From positions 620,001 to 684,000 of the forward strand of contig JBLDXI010000026.1 of the NCBI GenBank assembly GCA_047495785.1: a stretch of 64,000 nt of DNA. The letters run 5' to 3'. This document shows, piece by piece, positions 1 through 64,000 of the stretch. A model generated the notes under the pieces. The model was not told the DNA's origin, made no database searches, and saw only the letters and a list, made by a program, of their open reading frames with translations. This stretch comes from Lepidodermella squamata (Eukaryota; Animalia; Gastrotricha). A program made the position numbers and the translations under genes. Each line of letters opens with the position of its first letter. Position 1 is the stretch's first letter.

Positions 1-1033
1 GTTCGTGCGATATTGTGGACGAAAGCTGTAAAATTCGCCCTGGTAATGTTGTATATCGTCTTCCTGACTTGACAACAGCCAAGCTTGCTGTTACATTTCG
101 ATATTTACAGACACTTTGACGGCGCGTAATGCCGATAATATTAAGTTGCTTATCAAATCGAGGATGCAAATGTTTGAATAAAATTACGTAATCAAAACTT
201 TTAGAGTAGTTGAAATCTGACCAGATATTCTCCTTCACGTAAGCTATGTCGCTATCAATGTCCCAAGCCGTGTCGTTGTACGAGGATTCATTAAGTATTT
301 TAATTAGAGGTAAGTAAATCAAAACGTTATTTTGAGACCAAACCAAGTTGACATAATTGAAGATGTTTGATATCACTGAAAAAGTATGATCTACATTTGA
401 CTCGAAAATTGTTGTAAAGGCGCTTGCTGTTACGAGAGCAAGAACTCGTAAGTGATACCATTGGCGATGTTGAATATCCCTCGTTAGCTCATGTATCCAT
501 TCATAATTCAAAGATAACAATGTGGGATCTGTAAAAACTTGTTTAATGTCTGAATGATTTTGATATTCGCCAAGCATCGAAAAATTCCACAACTTTGCGT
601 CACCACCCTCCATGGAAATGATAGCTTTATCGCCTGGTAACCAAACCAGCCCAGATGTGAAGCCAGGGCAAAAGCTGAACATGCATTTGGTCAGGTGGGA
701 AGATGTTTCAAAAGAGGCTATGCCGTTGTATTGACAGGATTTGTAGGTCCCTATGGTGCCTTCGAAATCGATGCTGAAGTTAAGTGGAATAAATCGCCGG
801 TTTATTGCCAACTCACATCGGCCACTCTGGTCAGTTTTAGGAATGACAAAATTGACAACCAGCGTGTTGGGATTTTCCTCCTCAGTTGCGAGAATCCGGC
901 TCTTACTATTCAAAGGCTTCGTCACAGTAACACGGCCAGGACCAAGAGGTTTCTCGTGCCATGTACCAAAGCCATTGAGCTCTTGGTATGACAGCTTCAA
1001 ATGCATGAGCAAAATTGTTGCAAGGAGGAGCAT
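1..1033 (-). CDS. Secreted M12B (reprolysin/ADAM-like) zinc metalloprotease, partial; runs off the left window edge
   Basis: Not in the ORF track because it has no stop in the window. Manual translation from ATG 1033 gives 344 open codons: signal-like MLLLATILLMHLKLSYQ, prodomain-like CQYNG...SFCPGFTSGLVWL, then YHLRVLALVT, IFNYVNLVWSQNNVLIYL, FDYVILF, IIGITRRQSVC, ending SSTISHE at the edge, consistent with the start of HExxHxxGxxH. Probable 5'UTR intron upstream (GTAAGT near 1099). Confidence 0.8.
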   Translation of the reverse strand, partial: MLLLATILLMHLKLSYQELNGFGTWHEKPLGPGRVTVTKPLNSKSRILATEEENPNTLVVNFVIPKTDQSGRCELAINRRFIPLNFSIDFEGTIGTYKSCQYNGIASFETSSHLTKCMFSFCPGFTSGLVWLPGDKAIISMEGGDAKLWNFSMLGEYQNHSDIKQVFTDPTLLSLNYEWIHELTRDIQHRQWYHLRVLALVTASAFTTIFESNVDHTFSVISNIFNYVNLVWSQNNVLIYLPLIKILNESSYNDTAWDIDSDIAYVKENIWSDFNYSKSFDYVILFKHLHPRFDKQLNIIGITRRQSVCKYRNVTASLAVVKSGRRYTTLPGRILQLSSTISHE

Positions 1034-1555
1034 TAATTTCTTAAATCAAACAACAAAGTTTGATTTGTCGGTGGTGATCTAAGCAGCTGAAATACTTACA
1101 GATCAAGTCACATTCAATCAACTCACGAGATAGGTAAAAAGATGTGAATTTCTCAAGGATCTTTAAGGAGGAAGTTTTTACTGAGTTAAAGCGAACTGCA
1201 TCGCAAGTCAATATTGTTGCCATCGATTTCGTTGCGGCTGGAGGTAGTTTCACAGGGCCATGGAACTACGTCGGTGGCAGTCGTTTCGCTCAAATAGCGA
1301 TAGGACTGGCGTCGTTCTAATTCTTTTCGTTAATGAATAATCAGGCATTTTCCAAAAAGTCTACTGGTTTGTACTTGAATCCAACCCGACCATATGGGAC
1401 AGCTATTGTTAGATTATTGGGTCCCCCTATTATAGGAACCAAATGTTCAATGAGCGGATCCTAAATTGCTGTTGCGAACCCAAGTTTTGGAATATTCATT
1501 GGGCCTGAAACCAATTTGGTGGACTTCCAAGGATGTCAGCCATTTTATTGTACGG

Positions 1556-1770
1556 CGACAAAACCGCGACAAAGCCGATTAGCGCGAACAGCGAATGCGA
1601 CACAACAGCAACTTTTTTATTTCGCGACAAAACCGCAACCTAGCAGAACAGCGAATGCGACAAGACAGCAACTTTTTTTATTTCGCGACAAAACCGCAAC
1701 CTAGCAGAACAGCGAATGCGACAAAACAGCAACTTCGCAGAACAGCGAATGTGCGACAAAACAGCGAAAA
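1556..1770. repeat. Tandem repeat, about 61-bp unit, about 3.5 copies
   Basis: Unit CGACAAAACCGCAACCTAGCAGAACAGCGAATGCGACA..ACAGCAACTTTTTT.TTTCG starting at 1556 (degenerate), 1625 and 1686, then a partial copy. Confidence 0.9.
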
Positions 1771-2225
1771 CCTACCATGTAAAAGGTGCATCTTGTTTCT
1801 GCTGATAGTTTGCAAATTGGAAATGCTGCTGTTTTCTCGTTGTTGCTGTTTTGAGTATTTGCTGTTATGACGGTCTGCCATTTATAGACCATGGAAATTC
1901 TAAAAAATTATTTTCACATTCAGCGTGAAAATCTGTTAACTTTTCAGGAAATCATACACGTTCCCTAAAATTGTCATGATTATTCTAAAATCAATATTCG
2001 GCATGTAGGTTCCGCTCCAGAAAATTACGGCTATAGATCAACCTTCTCCCACGAGATGGACTCATCCTCCCCACTCGAGTTAGTCGCTGGGATACAAAAT
2101 CTTCATCCCAGTGTGCACCCAAGTCGCACTACTCATCTCGAAAACAAACACAGCTTCATCCTCCTGTCAACGAATAAGGCGTAGCGCACGAAACCACTCA
2201 TGCGTGAAACTTAGCACCTAGAAAA

Positions 2226-4371
2226 ATGTTCAACTTCCTGGTCTATTGTGGCCTGCTGTCAATTTTTCATCACGCTCAAGCCGACCATGTAACAATCGGC
2301 TTCAACGCAACAATTGATTGCGGCCGTCCGCCAAATCCTGGGCCTTGCCGCGAATATTTGCCGCTCTACTACTATAACAAAACTCGAGGTGAATGCCGGA
2401 CGTTTTGGTTCGGCGGCTGTGGCGGGAATCTAAATCGCTTCACGGAGGAAGCCGACTGTCTAGCCGCGTGCTACGACCCTAAACTGCCTGGAGCTTACGA
2501 AAGGCTGCAACGAGCACTTTGGAAGCAGCAACTTCAAAATCCGATCGATGGACCTGAAACAGGCAGTGGTTTCCTGCTGCCACCAGATGTAGCAAAATTG
2601 GATCCGATATGCCGTTTGCCGCTTATAACGGGTTGCTACGATAAAGAAATCGCTAGTGTGACGAAATTTTACTTTGACACGCGACTTGGCCGCTGTTTAC
2701 CGGCCCGGTTTTGTGACGAAGAGCAGCGGCTTTTAAATCGAAATCAGTTCAGGAATTATGAAGCATGCAGAAGAAATTGCATGCCGGAAACTTACTTGAA
2801 CGAGGTTTGCTTCAAATTCTCTCGAAATATTGCGTACCCTGAAATAATTTTTCCAAAATTTGATTTGACCGTTATAACGAGTGAAAAGCGGGGTTTGGCA
2901 AATTTTCTGCTGTATTTTCCAGCAAATAGCAAAAAGTGTGTTGCCGTGAAGAGGGATGATTTTTGGATATCTACTAAGTATTTCTTGAGGAATTTTAAAA
3001 TTCGAACCTCCAGGTCCCATCCACCTCAAAAGACGAAAGGCCCCAAAGTGTCGCCTAAAAAGCTTATTGATTTAGTTTGACAAGGAAGCACTAGCTTCAT
3101 TCCAATAACATTTTTGAATATCTAGTAAGATTCCTCACCTCAGGTTACCCTAATAATCCACCTCGACTGCGCATAAGAAAATAGCGTCACAATTTATTGC
3201 GCGGTGAATTATTAATTGATGCAATAAAAAAGTTCAATTTTTTAAGCTCGCATTTTTTTCAAAATGAGCAAGTGACATCAAAACCCTACGATGTCAAACA
3301 TTCAGCCAAACCCCACTTCTCACTTTTTAACGGTCAATTGAAATACCTAAATTTGATATAATTTAATTTAAAGTGTGAAGGCTAGATCTCCAGTTAGCAG
3401 AGCCAAATTCTCACTATTAATTAGGTATATTATTATTTTTTATTTAATTCAATTTATTCATTTTTACCAATTTAGCGAATTCGATTTCGACCAATATTGC
3501 GGGCCTGATCAAAATGTGCTCTGCAACATGCAATTAAGGGCTCCCCAAAAATTTAATAGGTTAAGGTACCTCATCTCAATTTTTCGCTTTTCGTACCCAC
3601 ATATAGTAAAAAATGCGCGAGATGTGGGTAGCAAGGGATGAGAAATGCATCATTTTCGATTAGAACATTCGAAATCGCAAAAAATCAGGTACATTTTTGC
3701 GCTAATCGTAGTGCGGCATTTCAGCCAACGACAACTCAGCAATGACATTTCAGCTGAAGATTCGATTTAGGCTACAAAACTTTTGATTTTTTTTCCCCAA
3801 TTTTGTCTACAAAGTTTAATAGGTATTTCAATTTTAATCAAATATTTTTTATTTTTCGACCAACAATATTTTTCTCAATTTTATTTTTTTATTGACGCTG
3901 TTCGCTTCTCACGAAAAGTATAAATATATATGTTTATCTTCTAATTTACCAATATAGCCCAAGCTGATTAGAGGGCAAATTCTGCCGACACCGAGACCAA
4001 CACAAACAACGTCTGTAGCCGAAAAGAAATCTGACAAAGGCGTACCAGGTATCGAATGGGTGACAATGAAGCTATTCCCAAGCGACACCTACGACAAGCA
4101 AAATGCAGGACACGACGCGTCAGACGACCGGCTATTTGTTCGCTACCTCGACAAATACCGCAAATTGATGAACGGAATATGCGCGGGAGTGCCTTTCGAG
4201 TCGATGAACGTCGCGAATGAGGAGGAGTGCGCGCGGTTTTGCGACGCATTCCCACGCACCCGATGCACCTGGTTCACCCTAAATGCCGGCCTGTGCTACC
4301 TTAAAACGGCCTGCGAAGAGCGAACATTCGACGATGATGACAGTATTCAATCATATCAGCGAATTATTTAA
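2226..4371 (+). CDS. G1: signal peptide + canonical Kunitz (P1 Arg) + long-loop Kunitz-like + PAN/Apple
   Basis: Exons 2226-2804 and 3958-4371 (phase-0 GT-AG join keeps the frame). CGRPPNPGPCREY...FGGCGGNLNRF...CLAAC; CRLPLITGC...CRRNC; PAN ICAG...EECARFC...CTWFTL...CYLKTAC. Confidence 0.85.
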
Positions 4372-5418
4372 AAACAAAATATTCGCTTAAATCGATCTTT
4401 CATTAAAAAATGTAATTAAGTGAGAAAAAAGTGTAATGTTTATTATCACGCAGTTTTATATTGAAAGGCACTAGCTATAAACATATTAGTATCAATGGTA
4501 TTATTTTTTTTAAATAAAAATGGATAAATATTTGTATTAACGGTTTTTTGTCGCGGTTGCTAACAGCAATAAATGCCACCTTGTCACGCGCGACGTAACA
4601 ATAATTACGCTCTTTAGCTTTTACCACAGCTGCCATTTTTCCATCATAGGTGTTTTTGTGTTAGCTTCACTTTACAACTTTTTTTGCGCTCGTCACTTAA
4701 ACGCGCATATATATACAACATTCGTGTCATACTGCGAGAGGGCTTTTTTGAATTTCAACGATAAAATAATTATTATAAATAATAATAATGAAATTACCAA
4801 CAACAACGCACCCTTTTAGGTAAATGTTTGGAAGCAACGCGAATTTAATAGTATTGCATATATAAAATAATAATAATAAAAGAAGAGTAAATGATTTGAA
4901 TTCCATTACATTTATTTTATTATCAAATAGCCATTAGGCATGGCGTGTTATACTTTCACCTATCATGCCTCTATGTTAAGAAGGAAAAAATTTCGGCAAC
5001 AAATGGCTGTTTTGTATAAACGTGTACTCAAGATAGAGCTGTCAAAAAAGTTTCGTCTCTTAACTTTGAAATTTCCACGCACTCTGCGCGCGCACAAAAA
5101 TGGCGCCACGAGCCTGATGCAACAGGTAATATATGCGTTTTTGATTGATCTGTTTATAATATTAATATGCCTTATTAAGTGAGGCCAGATAAGTATCGCT
5201 AACAGCCGCCTCTTGTTACCTGTACACACGAAAGCAATGCCGTGCACGCGCCACTTGATGCCCGGCCCACGTTAGCCACCCTAAATCACGCTACGCTGGT
5301 CATTATCGCCGCTGGATCTACTTTTCTTTTTACATCTTTCTCGCTTCTTATATTGTCTTGTAATTTTCAAATTATAGGGTCAAATTATTTTGCTATTTAA
5401 AAATAATTTGACGCTGAC

Positions 5419-8076
5419 ATGGCACGCGGCCAACAGTCGGCGATATTCGGATTGGCTATAGCTACGGTAATATGACCTATTTTTATCGCTAATTTTATTG
5501 CCATAGGATTCGCCATCATTTAGAAAAAAGTTCAATTAAATCATCCTATATAGGCAAAATTTCGTATTGCCATTTTGAATACTCAATTTTTCCTAATTTA
5601 TTTTAGAACTATTAATTAATAAATTATTAATTTTTCATCATTTTTTAATTTTTTTAGAATTTTTTCAATATTTTTTAGGAATATCTATATTTTTCCGATT
5701 TCTGATTTGTGATGCTGAATTTTCTAGTTATTTTTATCGACCGCCATCGCCCAGACCGAAAATCCGAAATGTTCCGGTCCTCCCGACCAAGGCCCATGTA
5801 CAAGCTTCTCGACGAAATTTTACTACGACACGCGGGAGCGGAAGTGCAAAAACTTTCGTTACGGCGGTTGCGGCGGGTCGATTGACAATCGCTACGACTC
5901 GATGACCGAGTGCATCCTCGAGTGTTCGAAGGACGAACCGCGCGACTTCCAACTGTACATCTACGACCCTTACGCGCCAACAGCGGCGCCGTCGAGAACG
6001 CCGCGAGTTCTGACGCAGACAACGCAAGAAGCGCCCAAGACAACGCAGCCGCCGGTCAGTGCCGAGTGCAATCAACCGCAACCGTTCAGCGGCTGCATCA
6101 CCCTGTGGGATTTTTACACGTTCAAATTTTACTACGACACCGATTTAAAGACGTGCGCACGTATGAGATTCTGCGCGTATGCCTCGGTTTTCGGCCCGCT
6201 TTTGCCCAGTTATCGCGGGCAGAATTTGTTCAATACCGAGGAGGAGTGCCGTAGTCGGTGTGGTTTGGATGGATCGACGACTAGCTCGGGATCCACGACT
6301 ACAACTGCATCGACTGGTTCGACTACTACTACTACAACTGCTGCGACGACTGAAGCGCCAAAAATTCTCAGTGTTGGTCCCTGGTGGCAAGGCAAAGTCG
6401 CTACTGAGATGAAGCTGTGTAAAGAAATTATTTTTCATTTCATAATTTTTCGTTTTTTTCTTAAGCCGAGAAAATCGCACAGCAATTTCCGCCCGCGCCC
6501 ATATTTGTTTACCATAATTTTTCATTTTTTCAAATTACGGCCTTCGATGTGCGATTTTTCAGGTCTCGGTAAATAGAGACCGGGCTATGACAAAAAAGGC
6601 GACATGAAAAATTAGGTCAAACCACTTGATGAGCGAGACAATTTGACGCGTGCACCTTGTTTTCGCGATAAATAGCTATTGTTAAGCGCTAATTTCAACT
6701 CTCGCAGTTCTGATATCATTATTTTATATTTTTTTGCCTGTTTTTAGAAATGTTGGCTGCATGTTTCAGTGCAATATATTTGGCACCTTTTGTTTTCCTA
6801 TGGCCGTTTTGGCGTGGTCCCGTTTTTTATTAAAAAATAGCTTCAATCCAATTTTTTCATCGTCGTCGTAGACCCCTAAACCCGCAAGTGTAAAGGGTAA
6901 AGGCCTTCAAACCGTGGGGACGTTTCAAAAACAAATTCATTTAGTCATTTGGTCAATTCTTTCATTATAAGGCCTTCATAGCAAAATTGATTTCGCTTCA
7001 CTCGAGTGCATTTGAAAGATGTTACATTCGTATTTCGAAAATTACCGAAAGATTCCAAACGGGTTTTTTCGGGGTTTTTTCGCGAATTTTATTTTTCTTT
7101 GATGAAAGCGTATAGGATAGAAAATGCTTTCTGAGATTTTAGATTCCAAATCCCGAAATATTTTGAATAAATTGAAAACTTAAAGATAGATGCGCAGCTT
7201 GTTAGACCCACCGTTGAACCTGATTTTAAGATTATAAGCAAAGGGTTGGGATTAGGGGTTTAGGTCAGGGTTCATATATCAGTGTGTACAATAAAAAATC
7301 ATCATATTTCACCTAACGAGAGCATGAATTCACTTTCGGCAAATGAATTGGGGTGATTCTTTTTCGTGTATTGAGCGCGAATTCGGATTTATTTTTGAAT
7401 TAGGATACTCACAGGGCCGTTTGAGGGGATTTCACAACCTCAAAACCCAACCCAGAGCGGGTGATTTTTCTAATTATTTTCTAATATTTCAAAATTATTC
7501 TATAATTATTTTATAATTATTCTATAATAGCGAAAACTTACTATTGTTTGTTTATCCTCATTTTTTCTCATTTTTTTTTACCAAAATTAGAAGTAATTTA
7601 TTATGATAATTTTCTCCATTTTTCGGATTCAGTGACCATGCTGGACTTCTATTTGATTTTTTCCCAAAATTAATTCTCTCATTTTAATTCTTTTTCCAGA
7701 CGAGTGGGCTACAAGTCCTCGAACAACGCTCTCACCAGACGCGAATACGCCACCGAGCCCGTTGGCGAAATACCGCAAAGTCGCGTATCAGTGCTACGGC
7801 GAGATAATCGAACGATTCTTAATCAAGGACAGCCTAGAATGCGCGAAATTCTGCGAGCGCTTCCACCTTGTCGAAAAATGTAACTCCTTCTCGCTGACGC
7901 ACGACGGCATGTGCGTTCTACGTCAATATTGCTTGATATTGCCGCGAGGCGGCTACTTGGACGCGGATAACGAGGAGGGCTACTACTACCACAACGGCTA
8001 CTGGCTGCCGACGCAACTTCGAGTCACAACTTCATACGTTCGAGTCGGCGATAGCAATGACGATGACAGAAAATGA
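5419..8076 (+). CDS. G2: signal peptide + canonical Kunitz (P1 Thr) + long-loop Kunitz-like + Thr-rich linker + PAN/Apple
   Basis: Exons 5419-5466, 5728 to about 6370-6391 (phase-1 donor ambiguous, GT or GC), 7700-8076. CSGPPDQGPCTSF...YGGCGGSIDNRY...CILEC; CNQPQPFSGC...CRSRC; PAN QCYGE...ECAKFC...CNSFSL...CVLRQYC; AATAAA at 8176. Confidence 0.85.
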
Positions 8077-8361
8077 TAAGAAAAATGATAGCTGAATATG
8101 CTAGGCTGATATTTTATCCATGACTTTTCTCCCGATTTTTTTATTCGCGTCAAGGAATGCCAAGGAAGAAATGAGAATAAAATTGAAAGAAAATTTGAGT
8201 TTTATTGTTGTCGCCTTTTTTAAATGCGCTAATTTGTTTATTTGTTCCTCGCACCGGTCGCGTTTAAATGTCACCTTTGTTTACACGAGGTGAAAAGAGA
8301 TATTTTAATGTGGATTTAATTATTTAAATTTTTATCTGCAATTAATTCACTGAGTCAAATT

Positions 8362-9884
8362 ATGCTACTATCATATTATTTGTTATTTCCTGCCATTTAC
8401 GGCTTATTCCAGTTAGCTGTGGCTCTTAGGCAAGGGCCTAATGTCAACTTTGGCTATGAAACTTATCCGGGTGATTATCCATATGTGGCACGGTTGGTGG
8501 TTAAATTGCCAGGGTCATATCGGTACAATAACTGTGGCGGTGTGCTGATTCATCAAAGCTGGGTGATCACAACCGCGCATTGCCTTGGATCAACGCGCGA
8601 TAACCGATTCGCAACAGGGTGAGTACATACATTTATTTAGACTACTTTTGCATTATAATTTTATTCCAAATTTATTTTATTTGTTTTTGTTTTAATTTTA
8701 TTTCAATTTTAACTTGGAAAAGGACCGATTTTTCCAGTACCGTAACGCGGGGCAACAATAAAGGGCGGAGCCATATTTTAAAATATTTAATTTCGGAAAA
8801 TTTTGAATTCCTGAACTAGGCAGCAAAGATAATTTTTCAGCGGCCTGCAAATTTGGCTATTCTATGAATTTTTACCTAATTTTTAGGTAATTAAAAGCAT
8901 ATTAGCGAATGAATATTCCAGGGTCATTTGCATGAAACCGCCAAAGTACTAATTAACCTAATTATTCTCAGATTTGTCAAATATTTGCCAAATATCCTTA
9001 GGCTTAATTATGAACAGTTAATTAATTAATTAATTAATTAATACCGGCCGTTTTAAAAAGCCAAAAAATATATTTATTTATTGCCTTATTTTCTACAAAC
9101 CAAAACACAAAATTCTCACCTGCGTTGCAAAGACAAAAGAATCCAAGGTCACCTGTCCTAGATTATCTCGCGTTACGGTTATAAACTATTTTTTTCTAGA
9201 GTTGCAATTTATTTTGCGGATTACGATGCAACAATTTATCCTGAGGAGGACGAATTCATGCAAACTTTTTACTTAGCTTCGAGATTTCGCAATGTCATCA
9301 TTCATCCTCAATATGACCCATCGACGCTCGACTTCAATTTCGCTCTCATCAAATTGCCGAGCCCTGTTCGAAATCTGACCTTGGCAATCCTGCCCAAACC
9401 GTGGACGTGTTCTCGAAATTATTATTTGACAAAATCCGGAATCATCGACAAATGCCAGCGGGTCAAGGCGCTCGGATGGGGCATAACCAGTTAGCGAAAG
9501 TTTTAATTTTAATTTTCAAAATTTTAAATTTCAATTTTAGGCAGTGGCGAATCTTTTGATTCCGATGAATTGATGCAGGAAGTTCCTCTGCGAGTTCACT
9601 CCTTTGTCGATTGTCTGACACACCCTACTAGAATAAATCTTGGCGACTTTAATCCGTCAAAAATTTGCCTCGGCGGCGATTCTTCTTCTGGCCAGGACAG
9701 TTGTGATCGAGATTCTGGCGGGCCGATTATTTGCTCGAATCACCGAGGAAGTGAAGGTTACCTGGTTGGGCTGATTTCTTACGGTGCTAATGGAGCCCAT
9801 TGCGGTACGAGAACGTTTCCAAGTATTGGCGCCAGAATTTGTGCAGCAATGCATTGGATAAACGAAGTCATAACAAAATATTAA
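8362..9884 (+). CDS. G3: secreted trypsin-fold (S1) protein with Asp102->Asn and Gly193->Arg; probable serine-protease homolog
   Basis: Exons 8362-8618, 9200-9489, 9541-9884 (phases 2, 1). Signal peptide, PYVARL, CGGVLI...TTAHC, TLDFNFALIKL (Asn where DIAL Asp is expected), GWG, DSCDRDSGGP, ARICAAMHWI. Confidence 0.9.
8739..9179. mobile_element. Possible degenerate MITE in G3 intron 1
   Basis: 11-bp inverted termini ACCGTAACGCG (8739-8749) and CGCGTTACGGT (9169-9179) bracket most of an intron that is long for this window. No clean target-site duplication. Confidence 0.4.
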
Positions 9885-11541
9885 AATGTAAAATGCATCA
9901 AAGTTTGATAATTTTTATTGCTGTGCATTCGAAAATTGGGACAGAATCAAATAAAATGGATTTTTTAAGGTAATTAAAATAGAATTTCAGCTCATTTGCG
10001 AGACACGAGACACCATATCAGCTAACTTTGAGTTCTGCATGACATGAAAGTACCTATAACTGGCTGGATATATTTGGGTTAATTATTGGCTGTTTTACCT
10101 TTTCTCCGTGATATTATTGATCTCAGTATGCGATGTGGACGTTGCGATATGCAATGGACGTTAAACGAAATGAACGCGTGAGAAAAATCGGCGATATTCT
10201 CATAGAGAAATGGACCTTTTGTCGTTCGTTCCATACGTCCACTGTAAGTCGTAATAACGTAAAAGCTATCAAATTTCTGTGTAAATCCGTTGCGAAATGA
10301 TGCGGAAGTAATTATTATCTTTCACTAAAAATAAAACTTTGACCCCTAATAAGATTTCGGAGTAATTATAGGTAATTCCAGCGACAATGGACGTTTTAAT
10401 CTTAGGTATATTCTTCATTTTCCTCATTTTTGATTAAATGTTCGCTGTGATCATTCAGCAGTATAATCGGATAATGGACGTACGAGGAAAGAATCGGCGA
10501 CATTGCAGAACAGATTCATGGCGAGGAATGGACCTTTCTTGTCAGTGTTCTATACGTCCACTGTATAGCCGTAAATCACGCACACACGTACAAGTTATTG
10601 GATTTCTGTATAAGACATCGGCGAAATAAGTGACACAGAAATAATCAGGTTTCCCTATTGAGCGGATCTTCAAATTTAACCTGATTTTTTTTATTACCGT
10701 GAAGCGCGGTATAATTGCGGTTTGCGGAAGCTGGCTTTCTCGCATAATTTTCCCCGGTCTATTGGCATTTGTCTTCAATAAATTCAAGGCGATTACGGTA
10801 GTAATCGCTTTACAGAAGCAATTACAATCAGTGCGACCTCGTATCTCATGTTGAGAATCTCTAAAATCTTTGCAATTATAATGCAACCCAAAGTCCCAAT
10901 AGTAAAGCCCAATAGTAATCGACTACCTATTAAATTACCCTATATTTAAAAAATCATATAGGGTGATTACAACCCCAGGGTTTCTAAAAGGCATATATCC
11001 GCGCTGGGAAATGGTATAAATTCGGTAAAAATGGATAAATAAAGGTGTCTCGTCTCTCGTCGGGTTGGTTATGAGCTAGGACCCGTTTTATGAGACTGTC
11101 ACCAAACCGCACTAAAATGTCATCAGAATCGATTTGATGCACGAAGTGATCCGTGACCAAACAAAATGCACATACGGGTTGATCTTACCCTGCTCATGAA
11201 CTTGGCCTCTGATAGCGGATTCCTTATCCATTCTCGATATAACCGCTCAGATGTGACATCAGGTAAGGTCACGTGACCTTCAACTTGACACTGGATTTTT
11301 CTCCATTATAACCGTAAGTTATAAATCTAATGGGGCTTTCGAATCCCTGTTTCGAATTGTTTTCTTTATCGAAATAGCGCGTGCAGTTAGAGAAAGAAAA
11401 ATAAAAGAAGTTCACAAAAATATTTGAAGCTTTAATGGGAATACACAATACTAATCTGCACTCTGGTTCGGATTTCACAGCAATTTTTTGCAAAATTCGA
11501 CTCAAATGGCGAATCTTGAAACTTGCGGTGGCCAAAAAATT

Positions 11542-11685
11542 CCGTAGAAGGCGAATTCGATGCGCATCAATTTAATGAGGTGTTTTAAGAAGTTGAAGAA
11601 TTTCAAGCATTCTTTTGCCAATGGGACTCCTCAATTTCTTGAAACTCCTCATTTAATTGATGCGCATCGAATTCGCCTTCTGCGG
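11542..11685. repeat. Near-perfect palindrome / fold-back element (about 144 bp)
   Basis: CCGTAGAAGGCGAATTCGATGCGCATCAATTTAATGAGG pairs with CCTCATTTAATTGATGCGCATCGAATTCGCCTTCTGCGG (2 mismatches in 39), and pairing continues inward. Confidence 0.9.
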
Positions 11686-12515
11686 ACTGCGGAATTCTTT
11701 GGGCACCTTACAGCACTTTACGCTGAATTTAGGGATGATTAATTTTAAATTATGCTGATCAATAATAAAATCCTTGAAAGTGGTTTTAGGTCCATTGAAA
11801 ATTCCAAAATTTGGTTCTGCGAACAGGCAAACAGGTTCCGCTAAAAATTAAGACCCTACAATTTTTGTATCTTTTTCTGGCTCATCAATCTGTTTGAGTC
11901 ACAGGTTTGCTTTATTTCTCTCCAAAATTCAATCGTTCACCTGGCGCCCTTCCACCAGTCAAATTAACAGTTTCAATTGTTGTTTCATATCCTAATTGTG
12001 TGTTTCTCAGCTGTTTTCCATGAATACCTTCACCCATTTTGCATTTTTGAAACAACAAAAGAGAATTTTCTGGATAGCACGCCATACCTTTGCTCTTTTG
12101 GTTAAAAGATAGGTGGTCACCCTTAAGCCTTAAGCTGATAACCGGCTTATTTCAACAGGTCACTATCATCTTCGTAGCTATAGTGGGCGATGGCTAATGC
12201 TATCGTTAATTTAATCATGGAGTAATAATTGTTGAGTAATGATGACCTGAAGAAAACGGCTCTTATACTTATTCTACTGGCCAGCCACTGGTCACCCACA
12301 CTAAGATGATTGTAACGTGTGACTTGAATCTAATTATCCACGAATTTTACGCCTTTTCGCCGCCAGCATACGTATATCAGATGCAATTAAAAATTTGTTT
12401 TCATCTTTTAACCAACAACACGTGCCTGCATTATATTATTGAAAAATTTAGCGTAGAGTAGAATTTTGATTGGCAATCTAATAAAGGCAACAAAAATTTA
12501 CTTCCCGGCGATAAC

Positions 12516-14139
12516 ATGTTGATGAAAATTGTTCTTTTTTCATCGCTGGCGGTAAGTCATCTCTCATTTCGATGTCGCACTCGTTAATTGCGGCATTTAG
12601 ATCTCGGCTCTAGGTCAATCGAGTACGATCTGCTATTACACCCCCGATACTGGGTCATGCCGCCTTTTTCATACCATGTACTATTACGACATAAAAGAGC
12701 AGCGCTGCAAGCAATTTACTTGGGGGTGAGAATTTTCAAACGCGTCGCCCGCACTGTTGCTATATTTTTAGACGCTATCTGATACAGTGGTTGCGAGGGC
12801 AATGAAAACAGATTCATCACCGAGTCCGAGTGCGTTCGAACATGCCAGGGCCCGAAAAATGGCCCAACCATGGCGCCGGTTTATTACCCGCCAAAGATCA
12901 ACAGCGGAACTACAGACCAACCGCCCAAGCAACCACGTAAAAAATTTTAAGGTGGCATTTTTTATTATATTTCTCATTTTTTTAGCGTCTTATTGTTTGA
13001 GGCCGCCGCCAGATAGTGGCTGCTTGGTTTATCGGTGGAATTCTGTTATCAAATTTTACTACAACCACTTTTCGACCCGATGCTTACCAATGGAGGTCTG
13101 CGCGAATGGCATGGCTGTTGTCAATATTCCGGGGGCTGACAACATTTTTTCGTCCGAACAAGAGTGCAGTACTCGCTGCGAAGTACAAGCTACTTCAGTG
13201 ACAAATTCGAACGGACAAGTTATCGCCGCACCAAGTATTAGAGTAAGTCTTCAATTTCTCACGTGATTTGAATTTTGTGCAAATTTGTCATTAACAAATT
13301 AGGGAATTTTGAATTTTGGATTTTTCTTTGAATTATAATTTTTTGAATTGAAATTCATGAGATTTAAATTTAAATTTATTTTGGAATTTTATGAAATTTA
13401 TTTTTTACATTCTTTTCGAATTAGAGAGACGTTCTTTTGCAATCGATGCTGGCAGGTCCACTGACAACGGATCCTCGCCCACCCAGACTAGACTGGGATA
13501 CCACTACAACGACAACCACTCAGCGACCAACCACGACGACACGCCGCTTTGAAATGCCGCCTCAAGATATACAACAATGGATGGTACCCCAGCCGAGTAA
13601 GCGCTAAATTAAAAAATCCAAATTCTTCAATTTTTCAATTCAATTGAAAATTCAAATTCAATCTTCAATTTAAATTTTTCAATTTAAATTTAAATTTTAA
13701 ATTTAATTTTTTTTAATTTCAGATTTAATTTGATTTTCAATTTTTCATTTTTCATCATGAAATATTTTTATTGAAAATAAAAAAAATAATGATTTTTTCG
13801 GAATTTTGAAAGACATTTCTGTTTGTAGGGGGTGCACTGAGTTTGTACCGGCAAGTTGCGATGCATTGTTACGGCGATGTGATCGAAAATTTCATGGTAT
13901 CACCGGAAGAATGCGCTCAGCTGTGCGAGACCTCGCAATCGCTATCATGCCGCGCGTTCACCATCATCGGCGACTATTGCTATTTGAAAAACACGTGCCT
14001 GAGCCAGCCTCGCAACGCCTACGACACGGGCACCAGCGACGGCCAGTACTACCTGGGCCAGTCGCCGCTAAATGTCAACAACAACGCCGGCCAACAGTCT
14101 TGGGTGCGCTTGCGGACAGCGGGCACATTCAAAAAATAG
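12516..14139 (+). CDS. G4: signal peptide + canonical Kunitz (P1 Arg) + long-loop Kunitz-like + Thr-rich linker + PAN/Apple
   Basis: Exons 12516-12551, 12601-12725, 12788-12936, 12986-13242, 13425-13596, 13829-14139, all GT-AG and phase-compatible. CYYTPDTGSCRLF...WGGCEGNENRF...CVRTC; CLRPPPDSGC...CSTRC; PAN HCYGD...EECAQLC...CRAFTI...CYLKNTC. Confidence 0.85.
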
Positions 14140-14946
14140 CCAATGGCTATTAAAAAATTATACCCTATAGCGATAAGCAAACAACAATTAATTACAAAAA
14201 CATCATAATCTCACTCGATTATAATTCGAGTTTAGCTACACCTGTATCGTTTGACAAGTGAAAAAAATGAATTTTCGGCTATCAAAAATACGTAATTTGG
14301 GAGGGTAGGTATATTATTCCCCTTCTTTCAACGGTTCGACTAATATATCACTCGAAATATTGGTAAAAAATGTCGGAAACCCCCTTTTTCACCTGTCAAC
14401 GGGTAGGTATATTTTATATTGCGTGGTAATTAATTTTCCTGTCCGCTCACTCGCGCAATTTTTCGGTGTTTTTTTTTCATGCGCTCACGCGCGCTCTTAC
14501 GAGGTGTTTTAGAAGTGCGTTGGCATAATATGTTCCTCACTCTCTCATTCCTTATCATTATCTCCTCAGACAATTATAACCGTGATGTGGCGTAAACACC
14601 GCGTTGAATTTTTTTAAGAGGAAGAGAAAAAACCCGTTTTTATTACCCGTTATTGCAAATTTTATGTATATAGTAATATATATAGTACTTGTAACATAAC
14701 GAGATGGCAAGTTGCGAATAAAACATGGGCTAATACTCGAGCCGGGCATTACGACTTGTTTGTGTCGCTCATCATCAAGGCCTTCATCTAGTGCCGGTTT
14801 TTGTGGCCACCGATAAAACGCTCAGATTATAAATTAATTGCCGTTTTTTATTTTTAATCCGCCATCATCAGGACTGTTTCTACTCGTTAACACTAAAAGT
14901 TAGCTACCACTTTTTATACAAATTTATCGATTGATTCTCGATAATT

Positions 14947-17818
14947 ATGTGGTGGCTATGGCTCTATGTGGCATGCGCTCAACTGATCTCTACCGCTTCA
15001 GCTCAAGGTAAGTCTGAAAAATATTAAAAATTCTGAAATATTTATTCCAAATTTAATTTTTCAATTTAAAAAAAAATAATTAATAAAATTGTATTAAGGT
15101 GGAATTTTTCTAAAATTTTTTTTATTAGATCCTGGATGCCGGCAAATTCCGAAAAATGACTGCAATTTTTTCACAAATTTTTACGCTTCACTTAAATGGG
15201 TGTACGATTGGGGCAGTCAAAAATGCTGGCCCATTCGATATTGCGGCAGTGGTGATTTGAACAACAACGTTATGTTCCTCATGAAACTCGACTATTTCGG
15301 CCTGAACGACCCTGTCAGCGAATCGGGAAGTAACAATCTATTCGATGATGAGAACACGTGTTTATCAGCGTGCAAACCCCCCGTTGCCGCGAAACCTCAA
15401 CCGAAACCCACTCCAGCGGCTGAATCATCCGCACCAGTCACCCTACCTGGGCCGCCTAAAACCGGCGAAGCAAAACCAGTCGAGCCGACCATTCTTGCGC
15501 CGGTTAAAGAAATGACGCAGACTGGCAATTTAGCATTTGGCCAAAAAGTTCTGCCGACTACAACGGGGCAGCCCTATATGCCGTATGTCAACATTCCGAA
15601 TCACCCGTTCAACGCTTTGGCTCAAGTTGCGCCGTTGAAGCCCGAGCCTCAAAGCTTCACCGGCGAGCCGACTTTCCCATTTGTACCCGATATGGAACCA
15701 TTTGCGGCCCCACCGGCTGCAGACCCGATTCCGAAGATTGAACAGCCCCAACAGTTGCAGCAGTTGAAAATGGTGTCGAATAATGTCCAAAAGCTTCAGG
15801 CTAACTTCAATGGCCCGCAGCATTTCCCTTACGTGCCGAGTATGGAGTTTCTAGTATTTCCAACTCCAGCCCCGCCGGTTGTTACGAAACCAACGACTGT
15901 GTCGACGACTACAACTACGACTACAACGGTATTACCTGAGAAAATCGCGAATTCTTCTGCGAAAATTGGACAAGACCTCCCGCCGGCTGGGGAAACTTTC
16001 CAACAACATCAAATGCAGCCTTTGAAGGGACAACCCATTGTTGACCCTGTTTGGGATCGGATTCGATGTAAGTATTTTTATTATATGTATTCCATCTTAA
16101 ATTCTACATTCTACCTTATTAAAATTGGCTCCTTTAGTTAGGAAAAACTAGGATACTTTTTTTATTTTGTTCGTGCAGAGCTCGAAAGATTAAGGGGTTT
16201 TTTCTTTCGACGTGTAGAAACCCGCTTAAACACGCGTTGGTGGGTTTTTTGAAATAAGAAAACAAAGGGCTTATCATAGTCTCGTTTGCCAGGTTGCTAG
16301 ATCTTCATTTAGATACCGAAAGAATTGTTCATCGTCATTTAAAACGACGTATTCACGAAAAAAACATGAAACCTTGGGCAAAAATGAAGGGGAAAATATG
16401 ATGAAAACGATAATATTCAAGTTTCAGGCGAGCAGACACCAATCTTGACTTGGGGCGATCGAGGCAATGTCTCTTTTTAAATAATCTCACTAATATCAAA
16501 AAATTAGAAAACCGGTAGTAAATCTACCTCTAATGACAATTTTCGAAGAACATTATCTTTCTTGTTAACGCTTTAATTTCGGGTCAGACGAATTTTGTTC
16601 GGTTCTCCGATTGATCCATGAAGATATTTCGATACGCCGGACCCAATATGAAAGCGTTAAACTTGAAACTTTCTTATAGACTTTGACCGTGTCAAATGTC
16701 GTTCCGTCACTTGGAAAATTGATTCTCCGCATTTTCTTTGCTAAGAGTTTCAAATCTCATCATTTCTTGATATTTCATTCCTAGTTCACATGGGATTAAA
16801 AAGTAGATACTTATGCTCAAACGTTCCCCCCTGAAGTTTCGAATTATAATCTTTTATTTTATTTGTTTCTCCGAATTTTCGTTTTCTCCGACTGCAAAAC
16901 CGAGGGTCGCATAAGTGCTTTCAAAGCTGGACATTTCAGCAAGAAATAGAAACAGCCAATTTATCTATCTCATTGGTCCTTGATTTCCAACTTAAGCGTT
17001 ATCATCTTCAACGAAAATACAGCTAATTTCAGGGAGTTGGGTTTAATTCAATTTTGTTATTGTCCATCTTACATCGGCTACAATATTGTCCTTCTTATTC
17101 ATTATAAATCCATTTGACTTCGTAGTCAACAAGCATCATGAGCCAATTATCCCTGTTGTTGGGAAATATGAAGCTGAATGTGTACATCCACAGTTGTTAC
17201 ACGGCTTGTACAAGAGGGTAACCAACTGTGTTACCCCGGTGCTCGGCCAATTATGAATTAATTGCGACCGTCCAAATTGCGCAAATTAAGTGCTCTGACG
17301 TGGCTTCTTTTCAAAAAAGCCGCCGGAATAATAGCTTAATTACTTTATTATCAAGCCTGTCAGTGGTTAAGATGACCTCGGAACTCAAAAAGTGGTTCAT
17401 GCGTAAACAAGCACTGGAAGGAAAAGAAAAATAAACAAAACAAAAATTGATCGAATTTTGTTCTGTCCTAGATGGAGATTTCGAAGCTGTCCACCGCAAT
17501 ATGAAGCGAATCGGCATTTTGCTGAAATTCCGTCGCATGGATGCGCACGAGCGGTGCATGGGTGACATTATTGAAACGTTCGCGCTCGACACGGCTCAAC
17601 AGTGCGCGGAAATGTGCGACCAGTTCGAGGCCTACGACTACTGCGGAGCGTTCACGATCCGCGCGAATAGCGGCCTGTGCGACCTGAAGCGCGACTGCCA
17701 TTCCGGTAGCAATTGGATAGACGCGGAGGAGGTCTACGCGAAGGGACGATCAATTCTACTTCCTGCGCCTGGCGAGGAATCCTACGTCCGACTACCTAGT
17801 ACTGGAAAGTTGATGTAA
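14947..17818 (+). CDS. G5: signal peptide + long-loop Kunitz-like + long Pro/Gln/Thr-rich region + PAN/Apple
   Basis: Exons 14947-15007, 15129-16067, 17472-17818 (phase 1, 1). MWWLWLYVACAQLISTASAQ; CRQIPKNDC...CWPIRYC...NNLFDDENTCLSAC; PAN RCMGD...QCAEMC...CGAFTI...CDLKRDC; AATAAA at 18001. Confidence 0.85.
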
Positions 17819-18467
17819 TCAAGAGCCGGCGGAATTTCTCTGGAAACTATTGGATTTGAACAACAACCAACAGAGTCCGGTTCCTTGTATGCCTCAGAGT
17901 TATAGCTGAGGCTCTTGATTTTCTTCGTAGTCTGTAGCGATGAATTCTGTTTTGTGAAACAGCCGAATTTATATGTTATTAACGTTTATTGATCTACCTC
18001 AATAAAATTGGCAATTATTTTTTGTGTCAAAAATTGTGGTGTTTTTTATTTATCTCAACACTTGGCTTTTTGAAGGCTATTAGATACAAAAGGCGGCCAA
18101 TTTGTTATAACGCATAGATAGTTAATGAGTTAGCCATCGTCTAGCATTGTTACGCGCCAGCCAGTTGATGTTATCGCCATATGGCCGGGAAACCAAATTA
18201 AATTAAAAAACACAACGAATTTTAACACGTGGCTATGACGCAGCCTGATGCTTAAGGCCACGATATACTGATGTCAAGTATTTGACGCCCTCTCACGCTC
18301 GTGCGGCATGTACTTCATAATGATGATTACTGCGTCTCGACCGGCGCGGCGAAGTGAGTAATCGTCGACTAGGTGCAAATAGCAAAAAAACCAGCGGCGA
18401 CGACAGAATATTCAACAAACGAGCGCAGCACAGTTCTGGTCGGTCATTACTTCTATAACGAATCTTA

Positions 18468-20132
18468 ATGATGACAGCAGCAAATTGCAACGTGATGTCG
18501 AGCATCATTCCCAGCTTTTTCGCCCTATTGACGCTTCACCAATTGGTGGGCGCGCAAAACTATCCGGCAGGTCATGACTGCTACAAAGCCCCGCCTATCG
18601 ACGGGTGCCTCAATGCCCCTTACTTCCTAGGCGCCAATATCGGCGTCAAGCGGTACTACTACGACGCGTTTCGGGAGAAATGTTCCATTGTTAACTATTG
18701 CAACACTGGATATCGGCCAAATGTTGCCGTTAACCTCTTCGATACCGAGCGCGATTGTGTGAGGATATGTATGAAAATGGCAACTGGAACATCGACAACC
18801 CTCACACCTATCGCGAATCAAAGAGCGACTACACAAGCTCCAAGAGTTGTAGAACGCGTCGCATTCTGGCCCAGTGAGTTTGCTAAATTTTCTAGCAATT
18901 ACCGCTACTGCTACTGCTGCTACTAATTACGTTAACGTTAATACTGCTCAAGCTTTTCTCTCAATGAATGAAAAAGAAACTGTCGATGACCGCAATCTCC
19001 CTGCTTACGTTAATCCAACTTCGGTCGTCTTAAAATTGGTCTCAGTGAAGTCTCATTGACGAATCCTTTTGTTTGACGTGAGCTAGAACAATTTCAAGAG
19101 CTCTCAAGTTATTTGGAGCTCTCAAGGGCCCTTTATTTTATTAAATTGTTAGGATTCTTCCACTTGCCGTGGCTTTGTTCATCCTCTTATCTCCTTTCCT
19201 CCATCTTTCTTTCATTCTTTCACCACTTCTTAAGAACCGCTTTGCTTATTCTTCTATTGCTCACCGACCTTGAAATCCAAATTGAGAATGCTGTGCCGAA
19301 TAGGAATTTGAAAGACTCGATTGTCAAAGAAGTAAGAAGAAGAGACCAGGCAGAAGTTATTCTACAGAAGCAATTCTTGTCCCATTATTGCCATCATTAG
19401 GAGTCATATATTGGTTGAAAATGAAAACGTTCAATTTCGTGAGCTTTTTCATTTTCGCGCCAAAGTTTCTCCAGAACTGGAGATGAAGAAGTTTACGAAA
19501 TAGATTGGTCATATGACTCCTAATAATGACGATAACGATATCAGGAATTGCGTCTGTAGAAACTTCTGCCAGGCCCTGTAAGGGCGCTTTTCTCGTGTTA
19601 TGCTTCTAGCTGAACACTCGCTAGTCACGAAATGAAAGATGAATGCTGACTGCGTCTGGATTTCTCGAACATGCTTATCGCAAGCTTTTAGCTCTTAAAA
19701 AATGCCATTTTACTGGATACTTATTGATTTCGCTTGAAATGTAACAACATTTGTTCTCTTTTAGGGGCCAGTTCGAGAACCGCGTATCCCGAGTGGTGGC
19801 CCCAGTCCCAAACCCAGCCACCCAGCACCCCCTCCACCCTTACAAGGCTCTACCGCCGGGTGGCCCACGAATGTAACGGCGAAGTCATCGACGTACTCAA
19901 CATTCGCGACCCAGAAGAATGCGCTTCTTTCTGCGAACGGTACCAGGAAGAAAGCTGTGACGCATTTACTCTAACCTTCAACAGCCAGTGCTTATTGAAA
20001 AGCGGCTGCGCACCCGGGCCCAGCACTTACGCTCAAGGCACCCTCGACGGCTACATCATCGTATCACCGAATAACAGTCCAGACACCTATCAAGTGACAT
20101 ATGGAGGCCCATCTTGGCAGCGGGTGATGTGA
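18468..20132 (+). CDS. G6: signal peptide + long-loop Kunitz-like + Thr-rich linker + PAN/Apple
   Basis: Exons 18468 (or ATG 18495)-18873 and 19765-20132 (phase 1). CYKAPPIDGC...RYYYD...CSIVNYC...NLFDTERDCVRIC; PAN ECNGE...EECASFC...CDAFTL...CLLKSGC. Confidence 0.85.
19344..19575. mobile_element. MITE-like element with about 65-bp terminal inverted repeats in the G6 intron
   Basis: Left arm CCAGGCAGAAGTTATTCTACAGAAGCAATTCTTG...ATTAGGAGTCATAT matches the reverse complement of right arm ATATGACTCCTAATAAT...CAGGAATTGCGTCTGTAGAAACTTCTGCCAGG. TSD not resolved. Confidence 0.7.
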
Positions 20133-20931
20133 AATTGTAATTATTGTAACATTTCTCATCATTAATTCGTTGGCTTGAATATTCTCGTCTCTTGTAACAA
20201 AATGTTTTTATACACAGCAACGAGCAATTAAAGTTGCTGCGGGCTGTTGGTCCGCAGCGCTAAAAACGCCGGTTTCAATGTTAAACTCTTTTCTGCTTTT
20301 TTCTATGCTGTTTTTTATTATGAATAGGAATTAATTGCAGAAATGCGCTTATTCTGAGCGTCACGCGGGGGTCGTCTAGTTCATTCGCTTCCGTGCATTC
20401 TCGCTTTATCGGTTTATGCCGACACGGATTTGTTTAGGCAGTGTAATAAGATTGCGAATAAACTGTTTGTTGTAAAAAAAAATAATAAACGTGAGAGGGA
20501 GAAAAACTGACAACAATTTGAAGGTATGTATTCACTTGTCAACTGCCTGGCCGGTGGCAAATCGTCCACTCAAACTTTACGCTGCTATTAATCAAGGAAA
20601 ACCGGCCAGCTGGCACCCGCTCGCCTATATGATATACGTAGCACGCGCGAGATTGCGTTTAGTTTATGTAGACAAGTGACCATCATCATCGCTCATTGAC
20701 ACATCACACTTGTTGTTTTTTTTGCAGCCTAGCATCTAGCAAAAAATGCCGCCCTCGTAAAATCTGTTGGCGTCAATTGGTTAACAAGGTGTTTAGCTCA
20801 AGAAGTGCCTATTGATACGCCGGTCACTAATAAATTATCTCACCTACAACAGAAAAAAAACAACACGTGCGAGAAAAAAGAGACTGACCTGCTATCGCAA
20901 TTTAGTTTTTTTAGAGATTGCACTCACATAT

Positions 20932-22353
20932 ATGACTCGCCCAGTCGCGCCCTCTTTGTTTTTCTGCGTCGTCGCCACCTTTTGTTTCAGCCTAACAACT
21001 GCGCAGAATGACCTGGCTGAGCCAGTTACGCAATCTGGAGGCAATGATTGTTATATGACTGTAGAGGCTGGACCATGTCGAGGCTACTTCCCTATGTACT
21101 ACTGGGACCCTACCACAGCAAGCTGTAAGCTATTCATCTACGGCGGTTGCCAAGGCAACAGGAATCGCTTCCTTAATGAACAAGACTGCAAGACTAGTTG
21201 CGCTGGTCGGGTTCTACAACCAAGAGTCACATTTAGTAAGATTTGCAATTTTTTAGAATTTTTACTGATTTTTTCTATATTTTAGACCCAGCTTGTGGGA
21301 AATTGCCAACGACGAATTGCAACCTTTGGGATTTCTTCTCTACGATGAAATACTATTATGACACGTCAACCAGGAAGTGCCAAACAACTAGGTCATGTTC
21401 GAGACCTAATTACGGAATGGGCTTCAATCAAGACCAGCGCGAAGATAATTTGTTTGACTCGGAATTCGAGTGTCTGCAATACTGTTTAGAAACGAAGTTG
21501 TACCCAGCCTTTGCTTACTCCCCTTCTCAACAAAATCTTAAAACCTCTGCAAACGTTAATGTCCAACCTCAGAGACAGGTCTATGTACCCCCGCCTATGC
21601 TGGCCGTAGCTCCGCCGTCACCAACACCGGTTTACACCATAGCCCCTATGCCTCCGCAGCAAAATTCGCTCAAAACCTACGTCCAACCTTCGAGTCTCAT
21701 TTCACCACCTCAAACACTACCTATCGATCAGCAACCTCGACCTTCGCAACTATATCCATCGCTTTACGAGCCTCAGAGAACTAGAATACAGGTTGGAGAT
21801 ATGTGAAGTTTTTGAGGATTGATCTAATTTCTTTCTTTAGACTCAAATGCCGACCTTGTTGATCACCATTACGCAATCTCCAATGGGATTCGGTAGACCG
21901 TTTCCGCCTGTTACTACAACAACTCCTGCTCCGTTCGCAAACCGTCAAACTACGAAGAGTCCATTCGTCGATCCCAACCTGAAGCCCATTGCGGAATGGG
22001 GTAAAACAGCAGGATCACTACTTCCACCGAGAATTTCCGACTACCTCTCAACCGAAAGACCTCGTTCAAACGTGCTAGGCGATGATACCTATGTTGAAGT
22101 TGACTACACTTGCTACGGCGATTTGCTGGAGCAATTCGTGCAGAATTCAGCCTCAGAATGCGCGAAACTCTGCGATGCGTACAACATGTACGGCTGTAAC
22201 GCTTTCACGCTGAAGGATGGCGTCTGCTTCTTGCAAACCGGTTGCCCAGCTGATACTACGCGCATGAATTTCGACGAATTCGGCTACTACCTCGGCAACG
22301 ATTTCGACTCACGGAAAGGAACGTCCTGGATTAGACGCCGCTTACAAAAATAA
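20932..22353 (+). CDS. G7: signal peptide + canonical Kunitz (P1 Arg) + long-loop Kunitz-like + Pro/Gln/Thr-rich region + PAN/Apple
   Basis: Exons 20932-21235, 21286-21791, 21841-22353. CYMTVEAGPCRGYF...YGGCQGNRNRF...CKTSC; CGKLPTTNC...CLQYC; PAN TCYGD...ECAKLC...CNAFTL...CFLQTGC; AATAAA at 22472. Confidence 0.9.
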
Positions 22354-22777
22354 CGCACATTTTTTTCTCGCATCCATCTCTCAAATCTTGTTACCTATGT
22401 CTTTTCCTCTGATTTTATTATATTTTTTCTTTTTTTCTTGATTGAGTGCTTCGCCCGGTTAAATGAGTGTGAATAAAACCGCAAAGTGCACGCATCTTTT
22501 GTCCAGTGTTTTTCGCACCGCCGCATTGGGTTGTTTTCTTATCGCGATAAGATGACCGTGATGATGCGAGTGAGAATCTCATCACGATCTAAACGCACCG
22601 CCGGCGCGCTCTTCAAAGTGAAATTGTTCGCGAAAAAAACACAACAATCTTAATTAATAGATGAGCTCTCGAGCCAAATAGCCCGAGGCGATGGCGGAGA
22701 TGATGATGATGGGGGTCGCCCTCCTGCACTTGAACCCATTGTTATTTACTCATCTTCACGTAAAACCCACCTTTATC

Positions 22778-23534
22778 ATGAACTCTATCGCCGTTGCTAT
22801 ATTGATTATCACCCTGGTAAGATTATAACGGCTGATAATGTCATATATTGATTCATTACCCGGAAATTATGTATTAGGAATGCGCGCATGCAGCACCTTG
22901 GTATGACCTACGAAAGTCATACAGAAAGCTGCAATACCACTGTGGCACGGAGTTACAATCAGATTATCCGATCTCTAGTGTTGAAGAATGTGCCATGCTT
23001 TGCGATAGATTCGAGCTCTGCACTGCCTTTTCATATTTCGCGGATCTTGGTGGCCGTTGCTCTTTAAGGACAAAGTGTTCTACAATTTCCGGAGGAGCCG
23101 CTGGTACCCAGGGCCAACAATCGTGGCAAAGACTGGATTCAATCGAACCGGAAACTACGACTAAAGGAACTACGACAAGAGGCCGGATGTTCCCTCTGTT
23201 TTTTCAAGGTGGATTGCTTCAAACGCCTCGAACTACGACAATTCCAGCCCCAGATGACGTAATCACAGCTTATATGGAGTCACAATTTCGCCGAATCACG
23301 CCTGGCTTCAATTGCGATAATCAGCCAGCGCTTAGGAGCTACACGAAAGTTCCAGATGCTCAATATTGCGCTGAAATGTGTCACAACTCTGGAACAATAG
23401 CAGATAGGCCGCGATGTTACGCCTTTATTTTCGAGAAAAGTGACTTGTACACAAGATGTGAAATTTTAGGAGCTTGTAATTTGATTTCTGGCGATGGTAT
23501 TCGACCAACTTGGGTGCGATTCACAAATTTTTGA
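22778..23534 (+). CDS. G8: signal peptide + two PAN/Apple domains, no Kunitz
   Basis: Exons 22778-22816 and 22878-23534 (phase 0). MNSIAVAILIITL|ECAHA; HCGTE...EECAMLC...CTAFSY...CSLRTKC and NCDNQ...YCAEMC...CYAFIF...CEILGAC; AATAAA at 23556. Confidence 0.85.
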
Positions 23535-23729
23535 TTACTCAGTCGTTTTTTTTACAATAAAACTGTTGTTGATGAAGGGTGATTAAGTGTAATGAGATGA
23601 CCCATTAAAGCGGGGGAGCAAATTTCGTTCATGCAAACTAGCGGCATGATACAAACAACAAGAAATTCTCACCTGGAACACGGCAGCTTGTAATACAGAG
23701 TAAACCACCATTAACAAATAACATGCATC

Positions 23730-25228
23730 ATGAGTGTTGACCACATAATACTGGCTATGTTGTACTCGTTAGGACTTATTCTATTGTGCTCTGCAATCAC
23801 CGTCGGACAATTACCGCCTTTTGAAAAGGAATCTCATTGTCGGCAGGAAAAGGACACCGGGCCTTGCCGGGCGTTTATCGCTAGGTACTACTACGACCCA
23901 ATCATCCAGAACTGTCGGCAGATGATCTACGGAGGCTGTGATGGAAATCGAAATCTCTTCCTTACCTTAGCTGACTGTATAAGTGCATGCTCTGGAGTTA
24001 AGGAAGACGGCACCTCGTTCAACGATGTTCGAAGTATACCAGCTAGTACTGATCTATCAATTGAGAAGAGATGCATGAGGCCACCTTCTTCTGGCTGCTC
24101 GCCTTATGCTTATATTATGCTACAGAAATTTTACGTAAATCTGGCGACTGGGCAGTGTGAGGGCGATTTTTACTGCAGTGTTGACCATCAATTCGTTGGG
24201 TTTGATACCATGCTGGAATGCACCCTTCGATGTACCAAAGTCAACGAAACTGCGGCCTTGAGCAATTCATATCTGCCCGTCAATGACAGACCTTGGATTC
24301 CGTCATCAGGTAAAAGGATTGATTCCCAATTTCGTCGATTGCCCTCAACTTCTTTCCTATTTTTTCAGACAATTCATTAGGAAATTACTTCCGACTCCGA
24401 TATTATTGCGCATCGCCAATCCCGATGTCAATTGGAATCAAAACGTTAACACCGAGAGATTGCGCAAATTATTGTGACGCTGATATGAATTGTAATGGAT
24501 TCACGTACTTTGTCGATACTAACGCTTGCGAGCTGCAAAGTAACTGCACCCAATCGAATAACATAACGAAATCCAGACTACCAGCTACAGCTCAATCGTG
24601 GAAAAAATTAATTCAAATTTACCCGACAACCCAACCGACTACAACGGTCGAATTCGCAACTGATGCCGATACTTTGGAGTACAACACGATTAATTACCAA
24701 CCTCTGACGGCACATTGTGGTCGCGAGTTCATTTCTTGGGTCATGGTTAACAAAGCTCACGACTGCATGAACTCCTGTGAGATGCGCCAGCCTGAATGTT
24801 CGAGTTTTTCATACTATATAGCAACTGGGAAGTGTTCCCTAAGAACCAACTGTTCGGCTTTAACTTCTTCGCCGAAATCACTGGGCGATGAGGCTTATTT
24901 GAGAATCGCACCTATCACAACATCTAAAGCGACTACTACATCTACAACAGCACCAAAGCCTTTGGTTACTATTCAAACTCGAATCTCAACAGTTAGTAGT
25001 AGAACCTTTGTCGCAGTTACGTATCTCTGCGATACGTCTTCGATAATAAAAGGAATGGCCATGGTTGGAACTTCAACGACTTGTGCGGAATTATGTGCGG
25101 CGGAACGGTTTAGCTGCTTGGCCTTCACGTATATCGCGAACTCGAAAAGGTGCGATCTTCATGCTACGTGCTCGCCCCGGAGTGAAGCTCCTCCCCTCTC
25201 GGCCGCGTCTTACATTAGAATCGACTAA
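23730..25228 (+). CDS. G9: signal peptide + canonical Kunitz (P1 Arg) + long-loop Kunitz-like + three PAN/Apple domains
   Basis: Exons 23730-24309 and 24369 (or 24381)-25228 (phase 1). CRQEKDTGPCRAF...YGGCDGNRNLF...CISAC; CMRPPSSGC...CTLRC; three CxxxC...CxxF[ST]Y...CxL repeats separated by Thr-rich linkers; AATAAA at 25250. Confidence 0.9.
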
Positions 25229-25684
25229 GCTAATCCCATTTATTTTGTTAATAAAAAATGGCACGGAGATGCAATCTTTTTCACTATCACGTGTTTGCCA
25301 ACACGTCGAGCCGGAGTTATCAGGAGTTAATTAGTTTTTTTCATCTCCTTGAGATTAAACATAGAGGAGTTGATTGGTTTTTTTCTAGACATGCGATAAG
25401 CGCTCTCACTTGGCTACACGTGTAGAAAAAGCGCGGCATAAATTAAAGGTTTTTCACACTCGTGAGTATAATAAAGAAGCGCGCATGTCCGACAACATTA
25501 AAGCCACCTTAATACACTGACAAGTTAGCATGTGTATTATGCATGTGTTAATTCTAAATGGCACCGGCCAATAATGCCGCCGTTGTCTGTTTAACATGGC
25601 AAACTATCTGTTGTAGCTGGTCAAGAAGTTGACAGCTTTTTTGTTGCCACCTTAAGTTTTTCACTGCCCACGCGGCTGTTTACA

Positions 25685-27089
25685 ATGGCGACGAGCATTA
25701 AGGTAGGCGGCGAGGTGCTTTTCCTTATACTGATTACATCTGCTCGCTTTAATTGGGCTAGCTCTCAATTACATGGCTAATTTTCGTCACGGAAGTCTAC
25801 TGCGCCGATTGGAGCGAGAAATATTTTCGTTTCTCAGGTACGTCTAGACAAAACATCCATTAAACGTGACCTTAGAAGTGATTCTCTAAATAGATCCTCT
25901 CATTAACTATTCCCCTCTCAACTATCATTGCGGGGTGTCTTATTTGAGCAATTTCTACCCTGGATCCTCGCCACGTGACTGCGCTTTCTGGTGCGAGGAA
26001 CATGCCGATAAATGTGATGGCTTTTCCTACTTCCAACACTCAGAAGTTTGCGAGCTGAAAAGCAACTGTTCAGCGGTTTCTCTGGGAGAACTTGTAGCTG
26101 GCGCACAATCTTGGCATCGGATCAAAAATCAATTCATCCTAATTTCGATACCTACATCCAGGAAGCAACAGGTAACAACCCCTAGTGGGCAAACGGTACA
26201 TCCTCAATGGGTGAAACGCGAGCCTACAGTGCCATGGGGCTCCTGGACCGATTATTGGATCATCGATAGGTGGGAGCGGAATACAACCCCGGCGCCTAGG
26301 ATAGTAACTAGGTCGACTACAACACCATATCCGACTGAATCGCCATTCATCGCCTTTTTACTTCGGTCCTTGAATATAGGCCTGAAAGATGACATTGGAG
26401 CACCGATCATCCAAAGCCCGCCCCAACCTTCCACCCTAATTTCCGCCAGTGTTTACATGCCGACGCCGAAAAATTGTGGCCGTGAGGTGTTCACCAAGTT
26501 GGGGGTGGCTAATTTCAAGCAGTGCCAGGATGCCTGCGAACGTAATCAACCAGCTTGTGATAGCGTTACTTACAACTCGGTTTATAAGACATGTACCGTC
26601 CGAGAGGATTGTGTAGTCGAATCAACCTATCCTCTTGCCGAAAATGAAGAGGCCTGGCTGAGGTATGCGAGAAGCCCCAGCAACGCCAATTCTGTTGTCT
26701 ATCGAATAGTACCTTCACCAACCTCAAGAACAACAACAACAACTACCACTACTACTACAACCACACCAGCTACTACGACCACCTCGAACGAATTTTTTGC
26801 TAATTTAGTCCGGACTAATCTACCTATGTTGCGAGGTGAGGATCGAAACTCAATTGTTACTCAAAATGGATACAAATTCCTTAACATTGGCTATTTTTGC
26901 GATACAACTCCTTTCCGCGCATTTGGCTCTGTGGAAAGTACAATAGCCTGTGCGAGGCTGTGCGCAATGGACCAGCCGAGATGTTCAACTTTTTCGTATT
27001 CATTCATTCTAAGGCGGTGTAACTTACAAATGTCTTGTTCCAGAATGATGAGTACCGGCAGTTTTCTATCTTGGACTCGGGAGAACTGA
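25685..27089 (+). CDS. G10: signal peptide + three PAN/Apple domains with Thr-rich linkers, no Kunitz
   Basis: Exons 25685-25702, 25762-25837, 25894-27089. Spliced N-terminus MATSIK|LSITWLIFVTEVYCA; three PAN repeats colinear with those of G9; AATAAA at 27112. Confidence 0.85.
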
Positions 27090-27557
27090 TCATTTGCACA
27101 TTGCTTTTTTCAATAAATTTTTGTATGGAACTAAAGGGATATTTTGCTACGCTTTTTATATCTGCGTGAACAATCATGGATAATGACATAAAGTTTTTAT
27201 CATTTAAAACAATTGGTTTCGTCAAAAAGACTTGCGGTTTTGCTCTCGTCGGCTATTATACTCCATCTATGCTACTGTTTTATCATCTTGATAGCAGCGG
27301 CTCACATTATCACAGAGGCCCACGGGATTTGGTGCGCTGCTGCTGCTTGTGCGCACGTAATTGGTGTCAACTCGCGGCTGTGTGATGCGCACAACTCACG
27401 CGCATTTTGTGTTTACCACCTCATGATAAAGGCAGCAAAACAACCGCAAAGTCTCACTACCCACCGTGCGCGTGAAAAGTGAGTCGCTTGTCAAGTTTTT
27501 GTGACTTTCAAACATTGACGCATTAGATAAAATGACTAGAACGTACATAACGGCACG

Positions 27558-30500
27558 ATGAATCTTGTTCTGTTAACTCTCCTTCTCTGCAAAGCCAGTT
27601 TTTCTTCTGCAGTAGGCGTGGAAGCTGTAAAAAACGAATTCCCTTTCTTGGTAAAATAAATATTAGTTTTTTATTATTTTCGTATTAATTTTCGGGTTTA
27701 AAGGTGAGATTGGAAATTTCTTATAGCCCTTCAAAGCATTTCGCGAACTGCGGAGCCGTCATTTTGTCGGATAATTTTCTACTGACAGCCGCCCATTGCT
27801 TTTTCCAAAATGGTTTGAGGGCTTCGAGGTTAGTTCCCTCTTCTTCATTTCGAACCGCATTACAAAACAAATCATTCTAGGGCTCTATTGAATTTCGGAA
27901 ATCATGACACAAATATCATCAATGAACCTGGTGAATTTTACAAAACGCTCGACCTCGTTTACGGCCTTAACGTTATGATTCATCCGAAATTCAACTCGAG
28001 TTCTTTTTACAACTACGATTTCGCTTTATTGAGGCTGTACGACGACCAACGGTTGACAAATTACACTTCGATGACTGCAGGCGCGGTCACGCTGCCTAGT
28101 TACAACAAATGCAGCACGATTTACTCACCGTTAACGCGAGAAGTCGATACCTGTGTCGGGGTTATTGTTGTTGGCTGGTCGATAACCGGTAGATCTGTCT
28201 CGAAAACTCTGAAAAAGAGCCCCATGCCTGTTCAACCGTTTGAAAACTGCGAAAATTCAACCCGATCTTATTCAGAGGCGAAAACTTGCATTGGAAATGC
28301 GAAAGCTGGTCGAATCCCGGATGACGAAGCCTGCCCGGCGTTATGCACTCGGAATTCCCTGTCTTCTTCGCCCTTCCTATTGGGCCTATCATCCTATGGT
28401 AGCGGAAAATGTGGAACATTAGACGCGGATGAGTCATTATCAGTATATGCAAGAGTTTGTGCCGGCCTTCCATGGATTAGGAAACACATCGGAGGAGAAA
28501 TTGAGCCAAACTTTGTCAAACAAAGATTAGTTGAAACTTCTAGCGTGGCGCAACCAGATACAACTACGCCAGCGACTAGAGCGACTCCTAATTTCTGGCC
28601 AAATTTCTCTGCTCGGAAACTTTTGATCGAGGCTAATCACACCTGGAATTTCTTCGGGGAAACCATTCGGCCAGTTGTTACCCAGCCTGCTATGCCAGCA
28701 CTTTTTGCTCAGTTTTTAAGGCCAGTTACCACGAGATTGCCGATTCCTGAGGCCACAGTTGCTCCAAAGCCTCAAAACGACCTGGCATCACCTTCTCAGC
28801 CGAAAGGAAGATGCCTAATTCCTTTGATTAAAGACGTCGACTATGGCAACTGTGGTTTTGCAACCCGTTTTACTTATAACACGACTATGAAGCAGTGCAT
28901 TCAATTTGTGGGCTGTTACAATCCTATGGGGAACAATTTCCCTTCACTGCCCGATTGTATCAGAGAATGCAATGTCAACATCGATTATGCCGTTATCCTT
29001 GCAATGCTGACCTCGGAAAATAACGACTTGCCACGGTCAAATGCGATTGATGACGCGGCAATTGTTCCTAATAACACCGAATCCCCGAAAATTCCGGTTT
29101 GTACGTTGTACCCTGTTGTAGGGGTTGATTTCGGGACTTGCCAGAGCGGTCAGTCGATCTCCAAGCGGTACTTTTGGAATAAAGCTACCGGGAAATGCGT
29201 CGCTTTCCCCGGATGTCCAAGTGATAACGGCAATAACTTTGAAAATCTGGATGAGTGCATCAAGTTCTGCCGCCCTCAGTCTGAAAGTAAGTCTCAAGAC
29301 TCATGATTTTTTTCAATCTAAAGTTTATTGCTATTTAGGATGCAGGAAGAGCATGCTGTTGGAAATGGATTTCGGCAAAAGCTGTGAAAATTCCGAGCGG
29401 TACTACTACAACACTGCCACGAATCAATGCTACGGCTTTACAGACTGTGTATCAGCTGATAGCGAGCCCACGAGCTTCTCTACAAAATCTGAGTGTGATT
29501 TTGAGTGCGTCTTCCGGGCAGACCCTGAAGAGCTCAAATCCTCAACTGATTCAGCCATGCTAATCCCCGCAACCGTTACTCCCCAATCCGAGCTATTTCA
29601 ATTATTAACGAGGCAACTTTTGACAAACCCGACCACATCCCCAACTACAACAACTGTTGCGACTACAACGGTTGTAAAAAGTGTTGAGCCTGACCCAAGA
29701 TGTGCCCTCGTCCCTAAACGAGGCTCAGACTTTGGAAACTGCACCGGTGACAGTTCCTTAGTACGGTCCTACTGGAATCGAGCTAGGTACAAGTGTCTCC
29801 TGTTCCGAGGCTGTGAAAATCCTGACGGTAATAACTGGGACGATCTTGACGAGTGCAAAACAAAATGCGAAACTGGTGCGCTCGAAGACCTAAAAGCGTC
29901 AGAAGGCAACATTGAATTGATTGATAGACGTAAGTTTGGTTTCCTATATAATGAATTCCTTTAATGAACTGAATAGGCTGCTCTACTCCTTTGGTGCGAA
30001 ATGTTGACTACGGTGGTTGTGAGAACTCTATTCGTTACATGTACAACGCAGCAGCGAAGCGATGCGGAAAATTCATGGGCTGCTACAACCCTGGCGGTGG
30101 CAATAACTTTAACAGCCTCGAGCAATGCGGCGAATTTTGCATGACGAGCGAGAAACGATTGGATGATTCAGATGAACAGCCGCTTGACATCGATTGCATG
30201 ACGGCTCCACAGCAAAGTTTCGACTTCGGGACATGCAAAACGGTGCATAGGCGTTACTACTACAGCGCAACGAAGAATCAATGCATTTCGTTCCTTGGAT
30301 GTCCAAAAATCAGTATTTGGAACAATTTCGCTACAAGGGAAGATTGTATAAGGGGATGCATGGCAAATTGCACGACAACTGTTCTTGCCAAATCAAAAGT
30401 GACGAGATCGTTTGTAACAACCACTGCAGTTCAAACCACAACTTCTGATATTCCTTCAACTTCAACAACTGAACCCTCTACAACCACTACAACGAAAGCT

Positions 30501-32253
30501 ACTACTACTACGACTACCCGAGCGACTACGACTACTACCTCAGCTACTACCACTACTACTGCTTCGACAACTTCAACAACTACGACAACAACTTCTACTC
30601 CGAAAACGACTCGGCTAAACTCACCGGCAAGTTTCACTATTCCGAGACGGTCTACAACAAGTAAAGCTACAACCATACCTACGACTACGACTACAACTAC
30701 GTCAACTACGACGACCACAAGTCCGCAACCTGAAATGGAAACTACTGAATACGAGTGGGACATACTCAATGTTCCAACTACGACGTTCACAATACCTCCA
30801 TTGATCGTCTCAGACGAGAGTAACAACGACCAGCTGAAGTATCTGATTGCCCCAAGTAAGCTGTTTGACCTACATAAAGGGTGATTCATTGGTCTTCTTT
30901 TGTATAGGATGTCAAACATTGCCGAGACGGGGCATTGATTACGGAGCCTGTAACAACGTATCCGGTCGAAGATTCTACTACAGCAAGACTGCTCAGATGT
31001 GTCTAGGATTCATCGGATGTCCTAATCCTGATGCTAATAACTGGGACACATTTGACGAGTGCCGCTCAGTTTGCGACCCAATCGTCGCAGTTGCACCTCC
31101 AGCGACGGAGAACTTGGATCGTAAGGCCGTTGTGTAACCTTCGGGAAATTGAATTGAAGATTCGTTTTAGAATGCAAGCAAAAGCTACAGCGAGATGTTG
31201 ATTTCGGACCTCTCTGTCTCACAAACTCGCGATTCACGTTCAACAACGAGCTTCAAAGGTGCGAGGCGTTTCTCGGCTGCAAAGTCGATGGATCTGGGAA
31301 TAATTTCGAATCGTTAGAAGCTTGCAATGCCAAATGTCAGAAACCGCAAACCGGTAGTGTAGCTGTCATACCTGCCCCTGTACCAAAAGGTAACTCATCC
31401 TAAAGTATTTGAACTTATTTGTTTCAATTTTTACCTAGAACCTTGCGTGGCACAGCTTCAGACTGGGGTGGATTTCGGCAATTGTGGAGCTGATAAGAGG
31501 TTCTCTTACAACCCTATCCTTCGAGAATGCATTTCTTTCAATGGCTGTTCGAATTCTAATTCTGGAAACAACTTCGACTCAATCGAACAATGCCGACAAA
31601 TGTGCATGAAACGTGAGCGGAATCTCCCGAATTTTTTTTAAATTAAACGTTATTTTCGTAGAAATTGGTGATACAACCACCGAAACCACGGCTGTTCAAC
31701 CAACCGAGACCACAACTATCCCCAGCAATGTTCAAAGGTGCTCTCAAAGTCCAAAACGAGGTGTCGATTATGGAAATTGCGATAATTCAGTGATAAAATT
31801 CCGCTACTATTGGAATCGTCAGCAAATGAAGTGTCTCGGCTTTATTGGCTGCGAAAATAACGACACTAACAATTTCGACGACCCGAAACAGTGCGAGGCA
31901 ACTTGTAAATCAGTCACCCTGGTTACAACCCTACCCACAACTCTTCCGATCGTCGAACGGACAGGCGCTAAAAGAAGTGCTGAAAAAACGGAACAAAGTA
32001 AAAATGAGAAAAAATGAAAAAAAATTGTTTTAAGATGGATTTTTGTACTTTAGGGTGTCTAATGAATATTCGACCTGGCCTCGACTTTGGCACGTGTCTT
32101 CCAGTTAAACGGTACACTTTCAGCCAGCAAATGGGTCGATGTGGAGTTTTCAATGGTTGCCCGAACGAGCAGAATGACGGCAATAATTTCCCGTCCGAAA
32201 CCGCTTGCATCGCCGCCTGTATAAAACCTGGCAATTTGGTTGTGAAAACTTGA
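27558..32253 (+). CDS. G11: secreted inactive trypsin-fold domain fused to 11 D[FY]G-type Kunitz-like domains and a mucin-like Thr tract (about 1411 aa)
   Basis: Ten exons: 27558-27650, 27704-27828, 27881-29286, 29339-29929, 29977-30855, 30908-31120, 31171-31389, 31439-31612, 31662-31997, 32054-32253, summing to 4236 nt in frame. TAAHC and YDFALLRL are kept; GDSGGP is replaced by IPDDEACPALC. Confidence 0.85.
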
Positions 32254-32569
32254 TAAATTCGACGATGAATTATACTTCGCCCCAGTGAATTGTGAATTCT
32301 TTTCTTGAATAAAAAAAATAAATTATTATCATCTATCGCCCTTGAAAATTCCCTCATTTTTTTTAATTTAAACTCAGGTTTGTGGCTATGTAATTATTTA
32401 TAATAATGGAGAAAATAAACGGAGATGATGTGAAAAGGTTAATTGACTTGTTTTCTCGCAGCCGTTATAATATACCCGCCTGTCTGAGTATATTGCAGCC
32501 AACTATTATATAATTATCACACGAAACAAAAAACATAAGGTTTAAGGGCATTGACTTTTAATCGCACTA

Positions 32570-33973
32570 ATGAGCCTATTTGTCATCCGCAACCTGAACG
32601 CATTCTTCCTGGTCATCGCATTTTATTACTGCGCGGCTGCACTCGCACTTGAACCCGGCGCGTTTAGAGGTATAATTTGTAAACAATAATTTTAATTTAA
32701 TTTAATTCAATTTCGAATAGAGGAAGAACCGCCGCCGCCTCTCAATTATGACTTGGAGTTGGATGACCTGCCTCCGCCGATCGACAATTTGGAAGATGAA
32801 CCGGCTACCCTAAAGCTGAAATCAGCTACGCCCACTCCAGAAATTTCAACCAAACGAAAAAGTTCGATGGCAATTTTGTAGAAAATTAACTAATTATGTT
32901 TATATTTTATAGGTGTCACGACGGGTATTTCTGTGCCTTGAATTCATGCTGAAATAATTTTATTGGGTTATAGGAAATTTTATGGTGATTACGTCTGAAG
33001 TCAAAAAAACGACGAAACCTTCGAGTAAGGAAATACCCAAAAAAGTTTGTTTTTAATAATTTATTTTACCAGGGCTCCAGGTGACCCCGAATTATTACAG
33101 CCGATTTTTATCTTTTCGCAGACCCAGAAATGGTGAGCGTTATTAAGGATGCCTTTCTTTATGTTATCGGTTTAATTATTTCAGAATTATCTGAAGCTGA
33201 TTCTACCGGCGATCAAACCACAACTGCAACAAAGAGTCCACCAATTACGAATGAAAAATCTACGACGCCCAAAATCAGTTTGGACCCAAAATTATGCGCC
33301 AAAGAATTGGTACCTGGGTTGGACTTTGATAAATGCGGCACCGAGCGGAATCGATTCACCTTCAGCACGCTGATCGGAGGGTGTGTACAATTTGTGGGAT
33401 GCGCGAGGCCGGCGGATGCTCTTAAAGGAAATAATTTCGACACCTCCTTAATGTGCCAAATGACGTGTATGGTAGCGAAACCTGGGCCGATTATTCTGGC
33501 TTTCACCTATGCAACAACTCCAGAGCCGAGAGGACCACCAAGAAGCAAGTTTAAAAAATTTGAAATAAAAACTTAATTTCCAGAAAGCTGTAAAAATGTA
33601 GGCAATTTTTGCAATAATAAATTATTAATATTCCCAAATTTTTGAAATTTTTGAAAATTAATTTTTATGGAATTGTAAAATTAAAAAAAAATTAGTTTCA
33701 AGTTTAAATTATAATTAAGTGTTAGGGAAAATAAAAATAAAATTTTTTTATGCCAATTTATTTTCAGGGTGCTTCCGAATGATAATCGACGGTGTTGATT
33801 ACGGTCGATGTGCAATGAATGGCGCTATTGGAAATTTGATTCGGTACTTTTTCAACGCTGAAACAGCTCAATGTCTGCCATACCGAGGCTGCGCTTCAAC
33901 AGACTTGACAACTAACAATTTCAATAATGAATCATCATGCTTATCTACTTGTTCCGCTTTTACGAGACAATGA
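32570..33973 (+). CDS. G12: signal peptide + acidic/Pro/Thr-rich region + two D[FY]G-type Kunitz-like domains
   Basis: Proposed exons 32570-32669, 32721-32861, 32913-32924, 32974-33024, 33073-33132, 33185-33544 (GC donor), 33768-33973, all phase 1. CAKELVPGLDFDKC...CQMTC; CFRMIIDGVDYGRC...CLSTC. The small middle exons are less certain. Confidence 0.75.
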
Positions 33974-34201
33974 TACATTTACGAAAAAACTGACAATATT
34001 ATAAAATAATATAAGTATATGCTGCAAAAAATACCTAGTTGTTAAATATTTTGAGAGTCGAGGTTAATACATGCACCGACAAGGTGATAATCCCAGGCGC
34101 TTATAGTAAGATGTAACACGTCAGGACAGAATTTACAAGCATAAACATTTTATATTACCACGAATGTAAAGCTATTCTCTTCTAATTTTTCACGCTCCAC
34201 A

Positions 34202-36643
34202 ATGATGAAGGCAAAATTTTTAATGGCCATGCTGGTACTAGTTTTCAGATGGGTGCCTGAAACTACGGCTGCTGCGAGATATTTGGACTACACATCACCG
34301 ACCGACCCTCAGGAGCATCCTTGGCTTGTAATAAAAATTTCGAATTTTTTTAAAAAATTTTCAAAACTTTTTAAAGGCCCAACTTCGAATTTCTTTCATC
34401 AACAAACCGCCTAATATTTGCTCCGGAGCGCTGATTTCAGCCAGATTAATTTTAACCGCCGCCCATTGCCTGTCGAAAGACGGAATTTCGGCATCTAGGT
34501 TAATTTTATTGATTTCAAGGCTGATTTCAGCTTTCATCCTGTTATAGGATCAACGTCATTCTAGGCAGTCGCAATTCAAGCCGCCTTAACGAGCCGGGTA
34601 CAATCAATGTCACCCTGGTTGCTAATGTCCTCTCAGTCGCGATCCATCCTAATTTTCAAGTTTTCGGGAGTGGGTACAAGAACGATTTTGCCGTAGTAGC
34701 CCTGCAGAACACGGTTAACCTGACCTCGGCGATTTACCCACTACGGCTGCCTCAGGATGACGTCTGCGAGGCGCAGGGTGACTACCAGGCTAATATTCAA
34801 GACTTCGATTCATGCCTCATGGCTAGTGCTGTAGGCTGGGGCGTGACTTCTAACGGAACTCGGTCTGATACGCCTCGTAAGACTAACATCGCCATGCGGG
34901 CCTACGATTTCTGCACCGATTTCATGTCTGTATCCACCCTGGAATTCTCGCCTGATCTTATGTGTGCCGGCGGCAGTTCAGACGAGGATGATCAGCGGAA
35001 TACGTGCCCTGGCGACGATGGCGGGCCGTTGATTTGTATATCTGGCCCGGCTAATTACCAGTTTTTGCTCGGGGTCTACTCGTATGGCGACCTGCCGTGC
35101 GGGGCGCCGATGGGCGGCGACTACCCGGCCGTCTACGCCAGGGTGTGTGCGGTTAATAACTGGTTGAAAATGATGTTTAATTTATTCCCGGCCGTTTCGA
35201 CGCTGAACCGGATTCCGGAGGCGAATTTTACAACTTCGACTCAAAGCACGGCTCAACCGACTGGGCAGACGCTGGGTATCCTAGACCTAGGCACTACTCG
35301 CCGCCCTACAACTACTACAACAGCATGTACGACCTAGTTTTCAAAAATGAATTGAATTTAGATTATATTTTATCAGCTACGGGAAAGACGGAAGAGGATA
35401 TTTTTGATGTTTTAAATCCGACTACGACTACAGTAAGACCAAGGACCAGAACGACGACAACATCAACGACGACAACTACAACTGCAGCGACTACAACAAG
35501 TGGTATTTATACATACCGTATTTGTTCCTATAAGGCCGGGCTACTAAAATTTCAACCTCGATATTTTGAAATTTTCAAAAAATAATTTTGGTGAATCGTT
35601 TATTTTTGATGTTTTCGTACCGACTTGACTCCTCAACCCTGGGCTACTATTAGTGATGGGCGATCGTTAGTGGATCCGAGCCGATCTAATATCTATAACC
35701 CCTAAGACCTGGGCTAATATTGGAGATGAGAGATTATTGGCGACTTGGTTACTATTGGAACAAATATTGGAGGTGAATAATGTGGGACGTGTTCGCATCA
35801 AGTTGTAGATCGTCCACATTCCAGATGAGGGCAACAAGAGAAATGGCAAAAAATCATCAAAAAACGAAGAGGTTTCCCGGATTATTCCAATAATTTCGCG
35901 CGCAAACCATGAGTTATTTGAATCTATGGTGCAGATCTGACCCCGAAATTCTCAAGTTATTCTTCGAAAATCGATTAAATTTCGAAATTCGCGAGCTCAT
36001 GGCGATATTTTTTATTTAATCTTGGTCGTCCAAATGCGTGTTTGCTTCCTTCTATAATTTTTTTAATTATTTTGATCATAACCCTGAATATCGGTCAAAA
36101 TGTATGTTGTATTTTTCGCAAAATCCTGGTTTTATCCGGATTTTTCTCATTTAACTTCGAAGTTACGCCAGAGGCTTCAACAACTCCGTCGGCAGCGACG
36201 ACTCAAATTCCAATAAATACGACTACACGAGCTTCAACAACTACAACAAGGATAAATGGTAAAATGGAGATTCTAACCAAAAAAAATTAATTTTTTGATT
36301 ATTCAATATAGTTATTGTGCCGATAAATGCTCCCCCATCTCCCCCTATTCGTCCAACGTCAAGTTAGTCTTAGTCTAATGGTTTCGTCGTCGAAACTGCC
36401 TTTCTTTTTCATTTTTTAGGATGTGCAAAGCCGATACCATCCGAGCCAATCATCTGCACCCGCGCATTTTCGACCCGCTACTACTACAACACAGCCCGAA
36501 AAACGTGTGAATCCTACCGAGGCTGCTTGTTATCCGCTAAGGAAGAAGCCGAAGTGCTCGACAACGACTTCTCATCACTTGTTTCGTGCCGCGTCGCCTG
36601 CGCCACCGCCTCAAGTTCCATCATTAACACCGATTACCGATAA
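34202..36643 (+). CDS. G13: secreted trypsin-fold pseudoprotease (Ser195->Asp) + Thr-rich stalk + one C-terminal Kunitz-like domain
   Basis: Exons 34202-34327, 34377-34498, 34548-35326, 35377-35502, 36163-36258, 36420-36643. HPWL|AQL, CSGALI...TAAHC, NDFAVVAL, CPGDDGGP. The last exon, in a frame not in the ORF track, reads CAKPIPSEPIICTRAFSTRYYYNTARKTCESYRGC...NDFSSLVSCRVAC. AATAAA at 36646. Confidence 0.85.
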
Positions 36644-39600
36644 ACAATAAAAATTATTACCCGCACACAATTTTTATCAAAAAATTATTCAAATAAATGA
36701 GCAATAATTACTTCGTTTTTTGCACGCTTTTACATTGTTTTGAAATATTTTGAGTAAAATTCAGGCGCAGCGTCCGGAAATCGCGCGCACCTCGGCCGCA
36801 TTATTATTAGGGTGGCTAAAAATCCGCTGAAATCACTCGAGTACTACTACTACCTCACAAAAATCGCTGCGCGCGCAGCATGGCGAAACGTAAACAACAA
36901 TCGTCGTTTTATAGAACAACGGCCGTCTAGTAATAAAACAATAATAACAACAAACACTCGGACACGGCAAAATAATAACTTCAGATAAGTGCTATACTTA
37001 TATAGACGCAGGTGGGTTTTAGCCGCAGCGGCAATCGTTGTAAGTTTTTCTAATTGCCTAGGCGTGAAAAATAAATCATTGGGCCCTGCTGTTTTTCGCA
37101 CTTGTTTCACTGGGACACATTATATTACCAGTGGCTATGGTCTATAAATAAATTCTCCCTTTGTTTGATTATAGCGTTTGAAAAAATTAGGTGTATATTT
37201 TGCGAGTTCGGGGAATTGCGATTAAAAAATTCTAGTATCTAATTAGCTAAAATTAGCACCTTCGCTTTTTGCTGCGATAAACAATTTTTCAGGTAAATAA
37301 ACTATTAAGGGCTATTTAGGTACTATACCACCGAGAAAAAATTTTTGTAGCTATTTAGGAATTTTCCCATTTATGTCGAAACAATTTAGCTTTTTTATAT
37401 TTTTCCTATTTCGAAAAATAATCAAATTAAAAGAAGCCGTATATTTTTTGAAGGTTAATACGAATAGGTAGGTGAACAATTTGTCCACTAATTTTGCTGT
37501 CGCAATTTTTTTCTCGCCATGGGCTAAATACCACGCGCGGCTAATTATTAGCAAAACAAATGGCTGCTTTTATAATTTGCGCGGATAAATAATTGTTCGT
37601 TATTTCGCGAGCGGCAACTTGTTGATTCCAAAGAAAAAATTAAGGGGAACAATGGTTTTTTAGTTCCCAGACTCAAAGCTCAGCCGTAAAATTTTAATCC
37701 GTAATTTTGAATATTTTTTATTTCGAGAATTGTCGAGGGTTTAACTCACAGGATTCTCTCTCTCTCTCTCTCTTTCTCTTTAATAACGGATTAAAAATAT
37801 TGCCAGATTTCTCGACGTTTTTCTTATTATTCATTGGGTCATTTGGCCGAGTTCTTAGAGGCCAGTATCATTTTTTCACACCTGCATTTTACACCCGTGT
37901 CACTGCGGTGCATATTCGGTGTATAAAACCGAGAAATGCCCGCTGAAAAAAGCGCAACGCGACACGTCCATCATCATATCGCACCTAGGTATACGTATTA
38001 TACTTAGTTATATAAGAGAAAAGGCGCCGCGGCTCCAATTTTTTCGCGCGCTCGTGCGCACTGCAAAAAGTGCATATAATACCGACAAACAAGCGGCACG
38101 TGCACAGAAAATTATACACCTTGAAATTAAATCTCACATCCTGTATTTTACGAAAATTCCTGATTTACTGAAATTTTTTATGAAAAAAAATCCAGCGAAA
38201 GGAGTCATTTGTTAGGTCTGTTTATTTGTATTGTTTCGTTTATAATATTACCGCGTCTTCTCAAATAGTTAATAGCGCGTTGAGGGAATATAATAAAAGT
38301 GATAAAATCTATGGCCCCACCAGCCGGCGCGGCGGCTCATACACTCGCGTTTCATTTCAGGCGAAAATTTGCCTCGCATTACTACTTTTATACTACACCC
38401 CTCATTTACGTAATAATTAGTGAGGCGCAAAATGGGCCCCATCAACCCAACAATGAAACGCGGCAGACAAATAGCAGGCCTTTTTAACATCGTTATGCTA
38501 ATTAGGCGTGACAGGCATCATTGTATTCTGAGAAACACCTCAAACAACGGCTGTTTTGCCTTTGGCCTTTGAAATAGGCCACGAAATGTGAGCCTGTTTT
38601 AGCCAGGTGACTTCAATTTTTTTATTGATTTTCTGCATAATTATACCAATTTTTAATTCGCACTGACCAGTAAGTCGAGGTCGAAATATTGCGTGACAAA
38701 TATCCGTTTCTAATCCTATGTCACATTTATGCATTATATATATAATCAATTTCTGGTCCTCAGGGCTACGCATCTCAAAAATGTAAAATAGCAAAACTCG
38801 AGGGCCAAACGTGCGTCATTTATTTAGAAAACCCCAGTAATTTTTAAGGAGGCGCGTTATAATTTTTTATTTATTTTTGCATTTCATTGATATACATATA
38901 TATATATACCTTTAGGGGGTGAGTATAATGTTATATGTTATTGGTATTGAACAGGTATATTATTGTTGTTTAAGGAAGCAGCCGCGCGCGCCGTGTCTTG
39001 AGACGCTCCCCTCGGCGCGCATTTTTATTACCCCCACGCGGCCGGACGCGCGCGCGCTTAACTCTGCTCGCGCATCTCGCGATGAACGTGATGCCGACAA
39101 CAATGGTACAGTAAAAGTACATAGCCAAACCTAGCCCTATCTGTATGATTTTCATTCATCAAGTGCGTGTACGCGTCGTTGCGACATATATACCCTATAC
39201 CTATACCATTTTGCGTCTTCTGGTTTGTTTAGTTCATTCACAAACTATATTACTAGCGTGTGTTCGCTCGCTTAATGGGCGCCCCGGAAAACGGGTCATG
39301 TGTGCGCACCCTCGGCAAAATACGGCACAAGACAAGAGCGGGGTCCAGCGCATGTCAATATCAGGCAAGAAGGTAGCCGGCCGGCTTATTTCTGTATAAA
39401 TATATATTTTATATACCCGGGCCAAGGGCTGGCAAGACGCCGTCGAGAGTGGCCGTTGTTTATTGTTATCATATTATCATATTATAACACTCGTCGTATC
39501 GCGTACACGCCCAGGAAACACCGCGCGTTCATCTTCTCATCATCCGGGCACCTTCTTGTAATAATGCCAATAATTTTTCGGCCCGCTCGCCCGGTTTCGT

Positions 39601-42600
39601 TGTTATTATTTATATTTGTAAGTATATATCCTGGAGGTGGAGCCAGCCCGGCGTGGCACTTTTATAACGCCCGGCTTTTTGGCCAACCAAAACATATTAT
39701 ATGCGGGATACATTTTCTAGAACGACGCCAACAAGACGCGCCGAGTCAACACGCAAATCGGCCAAATAATGCCAAGAGTCTAGTGACAATCGAAAAACAT
39801 AATCTCCAGGACACATGAGCATCAGTTTCTAGAATTTTTTCTGAATTTATTTTCAATTTTCAATTTTTGAATACCTGCGACCAGTAACTAAGGACGCTTG
39901 ATGCGCTCTTTTCAGCGTTGAGTTATCAGATATAATTGGGCTATTGAAACTAGTTATTATTTTCTCATTTTCATTTTCTTGACGTCATTGAGAAGGGCAG
40001 CGTTTTAAAAACATTCCGAAAATTTGGTTGTCTATTTTATCTAGGATAGTCACAGTCCTCAGTCCCCTATACTAATATTCATTGAGCTGCAATAAAACGG
40101 TATGCAAATTGTCTTTATTCCAAAATATTCAAATGCTATAATGAACACGAAAAAATTCTAGAAGATTCCGTAGCTTTAAATCTTAAGGTTTCCGTATCGT
40201 TTTGAATTCATTATTTTTTATATTTTCGAAAAATTCAGGAAAAAGCTGAAAATTTCGAAAAATTGCCAAAAATACCTTGCGCGCAATAAAAATAACAAAT
40301 TTTATTTCAAGAAATTCCGTTTTTCTACATAAAAAATTTAGACAAAACAGTTTCAGTATCGTTTCAAATTCATCTTTTTTGTCGTGGAAAAATCAGAAAA
40401 TTGCGAAGAAATTCCCAAAAATACCTTTCGCTTCACTCTGTAAAATTCCCATCTGAATTCCATCATCATTTCAGCTCACATGATTTGAAACATCGAGATC
40501 GTTTGATAGATTTTTGCGATTTTTTATTCCAAAATTCCCAACTCTACTGAGCCGAATGAAAAATCGATGACTCAGCCTTTATATGTAGGCAATTTTTTGA
40601 AAATATTTGCAACCATTATTTTGCTTGGAGAATTTTTCTTTGCGAATTAGCCTATCATTTCAGTTTTTACTCAATTCGTCTCTTGCGGCTTTAAATATCT
40701 TCCCTTCGATCTGCTTGGCATTACGATAATCCCTGAGAAATAGACAGCAGACGACATTTTAGCTAATCAGATGCTGTGTTTACTGGCTTTCTAGCCACCT
40801 TAATGATTAATTTTGCACCTTTTTCTCATCAGTCATCATTCATCATCACACGAAAAGCGCTAAACAAAAACTGATTTTTGTTAGCTTTTCGCCTTTATGA
40901 CTAACACGGCTGACGAAGAAAGTACATACACAGTATTATAAGCTCCCTACTACTACCTTGAGGTGGTGTGGTTAGTATAGAGAAGGGAAAAAGAAGGAAA
41001 AGCGCGCGCTTTTTCTTGCGCGTTTTGTTGATAATAGATGACAAAGCGCAAAATGTTTACTATTTGCTCAGCGTTATGTTCTTTCGAGATGCCTATACTT
41101 ATACTCGCCGAGCTAGGTCCCCTCTACTATATGTTTAGGATAGTCACTATATACAACAGGCTTTTTCCACAATACGAATGTGTCACCCTTAAAGCCCCGC
41201 TTTTTGGCGTCGTGTGACAATGACGACGGGTGGCGGTAAACAGAACGCAGAAAACGCGCGTTTAATGAGTAAGTAGAGCAGCCTAAAAATGCGCACAAAT
41301 ACCTATAGGTACCAACTGTATGCGCGGGATGATTTATTATTCAACAAAAACAACAATCGCCTTAAAAATCATGTTATCTCGTCTTCGGCTCTATACATGC
41401 CTCCAGCTTGGCACCGAGTGTGGGAAAAAAATAGCCTCTTATTATAGGAAGCTCTATTGTTATTATTATTACTACATATTGGGGTCATGCTGCTTTGCGA
41501 GAAAACAATGCGGCGAAAAAACACCTGTTAGGGGCCTGTAATGTCGCGCCAGCGTGACGAAAACATTTTTTTGTCGGCTCGCTTGCATTTTTGCAAAGTG
41601 AGAAATGTCGCCGCATGAATCATGCTATGATGTATTGCTATTACCTATGTTACACTGAGAAAAAATTGTTCCCACGTATATATTATAATTATGTCATCTT
41701 TATTATCATTCTGCATGCCATTCTTTTTTGCCGCGGCCGTCATGACTAAGACGAACAGAGGGCCGGCACGATCGTAAAACAAAAACACGTTTTTCTATAG
41801 GTTTTTTTTTATTTATTATGGAAGCAAGATTTTTCAATGTGCGCGGCCATTTTTCTGCCGGGCTTTTTTGTGAAACAATGGCTGTAGTTTGAATTTTATC
41901 CACATTAATCTACCTAGTGTTGAAATCTCTTTTTTCTTGTTTTATCATTGCTTTGTGTGTATAATTTTATGAAAAAACGTGCGTAGTCGTTTTACACATT
42001 TAGCGTAAAAAATTTAGGTAGGTGACGTTTAGGTTCTTTTCTATGAATAATACCCATATTACGTCCTGAGAGTTTGCGCCCAGTGAACTGTGCTATAACA
42101 TGGGCATATAGAGCACGATTTAATCGAGTGTGGGGGTTTCACGAGGTTGACTTTTTGTTGGGGAAAAAACGACAGCATTATTCACTTCTCAGCATTTTTT
42201 GCACTCGGGGAAACAAACAATAATTACTCAAAAATTATTATTAATAAATTATATTTAATTTTTCATAAATAATTTCCTGACAATTTTTGACATTCAAGTT
42301 CGAATTCATCCACGCGTGAAGGAATATTTTTGGAGCTTATTCTTGAAATTTTCAGATATTTCCGCTAATTCGGTATAAGTTCATAAATTTCTAGAAATTC
42401 CCGCCGGTTAGCAACGCAATCATTGAATGTGGGTCATACTAATTACCTGAATTTGAACACGCATTAGGAAATAGGTCAAACTTCCACCTTAATATTCTTA
42501 ATAATTAATAATTCCCAATTTTTCGAATTTCGATTTCATCGGAGGTTTTTCAATTTAGGTTTTTTGGCTTTTCATTTTTTTATTAATTTAAATTATTGTA

Positions 42601-43654
42601 TTTTTATACAATAAATTTTCTGCATAAATTAGAATAAATAAAAATAAATTTAAGCCGGCATTTTCAATTTGCCTTAATCCTTTTTTATATCCTCACTTTT
42701 TCGGCCGTTTTTTAATCCTGACTTACCTATTGTCCACTATGGTCGGAAAAATTGAGAAGAGATCCACTTTAATTTTCTGCGGATTTTCATAATCTTGCGC
42801 TTGAAAATTGACAGCGGCTGTACAATCTGAATAGCCAGAAAACGGAAGCGCCAAGTATTGTTGTCAGCTTTTGCTGACAAAAGGCGGCATTGTCATCCTC
42901 GTTTCACTCGAGACGCGCTCGCGCTGTTGAAAATTTATAATTATTTTCTGCGAGATGTATCCTAAACTAGAATATTATATATTATGTGGGACACAAAGAG
43001 GCGATTTATATGCGCGTATAATATATATTAAATCTACCTGTTCAAATTATTAGCCGCGCTAAATGAGCCGGCTATTGTTTTATCATCTGTTACGCACTTG
43101 ATGCGTATAATATTATTATTTATTAAAATTGGCCTCATCATCATGGGCAAAAATTGCCGCACACTAGTAGCGTCTTCTAATAACCGCGTTTTATATAGCA
43201 CATAGGACGTTGTTGCTTGTTTGTTGTTCGATGGCTCGCGTTATCCATCGCTCATGTCTCTACTCAAAACTCTACTCACTCATTTTCTTCACTCGCGAGC
43301 CGCGCATCAAATTTTGAAATAATATTTTTAAGGCAGCGCGAAATCAACTCGCCGCAATTTTTATTACTGCGAAGCACGCTAAAAATGTGCAATAATTACA
43401 ACGTATATATATATATATACGCAGCGTTTTGTCTCACTTCTATCATCATACCAGGGTTTATTTCTCACCTCTCCGCGTTTGCGGCTGCCAAATTTACGAA
43501 GCCAACAAATTTAGTTATTTTTCACACTTTTTCAGCTTTCAGCAATCATCAATTTTTTAATACGGTTTTTTCCTACCTTATAATAGAGCTGTTATCAATA
43601 AATTTGAGAGTTATGGCTTAGTTAACTTTTATATTACATCGAACCGATACGAAA

Positions 43655-46600
43655 ATGTCAAACGGCGAAATTTCTGCCCCGCAAGTGGCGCAGAAAAACG
43701 TTATTGATACAACGCCAAATCCTAACCCGTCCGTTATCCGTCGCCATTTCGAGCATGTTGAAACCGAACTAGCGGTCCCAGTTTCCGTTGGATCTCCGGC
43801 GAATAGCCAGCGATCGAAAGGCCCAGCCCCGCCACCACCTGTTGCTCCAAAACAGGAATACACCGAGGATAATTACATCTACAACGATTCATCATCGATG
43901 CCGCAAGCCGAGGTGATTTCGAGCCAAAGACCTAGTGGCGGCAATGATTTGGCTAAAAAGCCTGCTCCTGTTCTTCCGCCTCGAAGTAGCACGTCAGGCG
44001 AGAATCCGACTCCGAAGCCAAATCCTTACCGGACAAAGCGGCAGCAGAGTACGAACGACGACGGGCCTGGGATGTTACCTGCAGCAACAATTGATACAAC
44101 GCCAAATCCTAACCCTTCATCAATCCGGAGATTTTTCGAGAAATCCGGCCCGACCGACGTGAAGTGCCACGCTTGTGGCGAGCCGGTCTATCCAACAGAA
44201 CGGCTATGCCTCACGGAAGATGTTTGCTATCATAAAGCTTGTTTCCGATGCGCGGTCTGCAGCCAGCATTTGACCATCAAAACCTTCGTGCGGAACCCAG
44301 TCGATCGAACAGACGCGGCTGTTTACTGCCGGAAGCACGTGCCGCGGATTGTTGATGCAAAGTTCGATGAACATGCGATAGGAATCCGCGGGGCGTTGAA
44401 TGCTCAACGCGTGTTGAAGAAGGGCCAGGTCGATTTGTCGCGCCATCACTTTGACGCGAGGAATTTACTACTACAACGGGCGCTGAAGGCTGCGAGTAAC
44501 CATCGAATGGCGAACGGCGAGATGGAGAGCTCGTCGTCGATCGAGGGCGACCAGTCCCCGCAACAGGCGTTGAGGTCAAGTCGGTTTATGGAGAGTGGCC
44601 AGCAGGAAAGTTGGGCGCCGAAGGTTGGCATCGAAGCTTTACACATAAAAACAGCGCTAGACGCGCAGAAGAACCGGTCTAAAGGCGGGAAAATGACCAT
44701 GTCGAAACATCACTACCTACCAGATTTCGTTCACAAGAAGCAGAACGAGATTCTGGAGGCTCAGGAAGAACTCGAGTTGGTGCAACGCCGCGAGGAAGAT
44801 GCCTTACTGCGCCAGTTCCAGGAGGAAAGAAATTTCGAGGAGGTTCAAATCCAACGCGGCATCGAGTCTGAATGGGAAGACGAGTTGCGTATTTTAACCC
44901 AAAAGTACGACAAATTATTGTCGAAAAAGGGCCAGAATAAGCAGGCTCTTATGACGCAATTCGAGGAGGAGAAGCGGCAACTACGGCAGCAAATGGATGA
45001 AAAATTGATCGCTACCCAACGAACTGCTACGATTCGGCTACGTCACAAGGAGCAGGAGGAGACTTCGAAGATGATCGAACGTCATGGTAGGCAGATGTTG
45101 GAACTTCTCTGGCACAAGCAACGTGAGGTTGAGAACGAGATTCAGCAGGAATTGATGGTGCCGGAGATGAGTCAGGAAATGACGTCGCACCAGTCGCAAC
45201 TCATCGAAAACGGCCCGGATTCAATGGTTATGTTCGACATGAGTGAGATCAGTTTGATAAGCCAAAACAACGCAGCTGCCGCGATTGCAGCGGCCGAGGA
45301 GCGTCAGTCGCAGAATTCGGCGTTATCCGGAGATTACGACGATGCTACAACGTCAATGCAGAAGGGCGATGTTTTGGAGGAAGAAACTGAAATGGTGCGA
45401 GTTTTGAACAACATCGAAGGCGCCTCTGCAGCCCCGCCACCACCGCCCCACCCACCATCTTGCCGAAAATGCGATCTTTTCATCGATTCTTCAGTCTTCG
45501 CCCAACTCGATAGTTATGTTCTCGAGGTTGCGCAAACCGACCCGGAGAGCTTCACTAAATTAGTCCATAAACTGATGAAACCTTGTCTAACCGACCTTGA
45601 GAAGGCCAGGGCTATTTTCCGATGGATTACCGCTAAAGATTTGAATGTGATTGACTTCTCTCAAATGCCAGCCGCTAACCAGAGTGACACCCCACTCGGC
45701 ATTCTGCGATCCATCAAAATGGGGGTCGAGACCTACCATACGTTATTCCGAAGACTTTGCTCATACGCTGGTTTGAATTGCGTTGAAATCCGCGGCCACT
45801 CGAAAAGTGTTGGCTACGAGCCGGGGATGCACATCGAACCCGGCCAGTTTCTCAACACCTGGAACGCGGTACTGCTAGACGGAGACTGGCGGTTGGTTCA
45901 ATGCAACTGGGGCGCGAGGCATTTGGTTTTGAACAAGGACCAAAATCAGGCGAATCATGGGTCTAGTGAGACTAGCTCAATACCATCCGATCCGTCCAGC
46001 TCGCCGAAAAAGCCGGAGGATAGCATTCGTTACCAACAGGACGAGCATTACTTCCTCACCGATCCTGAGGACTTCATCACAGAGTTCTGGCCATTCGACC
46101 CGAAGTGGCAATTACTCCACGAGCCGATTACATTGGACGAATTTGAGAAATTGCCGTTCGTCCGATCGGTTTTCTTCCATTACGGCATGGCGTTTGTCGA
46201 CGATATGCGAGCGGTGGCTGATGCGGACGAGTGCGGCGGGGCTCAAGTCAGGATAACAGTCGACCCAGCCATAGCTCAGGACATAGTTTTCCACTACCAG
46301 TTACGCTTCGCGGATCGAACAATGTCGACCGAGACATCTTACCGCGGCATCGCGTTGGAACGATTCGTTTTCCAGTCGATAAATGGCAATCAAATTTTGT
46401 ATAAGGTCTTCGTGCCGACTGTTGGCGAGTATTTCCTCGAGGTGTTTGCGAACCGTCTACCAGCCAGCCAATCTGATGGCGCTTCGATGAGTTCGAGTCG
46501 TTCGAGCGGCATTCACGCACCGCAGCAGCCTTTCCGACTGAAATGCGCGTGCAAATTCCGGATTCGTTGCCCGAAAATCAGCCAGAAAATGCACCCCTTA

Positions 46601-47641
46601 CCGGCTTGCTCCCCCGGCGAGTGGGGCCCAGCTAAGGCTCTACGTCACTTCGGCCTCCAGCCTCTAACCCACGCATTAGGAGCGTTTGATTGCGCTGACC
46701 ATGTTCAAATTGCCTTCGCAGTCCCTCAATTACCATCGGTAATGGAAAGTCCCGTCGAAGAGGAGCGAGGAGGTCTCAGCCGACAATCTAGCTCTTCAAT
46801 GCATACGAATCCTTACGATCTTCACGCCAGGCTTCATATGAACAACATTGAAGATCGACTCTTGGAAAAGTTTGTTACATCTTGGCGAGATCAGGGCAAG
46901 GACGGTCGGGAACAACTTGTAGTCCGGGTCTCCTTCCCACAGGCCGGTCAATATGGCTTGGATATCTACGCGAGAAAGTACCCCGAGGCGAATTTCGCCC
47001 ATGCCTGTAAGTACTTGATCAACGTGAGATCAGTTGCTAGACCCGACCCAGCTATCTCGCCAATCGCTGGCGCATCCCCTGTTGCTATGTCGGATAAATT
47101 CGGACCAACTGCAGCATTTGGTGAGCTTGGTCTGAAAGCTGTCAGCCACAAGGATACTTCCACCGTGATTTTGAAATCAGCAAAACCTGTCGACATCGAA
47201 TTTAGCTTTAAGAAACCGTTGGATTTTGCGTTTCACTTCATGCGAGCGGCGACCTTCGAGGATTTGCGAAATCGATGCCAAATGTTGGGGCCTCGCGAGG
47301 CTGGTAAAGGCAAGGTGATTTTCCGGCTTGATATCGGCGAACCTGGTCACTTCCTACTTGCGATCTACGCGAGAAAATCCGACCAGAACTCGCAGGGCGG
47401 CAAACCGTCGTTATTGGCAATGTCGAATGTGTTCAACTACCACATTATCTGCACAATGCCGCAACAAGTTTCCGGGAATAGCTTCCAAATGACGGCGATG
47501 ACGTCGAGTTTAAGCGACGATGCAGCTTCGAGCAGCAGTGGAACGCCCCGAAGTGTCAACAGCCCCATCAGTCAACCGCCTGTTCCGCCTAGCAACAGGC
47601 CTGCCATCACTAGCCGGTCTACACTGGCCGTGGCGCGGTGA
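43655..47641 (+). CDS. Hillarin-like protein: LIM domain, coiled coil, KY/transglutaminase-like domain (1328 aa, single coding exon)
   Basis: LIM CHAC...YHKACFRCAVC...YCRKH; E/Q/K/R-rich coiled coil; AIFRWIT, LFRRLCSYAGL, GHSKSVGYEPG, NTWNAV, WRLVQCNWGA, EHYFLTDP as in hillarin/KY-family proteins; C-terminal GEYFLEVFA / GQYGLDIYA / GHFLLAIYA repeats. Confidence 0.9.
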   Translation: MSNGEISAPQVAQKNVIDTTPNPNPSVIRRHFEHVETELAVPVSVGSPANSQRSKGPAPPPPVAPKQEYTEDNYIYNDSSSMPQAEVISSQRPSGGNDLAKKPAPVLPPRSSTSGENPTPKPNPYRTKRQQSTNDDGPGMLPAATIDTTPNPNPSSIRRFFEKSGPTDVKCHACGEPVYPTERLCLTEDVCYHKACFRCAVCSQHLTIKTFVRNPVDRTDAAVYCRKHVPRIVDAKFDEHAIGIRGALNAQRVLKKGQVDLSRHHFDARNLLLQRALKAASNHRMANGEMESSSSIEGDQSPQQALRSSRFMESGQQESWAPKVGIEALHIKTALDAQKNRSKGGKMTMSKHHYLPDFVHKKQNEILEAQEELELVQRREEDALLRQFQEERNFEEVQIQRGIESEWEDELRILTQKYDKLLSKKGQNKQALMTQFEEEKRQLRQQMDEKLIATQRTATIRLRHKEQEETSKMIERHGRQMLELLWHKQREVENEIQQELMVPEMSQEMTSHQSQLIENGPDSMVMFDMSEISLISQNNAAAAIAAAEERQSQNSALSGDYDDATTSMQKGDVLEEETEMVRVLNNIEGASAAPPPPPHPPSCRKCDLFIDSSVFAQLDSYVLEVAQTDPESFTKLVHKLMKPCLTDLEKARAIFRWITAKDLNVIDFSQMPAANQSDTPLGILRSIKMGVETYHTLFRRLCSYAGLNCVEIRGHSKSVGYEPGMHIEPGQFLNTWNAVLLDGDWRLVQCNWGARHLVLNKDQNQANHGSSETSSIPSDPSSSPKKPEDSIRYQQDEHYFLTDPEDFITEFWPFDPKWQLLHEPITLDEFEKLPFVRSVFFHYGMAFVDDMRAVADADECGGAQVRITVDPAIAQDIVFHYQLRFADRTMSTETSYRGIALERFVFQSINGNQILYKVFVPTVGEYFLEVFANRLPASQSDGASMSSSRSSGIHAPQQPFRLKCACKFRIRCPKISQKMHPLPACSPGEWGPAKALRHFGLQPLTHALGAFDCADHVQIAFAVPQLPSVMESPVEEERGGLSRQSSSSMHTNPYDLHARLHMNNIEDRLLEKFVTSWRDQGKDGREQLVVRVSFPQAGQYGLDIYARKYPEANFAHACKYLINVRSVARPDPAISPIAGASPVAMSDKFGPTAAFGELGLKAVSHKDTSTVILKSAKPVDIEFSFKKPLDFAFHFMRAATFEDLRNRCQMLGPREAGKGKVIFRLDIGEPGHFLLAIYARKSDQNSQGGKPSLLAMSNVFNYHIICTMPQQVSGNSFQMTAMTSSLSDDAASSSSGTPRSVNSPISQPPVPPSNRPAITSRSTLAVAR

Positions 47642-48038
47642 AAAATGCAATAATTAACACGCTATTGAACAATTCCTCGGTCTGCTCTACCAGTGTAGCG
47701 ATGATTTTTTGTTATTTCTATGTTTCTCAGTGTTACTTGACGCTCATTTTTCTATATTGTAGATGTTGCCCTAAACTGAAACAAACGCTTAGAAAAAATT
47801 ACCTTCTGCCCATATTTTCTTTTTACTGCGGTTTATCCATTTTTTCTTCGCTATTATCTATCCTTTTACTGCGCCAAGTTGAGAAACTAAACGTTTTTAG
47901 ATCACAATATCATCGTATATATATGCTCATTGTGCGGACGATTATAATTTTAAAGATAAAACAAATTTATTATGGTATGAAATTGCGATGAAAACAAAAT
48001 AAAATGTTTTATTTGGTTACGAAAATCGCGTTTTTCTA

Positions 48039-50291
48039 TTACCAGAGTGAACACCGTAGTCCATTTGCCATTTTAGCCTTACCGGAACAATGAAATGCTC
48101 TCAGAAAATCATTGTTGCCATTCAGCCTAGCGTTGACTCGAACTTCAGGAGGCGAGTGAACATCGACCTCAAGTATGTAGGAAGCAGCCTGTGGAGTTCT
48201 GATGTAGCACGAAAGCTGGGCAAAAGATAGGAAAAAGAGCTGCTCGGAGGTGAAATAGCTGATCTGATCGCTTTCCATTTCTGTTTTACTGTCATTTAGG
48301 TGAAGTCGAAAGGCGTCAAGAGCTACTTTCAAGCCGCCATCATCTGCGAGATTTTCGGACAAGGTTTGCTCCCCATTGACAGACTTACCGTTGATGGCGT
48401 AAGAGCTGAATTTATCAATGTAACAGTTTGTTTTGTTGAGGAATTCAGATTTCGACTCTGAATCCCACCAGTCTCTCAAATTGCCGTTTTTGTCATACTG
48501 GCGGCCTCGAAAATCGAATCCATGAGTCACCTGGAAATATGTTCCTTAAACTGATTGGGGAAATGTCGCCTCAATTACCTCATGGCCGATGATGCTTCCG
48601 ATTCCAGCAAAATTAACTGCTTGGGGTAGTCCTTCATCGTCACGGTAGAATGGCTTCCGTAAAATCGCGGCTGGTAACATGACAGCGTTGTAAGATGGGT
48701 CATAATACGCGTTTACTTCCAAAGAATTGAAGGTTATCAAGGTGGGGTCTGAGATCCTCCTCAAATTCTAGAAGTAAAGTCGTTGAAAGGTTAAGATTAG
48801 GTTAGTCCGTCAGGTTTATAGCCTTACTGTATAACTCAGCTGTCTTCTCCATCGCTGAATGTATATACTGTTTTGTACGTAGCTATCTCCAATATTTATC
48901 ACACGAAATTTAGCTTCCATTGCAGTTAGATTTAGAATCCTGCTATCGTAACCCACTTTCGTGGACATCGCATCCAATTTTTCGATAGCAAGCCTTCTAA
49001 CTTCATCATCCATCCATGTTGCTCGCTGCAGCCTCGCTCGAAAAGCTGATCTTATCTTGGCGATCATTTCCGCGGTCCTGTTTTTCGTCTTAGCATCGAA
49101 ATGCCTTTGGATGAACATGTAACTGAGGGGCTCATTCATATTCTCGGCAGTATCGCTAACGCAGGTCTTCCACCTTTCAGGCAAACCCTGTCGACCGACT
49201 AAAGCTTCGTTCAACTTATCGGCCACAGCTTTGACTACGCCACCAAGAGCAGGCGCTTGCTCAGATATAGTTCGATAAACCAAATAATTTTGCAGAATTT
49301 TTCGACCCTTTGTTGAGTTTACATACTCGCTAACTAAGGTGCTGAGTTTAACGAAGTAAGATAAACCATACATTACGATTTTATCACCCTCACCCACTGA
49401 GACTCCTGCAGGTCTAAAAACGTCGTTCAAGAATTCGGTCCAATTCAAATAATTGAACCTATTTTGTAAGAAGGAGACATTGGCTTTGAAGTAAGTTGAG
49501 CTTCTATCATTTGACTGAGCTAAAGTTATCATGGCCTCTGCCCTTTTCTTTTCAAATTCTACAACGTCTATAATGCTCGAATTTTCTGATGGAACTTTAT
49601 TTTGCAGAGCTAGTTTGCTGAAAGAGTACAGCTCATCGACTAAAGAAATGAGATTCGGACTTGTAGAGACTGATCTGTTGAAGTAAAGATTACGAGCATT
49701 ATTCCCTAACAACAGAGATCCCTGTTGTAGGAGGACAACGTAATTTGATACGTTCTTGATATCTCTAGAAACTGACAGGGAAAACAGCCCACCGGAGCCG
49801 AAATTATGGCGCTTGATCAACGCAGAAGTTAGCGACCAATTTGAGGGTAATTCATCAGTGGAATTCAGGAATATTCCGCCGCCCAGATCTACCAATTTTC
49901 TCAGTGAAGCTAAGCTCGAGTTAGATATTTTAGATTCTGCTAAGCAAGACGCGTAGTAACGGCGAGTCTTTTGGAGGACCGAATCATTCTTTGAGGTAGA
50001 ATTTCTGTCCTCTAAGATTTGTTTCATCAGATTTGTTACTTCCTCATTCGCCAGTGTTAATTGGCTCAAACTCGTACGACCGGTAGGTAGAACGCTTTTT
50101 TTGACGAACCCACCGCATGCATAGCTGTAAAAGTCTTCGCATGGATCGATGGAAAGATCTGTTTTGTTTACCACATCTTGGAGAAGTCGATCGCAAGCCT
50201 CTGATGAGCAAGTTTTCCCAGCTGCAAGTCCATTTCCATGATGAATTAGCAAAACGGAGAAAAATTGAATGAAAAAGTCAGAGCTAAGCAT
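48039..50291 (-). CDS. M13 neprilysin/ECE-like zinc endopeptidase, probably secreted (about 714 aa)
   Basis: Exons 50291-48828, 48767-48579, 48530-48039 (2145 nt). DPCEDFYSYACG, VNAYY, GHE|VTHGFD (HExxH across an intron), ENLAD, HSPPEVRVN, C-terminal CSLW. Short hydrophobic N-terminus with no cytoplasmic tail. Confidence 0.93.
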
Positions 50292-50943
50292 TATCAGACG
50301 AACATGTTGAAGTTAGTGTTAAGAGTTCATGCAGTACTGGAACAATTGGGTTTTGGCGCTACTATTATTTTATATCACACCTAACACATTTTTTTCATCT
50401 TCTTGTTAAGCTTCTCTTTCTCAATGAAAGAAAACGAGCGTTTCAGTCACTAAATTAATCAGAGCGCTTTATTACTAGAGTTTGTGGATTAATTACTTTC
50501 TTACAAAGCTGGTTAATCTCAGCAAATTACGATCTAGATTTTTCGGAGTAAACAAATGACAACTACGTTATTTTCCTTAACATCCTCACCCTCATGCAGC
50601 CCATTATGATAAACCGTTTTGTAGCTTAATTTGCCTCTCATTTGCTTGTTATTGAGATTTGATGCGCATCTATGAGATAAAACGCGGTTTAATGAAGAGT
50701 CGTAAAAGCATAGTATTATTCGTGTGTTTGCGCCAATTAGCCGCGGATTCTAATTGTTTTTACATGTATATAATAATTCATGAGCTGAGGAGCGTCATTT
50801 TTCATCGCCTTACATGCTTGTTTATATATACTTCATCGGGAACCGGTAGTCACCAACTCACGAGTCGGTACAAAAATGTCAACTGACATTTGAGACTGAA
50901 CCATACCCGTTGGTGCTAAAAGATTTGACATTCTAAGCAAACA

Positions 50944-53054
50944 ATGAAGCTTAATTGCTCCATACTTCTATTCCTATTACTCGTGGGCCATTCAATGGCT
51001 CTCTCTGAGAAAAATAAGGAGATTTACGGGTTGGAAAAACCTCCTATCACTCAATCTCAGTCGCAAGAGTTCCCGTGGCTCGTGAGTTGATATTAGACCT
51101 CTAAATTCTATTGAAGCTAATAACATTTTATAGGCACGACTGACTTTCAATTTGAAAGAGCGCCAAGTACCCGAATATTGCGCTGGAACGCTTATTTCTG
51201 AAAATTGGCTGCTCACCTCGGCTCAATGCATCACTCGTGCTCAACTACTTGATGCCATCAAGTAAGACTGTTGAAACCATTCTATTACTTTAAATGAAAC
51301 CGTTTCTCATTAGCTATACAGTTCAGTTTGGCAGCATTATCGAGCAAAGCTCTAGAACGTATACCTTTAACCTGTCAAACATATTTATCCACCCCAACTT
51401 TAAATCGGGGGCTGACTTGAGCTTCGACTTCACCATAATCAAGCTACCTCAGCCCGTAGAGCTGAAAAACAATGTTAAGCCCGCGGAACTCCCTAGTCGA
51501 GATTTATGCACCAATAACGCAGATTTCGAACCCTTTTCATCGGGCTATGACAACTGTCTCAGTTCTGTAACTGCTGGATGGTCAATCGACGATATCAGCC
51601 CTCCTATTCCTATCATGAAAATGGCTCAAAGCCTTCTTGAGTTTGAAAAATGCTCCGAAGAGGGCGAAACCAGCAGCGAAAATAGGTTTTCTCCCTCTAA
51701 ATTATGCGCTGGGGCAAATAACGAAGACATCGACGACCAATGCTTGCAACTTCCTGCTAATCCTATGGTTTGTACTACAACCCCAACTGGGGAAGAATCC
51801 GGCAAGATTTTGATCGGAATTTACTCATATGGCGAATGTGGAAAACGAAGCACTCAGCAAACTTTGAGTGTCTTTGCAAGAATCTGCGGTGTATTGGACT
51901 GGATCGAGAGTCTTATCTCAGCCCCAGAGCCAAAATCAATCCCTGAGAACCGCAAATGCGATGAATCAATCGATGACACCCCTGCTCCACCTTACTGCAA
52001 GGAAGCAAGTATTCGCTACGTTTTCAGCAAGTCGCTTGGAGGCTGTATTCAACTCCTCAGCTGTTCCGAAGGGCACGAGAAAGGTTTCGAGAATGAGGAA
52101 CAGTGCAAGAAAGCGTGCACAGGGCAATCCTCAAAAGAAATCATTCCGGTTTTCAACGACGAGTCAACTGAATTGAAACCTTCCACTGATCCTGTGAATC
52201 GGTGTTTTGCCGAGCTGAAGAGGGACAGCGATTACGGAAGTTGCGAGCAAGCCTATCGATTCTACTTCAGCCAGATAAACAGCCGATGCATCCGCTACCC
52301 AGGGTGTGTGAATAATGATTTGGCTGCCAATAATTTTGGGACGGAGGAAGAATGCATGTCGGCCTGTCAGTTGATCTACAAAATTGACCCGCTAACCAAC
52401 GACCCTCCGCCATCTGTAATTGAAAGTGGAGCCGCGGTCATTCCTCAAAACCCAGAGCAGAGAAGCAGGGCTCTAGTCCGACAACTCCTCCCGCCATATC
52501 GAACACTGTTCTCCCCTCCGAAAAACAATCCAAGTAAACTCTGACATTTTCCTGAACAATCTTGCCCAATTTTCTGTTTCTTAGGGTGCCATCTCCCGTT
52601 GGTCAATGGTGTTGATTTCGGCGAATGTCCCAAACCGACAAGCAGTTGGCGGTTCTACTGGAACAGATCGTTAGGACGATGCTTAGGTTTTCATGGTTGT
52701 TCGAATGTTCCTCGAAACAACTGGGACTCTGAAGGTGAATGTCTCAAAAATTGCCGTGACTCAGACTTGGTAGTGTCTCTCGATGATGCGGAGCCTGTTT
52801 TAGTCAGCATTCGAGGTCCTGCTAGATGCTCAATGCAGCTAATCAATGGTTTGGATTTCGGCGGCTGTGGAAAGGAGACGCGGTATCTCTACAGCATATC
52901 TCTTCAGGCGTGTATAAAATTCAGAGGCTGCGTTAACCCGGATGGCGGTAACAACTTTGCTTCGAGACGTGAATGCGAGTACGTTTGCGAAGTCGCAAGA
53001 TCACGCAAAAAAGGCATCCAAGTCAAATCAATAATCAAAAACTTTTTGAGATAA
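50944..53054 (+). CDS. G14: secreted trypsin-fold pseudoprotease (His57->Gln, Ser195 lost) + four Kunitz-like domains
   Basis: Exons 50944-51081, 51134-51261, 51314-52533, 52585-53054. FPWL|ARL, CAGTLI...TSAQC, FDFTIIKL, DQCLQLPANP; Kunitz-like CDES...CKKAC and three D[FY]G types (SDYGSC, VDFGEC, LDFGGC); AATAAA at 53085. Confidence 0.87.
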
Positions 53055-53249
53055 TAATACGATATAAATATAGAACTAAGTAATAATAAACAGTCTATTG
53101 TGACGCAGACATGCTTTAATGACATCAATATTTACCTGAATTAACACATCTTGGTGTCTAAATATTTGTCAATAAGAAGTTGCGCACGGGTAGGAGTTCC
53201 GGCCATTAAACTAAAAATATCTTGCGCGTGCTTGAACTAATTTTATATA

Positions 53250-55216
53250 CAGTGCTCCCCCGCTATCTGCATGGGGGCCGGGTCCAGGGTCGTGCAATTA
53301 TCGAGGGAGACAGCTAACGGGGGCTGTAAACGAGTCAGGGATTAAGTTTGAGCGAGTTGCTAGCCAGATGGCACTGAACAAACAGTAAACATGACAACGC
53401 GTCTTGATTTTTTATTTCGCCTCTTGACTCTTTTTATTTTGAGCGGAAAATCGCATCCACGAAAATTGTTCACGTTACCACGTGATTTTTAGTACTAAGG
53501 CATTCACGATAAATATCAACTGTCCCGGCAACTGTGGGACACCTGAGTTCTGATTTTAAATTAAAAATATTTAAATTATCACAAACTTTCAGTTAAATTT
53601 CAAAATCTAGGCTACCAGCTATCAACAGAAATAACGACCGTATTTCATATGCAGAGGCGTAGGATCCCGATAGAATAATAATCATCGACTGGCAAATCAG
53701 CTGAGTGAAAGCCGGCCTAGTCGGAAAATCGGCCAGAAGCTCCCGCCGCCCCTCCTCGGGATGTTACGATTTTCAAAGTCAAATTCAAATAATTAAAATG
53801 GTTAAAATATTGCACGTAATCGCCAGGATATTGAACAAATCAACGGTGAATAAGTAGAAGCCAATTTCATGCTAGTCTTGTCGATGGATGATCCCATAAA
53901 ATCGAGAGAATGTCATCCATTTACGTTAAAATAAATCTATCTTTCAAAATTAAATTAAATTCCAATAATAGGACTTTTTCGTGACAAGGACAATAAAGCT
54001 TCTGGTATCGAAGAGTTTCCCAAAATAATTTGTAATATTTTTGATAATTTTTACGAAGCCGCCTCTTTCTTTTATGAATTTCATCGAACTAATGGGATTG
54101 AGCGATCACAGACTTCGTAATTTCAAGTCATAAGACCGTCAAGAGGAAACACCGATTCGATAAGAAAATCGATTGAATGAATGAATTATTATCTTCCCAG
54201 GCTTGGTCTGATTTCCATTCAAGTGGCCTAATAAGATCACAGCAATTTGAAAAATCGGGCAGAAGCTCCCGCCGCCCCTCCTCGGGACGTTGCAATTTTC
54301 AAAGTCAAAATTAAATTATAAAAAGCTGTGAATGAACCGGGAAAATTGCCTGGGCGTTGAGCAAGTAAAGCGTAAAGTAGTGGCAGCCAGTTTCATGTTA
54401 GATCAGGCCTATCGACTAACGAAAATCGGCTAATAATTCCAATAACTAAGGACAACTGGAACGAGTGAAATCAGTCTAATTATGAGAATAAATCCATGTA
54501 TCGAAATTGAAATAAAATGTGAAAACCTGGACATGATTCTTCATGATTACGCAACACAGCCGGGAACAAAATTGGGAGAAACTGAAGTTTCAGTGTCCTA
54601 AAATAAATCACAATTTAAATCCTAATTTGATCATGCTAATAATGCTGGTAAATTGCAAGAGATTTTCTGGCCGCGAAAAAGCTAAATAATGAAAAATCAG
54701 GGCAATTCCGATGGGTCTATTACTTGAACAGGAAATGACCTCAAAAAATCTCAAAAATCTGTAAATCAAGGAAATAGAAGATGGACGGGCAATTTATAGT
54801 TATTGAAATGAATTGCTGATTTTGTCTGATAAACTGGCGTAATTTCTGATGGAAGTTTAACTATAAAAAAGCAAGACGACTCGCAGCACGACTTGAGTGG
54901 CACTAATCCACGCACTCTGTTGCATAATCAAAGTCATTTCAAAACCATAAGAACAGCTTAATGCACTGATGATCTTTCAACTCGTTTTAACTGAACTTGA
55001 AATAACTGGATCCGAAACGGATCTCTCAAAACCACGACAACGGCCGCTAGGTTTCCAGGAACGCTAAATTTTCACACTTAATTTTTTTAATTTATCAAAT
55101 AATTATTTTTTGTTTAATTAAAAAATTACAACTAATTTATTTAGCGGGGTCCACAAATCGATGACTACTAACGGGGGTGGGCAGATAGCGGGGTTGCAGA
55201 TATCGAGGGAGCACTG
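53250..55216. mobile_element. Non-autonomous Tc1/mariner-pogo-like DNA transposon (about 1.97 kb)
   Basis: 22-bp TIRs CAGTGCTCCCCCGCTATCTGCA (53250-53271) and TGCAGATATCGAGGGAGCACTG (55195-55216), 2 mismatches; TA on both flanks; no ORF of 60 aa or more inside; internal direct repeat of about 58 bp near 53726 and 54251. Confidence 0.88.
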
Positions 55217-55700
55217 TACGTAGCTCATCGTAGTTTGAGTTATGCAAAAATAGAAAGTGTAACTCGGACAGGTCGGGTAGTTAAACAGGTTTGAAAATAT
55301 GAAGATTCACGAGGTGCTAATCAAAACTGAGATATGCCTTACGAGATACGAATTGGACCAGCAGAAATCCTAACTTACAGCTAATTTTTTCTCTGATAAT
55401 TTTTATGAGAATGCCCTGGTTTCAAGTTTCAAAACACCTCACGAATGTATTCATATTCCTGGAACCATCCTACATCCAACCGAGATTTTAGGGCATCATT
55501 CTGGTCTGTTTTTGAACGCAAACAAAGAATAAAGCATCATTGGGAATTGTTAGTGGGAATGTAAGCTGATGAGATTTATGTAGGACGAACGAACACCGAA
55601 TTCAAATCTAGCTATTCCTCGGAAAGAGCAAGCACCACGAAAAGAGACTTATGAAAATGCAGATATTGCGTGGAACTTTGTAGAACAAAGAATTTGACAT

Positions 55701-57159
55701 TTACGGGCTCCAGGGCTGGGATCTGACTGGAAATAACGACACTTTTTTCAGCATATTTCTTCGAACGCAATCAAAAATTGGTTCGGGCCGACAGGCTACG
55801 GCTGTAATGCTCTTTCTGAGTTCGCTGTGGGCCCAATTCAGCATATTCATGCTTTTTCCGAAGTGATGCCGATGATCGTCGAAACAGCGATTGCTGGTTT
55901 TCGAGCAGAACAGATGGAACGCTGTTTGTAACGCTAACCTGGCTCGAGATAGCCGCGGATTGCTGTTTCCACTTGCCGCCGTGTCTAATAAGATATATAT
56001 TTGCTACTTTTGCAAGTGAGTCTCAATGCTTACCCAAAAGAATGAGATTGATAAATAGGGCACTCTCAACAAAACTAGGTCGCCAGCTTAGCATTTCGTC
56101 GTTCAACCTTTCCATTGAATCAACGGCAGTCTGGAAAGTTACGCTAATAATATGTTCAATTTTTACTAGAATCTTGTTCATTTTTACCGCCATTTCTGGG
56201 AAATGATGGATCATCTGCGGTATTATTGCGGGATTGACAAACAAAGAGCACTGAGTTGCGGGCAGAGCTGAATAGGCGACCGAAGCCTGCGCCCAGCCAC
56301 TAGACATGATTGTTTCGAAATCATTCTCAGCCAGATTGTAGGTGTCTAAGACAAAGCTTGGGAGAGCCAAATGTTACGCTGAAAATGTACCTTTCATGAA
56401 GGTAACATAGCCTCGACCGACTCTGTAGAGCTCAGCAATATGATCTGTGGTGAACGATTGGGCCAATTCAGCTGAATTCTCGAAACCCACCGTTCGCTTC
56501 CTGAGGCTCAACTACGAACGAAGAAAGCAACTTATGATATAATGGGAAGTAACCAAACAACAAACCAATTGCAGATCATGTAGAAGAGTAAAGCCATGGA
56601 TCGAGCCTTGAATAGCCTTTTCAATTAGCCCACCATCGAATAAATTAGGGGTGGAGGGAATAACACGCTCAACTTCGACAGGTGAAGAAGCACTGCCAGT
56701 AGATTGCTTTCTCTCAATTGACGGAGAGCAATTCCTGAGCCGAGAACTTCCTGCTGCAAATTTTTAGCTAGATTATGAAAACAAAAGTGGAAATTCTAAC
56801 GTCGCATTCCATTGTTGATGCACTTTTCGATTCGGCATCGAGGGCAACATTCGCCGCTATCTTCCCGGCTTCGGTTCACTTCACACTTGTTGCTCCCGCC
56901 AAAGCACACAAGCTGCGACCGTCGATGGTAATTCCGTGTGAAAAATTTCTTGAAAACGAATTGGATATGTCCGGCTGTTTTTATTAAGAAACACTCACTT
57001 GACATGCCTGGCATACTCGAGGGTGGTAAAGTTTGCGTTGAGGGACCGACACCACGCAAATCTGGTTCGGAAACCTATAATCACGGGAAATACTGTGGAT
57101 TGGGAACTCACTTTGCATGAAATCATCCCATGAATTTTTAGGTCAGTACGCGCTTGCAT
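55701..57159 (-). CDS. NR-A: divergent nuclear-receptor-like protein (C4 zinc-finger DBD + LBD-like region)
   Basis: Spliced MQARTDLKIHGMISCK|ICVVSVPQRKLYHPRVCQACQ|KFFTR...CFGGSNKC...CPRCRIEKCINNGM (exon 1 57159-57112, exon 2 57061-56999). Later exons are colinear with NR-B/D, including WRPSFVESALFINLILL. The 3' end is less certain. Confidence 0.7.
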
Positions 57160-57440
57160 TTTTAGCGTGTCGGGGCTTTGAAAGATTGAAAGTGAGCTAA
57201 TGTGCCCCCTTGCGCGTGCAAATGCAAGGGAAAGGGAGTTTTTACGTCATTCATCGTATAAAAACTCGGACCCTATCAACTTCCATCAACATCGTCGGCT
57301 TTCAAGTACGACACAATTGATTAAATGGGCCACCTGCATTTTATGACTGTCTCCTAGCATGGGATATCTAATCAATACTTAAGACATCTCATTTCATTGT
57401 AACGAGAAGTACGAGGTATGCCGTGTTAATAAAAAAAGCC

Positions 57441-58862
57441 TTATTGAATGTTGAAATATTCAGAAACAATTGGGATTTGTTCCGGTTCGTAAAACATGAA
57501 TGCTCTGGCAGCTGTTTGCTGAGCCGCAGTTTGTAGCGCAGCAGCAGTGTCCTCCCCTAACTGAATCGTCTCCGAGGCGGCTTTTTCGTAGTCCTCCGAG
57601 CATTTAATCGCCGCTTTTCTAGAGAAAAGCAACTTCAGAGCTAGATGAAGAGTGCTTCGAAAGTTTTGAATCCCTGTAATTCGTGATTGATCGCAGCCTG
57701 TTCAGGGTAATGATAACCGAGCTCAAGTAGCTAGCTAAATAAGTTGAAGCAGCAAACCTCTCAAGAAGACCAATGAAAGTAACAAGGCTGCCTCAGCAAA
57801 TGATGGTTTCCATTTCTCAATATGACGAGTCAATCTTAATCCTGCTTGTACCGACATCTGAAATGAAACCGAGAGATTTAAGGCTGGACATAAGACAATT
57901 TTTCATTACATTATGCTCTGGAAATACTGACAACAAAGTTGGCATCATCGACGGATCCATAAAGAAGCCATCGGTCGAAACACCCAGGAGAGGCAGCGCA
58001 ATCATCGCCATAACAGAGAAATTCTTGGCGATTAACTTTTTCGACAAGTCCAGCGGAATGCCGAACACAGCTGAAGGAGGTAAAGAAATGCAGTATGACG
58101 CATGGTATTAAATGGTTCTCACGAGCTATCGAATAAGCAATTTTGCGACTGATCTTTGCCAATTCACAAGCTTGACGCACCGACAAATCAATAATGGTTC
58201 TCACGTCAAGATCAGCTCGCCGTGAGGTCAACATCGGTAACTGTTTGCGAGGAGTTATTCGGAAGCGAAAAAAGAGACAGAAAACTTACGGAGCTTAAGT
58301 CGTGAAGTTGCACAATTCCTTGTATTGAGGCAGCAATCGCCTTTTCAATTTTCTGCCCGTCGAAAAGTGGCGGATCTACAGCGAGAGGCAAGTTCTCCTC
58401 AGAGCGGATGGGATGCTTTTTTGCAAGCGATCCCTGGTTTGATTTCAGGGCTAAAAATAGGGTGGAAAATCGAAACCTGAGCCGCCAAAATAGTCGTCAA
58501 ATAACTTTTCTTGCTCTGCATTCCGACTGCGAAGCATTTATCGATGCGGCATTTAGGGCATGCTTGACGAGTGTTTCGAATAATTTTGCAATCGAATCCT
58601 CCCTTGATGCAGCGTAAATCCATGGTCGTAGCATGTCTGGCAAAGAATTTCTGCAGATAAGTCAAATTTGTCAAGGTATTACATATAGTATTGAGTGATT
58701 TCTCACTTGACAGGCTGCACATATCTTTGGATGGTACAGCTTCCTACGAGGAACAACTGAGGAGCAGACCTATTGGGGAATTAAAATTGAGATGCTTATC
58801 AGAAAAACTCACTTTCCCACCTTGCAATAAACGATTTGTTTAGCTCTTTCGAATTCCGCCAT
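57441..58862 (-). CDS. NR-B: divergent nuclear-receptor-like protein, 8 exons, frame intact
   Basis: MAEFERAKQIVYCK|VCSSVVPRRKLYHPKICAACQ|KFFARH...CIKGGFDC...RQACPKCRIDKCFAVGM; LBD-like WKPSFAEAALLLSLVFLRG. Confidence 0.8.
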
Positions 58863-59604
58863 TCCAAAGCTGCTGAAGTTCAGTTGGTTCTTCAAGATTA
58901 AATACCTATGCTGAGCTGAAGATGGGCTTCAATGCGAAACAAAACTTTAGTTTTTAGTGAGCAAGTGAGTAACGCACTTCTCCCCTGACGCGTAATAAAT
59001 CGATAAATCGACCGGCTGTTGAGATGTTGCACTAAAACATCCTTTTATCATGTTTTTCGACGAGTCTGTCTGTTTCCATACTCAACACCTATCCATGACA
59101 TGACACGTTATTTTGTAATATGGTTACTGGATATATACGGATATCAGTAATAAGTAATCTGCAATCACTGACCAGAACTACGCAGAGAGACTCTAAACAA
59201 CACCAGTGACATTGTTAAAAAACATTAACAGTCGATATGGCATCGGGTGGTTTTCATAACGCAACGTTCGCCGAAGCGCAGGATTTCCACCTTGAATTCT
59301 TTATTCGTTATAAGTATGCAATAAATTATTATGCAATAATATTATTCTTTAATGGCGATATTCAAAATCGACTTGAAAATTCATGGAACAACAAAAATAA
59401 TCGATTTCGATATCGAATTATGGAGCTACGCAACAATTACACAGAAGCAACGCATGAAATCAAGAATCAAGTATACTTATCTTCTAGCATGAGGACTTCC
59501 GTCGACGTTACAAACATTTGCTATGATTAACTACTTAATTGAATAATTTAAAAGTAATTTTCAGGAAATTTAAAAGTGACCATGTCCGGTTAATGAGACA
59601 AGTG

Positions 59605-61007
59605 CTAATGTATATTGAAAAATTCAGAAACAGTTGCACATTGTTCAGGTTTGTAGTAGATAAATGCCCTGGGAGCTGTCAGCCGGACTCCGTGACGTAG
59701 CGCTGCGACAGCCTGCTCCGCCAACCTGATAGTAGCGGAGGCGGTAATTTCTTGGTAATAGGACCCTTGAATCGCGGCGTTTCTAGAGCAAAGCAGCTTG
59801 AGAGCAAGATGGAGAGTGCTCTTGAAGTTTGAATCTCCTTACATCCCGATTGTTCGCAGCCTGTTGCAAATCACTACCAAGTTGAAGTATGTAGTAGTAT
59901 AGGAAATTGAAGTAATCAACCTCTCAAGAAAGCCAATGAAAGTAACAAAGCTGACTCTGTAAATGATGGTTTCCATTTCTCAATATGACCGCCCAATCTC
60001 AGCCCAGCTTCCACTGAACCCTGCGGTGAAATTTAACGCCAAGAAATAACGCTAATCATTGTTACATACCCTATGTTCAGGAAATATCGATAGAAAAGTG
60101 AGCAAAAGAGCCGAGTCCATGTAGAAACCATTGCTTGAAACACCAAGCAGTGGTAACGCAATTGCGGCCACGACTTTGAAGATCTTCGCGGTTATCATTT
60201 TCGATATTTTGAGCGGAATGCCGAACACAGCTGGGAAATGACTTAATATTTCCAGGTTCATAATTCAATTGAAAACGGCACATACGAGCAATCGAGTTGG
60301 CAAATTTAAGACTGAGTTGTGCACTTTCACAAATTTGATGCGCCGTTAGCTCAACAAGAGTTTTTGCATCTAAGTCAGCTCGCTGGGGTGTAAACATCGG
60401 TAACTGATCACGAGATGAATGTTTTTTGGCTTCAAATAGCTTCGGGCAATGAACTTACTGAGCTCAAATCATGAAGCAGCAACATACCATGAATTGAGGT
60501 AACTATCGATTTATCAACCTTCGACCCATCATAGAGAGGCGGGTCCACGACCAGAGGAAAGTTAGGTTCCCATTCTAAATTTGAGTTTTTTCTCGGCTTG
60601 ATTGCTGTTACAAATCCTAAAGCGGCAAACTTAGTATTCAAACAAAAAGTATTGCTCAATCACTCTTCTTATTCATCATTCCGACTGCAAAGCATTTATC
60701 AAGGCGGCATTTGGAGCAGACTCGATAAGTATTTCCAGTAATGTCGCAGTTCGATTCAAGAATGCCGTGCAAAGAACTTCTACACATAAGTAGATAATTT
60801 CTTAATAATAGATAAGTAGATAATTAAATCTAAATTCATTTCCTTACTTTGCAAGCGAAACATATCTTCGGTTGATTGAGCTTCCTACCAGTTACTACCG
60901 CTGAGCAGACCTAAAAATTGGGAACTGGAACGCTGGTTAAAGCTAAAAATGTTCTTACAACTCACCTTGCAAAAGACTATTCTATTCAATTTATCCCAAT
61001 TTGCCAT
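59605..61007 (-). pseudogene. NR-C: nuclear-receptor-like pseudogene
   Basis: Same exon layout as NR-B/D. A deletion in zinc finger 2 gives KFFARHS-stop (TGA 60758-60756) and a frameshift; a second 1-nt deletion lies in the last exon near 59828-59830 (CAAAC versus CAAAAC in B and D). Confidence 0.8.
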
Positions 61008-61174
61008 ATTGAATTTTCGATTGATGCAAGAGCCAGGTAAGCTAGGCATATTCTCTGCCCACTTGAGTGACCTTTCCTACTCTATTTTATTATAATTTTC
61101 TCTTTACCTAGTGAATATTTTAGCGCGATGCAACTATATTTTGGTATCGTTAACCAATCGCTATTAAAGTGCGG

Positions 61175-61554
61175 TTTTTTATTAAGAAACACTCACTTGA
61201 CATGCCTGGCACACCCGAGGGTGGTAGAGTTTGCGTTGAGGAACCGTTACTACGCAAACCTGGATTAGAAACTCATCATCGGGAATAGCCAGCGAATTGG
61301 AAACTCACTCTGCACGAAATCATCCCATGAATTTTAGGTCAGCCCGCGCTTGCATTTTACGCGTGTCTGGGATTTAAGATTGAAAGTGAGCTAATGTGCC
61401 CCCCTGCGCGTGAAAATGCAAGGGGAAAGGTTTTTGTAACTCTACGTCAGTCAACGTTTCATCAAAACATTACAAATCATCAAAAACTCGGACGCCAACA
61501 TACAATTTCATCAGCATCGACAGCGTTTGAGTACGCGGCACAATTTCTAAAATG
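61175..61554 (-). pseudogene. NR-E: truncated duplicate of the NR-A upstream region and exons 1-2
   Basis: High nucleotide similarity to about 56975-57327. Encodes MISCR|VCVVTVPQRKLYHPRVCQACQ, then similarity stops inside intron 2. A 1-nt deletion after the first ATG (61355) shifts that frame. Confidence 0.8.
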
Positions 61555-61892
61555 CATTGTGGAACCACTGGTAAGTTGAACCTTGGCGCACACGCTGATT
61601 GGTCAATTTATCGTTGCTAATGACTCCGGAATGAAACATTTCCGTCGTGCGATCCGCTAATAAATTATTTTGTATTTATGAAAAAAATGACCTTGCCACA
61701 CCCTCTGCCCGGTTTCCGTTGACCACGAGCGTAAACTCCATATTAAATGTGGTAAATTGCTGCGGCAAAAAACACTTGTTGCAAAAAATCTTATGGATCG
61801 CACGACAGAACGTTTCATCCGGGAGTCATAGCAACGATCGATTGACCAATCAGCGTGCGCATGGGATTTGTCTTTTAAGTGGTCACACAGTG
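61555..61892. mobile_element. Non-autonomous TIR element, CACTA/CMC-like (338 bp, 3-bp TSD ATG)
   Basis: Termini CATTGTG...CACAGTG; internal inverted arms of about 65 bp (about 61586-61655 and 61794-61860); ATG duplicated at 61552-61554 and 61893-61895; the paralogous empty site has a single ATG at 57325-57327. Confidence 0.8.
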
Positions 61893-61938
61893 ATGGGTCA
61901 CTGCAATGTCTCCTAGCACGGGTAAATCTAATCAATGC

Positions 61939-63441
61939 TTAAGACATTGACGAAGTTCCTTCGAAATGTATGTCCGGTTGCTGGCAGAAGCGGTTGTGTA
62001 GGTTGAAATATTCGGAAACGATTGGAATTTGTTCCGGTTTATAATAAATCAATGCTCTGGGTACTGTTAGCTGAGCCCCATACTTCAGCGCAGCAGCAGC
62101 TTCCTCCGCGAACCGAATCGTCTCCAATGCGGCTTTTTCGTAGTCCGCCAAGCCTTTAATCGTCGCTTTTCCTGAGCAAAGCAGCCTGAAAGCCAGATGA
62201 AGAGTGTCACGGAAGTTTTGAATCTCTGTAATTTGTGATTGATCGCAGCCTACAGTTTAGGATAATAACAACAATCCTCAAGCTAGCTTTGAAGAAAGTG
62301 AAGAAGCCAACCTCTCAAGAAGACCACAGAAAGTAACAAAGCTGCCTCTGCAAATGATGGTTTCCATTTCTCTAGATGACAGGCCAATCTCAGCCCTGCT
62401 TGTACCGACATCTGAAAAGAAACCTAGCGATTTTAGGATGGGAATAATTCCAAATATACTTACATTTTGTTCTGGATATGTTGACAAAAAAATGGGCATC
62501 ATAGACGGATCCATGTAGAAGCCTTTGCTAGAGACACCCAGGAGAGGCAGCGCAATCATCGCCATAACCGAGAAATTCTTGCCGATCAGCTTTTCCGCTG
62601 TTTCTAGAGGAATGCCGAGCACAGCTGAAGAAATAATGCAATAATTTAAGACACCAGTTGTAAACGGTTCTCACGAGATATTGAATGAACAAATTTTCGG
62701 CTGATCTTTACGAGTTCACAAATTTGACGCGCCGACATTTCAGTGACAATTCTCACATCAAGATCCGCTCGTCGTGATGTCAGCATCGGTAACTGTTTGC
62801 GACAAGAAATTCAGAAGCGTAAAAAACAGAAAGCAACTTACGGAGCTCATGCCGTGAAGCTGCAAAATGCCTTGAATGGAGGCAACAATCGCTTTCTCAA
62901 CCTCCTGCCCGTCGAAGAGAGGCGGGTCTACAACAAGGGGCAGCTTGTCCCTAGTTCGGATAGAGTGTTTTGGGAGTGACGTCTGGTCTGGTTTCAGGTC
63001 TAAAACTACGTAAACAAGAGAGCGGAAAACCGAGCGTGAAGCGATAAATAGTCATCGGTAGCGATAAAATACTTTTCCTCCTCTGCATTCCCACTGCGAA
63101 GCACTTGCCGATGCGACATTTAGGGCAAGCTCGACGAGTGTTTCCAGCGATGATTTCGCAGCCGAATCCTCCTTTTGTGCAGCGTAAATTCACGTTTGTA
63201 GAATGTCTGGCAAAGAACTTCTGCAGAAAAGACAAATTTGTCCAAATATGAAAGCAAGGGAGAAATGCTTTCTCACTTGACATGCCGAACATATCCTTGG
63301 GTGGTAAAGCTTCCTACGAGGAACAACAGTTGAGCAGACCTTTTGGGAGACTAAGATTGCGATTTTAAGGAGAAAAGTTGATCAGTCTACCTTGCAATAA
63401 ATTATTAATTTAGTTTTGTGGAATTCTGCCATTTCTGCCAT
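61939..63441 (-). CDS. NR-D: divergent nuclear-receptor-like protein, 8 exons, frame intact; closest to NR-B
   Basis: MAEMAEFHKTKLIIYCK|VCSTVVPRRKLYHPRICSACQ|KFFARH...CTKGGFGC...RRACPKCRIGKCFAVGM; WKPSFAEAALLLSVVFLRG; ends in ORF 61939..62151. Confidence 0.8.
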
Positions 63442-63771
63442 TTCTGCCAAGCTGGTGAAGTTCGGTTGGCTTTCCTAGATATAATACCAATACTGAGCTG
63501 TAATTACAATTTGTATGCTGTACAAAAAGCGCGTGAGTGAAGCAGCGAGTTACAAAATGTTCCCGAAGCTAAATATGTTAGTCGATAATTCGACACACGG
63601 CTCATATAGTGCGGCAAAGCGTCCTTTGATTATCTAATTTGTCCGGTTCTATCAGTTTTCATTACTTGTGACATAGGACGTCGGGCACGACGGATTTTCG
63701 TGAAATGGTTATCTCCCATGCAATCACTGATAAATATCGCGACAAAAACCGTTTACTCAATGTCCTGGGTA

Positions 63772-64000
63772 CAGTGCTCCCTCGCTAAGTGCACCCTGGC
63801 TATGTGCAATTCCCTCGTTATCTGCCACACTTTTACAGCCCCCTCAAAATTGGTAATTAAATAATTTTTATTAGTGGAAGAAAAAATTATTTACAAAATT
63901 AAATTTATTAAAGTTCAAGAAAATAGCTTCATTAGCAACGCTGGCTGAGCCACAGCTTTTTTAGCAATGAAAAGGCGGTGCCGGTTAAGCTTGGATCGAC
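63772..64000. mobile_element. Left end of a second element of the same TA-flanked TIR family as 53250-55216
   Basis: TA|CAGTGCTCCCTCGCTAAGTGCA at 63770-63793 matches the TIR; subterminal CCCTCGTTATCTGC; the other end lies outside the window. Confidence 0.7.

Follow-up and report, generated by a model that had tools for sequence, protein, structure and literature searches.

What does a tandem run of genes assembled from a few secreted modules represent: an undescribed extracellular system, or a familiar kind of gene array with new members? The question is raised by a 64,000-nt stretch of DNA (hereafter the window), in which 13 consecutive + strand genes lie over 2.2-36.6 kb and a further one, G14, stands apart at 50.9-53.1 kb (Table 1). 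Pfam identified Kunitz_BPTI, PAN_1 and Trypsin domains in the ORFs that the original prediction had named, and Kunitz and PAN HMMs built from the window's own copies, run over six frames, recovered 30 Kunitz-family modules (5 type A, 7 type B and 18 type C) and 13 PAN modules, with no Kunitz or PAN match on the - strand; a fourteenth PAN was called by Pfam (23313-23477). With four trypsin-fold (S1) domains, in G3, G10, G12 and G14, and Thr-rich tracts limited to + strand exons of G2, G4, G5, G9a, G9b, G10 and G12, these figures bear out the predicted counts of about 30 Kunitz, 14 PAN and 4 trypsin-fold modules plus Thr tracts. In these seven genes the tracts span 30-127 residues, at least 60 % of them Thr/Ser/Pro, and are mucin-like by composition, with putative O-glycosylation. 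Signal-peptide-like starts are predicted in 14 of 14 genes, and all last exons close with a polar tail directly after a PAN or Kunitz module, so that no membrane anchor is seen, in agreement with the secreted nature proposed for each gene. The count of 13 genes is plausible, since the stop of G9a (25226-25228) is followed by a new signal peptide at 25685 that opens a three-PAN gene; joins between distant exons (e.g., 3077 to 3958 and 16068 to 17471) are predicted gene models.

Table 1. Genes of the cluster and the two neighbouring metallopeptidase genes, in window coordinates; signal peptides are predicted.
Gene	Position	Strand	Modules	Support and remarks
G1	2226-4368	+	signal peptide, Kunitz A 2319-2471 (P1 Arg), Kunitz B 2610-2780, PAN 4180-4314	Pfam Kunitz 68 bits, PAN_1 24 bits; in-window HMMs agree
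G2	5419-8073	+	signal-peptide exon 5419-5466, Kunitz A 5770-5925 (P1 Thr), Kunitz B 6067-6261, Thr tract 6244-6384, PAN 7792-7932	Pfam and in-window HMMs
G3	8362-9881	+	lone secreted S1 domain; exons 8362-8618, 9200-9489, 9541-9881	Pfam Trypsin; splice sites set by reading frame
G4	12516-14136	+	Kunitz A 12631-12845 (P1 Arg), Kunitz B 12994-13179, Thr tract, PAN 13867-13998	62-nt intron interrupts Kunitz A
G5	14947-17815	+	signal-peptide exon 14947-15007, Kunitz B 15137-15373, long Pro/Thr linker, PAN 17555-17698	no type A Kunitz
G6	18495-20129	+	signal peptide, Kunitz B 18579-18770, Thr linker, PAN 19872-20009	
G7	20932-22350	+	signal peptide, Kunitz A 21049-21201 (P1 Arg), Kunitz B 21294-21485, Pro/Gln linker, PAN 22111-22245	
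G8	22778-23531	+	signal peptide, PAN 22941-23078, Thr linker, PAN 23313-23477	Pfam PAN_1, two stretches
G9a	23730-25228	+	signal peptide, Kunitz A 23838-23990 (P1 Arg), Kunitz B 24072-24233, three PAN 24407-25171, stop 25226	
G9b	25685-27089	+	signal peptide, PAN 25929-26069, 26475-26612 and 26898-27038, Thr tract 26667-26825	Pfam
G10	27558-32250	+	signal peptide, S1 pseudoprotease, 11 type C Kunitz 28812-32220, Thr tract 30390-30770	further introns of about 50 nt placed by frame
G11	33130-33970	+	signal-like start, Thr linker, type C Kunitz 33295-33468 and 33770-33952	
G12	34202-36640	+	signal peptide, S1 pseudoprotease, two Thr tracts, one Kunitz 36422-36601	Pfam Trypsin 77 bits
G14	50944-53051	+	signal peptide, S1 pseudoprotease, four type C Kunitz 51990-52988	
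M13 (neprilysin-type) peptidase, neighbour	48042-50312	-		Pfam Peptidase_M13_N 277 bits, Peptidase_M13 137 bits
ADAM/reprolysin-like M12B gene, neighbour	2-1045	-	N-terminal part	continues beyond window

Two linked gene families make up the cluster, and the proposed division, with Kunitz-PAN genes in one block and pseudoprotease/multi-Kunitz genes in another, is borne out. Family 1 is built from a signal peptide, a canonical Kunitz A, a remodelled Kunitz B, a mucin or Pro-rich spacer and PAN; two PAN-only genes (G8 and G9b) are grouped with it, the second and third PAN of G9b pairing with the second and third of G9a. Family 2 consists of a signal peptide, a trypsin-fold domain without a working triad, a mucin spacer and 1-11 type C Kunitz modules (D[FY]GxC). 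PAN and S1 domains never share one gene of the cluster.

Against PF00014 (gathering cut-off 21 bits), type A modules score 52-73 bits and type C mostly 22-48 bits, with the ORFs 29122-29961 (18.1 bits) and 33085-33573 (16.9 bits) falling below the cut-off; among type B copies that of G6 alone passes (21.1 bits), the other six being tied in by the in-window HMM and hhalign. Six cysteines, as in the C1-C6, C2-C4, C3-C5 pattern of Kunitz domains, are present in 29 of the 30 modules, the remaining one (51990-52118) lacking C1 in its aligned piece, and their spacing distinguishes type B (longer C4-C5 loop) from type C (longer C1-C2 loop, shorter C3-C4). The top 50 PDB fold matches of an AlphaFold model of type B (pLDDT 75.6; E17-24, E29-36, H55-61, matching a beta-hairpin and a C-terminal helix) are Kunitz domains only, and the type B and type C profiles match with 97.5 % probability. 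Types A, B and C are homologous. P1 is Arg in four of the five type A copies (Arg, Thr, Arg, Arg, Arg), and types B and C have non-basic P1 residues and remodelled loops. Those Kunitz C exons that were checked are symmetric, phase 1-1. Type B is confined in this genome to this locus and its second copy, the best general matches of its profile being nematode multi-Kunitz proteins. For PAN, the PAN_1 cut-off (PF00024, 21.4 bits) is passed in 3958-4368, 22878-23531, 24323-25225 and 25890-27086, three ORFs lie just under it (17.9-20.8 bits) and two have no Pfam match; all 13 copies found by regular expression match the in-window PAN HMM (E 1e-14 to 1e-19).

A complete His57-Asp102-Ser195 triad is found in none of the four S1 domains. 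G3 keeps His57, Ser195 and the trypsin-type Asp189 pocket and has Asn at 102 and Arg at 193; its closest PDB match is a D102N trypsin mutant, and its Asn aligns to residue 102. His57 and Asp102 are present in G10, which has no Ser195 motif, and in G12, where alignment to kallikrein-4 shows Ser195 replaced by Asp (GDDGGP); in G14 His57 is replaced by Gln, the Asp is present and the Ser195 motif is missing. Trypsin was called by Pfam in G3, G12 and G14 only, and the S1 identity of G10 comes from motifs and from blastp to the pseudoprotease of a relative (see below), Pfam giving only Kunitz for 27834-29303. As a correction to the original prediction, loss of the Ser195 motif is limited to G10, G12 and G14.

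The cluster genes are real and expressed. RNA-type contigs span 25900-27043 (the PAN part of G9b) and end before 27100, at the gene end, and others carry the GT..AG joint 31120/31171 that removes a 50-nt intron of G10 (31121-31170). Both kinds of gene are present as contigs in a single RNA-type run, at depths of about 40 versus 1-6; contig depth is a poor measure, and this more than tenfold gap between G9b and G10 does not favour tight co-expression. In a crude k-mer comparison, the upstream regions of 12 of the genes shared no motif beyond chance. The proposal of a co-expressed gland product is not supported. The genes are held under purifying selection: a second copy of the locus on contig C25 is 96-97 % identical, all ORFs are open in both copies, and dN/dS between them is 0.083 cluster-wide and 0.062 and 0.10 for the two families, at a dS of about 0.09. 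An additional gene with Kunitz A, Kunitz B, PAN and PAN lies at C26:596.5-600.1 kb, past two nuclear-receptor genes and the M12B gene.

A related species, known from metagenome contigs, carries the cluster on locus L008, where three Kunitz A, Kunitz B, PAN units are followed directly by a pseudoprotease with four Kunitz C modules. Order and strand of the Kunitz-PAN and pseudoprotease-Kunitz genes are the same as in the window, and G2 is the top blastp match of the relative's protein P0016. Identity between the species is 25-45 % for cluster genes versus 79 % for hillarin, and the relative's P1 residues are Arg, His and Ser. The expectation of synteny thus holds in part: one relative has the two families side by side, with order and strand unchanged.

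The two adjacent metalloproteases of the original prediction are confirmed as an M13 and an M12B gene, the latter only partly in the window. Its N-terminal 348 residues (2-1045, - strand) have no Pfam match, the HELGHGFG site and a Cys-rich, disintegrin-like part of the gene are encoded upstream of the window (L014), and its hydrophobic tail makes the label secreted doubtful; the zinc motif of M13, HEVTH, is putative, being read across an inferred intron. Their inclusion in a common system is not supported: both lie on the - strand, opposite to the cluster, in a stretch with unrelated hillarin and nuclear-receptor genes, where hillarin and M13 separate G14 from the other cluster genes. Next to the relative's cluster lie claudin and EB-like genes in place of M12B; neither M12B nor M13 was found within 6-7 kb on either side of it, and neither M13 nor pseudoprotease genes were found around hillarin on the relative's hillarin contig.

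The family is new to databases, yet as a tandem array of genes for secreted proteins it belongs to a familiar kind. It has no members in any annotated proteome searched, and no described case of an S1 pseudoprotease, 1-11 Kunitz modules and a mucin tract in one chain was found. The absence of a named family, as first proposed, is upheld in this respect, but a PAN-type domain with two Kunitz domains in one chain is known from vertebrate HAI-1, a protein named in the original prediction, in which an apple-type MANEC accompanies a first Kunitz that is the main inhibitor and a divergent, modulatory second one (PMC12940448). HAI-1 is the closest known architecture to the cluster: family 1 likewise pairs a canonical P1-Arg Kunitz with a remodelled one and adds PAN. 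In contrast to the order MANEC, PKD-like, KD1, LDLRA, KD2, TM of HAI-1, family 1 runs in reverse (Kunitz, Kunitz, linker, PAN), has no PKD-like or LDLRA domain by Pfam and no transmembrane span or hydrophobic C-terminus, and carries a mucin or Pro-rich spacer; the domain families are common to both, with no further sequence relationship. Factor XI/prekallikrein and HGF/plasminogen combine PAN/apple and S1 in one chain (with kringles in HGF), a pairing that is absent from the cluster genes, which also have no kringle match.

Inactive S1 homologues with added modules are represented by HGF/MSP, haptoglobin, protein Z and the arthropod clip-domain serine protease homologues. Family 2 resembles them in having a triad-less trypsin fold under selection, fused to binding modules, but adds 1-11 Kunitz modules and a mucin tract and has no kringle, clip, CCP or Gla/EGF domain. 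Among secreted Kunitz-only or PAN-plus-mucin proteins of cuticle, precuticle and luminal matrix, the Kunitz proteins BLI-5 and MLT-11 work in the nematode apical matrix (PMC11304992) and LET-653, a PAN-mucin-ZP protein, in a luminal matrix (PMC4970718). Unlike these, the cluster has no ZP, Lustrin or thyroglobulin domains and joins Kunitz and PAN in one chain; the host is a spiralian, not a nematode, and no orthology was seen. Kunitz arrays of tick saliva, venoms and helminths share local gene expansion and variable P1 residues with the cluster, but are mostly short, single or double and soluble, whereas the cluster encodes long mosaics of PAN, mucin and dead-protease parts.

On these grounds the locus is somewhat more probably than otherwise a lineage-specific, most likely gastrotrich, tandem cluster of secreted, probably O-glycosylated mosaics that contribute to an extracellular coat or secretion. 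The genes would have arisen by local duplication and exon shuffling, and the domain content suggests that the proteins reside in apical matrix or cuticle, mucus, gut lining or egg coat. PAN modules would hold the molecule to glycans or to further proteins of the matrix, and the mucin tract would serve as a spacer that retains water; the Kunitz A head, with its P1 Arg, may block trypsin-type proteases, and the dead proteases and Kunitz B/C may serve as binding modules, neither enzymes nor classical inhibitors. Local duplication and exon shuffling would alone account for the two families being side by side, and a plain birth-and-death array, whose related members swap exons locally and act independently by tissue or stage without forming a functional system, is a weaker but still serious candidate. 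Homology of Kunitz B and C and the phase 1-1 exons of Kunitz C mean that co-location follows from the mode of origin; PAN matches number at least 142 across the genome, unrelated genes lie between members of the family (the C26:596.5-600.1 kb gene, and G14 beyond hillarin and M13), and the unequal contig depths and lack of a common upstream motif point the same way. Against it, the relative keeps the two families adjacent in the same order and strand amid different neighbours, which argues, from one species pair, for some linkage constraint.

The variable P1 (Arg and Thr here; Arg, His and Ser in the relative) would also fit soluble inhibitors aimed at changing targets, and it is conceivable, if improbable, that the proteins are soluble regulators of digestion or defence, whose Kunitz heads would keep trypsin-like proteases, whether of the host or of microbes, in check within the gut lumen or on the body surface, the inactive proteases acting as cofactors or decoys, as do serine protease homologues in arthropods and protein Z in vertebrates. 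The mostly Arg P1 of type A, its differences among paralogues and species, the Asp189 pocket of G3 and the fast divergence of cluster genes relative to hillarin, typical for proteins with outside targets, agree with such a role; yet the low dN/dS (0.06-0.10) between copies reveals no diversifying selection at that scale, and a soluble inhibitor does not need mucin tracts or PAN tails. Cys-rich modules with glycosylated spacers recur in animal adhesives, and a chaetonotid gastrotrich, if that is the host, has adhesive tubes. The originally predicted gland product in a narrow form, as the secretion of a single gland (temporary adhesive, glue, saliva or venom), suggested by domain content, is nevertheless the least probable reading, given 14 large genes in three different layouts.

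Beyond the coat or secretion favoured above, we consider as a long shot that the products assemble by themselves into an extracellular material whose structural joints are protease-inhibitor locks put to a new use. Sockets would be supplied by the S1 domains, dead or crippled (G3 with its intact Asp189 pocket, G10, G12 and G14), and plugs by Kunitz modules, either of the same product or of products of neighbouring genes; one socket and up to 11 plugs per chain could yield a protease-resistant, cross-linked gel or coat, which the PAN-mucin proteins would tether to a surface. If this were so, the linkage of the two families kept in a second species would reflect co-function.

The window is compact animal DNA (about 40-44 % G+C) with introns of about 50 nt, GTRAG donors and T-rich ..YAG acceptors, and a Pfam scan of its stop-to-stop ORFs placed Kunitz_BPTI, PAN_1 and Trypsin matches where the original prediction had named them. 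Independently of Pfam thresholds, a six-frame search with HMMs built from the window's own copies counts 30 separate modules of the Kunitz family and 13 of PAN on the plus strand, and none of either on the minus strand; Pfam adds a 14th PAN. The predicted figures of about 30 Kunitz modules, 14 PAN modules and four trypsin folds thus proved exact. Seven of the cluster genes have Thr-rich tracts, 30-127 residues long, which are confined to plus-strand exons.

Putative signal-peptide starts were found for all 14 genes, and the last exons end in polar residues directly after a PAN or Kunitz module. Given the stop codon of G9a and the new signal peptide that opens the following gene with three PAN modules (G9b), 13 genes occupy 2.2-36.6 kb, with G14 at 50.9-53.1 kb. 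Family 1 (G1, G2, G4, G7, G9a) is composed of a signal peptide, Kunitz A, Kunitz B, a mucin/Pro linker and PAN, the latter in three copies in G9a; G5 and G6 share this layout without the type A Kunitz, and in G8 and G9b PAN is the only domain, accompanied by mucin tracts. Family 2 (G10, G12, G14) is composed of a signal peptide, an S1 domain, mucin and 11, 1 and 4 Kunitz C modules, respectively; G11 lacks the S1 domain and carries two Kunitz C modules. The exon joins 3077/3958 in G1, 6573/7699 in G2, 16068/17471 in G5 and 18874/19764 in G6 are putative. Each S1 domain of the cluster is interrupted, extending over several exons, and the Kunitz C exons checked have lengths divisible by three and start in phase 1, the classic layout for shuffled extracellular modules. 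The cluster probably arose by tandem duplication and exon shuffling, and the locus is a clean example, outside vertebrates, of extracellular mosaics built through phase-1 exon shuffling.

Features of the locus, its second copy and related loci (positions in the window unless a contig is named)
Feature	Position	Strand	Description
G2, first exon	5419-5466	+	short exon with signal-peptide start
G3	8362-9881	+	S1 domain alone
G5, first exon	14947-15007	+	short exon with signal-peptide start
14th PAN	23313-23477	+	Pfam match
G9a stop codon	25226-25228	+	
G9b signal peptide	opens at 25685	+	
Gene-poor stretch	36700-43600		7 kb, about 97 % conserved in the C25 copy
ORF tested within this stretch	39276-39815		no Pfam match
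Hillarin / LIM-transglutaminase-KY gene	43655-47638	+	single exon, 1328 aa, long disordered N-terminus
Nuclear hormone receptor tandem array	55700-63400	-	at least four genes, downstream of cluster
Two further nuclear receptor genes	C26:606964-607635, 612935-613570		upstream of window
Family-1-like gene (L015)	G000:C26:596549-600056	+	split Kunitz A, weak Kunitz B, two PAN; long linker rich in Ser/Gln/Asn
Multi-Kunitz gene (L004)	G000:C74:602400-604550	-	at least six type C modules with Pro/Thr linkers between; no S1 domain seen in its ORFs
Second copy of locus (L001, L005, L002, L006, L003, L007)	G000:C25:2334900-2393000		collinear with whole locus, at least 58 kb, 96-97 % identity
Flanks of the relative's cluster	L008 102-791, 14830-19400	-	weak EB-module matches and a claudin-like gene

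The Kunitz modules fall into three types. Type A (five copies) has the canonical C-8-C-15-C-7-C-12-C-3-C spacing with GGC.GN.N.F, and its P1 residues are Arg, Thr, Arg, Arg and Arg. In type B (seven copies), the six Cys and the FYYD core are retained, the loop that follows Cys2 is extended and the C4-C5 loop can reach 40 residues; only one of the seven copies reaches the Pfam cut-off (21.1 bits). The AlphaFold prediction for one type B module (pLDDT 75.6) shows the Kunitz hairpin and C-terminal helix, and its best 50 fold matches in the PDB are all Kunitz domains (TM 0.52-0.67). Type C (18 copies), recognized by its D[FY]GxC signature, its C-5-C spacing in the middle and its GNNF motif, matches type B profile to profile with 97.5 % probability. 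Within the genome, type B is confined to the locus and its copy on contig C25, and type C is also found in the multi-Kunitz gene on contig C74. PAN matches number at least 142 genome-wide, many of those elsewhere occurring as identical-score pairs on separate contigs. The family-1-like gene on the window's own contig is found 22 kb upstream, past M12B and two nuclear-receptor genes.

Judged from their residues at positions 57, 102, 193 and 195, all four S1 domains would be inactive or crippled. G10 has His57 and Asp102 and lacks the Ser195 motif; G12 has His57, Asp102 and Asp195 (GDDGGP); G14 has Gln57 and Asp102, again without the Ser motif. G3, with His57, Asn102, Ser195 and Arg at 193, retains the Asp189 pocket; in the PDB it matches best the D102N mutant of trypsin, of which it is a natural counterpart. 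Asn102 is common to G3 and the pseudoprotease of the related species described below.

An exhaustive search of 1.84 billion representative proteins with the type B profile gave 110 matches, nearly all of them long multi-Kunitz proteins from nematodes and others; two are true family members, both on metagenome contigs. P0016 (404 aa, intronless) consists of Kunitz A, a Gln-rich linker, Kunitz B, a Thr linker and PAN, and P0014 of Kunitz A and Kunitz B. On one strand of L008, a metagenome contig of this related species, three genes with Kunitz A, Kunitz B and PAN are followed by a pseudoprotease (Phe57, Asn102, Trp195) that carries four Kunitz modules of type C. Identity between the relative's genes and those of the window is 25-45 % for the cluster and 79 % for hillarin. 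In the PAN tree, the terminal PANs of family 1 group with the relative's, and PAN 2 and 3 of G9a pair with those in G9b. No annotated protein with the cluster layouts emerged from word-indexed searches or the ESM Atlas: the G10 exon at 27834-29303 had no word-indexed match, full-length P0016 matched itself and one Kunitz protein, and neither P0016 nor the G14 exon retrieved a Trypsin+Kunitz or Kunitz+PAN cluster from the ESM Atlas, which returned only trypsin clusters of a generic kind or, weakly (0.76), a nematode Apple cluster. Scanning metagenome contigs with P0016 brought up no relative, and our literature search found no description of Kunitz+PAN+mucin proteins or of S1 fused to Kunitz domains.

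Expression is evident from the RNA-type run X1, whose contigs cover the G9b PAN exon over 25900-27043 and contain a GT..AG joint that skips 31121-31170 and so connects two of the Kunitz C exons in G10; the intergenic stretch 27100-27700 has nothing in X1 and full coverage in the DNA run X2. X1 contig depth is about 40 on G9b versus 1-6 on G10. Over G10 (27755-31231), single X1 contigs of depth 2.6-6 have numerous 'opposite strands' joints at distances of about 50-170 nt; these were taken as assembly artefacts. The C25 copy may be the other, very divergent uncollapsed haplotype or a very recent large duplicate. Between window and copy (dS about 0.09-0.115), ORFs are open in both for all 33 exon pieces, and dN/dS is 0.083 for the whole cluster, 0.062 for family 1 with the PAN-only genes and 0.10 for family 2, against 0.014 for the neighbouring hillarin gene. 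Purifying selection thus acts on the 'dead' proteases.

The cluster is therefore a set of conserved, expressed, constrained and lineage-specific secreted mosaics, and the main rival to a joint role for its members is that gene linkage is a mark of shared origin only. In the relative, the pairing of the two families, their order and their shared strand are kept in this one species pair. Claudin-like and EB-like genes flank the relative's cluster, and different neighbours surround hillarin on the relative's hillarin contig; the pairing was thus kept while the surrounding synteny was not. The only data that bear on the putative co-expressed gland product are the unequal X1 contig depths and a crude test on the 200 nt before 12 start codons, which found no sharing of k-mers above shuffles or random window sets. 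By their parts, the P1-Arg Kunitz heads are likely trypsin-type inhibitors, the PAN modules and mucin tracts suggest tethering within a glycan-rich extracellular layer, and both the dead proteases and the remodelled Kunitz modules probably serve for binding; that these last two bind each other and so build a material is, in our estimate, quite improbable. Docking of P1-Arg Kunitz modules on trypsin folds is probably generic.

The two adjacent metalloproteases proposed as partners do exist (M13 by Pfam; M12B as well, though mostly outside the window), but their membership in the system is not supported: they lie on the opposite strand, in a region shared with hillarin and nuclear-receptor genes, and are absent near the relative's cluster, and we see no reason to include them. 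The nuclear receptor array was recognized from a zf-C4 match and a CPKCRIDKCFAVGM-type P-box region. Among named proteins, hillarin is closest to those of nemerteans, annelids, brachiopods and molluscs (45-49 % over the full length); rotifers (37-44 %) and nematodes (about 42 % at 80 % coverage) rank lower, and this search places the genome among Spiralia. A nematode affinity, suggested by the nuclear-receptor arrays and the relative's EB-like matches, is unsupported by this comparison, and a rotifer affinity agrees less well with it; spliced-leader patterns for nematode SL1, Oikopleura SL and bdelloid rotifer SL had no match in the genome. The assembly used here comprises 121.2 Mb in 151 contigs, and the published Lepidodermella squamata assembly 122 Mb in 157 contigs with 43 % GC (PMC11660948); that paper leaves introns unmentioned, which suggests that its assembly has no gene models.

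Among known systems, HAI-1 combines a PAN-type MANEC module with two Kunitz domains, of which the first is chiefly responsible for inhibition (PMC12940448). Family 1 likewise has PAN and two Kunitz modules in one chain; however, the cluster proteins do not belong to HAI-1, because they lack LDLRA, the PKD-like domain and a membrane span, and the PAN-plus-two-Kunitz design arose independently in this genome. The nematode matrix proteins BLI-5, MLT-11 and LET-653 are further parallels (PMC11304992, PMC4970718).

Type B represents a new Kunitz subtype found at one locus only, and an inactive trypsin fold followed by up to 11 Kunitz modules in one chain is a layout for which we found no description. 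To our knowledge, molecular data on the secretions of gastrotrichs and other meiofaunal spiralians are almost entirely lacking, and the locus provides a defined set of 14 genes, conserved and under selective constraint, as candidates for an extracellular coat or secretion. Should the dead proteases not bind the Kunitz modules, the locus would count as a further lineage-specific array of secreted proteins; if they do, it would represent a new means of matrix building.

Follow-up and report, generated by a model that had tools for sequence, protein, structure and literature searches.

Broken catalytic sites in all four trypsin-fold domains of a Lepidodermella squamata gene cluster

Results

Within the window, a 64,000-nucleotide stretch of the genome of the gastrotrich Lepidodermella squamata, a family profile run against all six frames located exactly four S1 (trypsin-fold) domains, designated G3, G11, G13 and G14, none of which has the full His57-Asp102-Ser195 triad (chymotrypsin numbering). 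We consider it probable, at about three chances in four, that these genes encode secreted, disulfide-stabilised, non-catalytic S1 homologues (pseudoproteases) of a lineage-specific S1 branch. Residues 57/102/195 are His/Asn/Ser in G3, His/Asp/none in G11 (Glu or deleted at 195), His/Asp/Asp in G13 and Gln/Asp/Pro in G14. The first-pass annotation of this DNA had described all four catalytic sites as broken, and direct reading of the window together with residue mapping on solved proteases (HMMER) confirmed this, every quoted codon being present (Table 1). Its description of the frames as intact was likewise borne out: all four predicted gene models have a signal peptide, GT..AG introns and an open frame (296 codons in G3, 345 in G13 and 651 in G14; G11 was checked over its 278-codon S1 part), and the S1 domain is preceded only by the signal peptide and 10-25 residues. 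The four are intact genes with an S1 fold and at least one replaced triad residue, which is the definition of a serine protease homologue (SPH). The Pfam Trypsin model (PF00089) matched G13 (3e-21), G14 (1.5e-10) and exon 3 of G3 (3.6e-11).

Table 1. Predicted exons of the four S1 genes (positions in the window)
Gene	Feature	Position	Strand	Content
G3	exon 1	8362..8618	+	signal peptide to His57 region (CAT 8578-8580); ends in phase-2 GT donor
G3	exon 2	9200..9489	+	Asn102 (AAT 9336-9338); lengthened Cys128-Cys136 loop
G3	exon 3	9541..9884	+	Asp189 (GAC 9696-9698), Arg193 (CGA 9708-9710), Ser195 (TCT 9714-9716); stop TAA
G11	exon 1	27558..27650	+	signal peptide and AVGVEAVKNEFPFL; phase-0 donor
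G11	exon 2	27704..27828	+	Cys42 to His57 (CAT 27794-27796); phase-2 donor GTTAGT
G11	large exon, S1 part	27881..28496	+	Asp102 (28017-28019); degenerate 191-201 loop IPDDEACPALC (28314-28346)
G13	exon 1	34202..34327	+	signal peptide ... AARYLDY ... HPWL; phase-0 donor
G13	exon 2	34377..34498	+	Cys42 to His57 (34464-34466); phase-2 donor
G13	large exon	34548..35337	+	Asp102 (34684-34686), Asn189, Asp195 (GAT 35017-35019); Thr-rich tail; in-frame TAG
G14	exon 1	50944..51081	+	signal peptide ... NKEIYGLE ... FPWL; phase-0 donor
G14	exon 2	51134..51261	+	Cys42 to Gln57 (CAA 51224-51226); phase-2 donor GTAAGA
G14	large exon	51314..52533	+	Asp102 (51426-51428), Asp189, Gln193-Leu194-Pro195 (51747-51755; Pro195 CCT 51753-51755); two Kunitz-like domains
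G14	last exon	52585..53054	+	two more Kunitz-like domains; stop TAA

The lesions proposed for three of the genes stand as described. For G3, these were Asp102 to Asn and Gly193 to Arg beside retained His57, Ser195 and Asp189: HMMER aligned its DSCDRDSGGP to DSCNGDSGGP of a solved protease and its ...LDFNFALIKL to rat trypsin, the best PDB matches being the engineered D102N entries 1trm and 2trm. Asp194 and Ser214-x-Gly216 are also kept, and an AATAAA lies at 9950, past the G3 stop. The motif CPGDDGGP of G13 aligned to CNGDSGGP of kallikrein-4 (Ser195 to Asp), and CLQLPANPMVC of G14 to CKGDSGGPLVC of plasma kallikrein (Ser195 to Pro, with His57 to Gln upstream). It had been suggested that the G3 codons be checked in reads, and DNA contigs of run X1 are identical to the window over 9080-9572 and 9663-9926, repeating both AAT and CGA; X1 is the only public run and may be the assembly's own sample, in which case it is not independent of the genome. 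The heterozygous stretch at 9573-9662 lies in exon 3, where, of the differences between the second haplotype and the window, five are synonymous and two conservative (P about 0.01). An origin of the lesions in assembly error or rare alleles is hardly credible and is largely refuted: although a single base separates Asn102 from Asp and Arg193 from Gly, no variant is listed over either codon in X1, the lesions of G11, G13 and G14 need at least two base changes or span several residues, and equivalent lesions are found in relatives.

G11 is the most degenerate of the four domains. Its IPDDEACPALC loop sits column for column on C-x-GDSGGP-x-x-C in HMMER and in two MAFFT alignments, which gives Asp193, Asp194 and Glu195 and places a cysteine at 197 instead of 191. 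The earlier claim that G11 has lost the GDSGGP segment holds in that no such segment is recognisable, but the alignments read it as substituted, not deleted. Alternatively, the cysteine of EAC could be Cys191, followed by a six-residue deletion, which fits the cysteine count; on either alignment, the sequence lacks both Ser195 and Gly193. No Pfam match was obtained for G11 at E<=0.01, and a phmmer search of the PDB matched plasma kallikrein at 1.2e-6. An AlphaFold2 model of the exon-3 piece had a pLDDT of 79.6. Foldseek gave E<=0.001 for every one of the 500 matches counted, and each of the 50 listed was an S1 protease chain (probability 1.00, TM 0.58-0.69), such that even this domain is predicted to adopt the two-barrel S1 fold. 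Structure was modelled for G11 alone, the fold of G3, G13 and G14 being deduced from their sequences.

The tails of G11 and G14 give PF00014 (Kunitz/BPTI) matches and have the six-cysteine pattern, their Kunitz-like copies being in many cases weak-scoring, with a D[FY]GxC signature and a variable P1 residue. The frame of the G11 large exon remains open as far as 29303, taking in the first pair of Kunitz-like domains (28812-28970 and 29100-29270), and further copies on the G11 side extend to about 32220 in other frames or exons. In G14, an in-frame intron of 51 bases (52534-52584) takes out a stop codon. The four genes have secreted Kunitz/PAN genes clustered around them; a stop terminates the PAN domains at 24323-27086, and G11 begins with its own signal peptide.

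Loss of catalytic residues is accompanied by retention of structural ones, in support of the earlier view that the fold persists. Ten cysteines align at the positions of five trypsin disulfides (42-58, 136-201, 168-182, 191-220 and the 128-232 pair of trypsins) in all four domains, with the exception that the partner of Cys220 in G11 aligns at column 197, not 191; the GW, SYG and HP motifs are also kept throughout. A shared phase-2 intron after the AHC-region exon was verified in every gene, about 11 residues past Cys58 and with GT..AG ends. The extra LPxxxxC...DxC segment that had been proposed is in part canonical: its cysteines align to trypsin Cys128 and Cys136, whose partners Cys232 and Cys201 are present, but the loop between them is 6-9 residues longer. 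The R/K-IVGG activation site was correctly described as absent, since alignment at residue 15 found no Arg/Lys15-Ile16 site in any of the four domains. At P1, the residue that precedes the cleavage point and corresponds to residue 15, G3 has Asn and G11 has Ser; G13 has Tyr with an Arg one residue before it, and G14 has Glu with a Lys at P2. Because the triad-intact relative P0020 also lacks R/K-IVGG, this absence is a trait of the clade rather than a sign of death.

A family search of 1.84 billion representatives separated clade members (102-176 bits) from other S1 domains (85 bits or less). No close orthologue was found in it, the best identity being 40%. The S1 phylogeny called for at first pass does group the four domains in one clade (support 99/98); the idea of one local family holds to this extent, but the clade also takes in six proteins encoded on metagenome contigs. 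Of the ten members, nine are non-canonical: among the six relatives, the residues at 57/102/195 are Phe/Asn/Trp in P0009, His/Asn/Ser in P0098 (as in G3) and Glu/Tyr/Val in P0057, P0115 has Asn57 and Ala195, P0086 has Gln195, and only P0020 has an intact triad. In the best tree, G11, G13, G14 and P0009 form one sub-branch (93/83) and G3 falls in another, with P0098 and with P0057, in which none of the triad residues remains; monophyly of the four window domains alone was not rejected against this tree (AU p=0.20). Kunitz-like arrays follow the S1 domain in G11, G14 and P0009, and sushi or ankyrin repeats in other relatives. The branch is marked by the lengthened Cys128-Cys136 loop, the missing Arg/Lys-Ile16 site, the phase-2 intron and, in many members, C-terminal binding-type repeats.

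A parallel in layout is P0009 (locus L001 of the ENA metagenome assemblies), in which the combination of a dead S1 domain and Kunitz-like repeats recurs in another organism. It is 40% identical to G13 and shares the phase-2 intron, a dead triad, a Kunitz-like tail with a D[FY]..C signature and Kunitz/PAN gene neighbours, but its triad positions are occupied by other residues, and its signal peptide and His57 region are not separated by an intron.

Discussion

The reading of these lesions as repeated loss of catalysis is upheld in part. At least two independent lesions are indicated, because Asp102 is missing from the G3 branch, where His57 and Ser195 remain, while G11 and G13 keep His57 and Asp102 without Ser195. 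Four separate, independent losses, as the first-pass annotation implied, are not required and seem unlikely to us. Residue 195 does differ in every domain, and in the sister protein P0009 as well; however, G11, G13, G14 and P0009 share one sub-branch, and an ancestral loss with drift at the freed position fits equally, so that their differing residues could go back to one older event. Placing the nine dead members together in a single clade also yields a tree just as likely as the best one (AU p=0.51). On the scenario we favour, the common ancestor would have had a full triad that was later hit at least twice, the G3 branch exchanging Asp102 for Asn and the Kunitz-tailed branch losing Ser195, and erosion would have continued afterwards, G14 for example replacing His57 with Gln.

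Lacking a nucleophile, G11, G13 and G14 should be incapable of serine-protease chemistry. It is improbable, in our view, that G3 and P0098 are real if weak or unusual proteases in which Asn102 supports the His57-Ser195 pair. G3 retains the S1 residues listed above, the His/Asn102/Ser combination recurs in the distant relative P0098 as if maintained, and D102N trypsin is still measurably active, more so at high pH (PMC12018205); a residual catalytic role could thus exist in both. Yet the same substitution lowers kcat of trypsin about 10^4-fold (PMC12018205), which would make a poor enzyme, and G3 further has Arg at an oxyanion-hole position, no Ile16-type N-terminus and, in P0057, a sub-branch companion without any triad residue. 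Trace activity at most is expected of it. We regard pseudogene decay in any of the four as very unlikely. The active-site surroundings of G11 and G14 are highly degenerate, G11 falling below the Pfam Trypsin threshold, and no poly-A signal occurs within 400 bases of the G13 stop; against this stand the long open frames with canonical introns, ten structural cysteines in every copy, the synonymous excess between G3 alleles and an architecture retained in another organism. The allele differences, the cysteines and the unchanged AAT and CGA codons of the X1 contigs are read as signs of constraint.

For pseudoproteases of this kind, we infer binding as the function by analogy: the rigid S1 scaffold and remnant substrate cleft would serve as a protein-binding surface, which in G11 and G14 would be linked to a row of Kunitz-like modules. 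A more specific idea, which we offer as a long shot, is that the dead S1 head is a docking partner of Kunitz-like modules in the same chain or from neighbouring Kunitz/PAN genes, the repeats fitting the crippled cleft as BPTI fits trypsin in a non-covalent 'hook and loop'. If true, a protease-inhibitor pairing would assemble an extracellular material or complex. As a lesser variant, His57, Asp102, Asp194 and Asp195 of G13 may form a metal site resembling that of MamO, a repurposed protease (PMC4794232). A protease-like head and inhibitor-like repeats in one chain were not found in the literature searched, and the pairing merits biochemical attention. For annotation, the four genes are not to be counted as proteases.

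Several known systems resemble this cluster. In hepatocyte growth factor (HGF) and macrophage-stimulating protein, a dead S1 domain serves receptor binding, and the protease-like domain of HGF has Gln in place of His57 and a substitution of Ser195 as well. G14 likewise combines Gln57 with a replaced Ser195, and PAN domains are encoded nearby; however, no kringle was seen at the locus, PAN lies in neighbouring genes rather than in the same polypeptide, and the four genes lack an activation cleavage site. Engineered D102N rat trypsin has the Asn102 of G3 beside retained His57 and Ser195, whereas G3 is natural, carries Arg193 as well and lacks the Ile16 N-terminus. Invertebrate SPHs, such as the insect clip-domain SPHs and masquerade, are likewise secreted S1-fold proteins in which one or more positions of the triad have changed; their proposed mode of action is binding instead of cleavage. 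Residue 195 in SPHs is usually Gly, whereas here it is Asp, Pro, Glu or Trp; unlike arthropod clip-domain SPHs, the four models have no clip domain, and they belong to a separate branch with a lengthened 128-136 loop and Kunitz-like array tails. SPHs are numerous in invertebrate genomes, making up nearly half of the S1 genes of one beetle (PMC11172050). Dead protease look-alikes are a recurring animal route to binding proteins, and here a whole S1 branch appears to have taken it: nine of ten sampled members gave up catalysis with all structural disulfides kept, and several were fused to inhibitor-type (Kunitz-like) arrays or sushi modules. Such look-alikes being common in invertebrates, the present cluster is a clean and fairly ordinary example, drawn from a lineage-specific branch.

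Setting and gene models of the trypsin-fold domains

The window is eukaryotic in character, with about 40% G+C and short introns, and secreted Kunitz and PAN domain genes, arrayed in tandem on the plus strand, fill most of it. A six-frame scan of the window with a profile built from S1 (trypsin-fold) pieces retrieved exactly four trypsin-fold domains, those of the genes G3, G11, G13 and G14, with nothing else above noise. Each of these genes opens with an ATG followed by a hydrophobic signal peptide, and all their placed introns have GT..AG ends and keep the frame. Database searches and fold prediction were run on single exons; exons were joined only to check frames, to align the proteins and to build the tree. 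The common phase-2 intron proposed in the first-pass annotation was found in all four genes, around 11 residues past Cys58 (chymotrypsin numbering throughout), while a phase-0 intron behind the PW-L motif is common to G11, G13 and G14.

Gene models of the four S1 genes in the window
Gene	Exons	Strand	Product
G3	8362-8618, 9200-9489, 9541-9884	+	296 aa
G11	27558-27650, 27704-27828, 27881 onward	+	S1 head followed by many Kunitz-like domains
G13	34202-34327, 34377-34498, 34548-35337	+	345 aa, ends at in-frame stop
G14	50944-51081, 51134-51261, 51314-52533, 52585-53054	+	651 aa

We rejected a model joining G11 to G10, the PAN-domain gene before it, as one HGF-like gene, since G11 begins with a start codon and signal peptide of its own. 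The predicted signal-peptide cut in the first exon of G11 (..SFSS/AVGV..) adjoins the canonical Ile16 position, and its mature S1 N-terminus may come from signal peptidase alone. Behind the in-frame stop of G13 (35338-36640), no poly-A signal was found within 400 bases, and Thr-rich open frames (35181-35582) and a Kunitz-like exon (36374-36640, Pfam 2e-5) come next; splicing may extend G13 into a mucin-like linker with a Kunitz-like tail. A D[FY]GxC signature marks most of the Kunitz-like domains that follow G11 and G14 or lie in the intervening gene (28812-33952, 51957-52988). Their P1-equivalent residue is widely variable (G, Q, T, E, K, N, D, L, A, P), whereas P1 is Arg or Thr in the canonical Kunitz domains at 2319, 5770, 21049 and 23838.

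Other genes were also recognized. A single 1339-codon open frame at 43622-47638 (+), with 50% G+C compared with about 40% in its surroundings, encodes a LIM domain and KY-like immunoglobulin-like domains (Pfam PF00412, PF23265) and represents an intronless kyphoscoliosis-peptidase/LTD-1-like gene. Between it and G14 lies an M13 (neprilysin-like) metallopeptidase gene (48042-50312, -), whose closest named relatives, from bivalves (molluscs) and ticks, are no more than 23-29% identical. A tandem pair of nuclear-receptor-type C4 zinc-finger exons (Pfam PF00105) is found at 58402-58743 and 62954-63313 (-).

Active-site lesions

Every codon quoted for the lesions in the first-pass annotation is present in the window, and residue numbering was fixed by HMMER alignment to solved proteases. 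The best PDB matches of G3 exon 2 were the engineered rat trypsin D102N structures 1trm/2trm, with the Asn of G3 falling on column 102, and its DSCDRDSGGP aligned to DSCNGDSGGP (HMMER), giving Gly193 to Arg with Asp189, Asp194 and Ser195 kept. In G13, CPGDDGGP aligned to CNGDSGGP of kallikrein-4 (HMMER), placing Asp at position 195. G14 has Gln193, Leu194 and Pro195 (CLQLPANPMVC on CKGDSGGPLVC) in addition to Gln57.

For G11, the loss of the GDSGGP segment had been read as a deletion, with the cysteine of EAC as Cys191, just three residues before Cys201, and this reading matches the cysteine count as well as substitution does. HMMER and two MAFFT alignments instead place IPDDEACPALC column for column on C-x-GDSGGP-x-x-C, giving Asp193, Asp194 and Glu195, with Cys at 197 and Ile at 191. 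The alignments thus favour substitution, and the Ser195 nucleophile and Gly193 are absent under either reading. G11, G13 and G14 all lack the serine nucleophile and are therefore incapable of serine-protease chemistry.

G3, which keeps its serine, is less probably a weak protease, a reading kept in play by the His/Asn/Ser triad state that it has in common with P0098, a metagenome-contig relative. Asn102 alone costs trypsin around 10^4-fold in kcat (PMC12018205), and G3 additionally has Arg at oxyanion-hole position 193 and lacks the Ile16 N-terminus; judged from its sequence, it would be a trace-activity enzyme at best. As stated in the first-pass annotation, none of the four domains shows Arg or Lys ahead of an IVGG-like N-terminus. 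Such an activation site is likewise missing in the triad-intact relative P0020, so that its absence characterizes the branch and is no evidence of inactivation.

Disulfides and fold

The ten cysteines at the positions of five trypsin disulfides are kept in all four domains, together with the HP, GW and SYG motifs. The LPxxxxC/DxC cysteines, previously described as belonging to an extra segment, align to trypsin Cys128 and Cys136, and the cysteines with which these pair, Cys232 and Cys201, were found in all four domains; an additional disulfide was accordingly rejected. The hallmark of the branch is a Cys128-Cys136 loop extended by 6-9 residues relative to other S1 domains. G11 gave no match to the Pfam Trypsin model at E<=0.01. 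Its AlphaFold2 model reached a pLDDT of 79.6 (only 61 in the 141-150 block), and all 500 Foldseek matches that were counted had E<=0.001; each of the 50 listed was an S1 protease.

Alleles and probable constraint in G3

Among public runs, just one contains the G3 region, the DNA run X1, which may come from the assembly's own sample; no RNA run matched. Contigs from X1 match exactly over 9080-9572 and 9663-9926, so that the AAT and CGA lesion codons of G3 stand. A second haplotype in X1 departs from the window at seven SNPs within a 90-base stretch of G3 exon 3 (9573-9662, around 8% divergence); two of the changes are conservative replacements (Met to Leu, Asp to Glu) and five are synonymous. 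As 23-24% of sites are synonymous, the probability of at least five synonymous changes in seven is around 0.01, which, for this small allele sample of seven sites, points to purifying selection on G3. The flanking exons are without SNPs, making 9573-9662 a locally very divergent allele. Just downstream of G3, at 10841-11842, contig depth in X1 climbs from around 100 up to 37,000 and rearranged joints are numerous, suggesting a repeat or satellite of very high copy number.

Relatives and the number of losses

The G13 exon gave no match at 1e-5 in a word-based protein search, and a language-model atlas search returned generic trypsin clusters only. When 1.84 billion representatives were searched in full by HMMER, using a profile made from the domains in the window, 24,786 S1 proteins were retrieved, among which eight, all from ENA metagenome contigs, stood out with per-domain scores of 102-176 bits compared with <=85 for all others. 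Six of the eight group with the window's domains. At positions 57/102/195, P0009 has Phe/Asn/Trp and a Kunitz-like tail; P0098 has a short C-terminal extension in which no Pfam domain was found; and P0057 has Glu/Tyr/Val and 13 sushi repeats. P0086 (Gln195) also carries sushi, P0115 has Asn57 and Ala195 with no other domain seen, and P0020 carries ankyrin repeats.

The P0009 contig has the same phase-2 intron, and upstream of the gene lie Kunitz and PAN genes 30-45% identical to those of the window; the cluster layout is therefore common to another organism. Alleles of the relative's gene in four metagenome contigs showed just 1-2 synonymous differences, too few for dN/dS. At another locus (L003, 10001-11035), a G3-like gene (P0098/P0156; His57, Asn102, Ser195) is intronless and adjoins a CLCA-like gene, so that the G3-like sub-branch includes intron-bearing as well as intronless members. 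Most dead members retain the G-D-x-G-x-P frame and Asp194, with variation confined to residue 195, which suggests that their loop scaffold is still constrained.

A maximum-likelihood tree of 52 domains united the four S1 domains of the window with six relatives in one clade (99/98 support), within which G3 grouped with P0057 and P0098 (94/87), and G11 plus G14 was sister to G13 plus P0009 (93/83). The proposal of one local family holds in that all four domains fall in this clade, although it also takes in the six metagenome relatives. An exclusive monophyletic group of the four (AU p=0.20) and a grouping of all nine dead members with P0020 outside (AU p=0.51) are both compatible with the data, and the loss count is therefore not given by topology alone. 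The G3 branch retains His57 and Ser195, whereas G11 and G13 retain His57 and Asp102, and this complementarity places a full triad in the common ancestor. By such site-by-site logic at least two independent lesions took place in the clade, which supports repeated loss of catalysis in part, without requiring the four separate losses first envisaged; residue 195 differs among G11, G13, G14 and P0009, and this may stem either from separate losses or from a single older loss and later drift.

Proposed role and comparison with known systems

The observation of broken catalytic sites is confirmed, and its interpretation is partly supported. The S1 scaffold would have a binding role, with Kunitz-like repeats attached to it in G11 and G14. 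A literature search for S1-Kunitz fusions and pseudoprotease-Kunitz proteins found no paper on a dead S1 head with a Kunitz-like array. The clip domain of arthropod serine protease homologues and the PAN-kringle chain of HGF are both absent from the four window genes. Non-catalytic S1 homologues are widespread in invertebrates, accounting for 125 of the 269 S1 genes of a beetle (PMC11172050), and the four window genes fit that definition.
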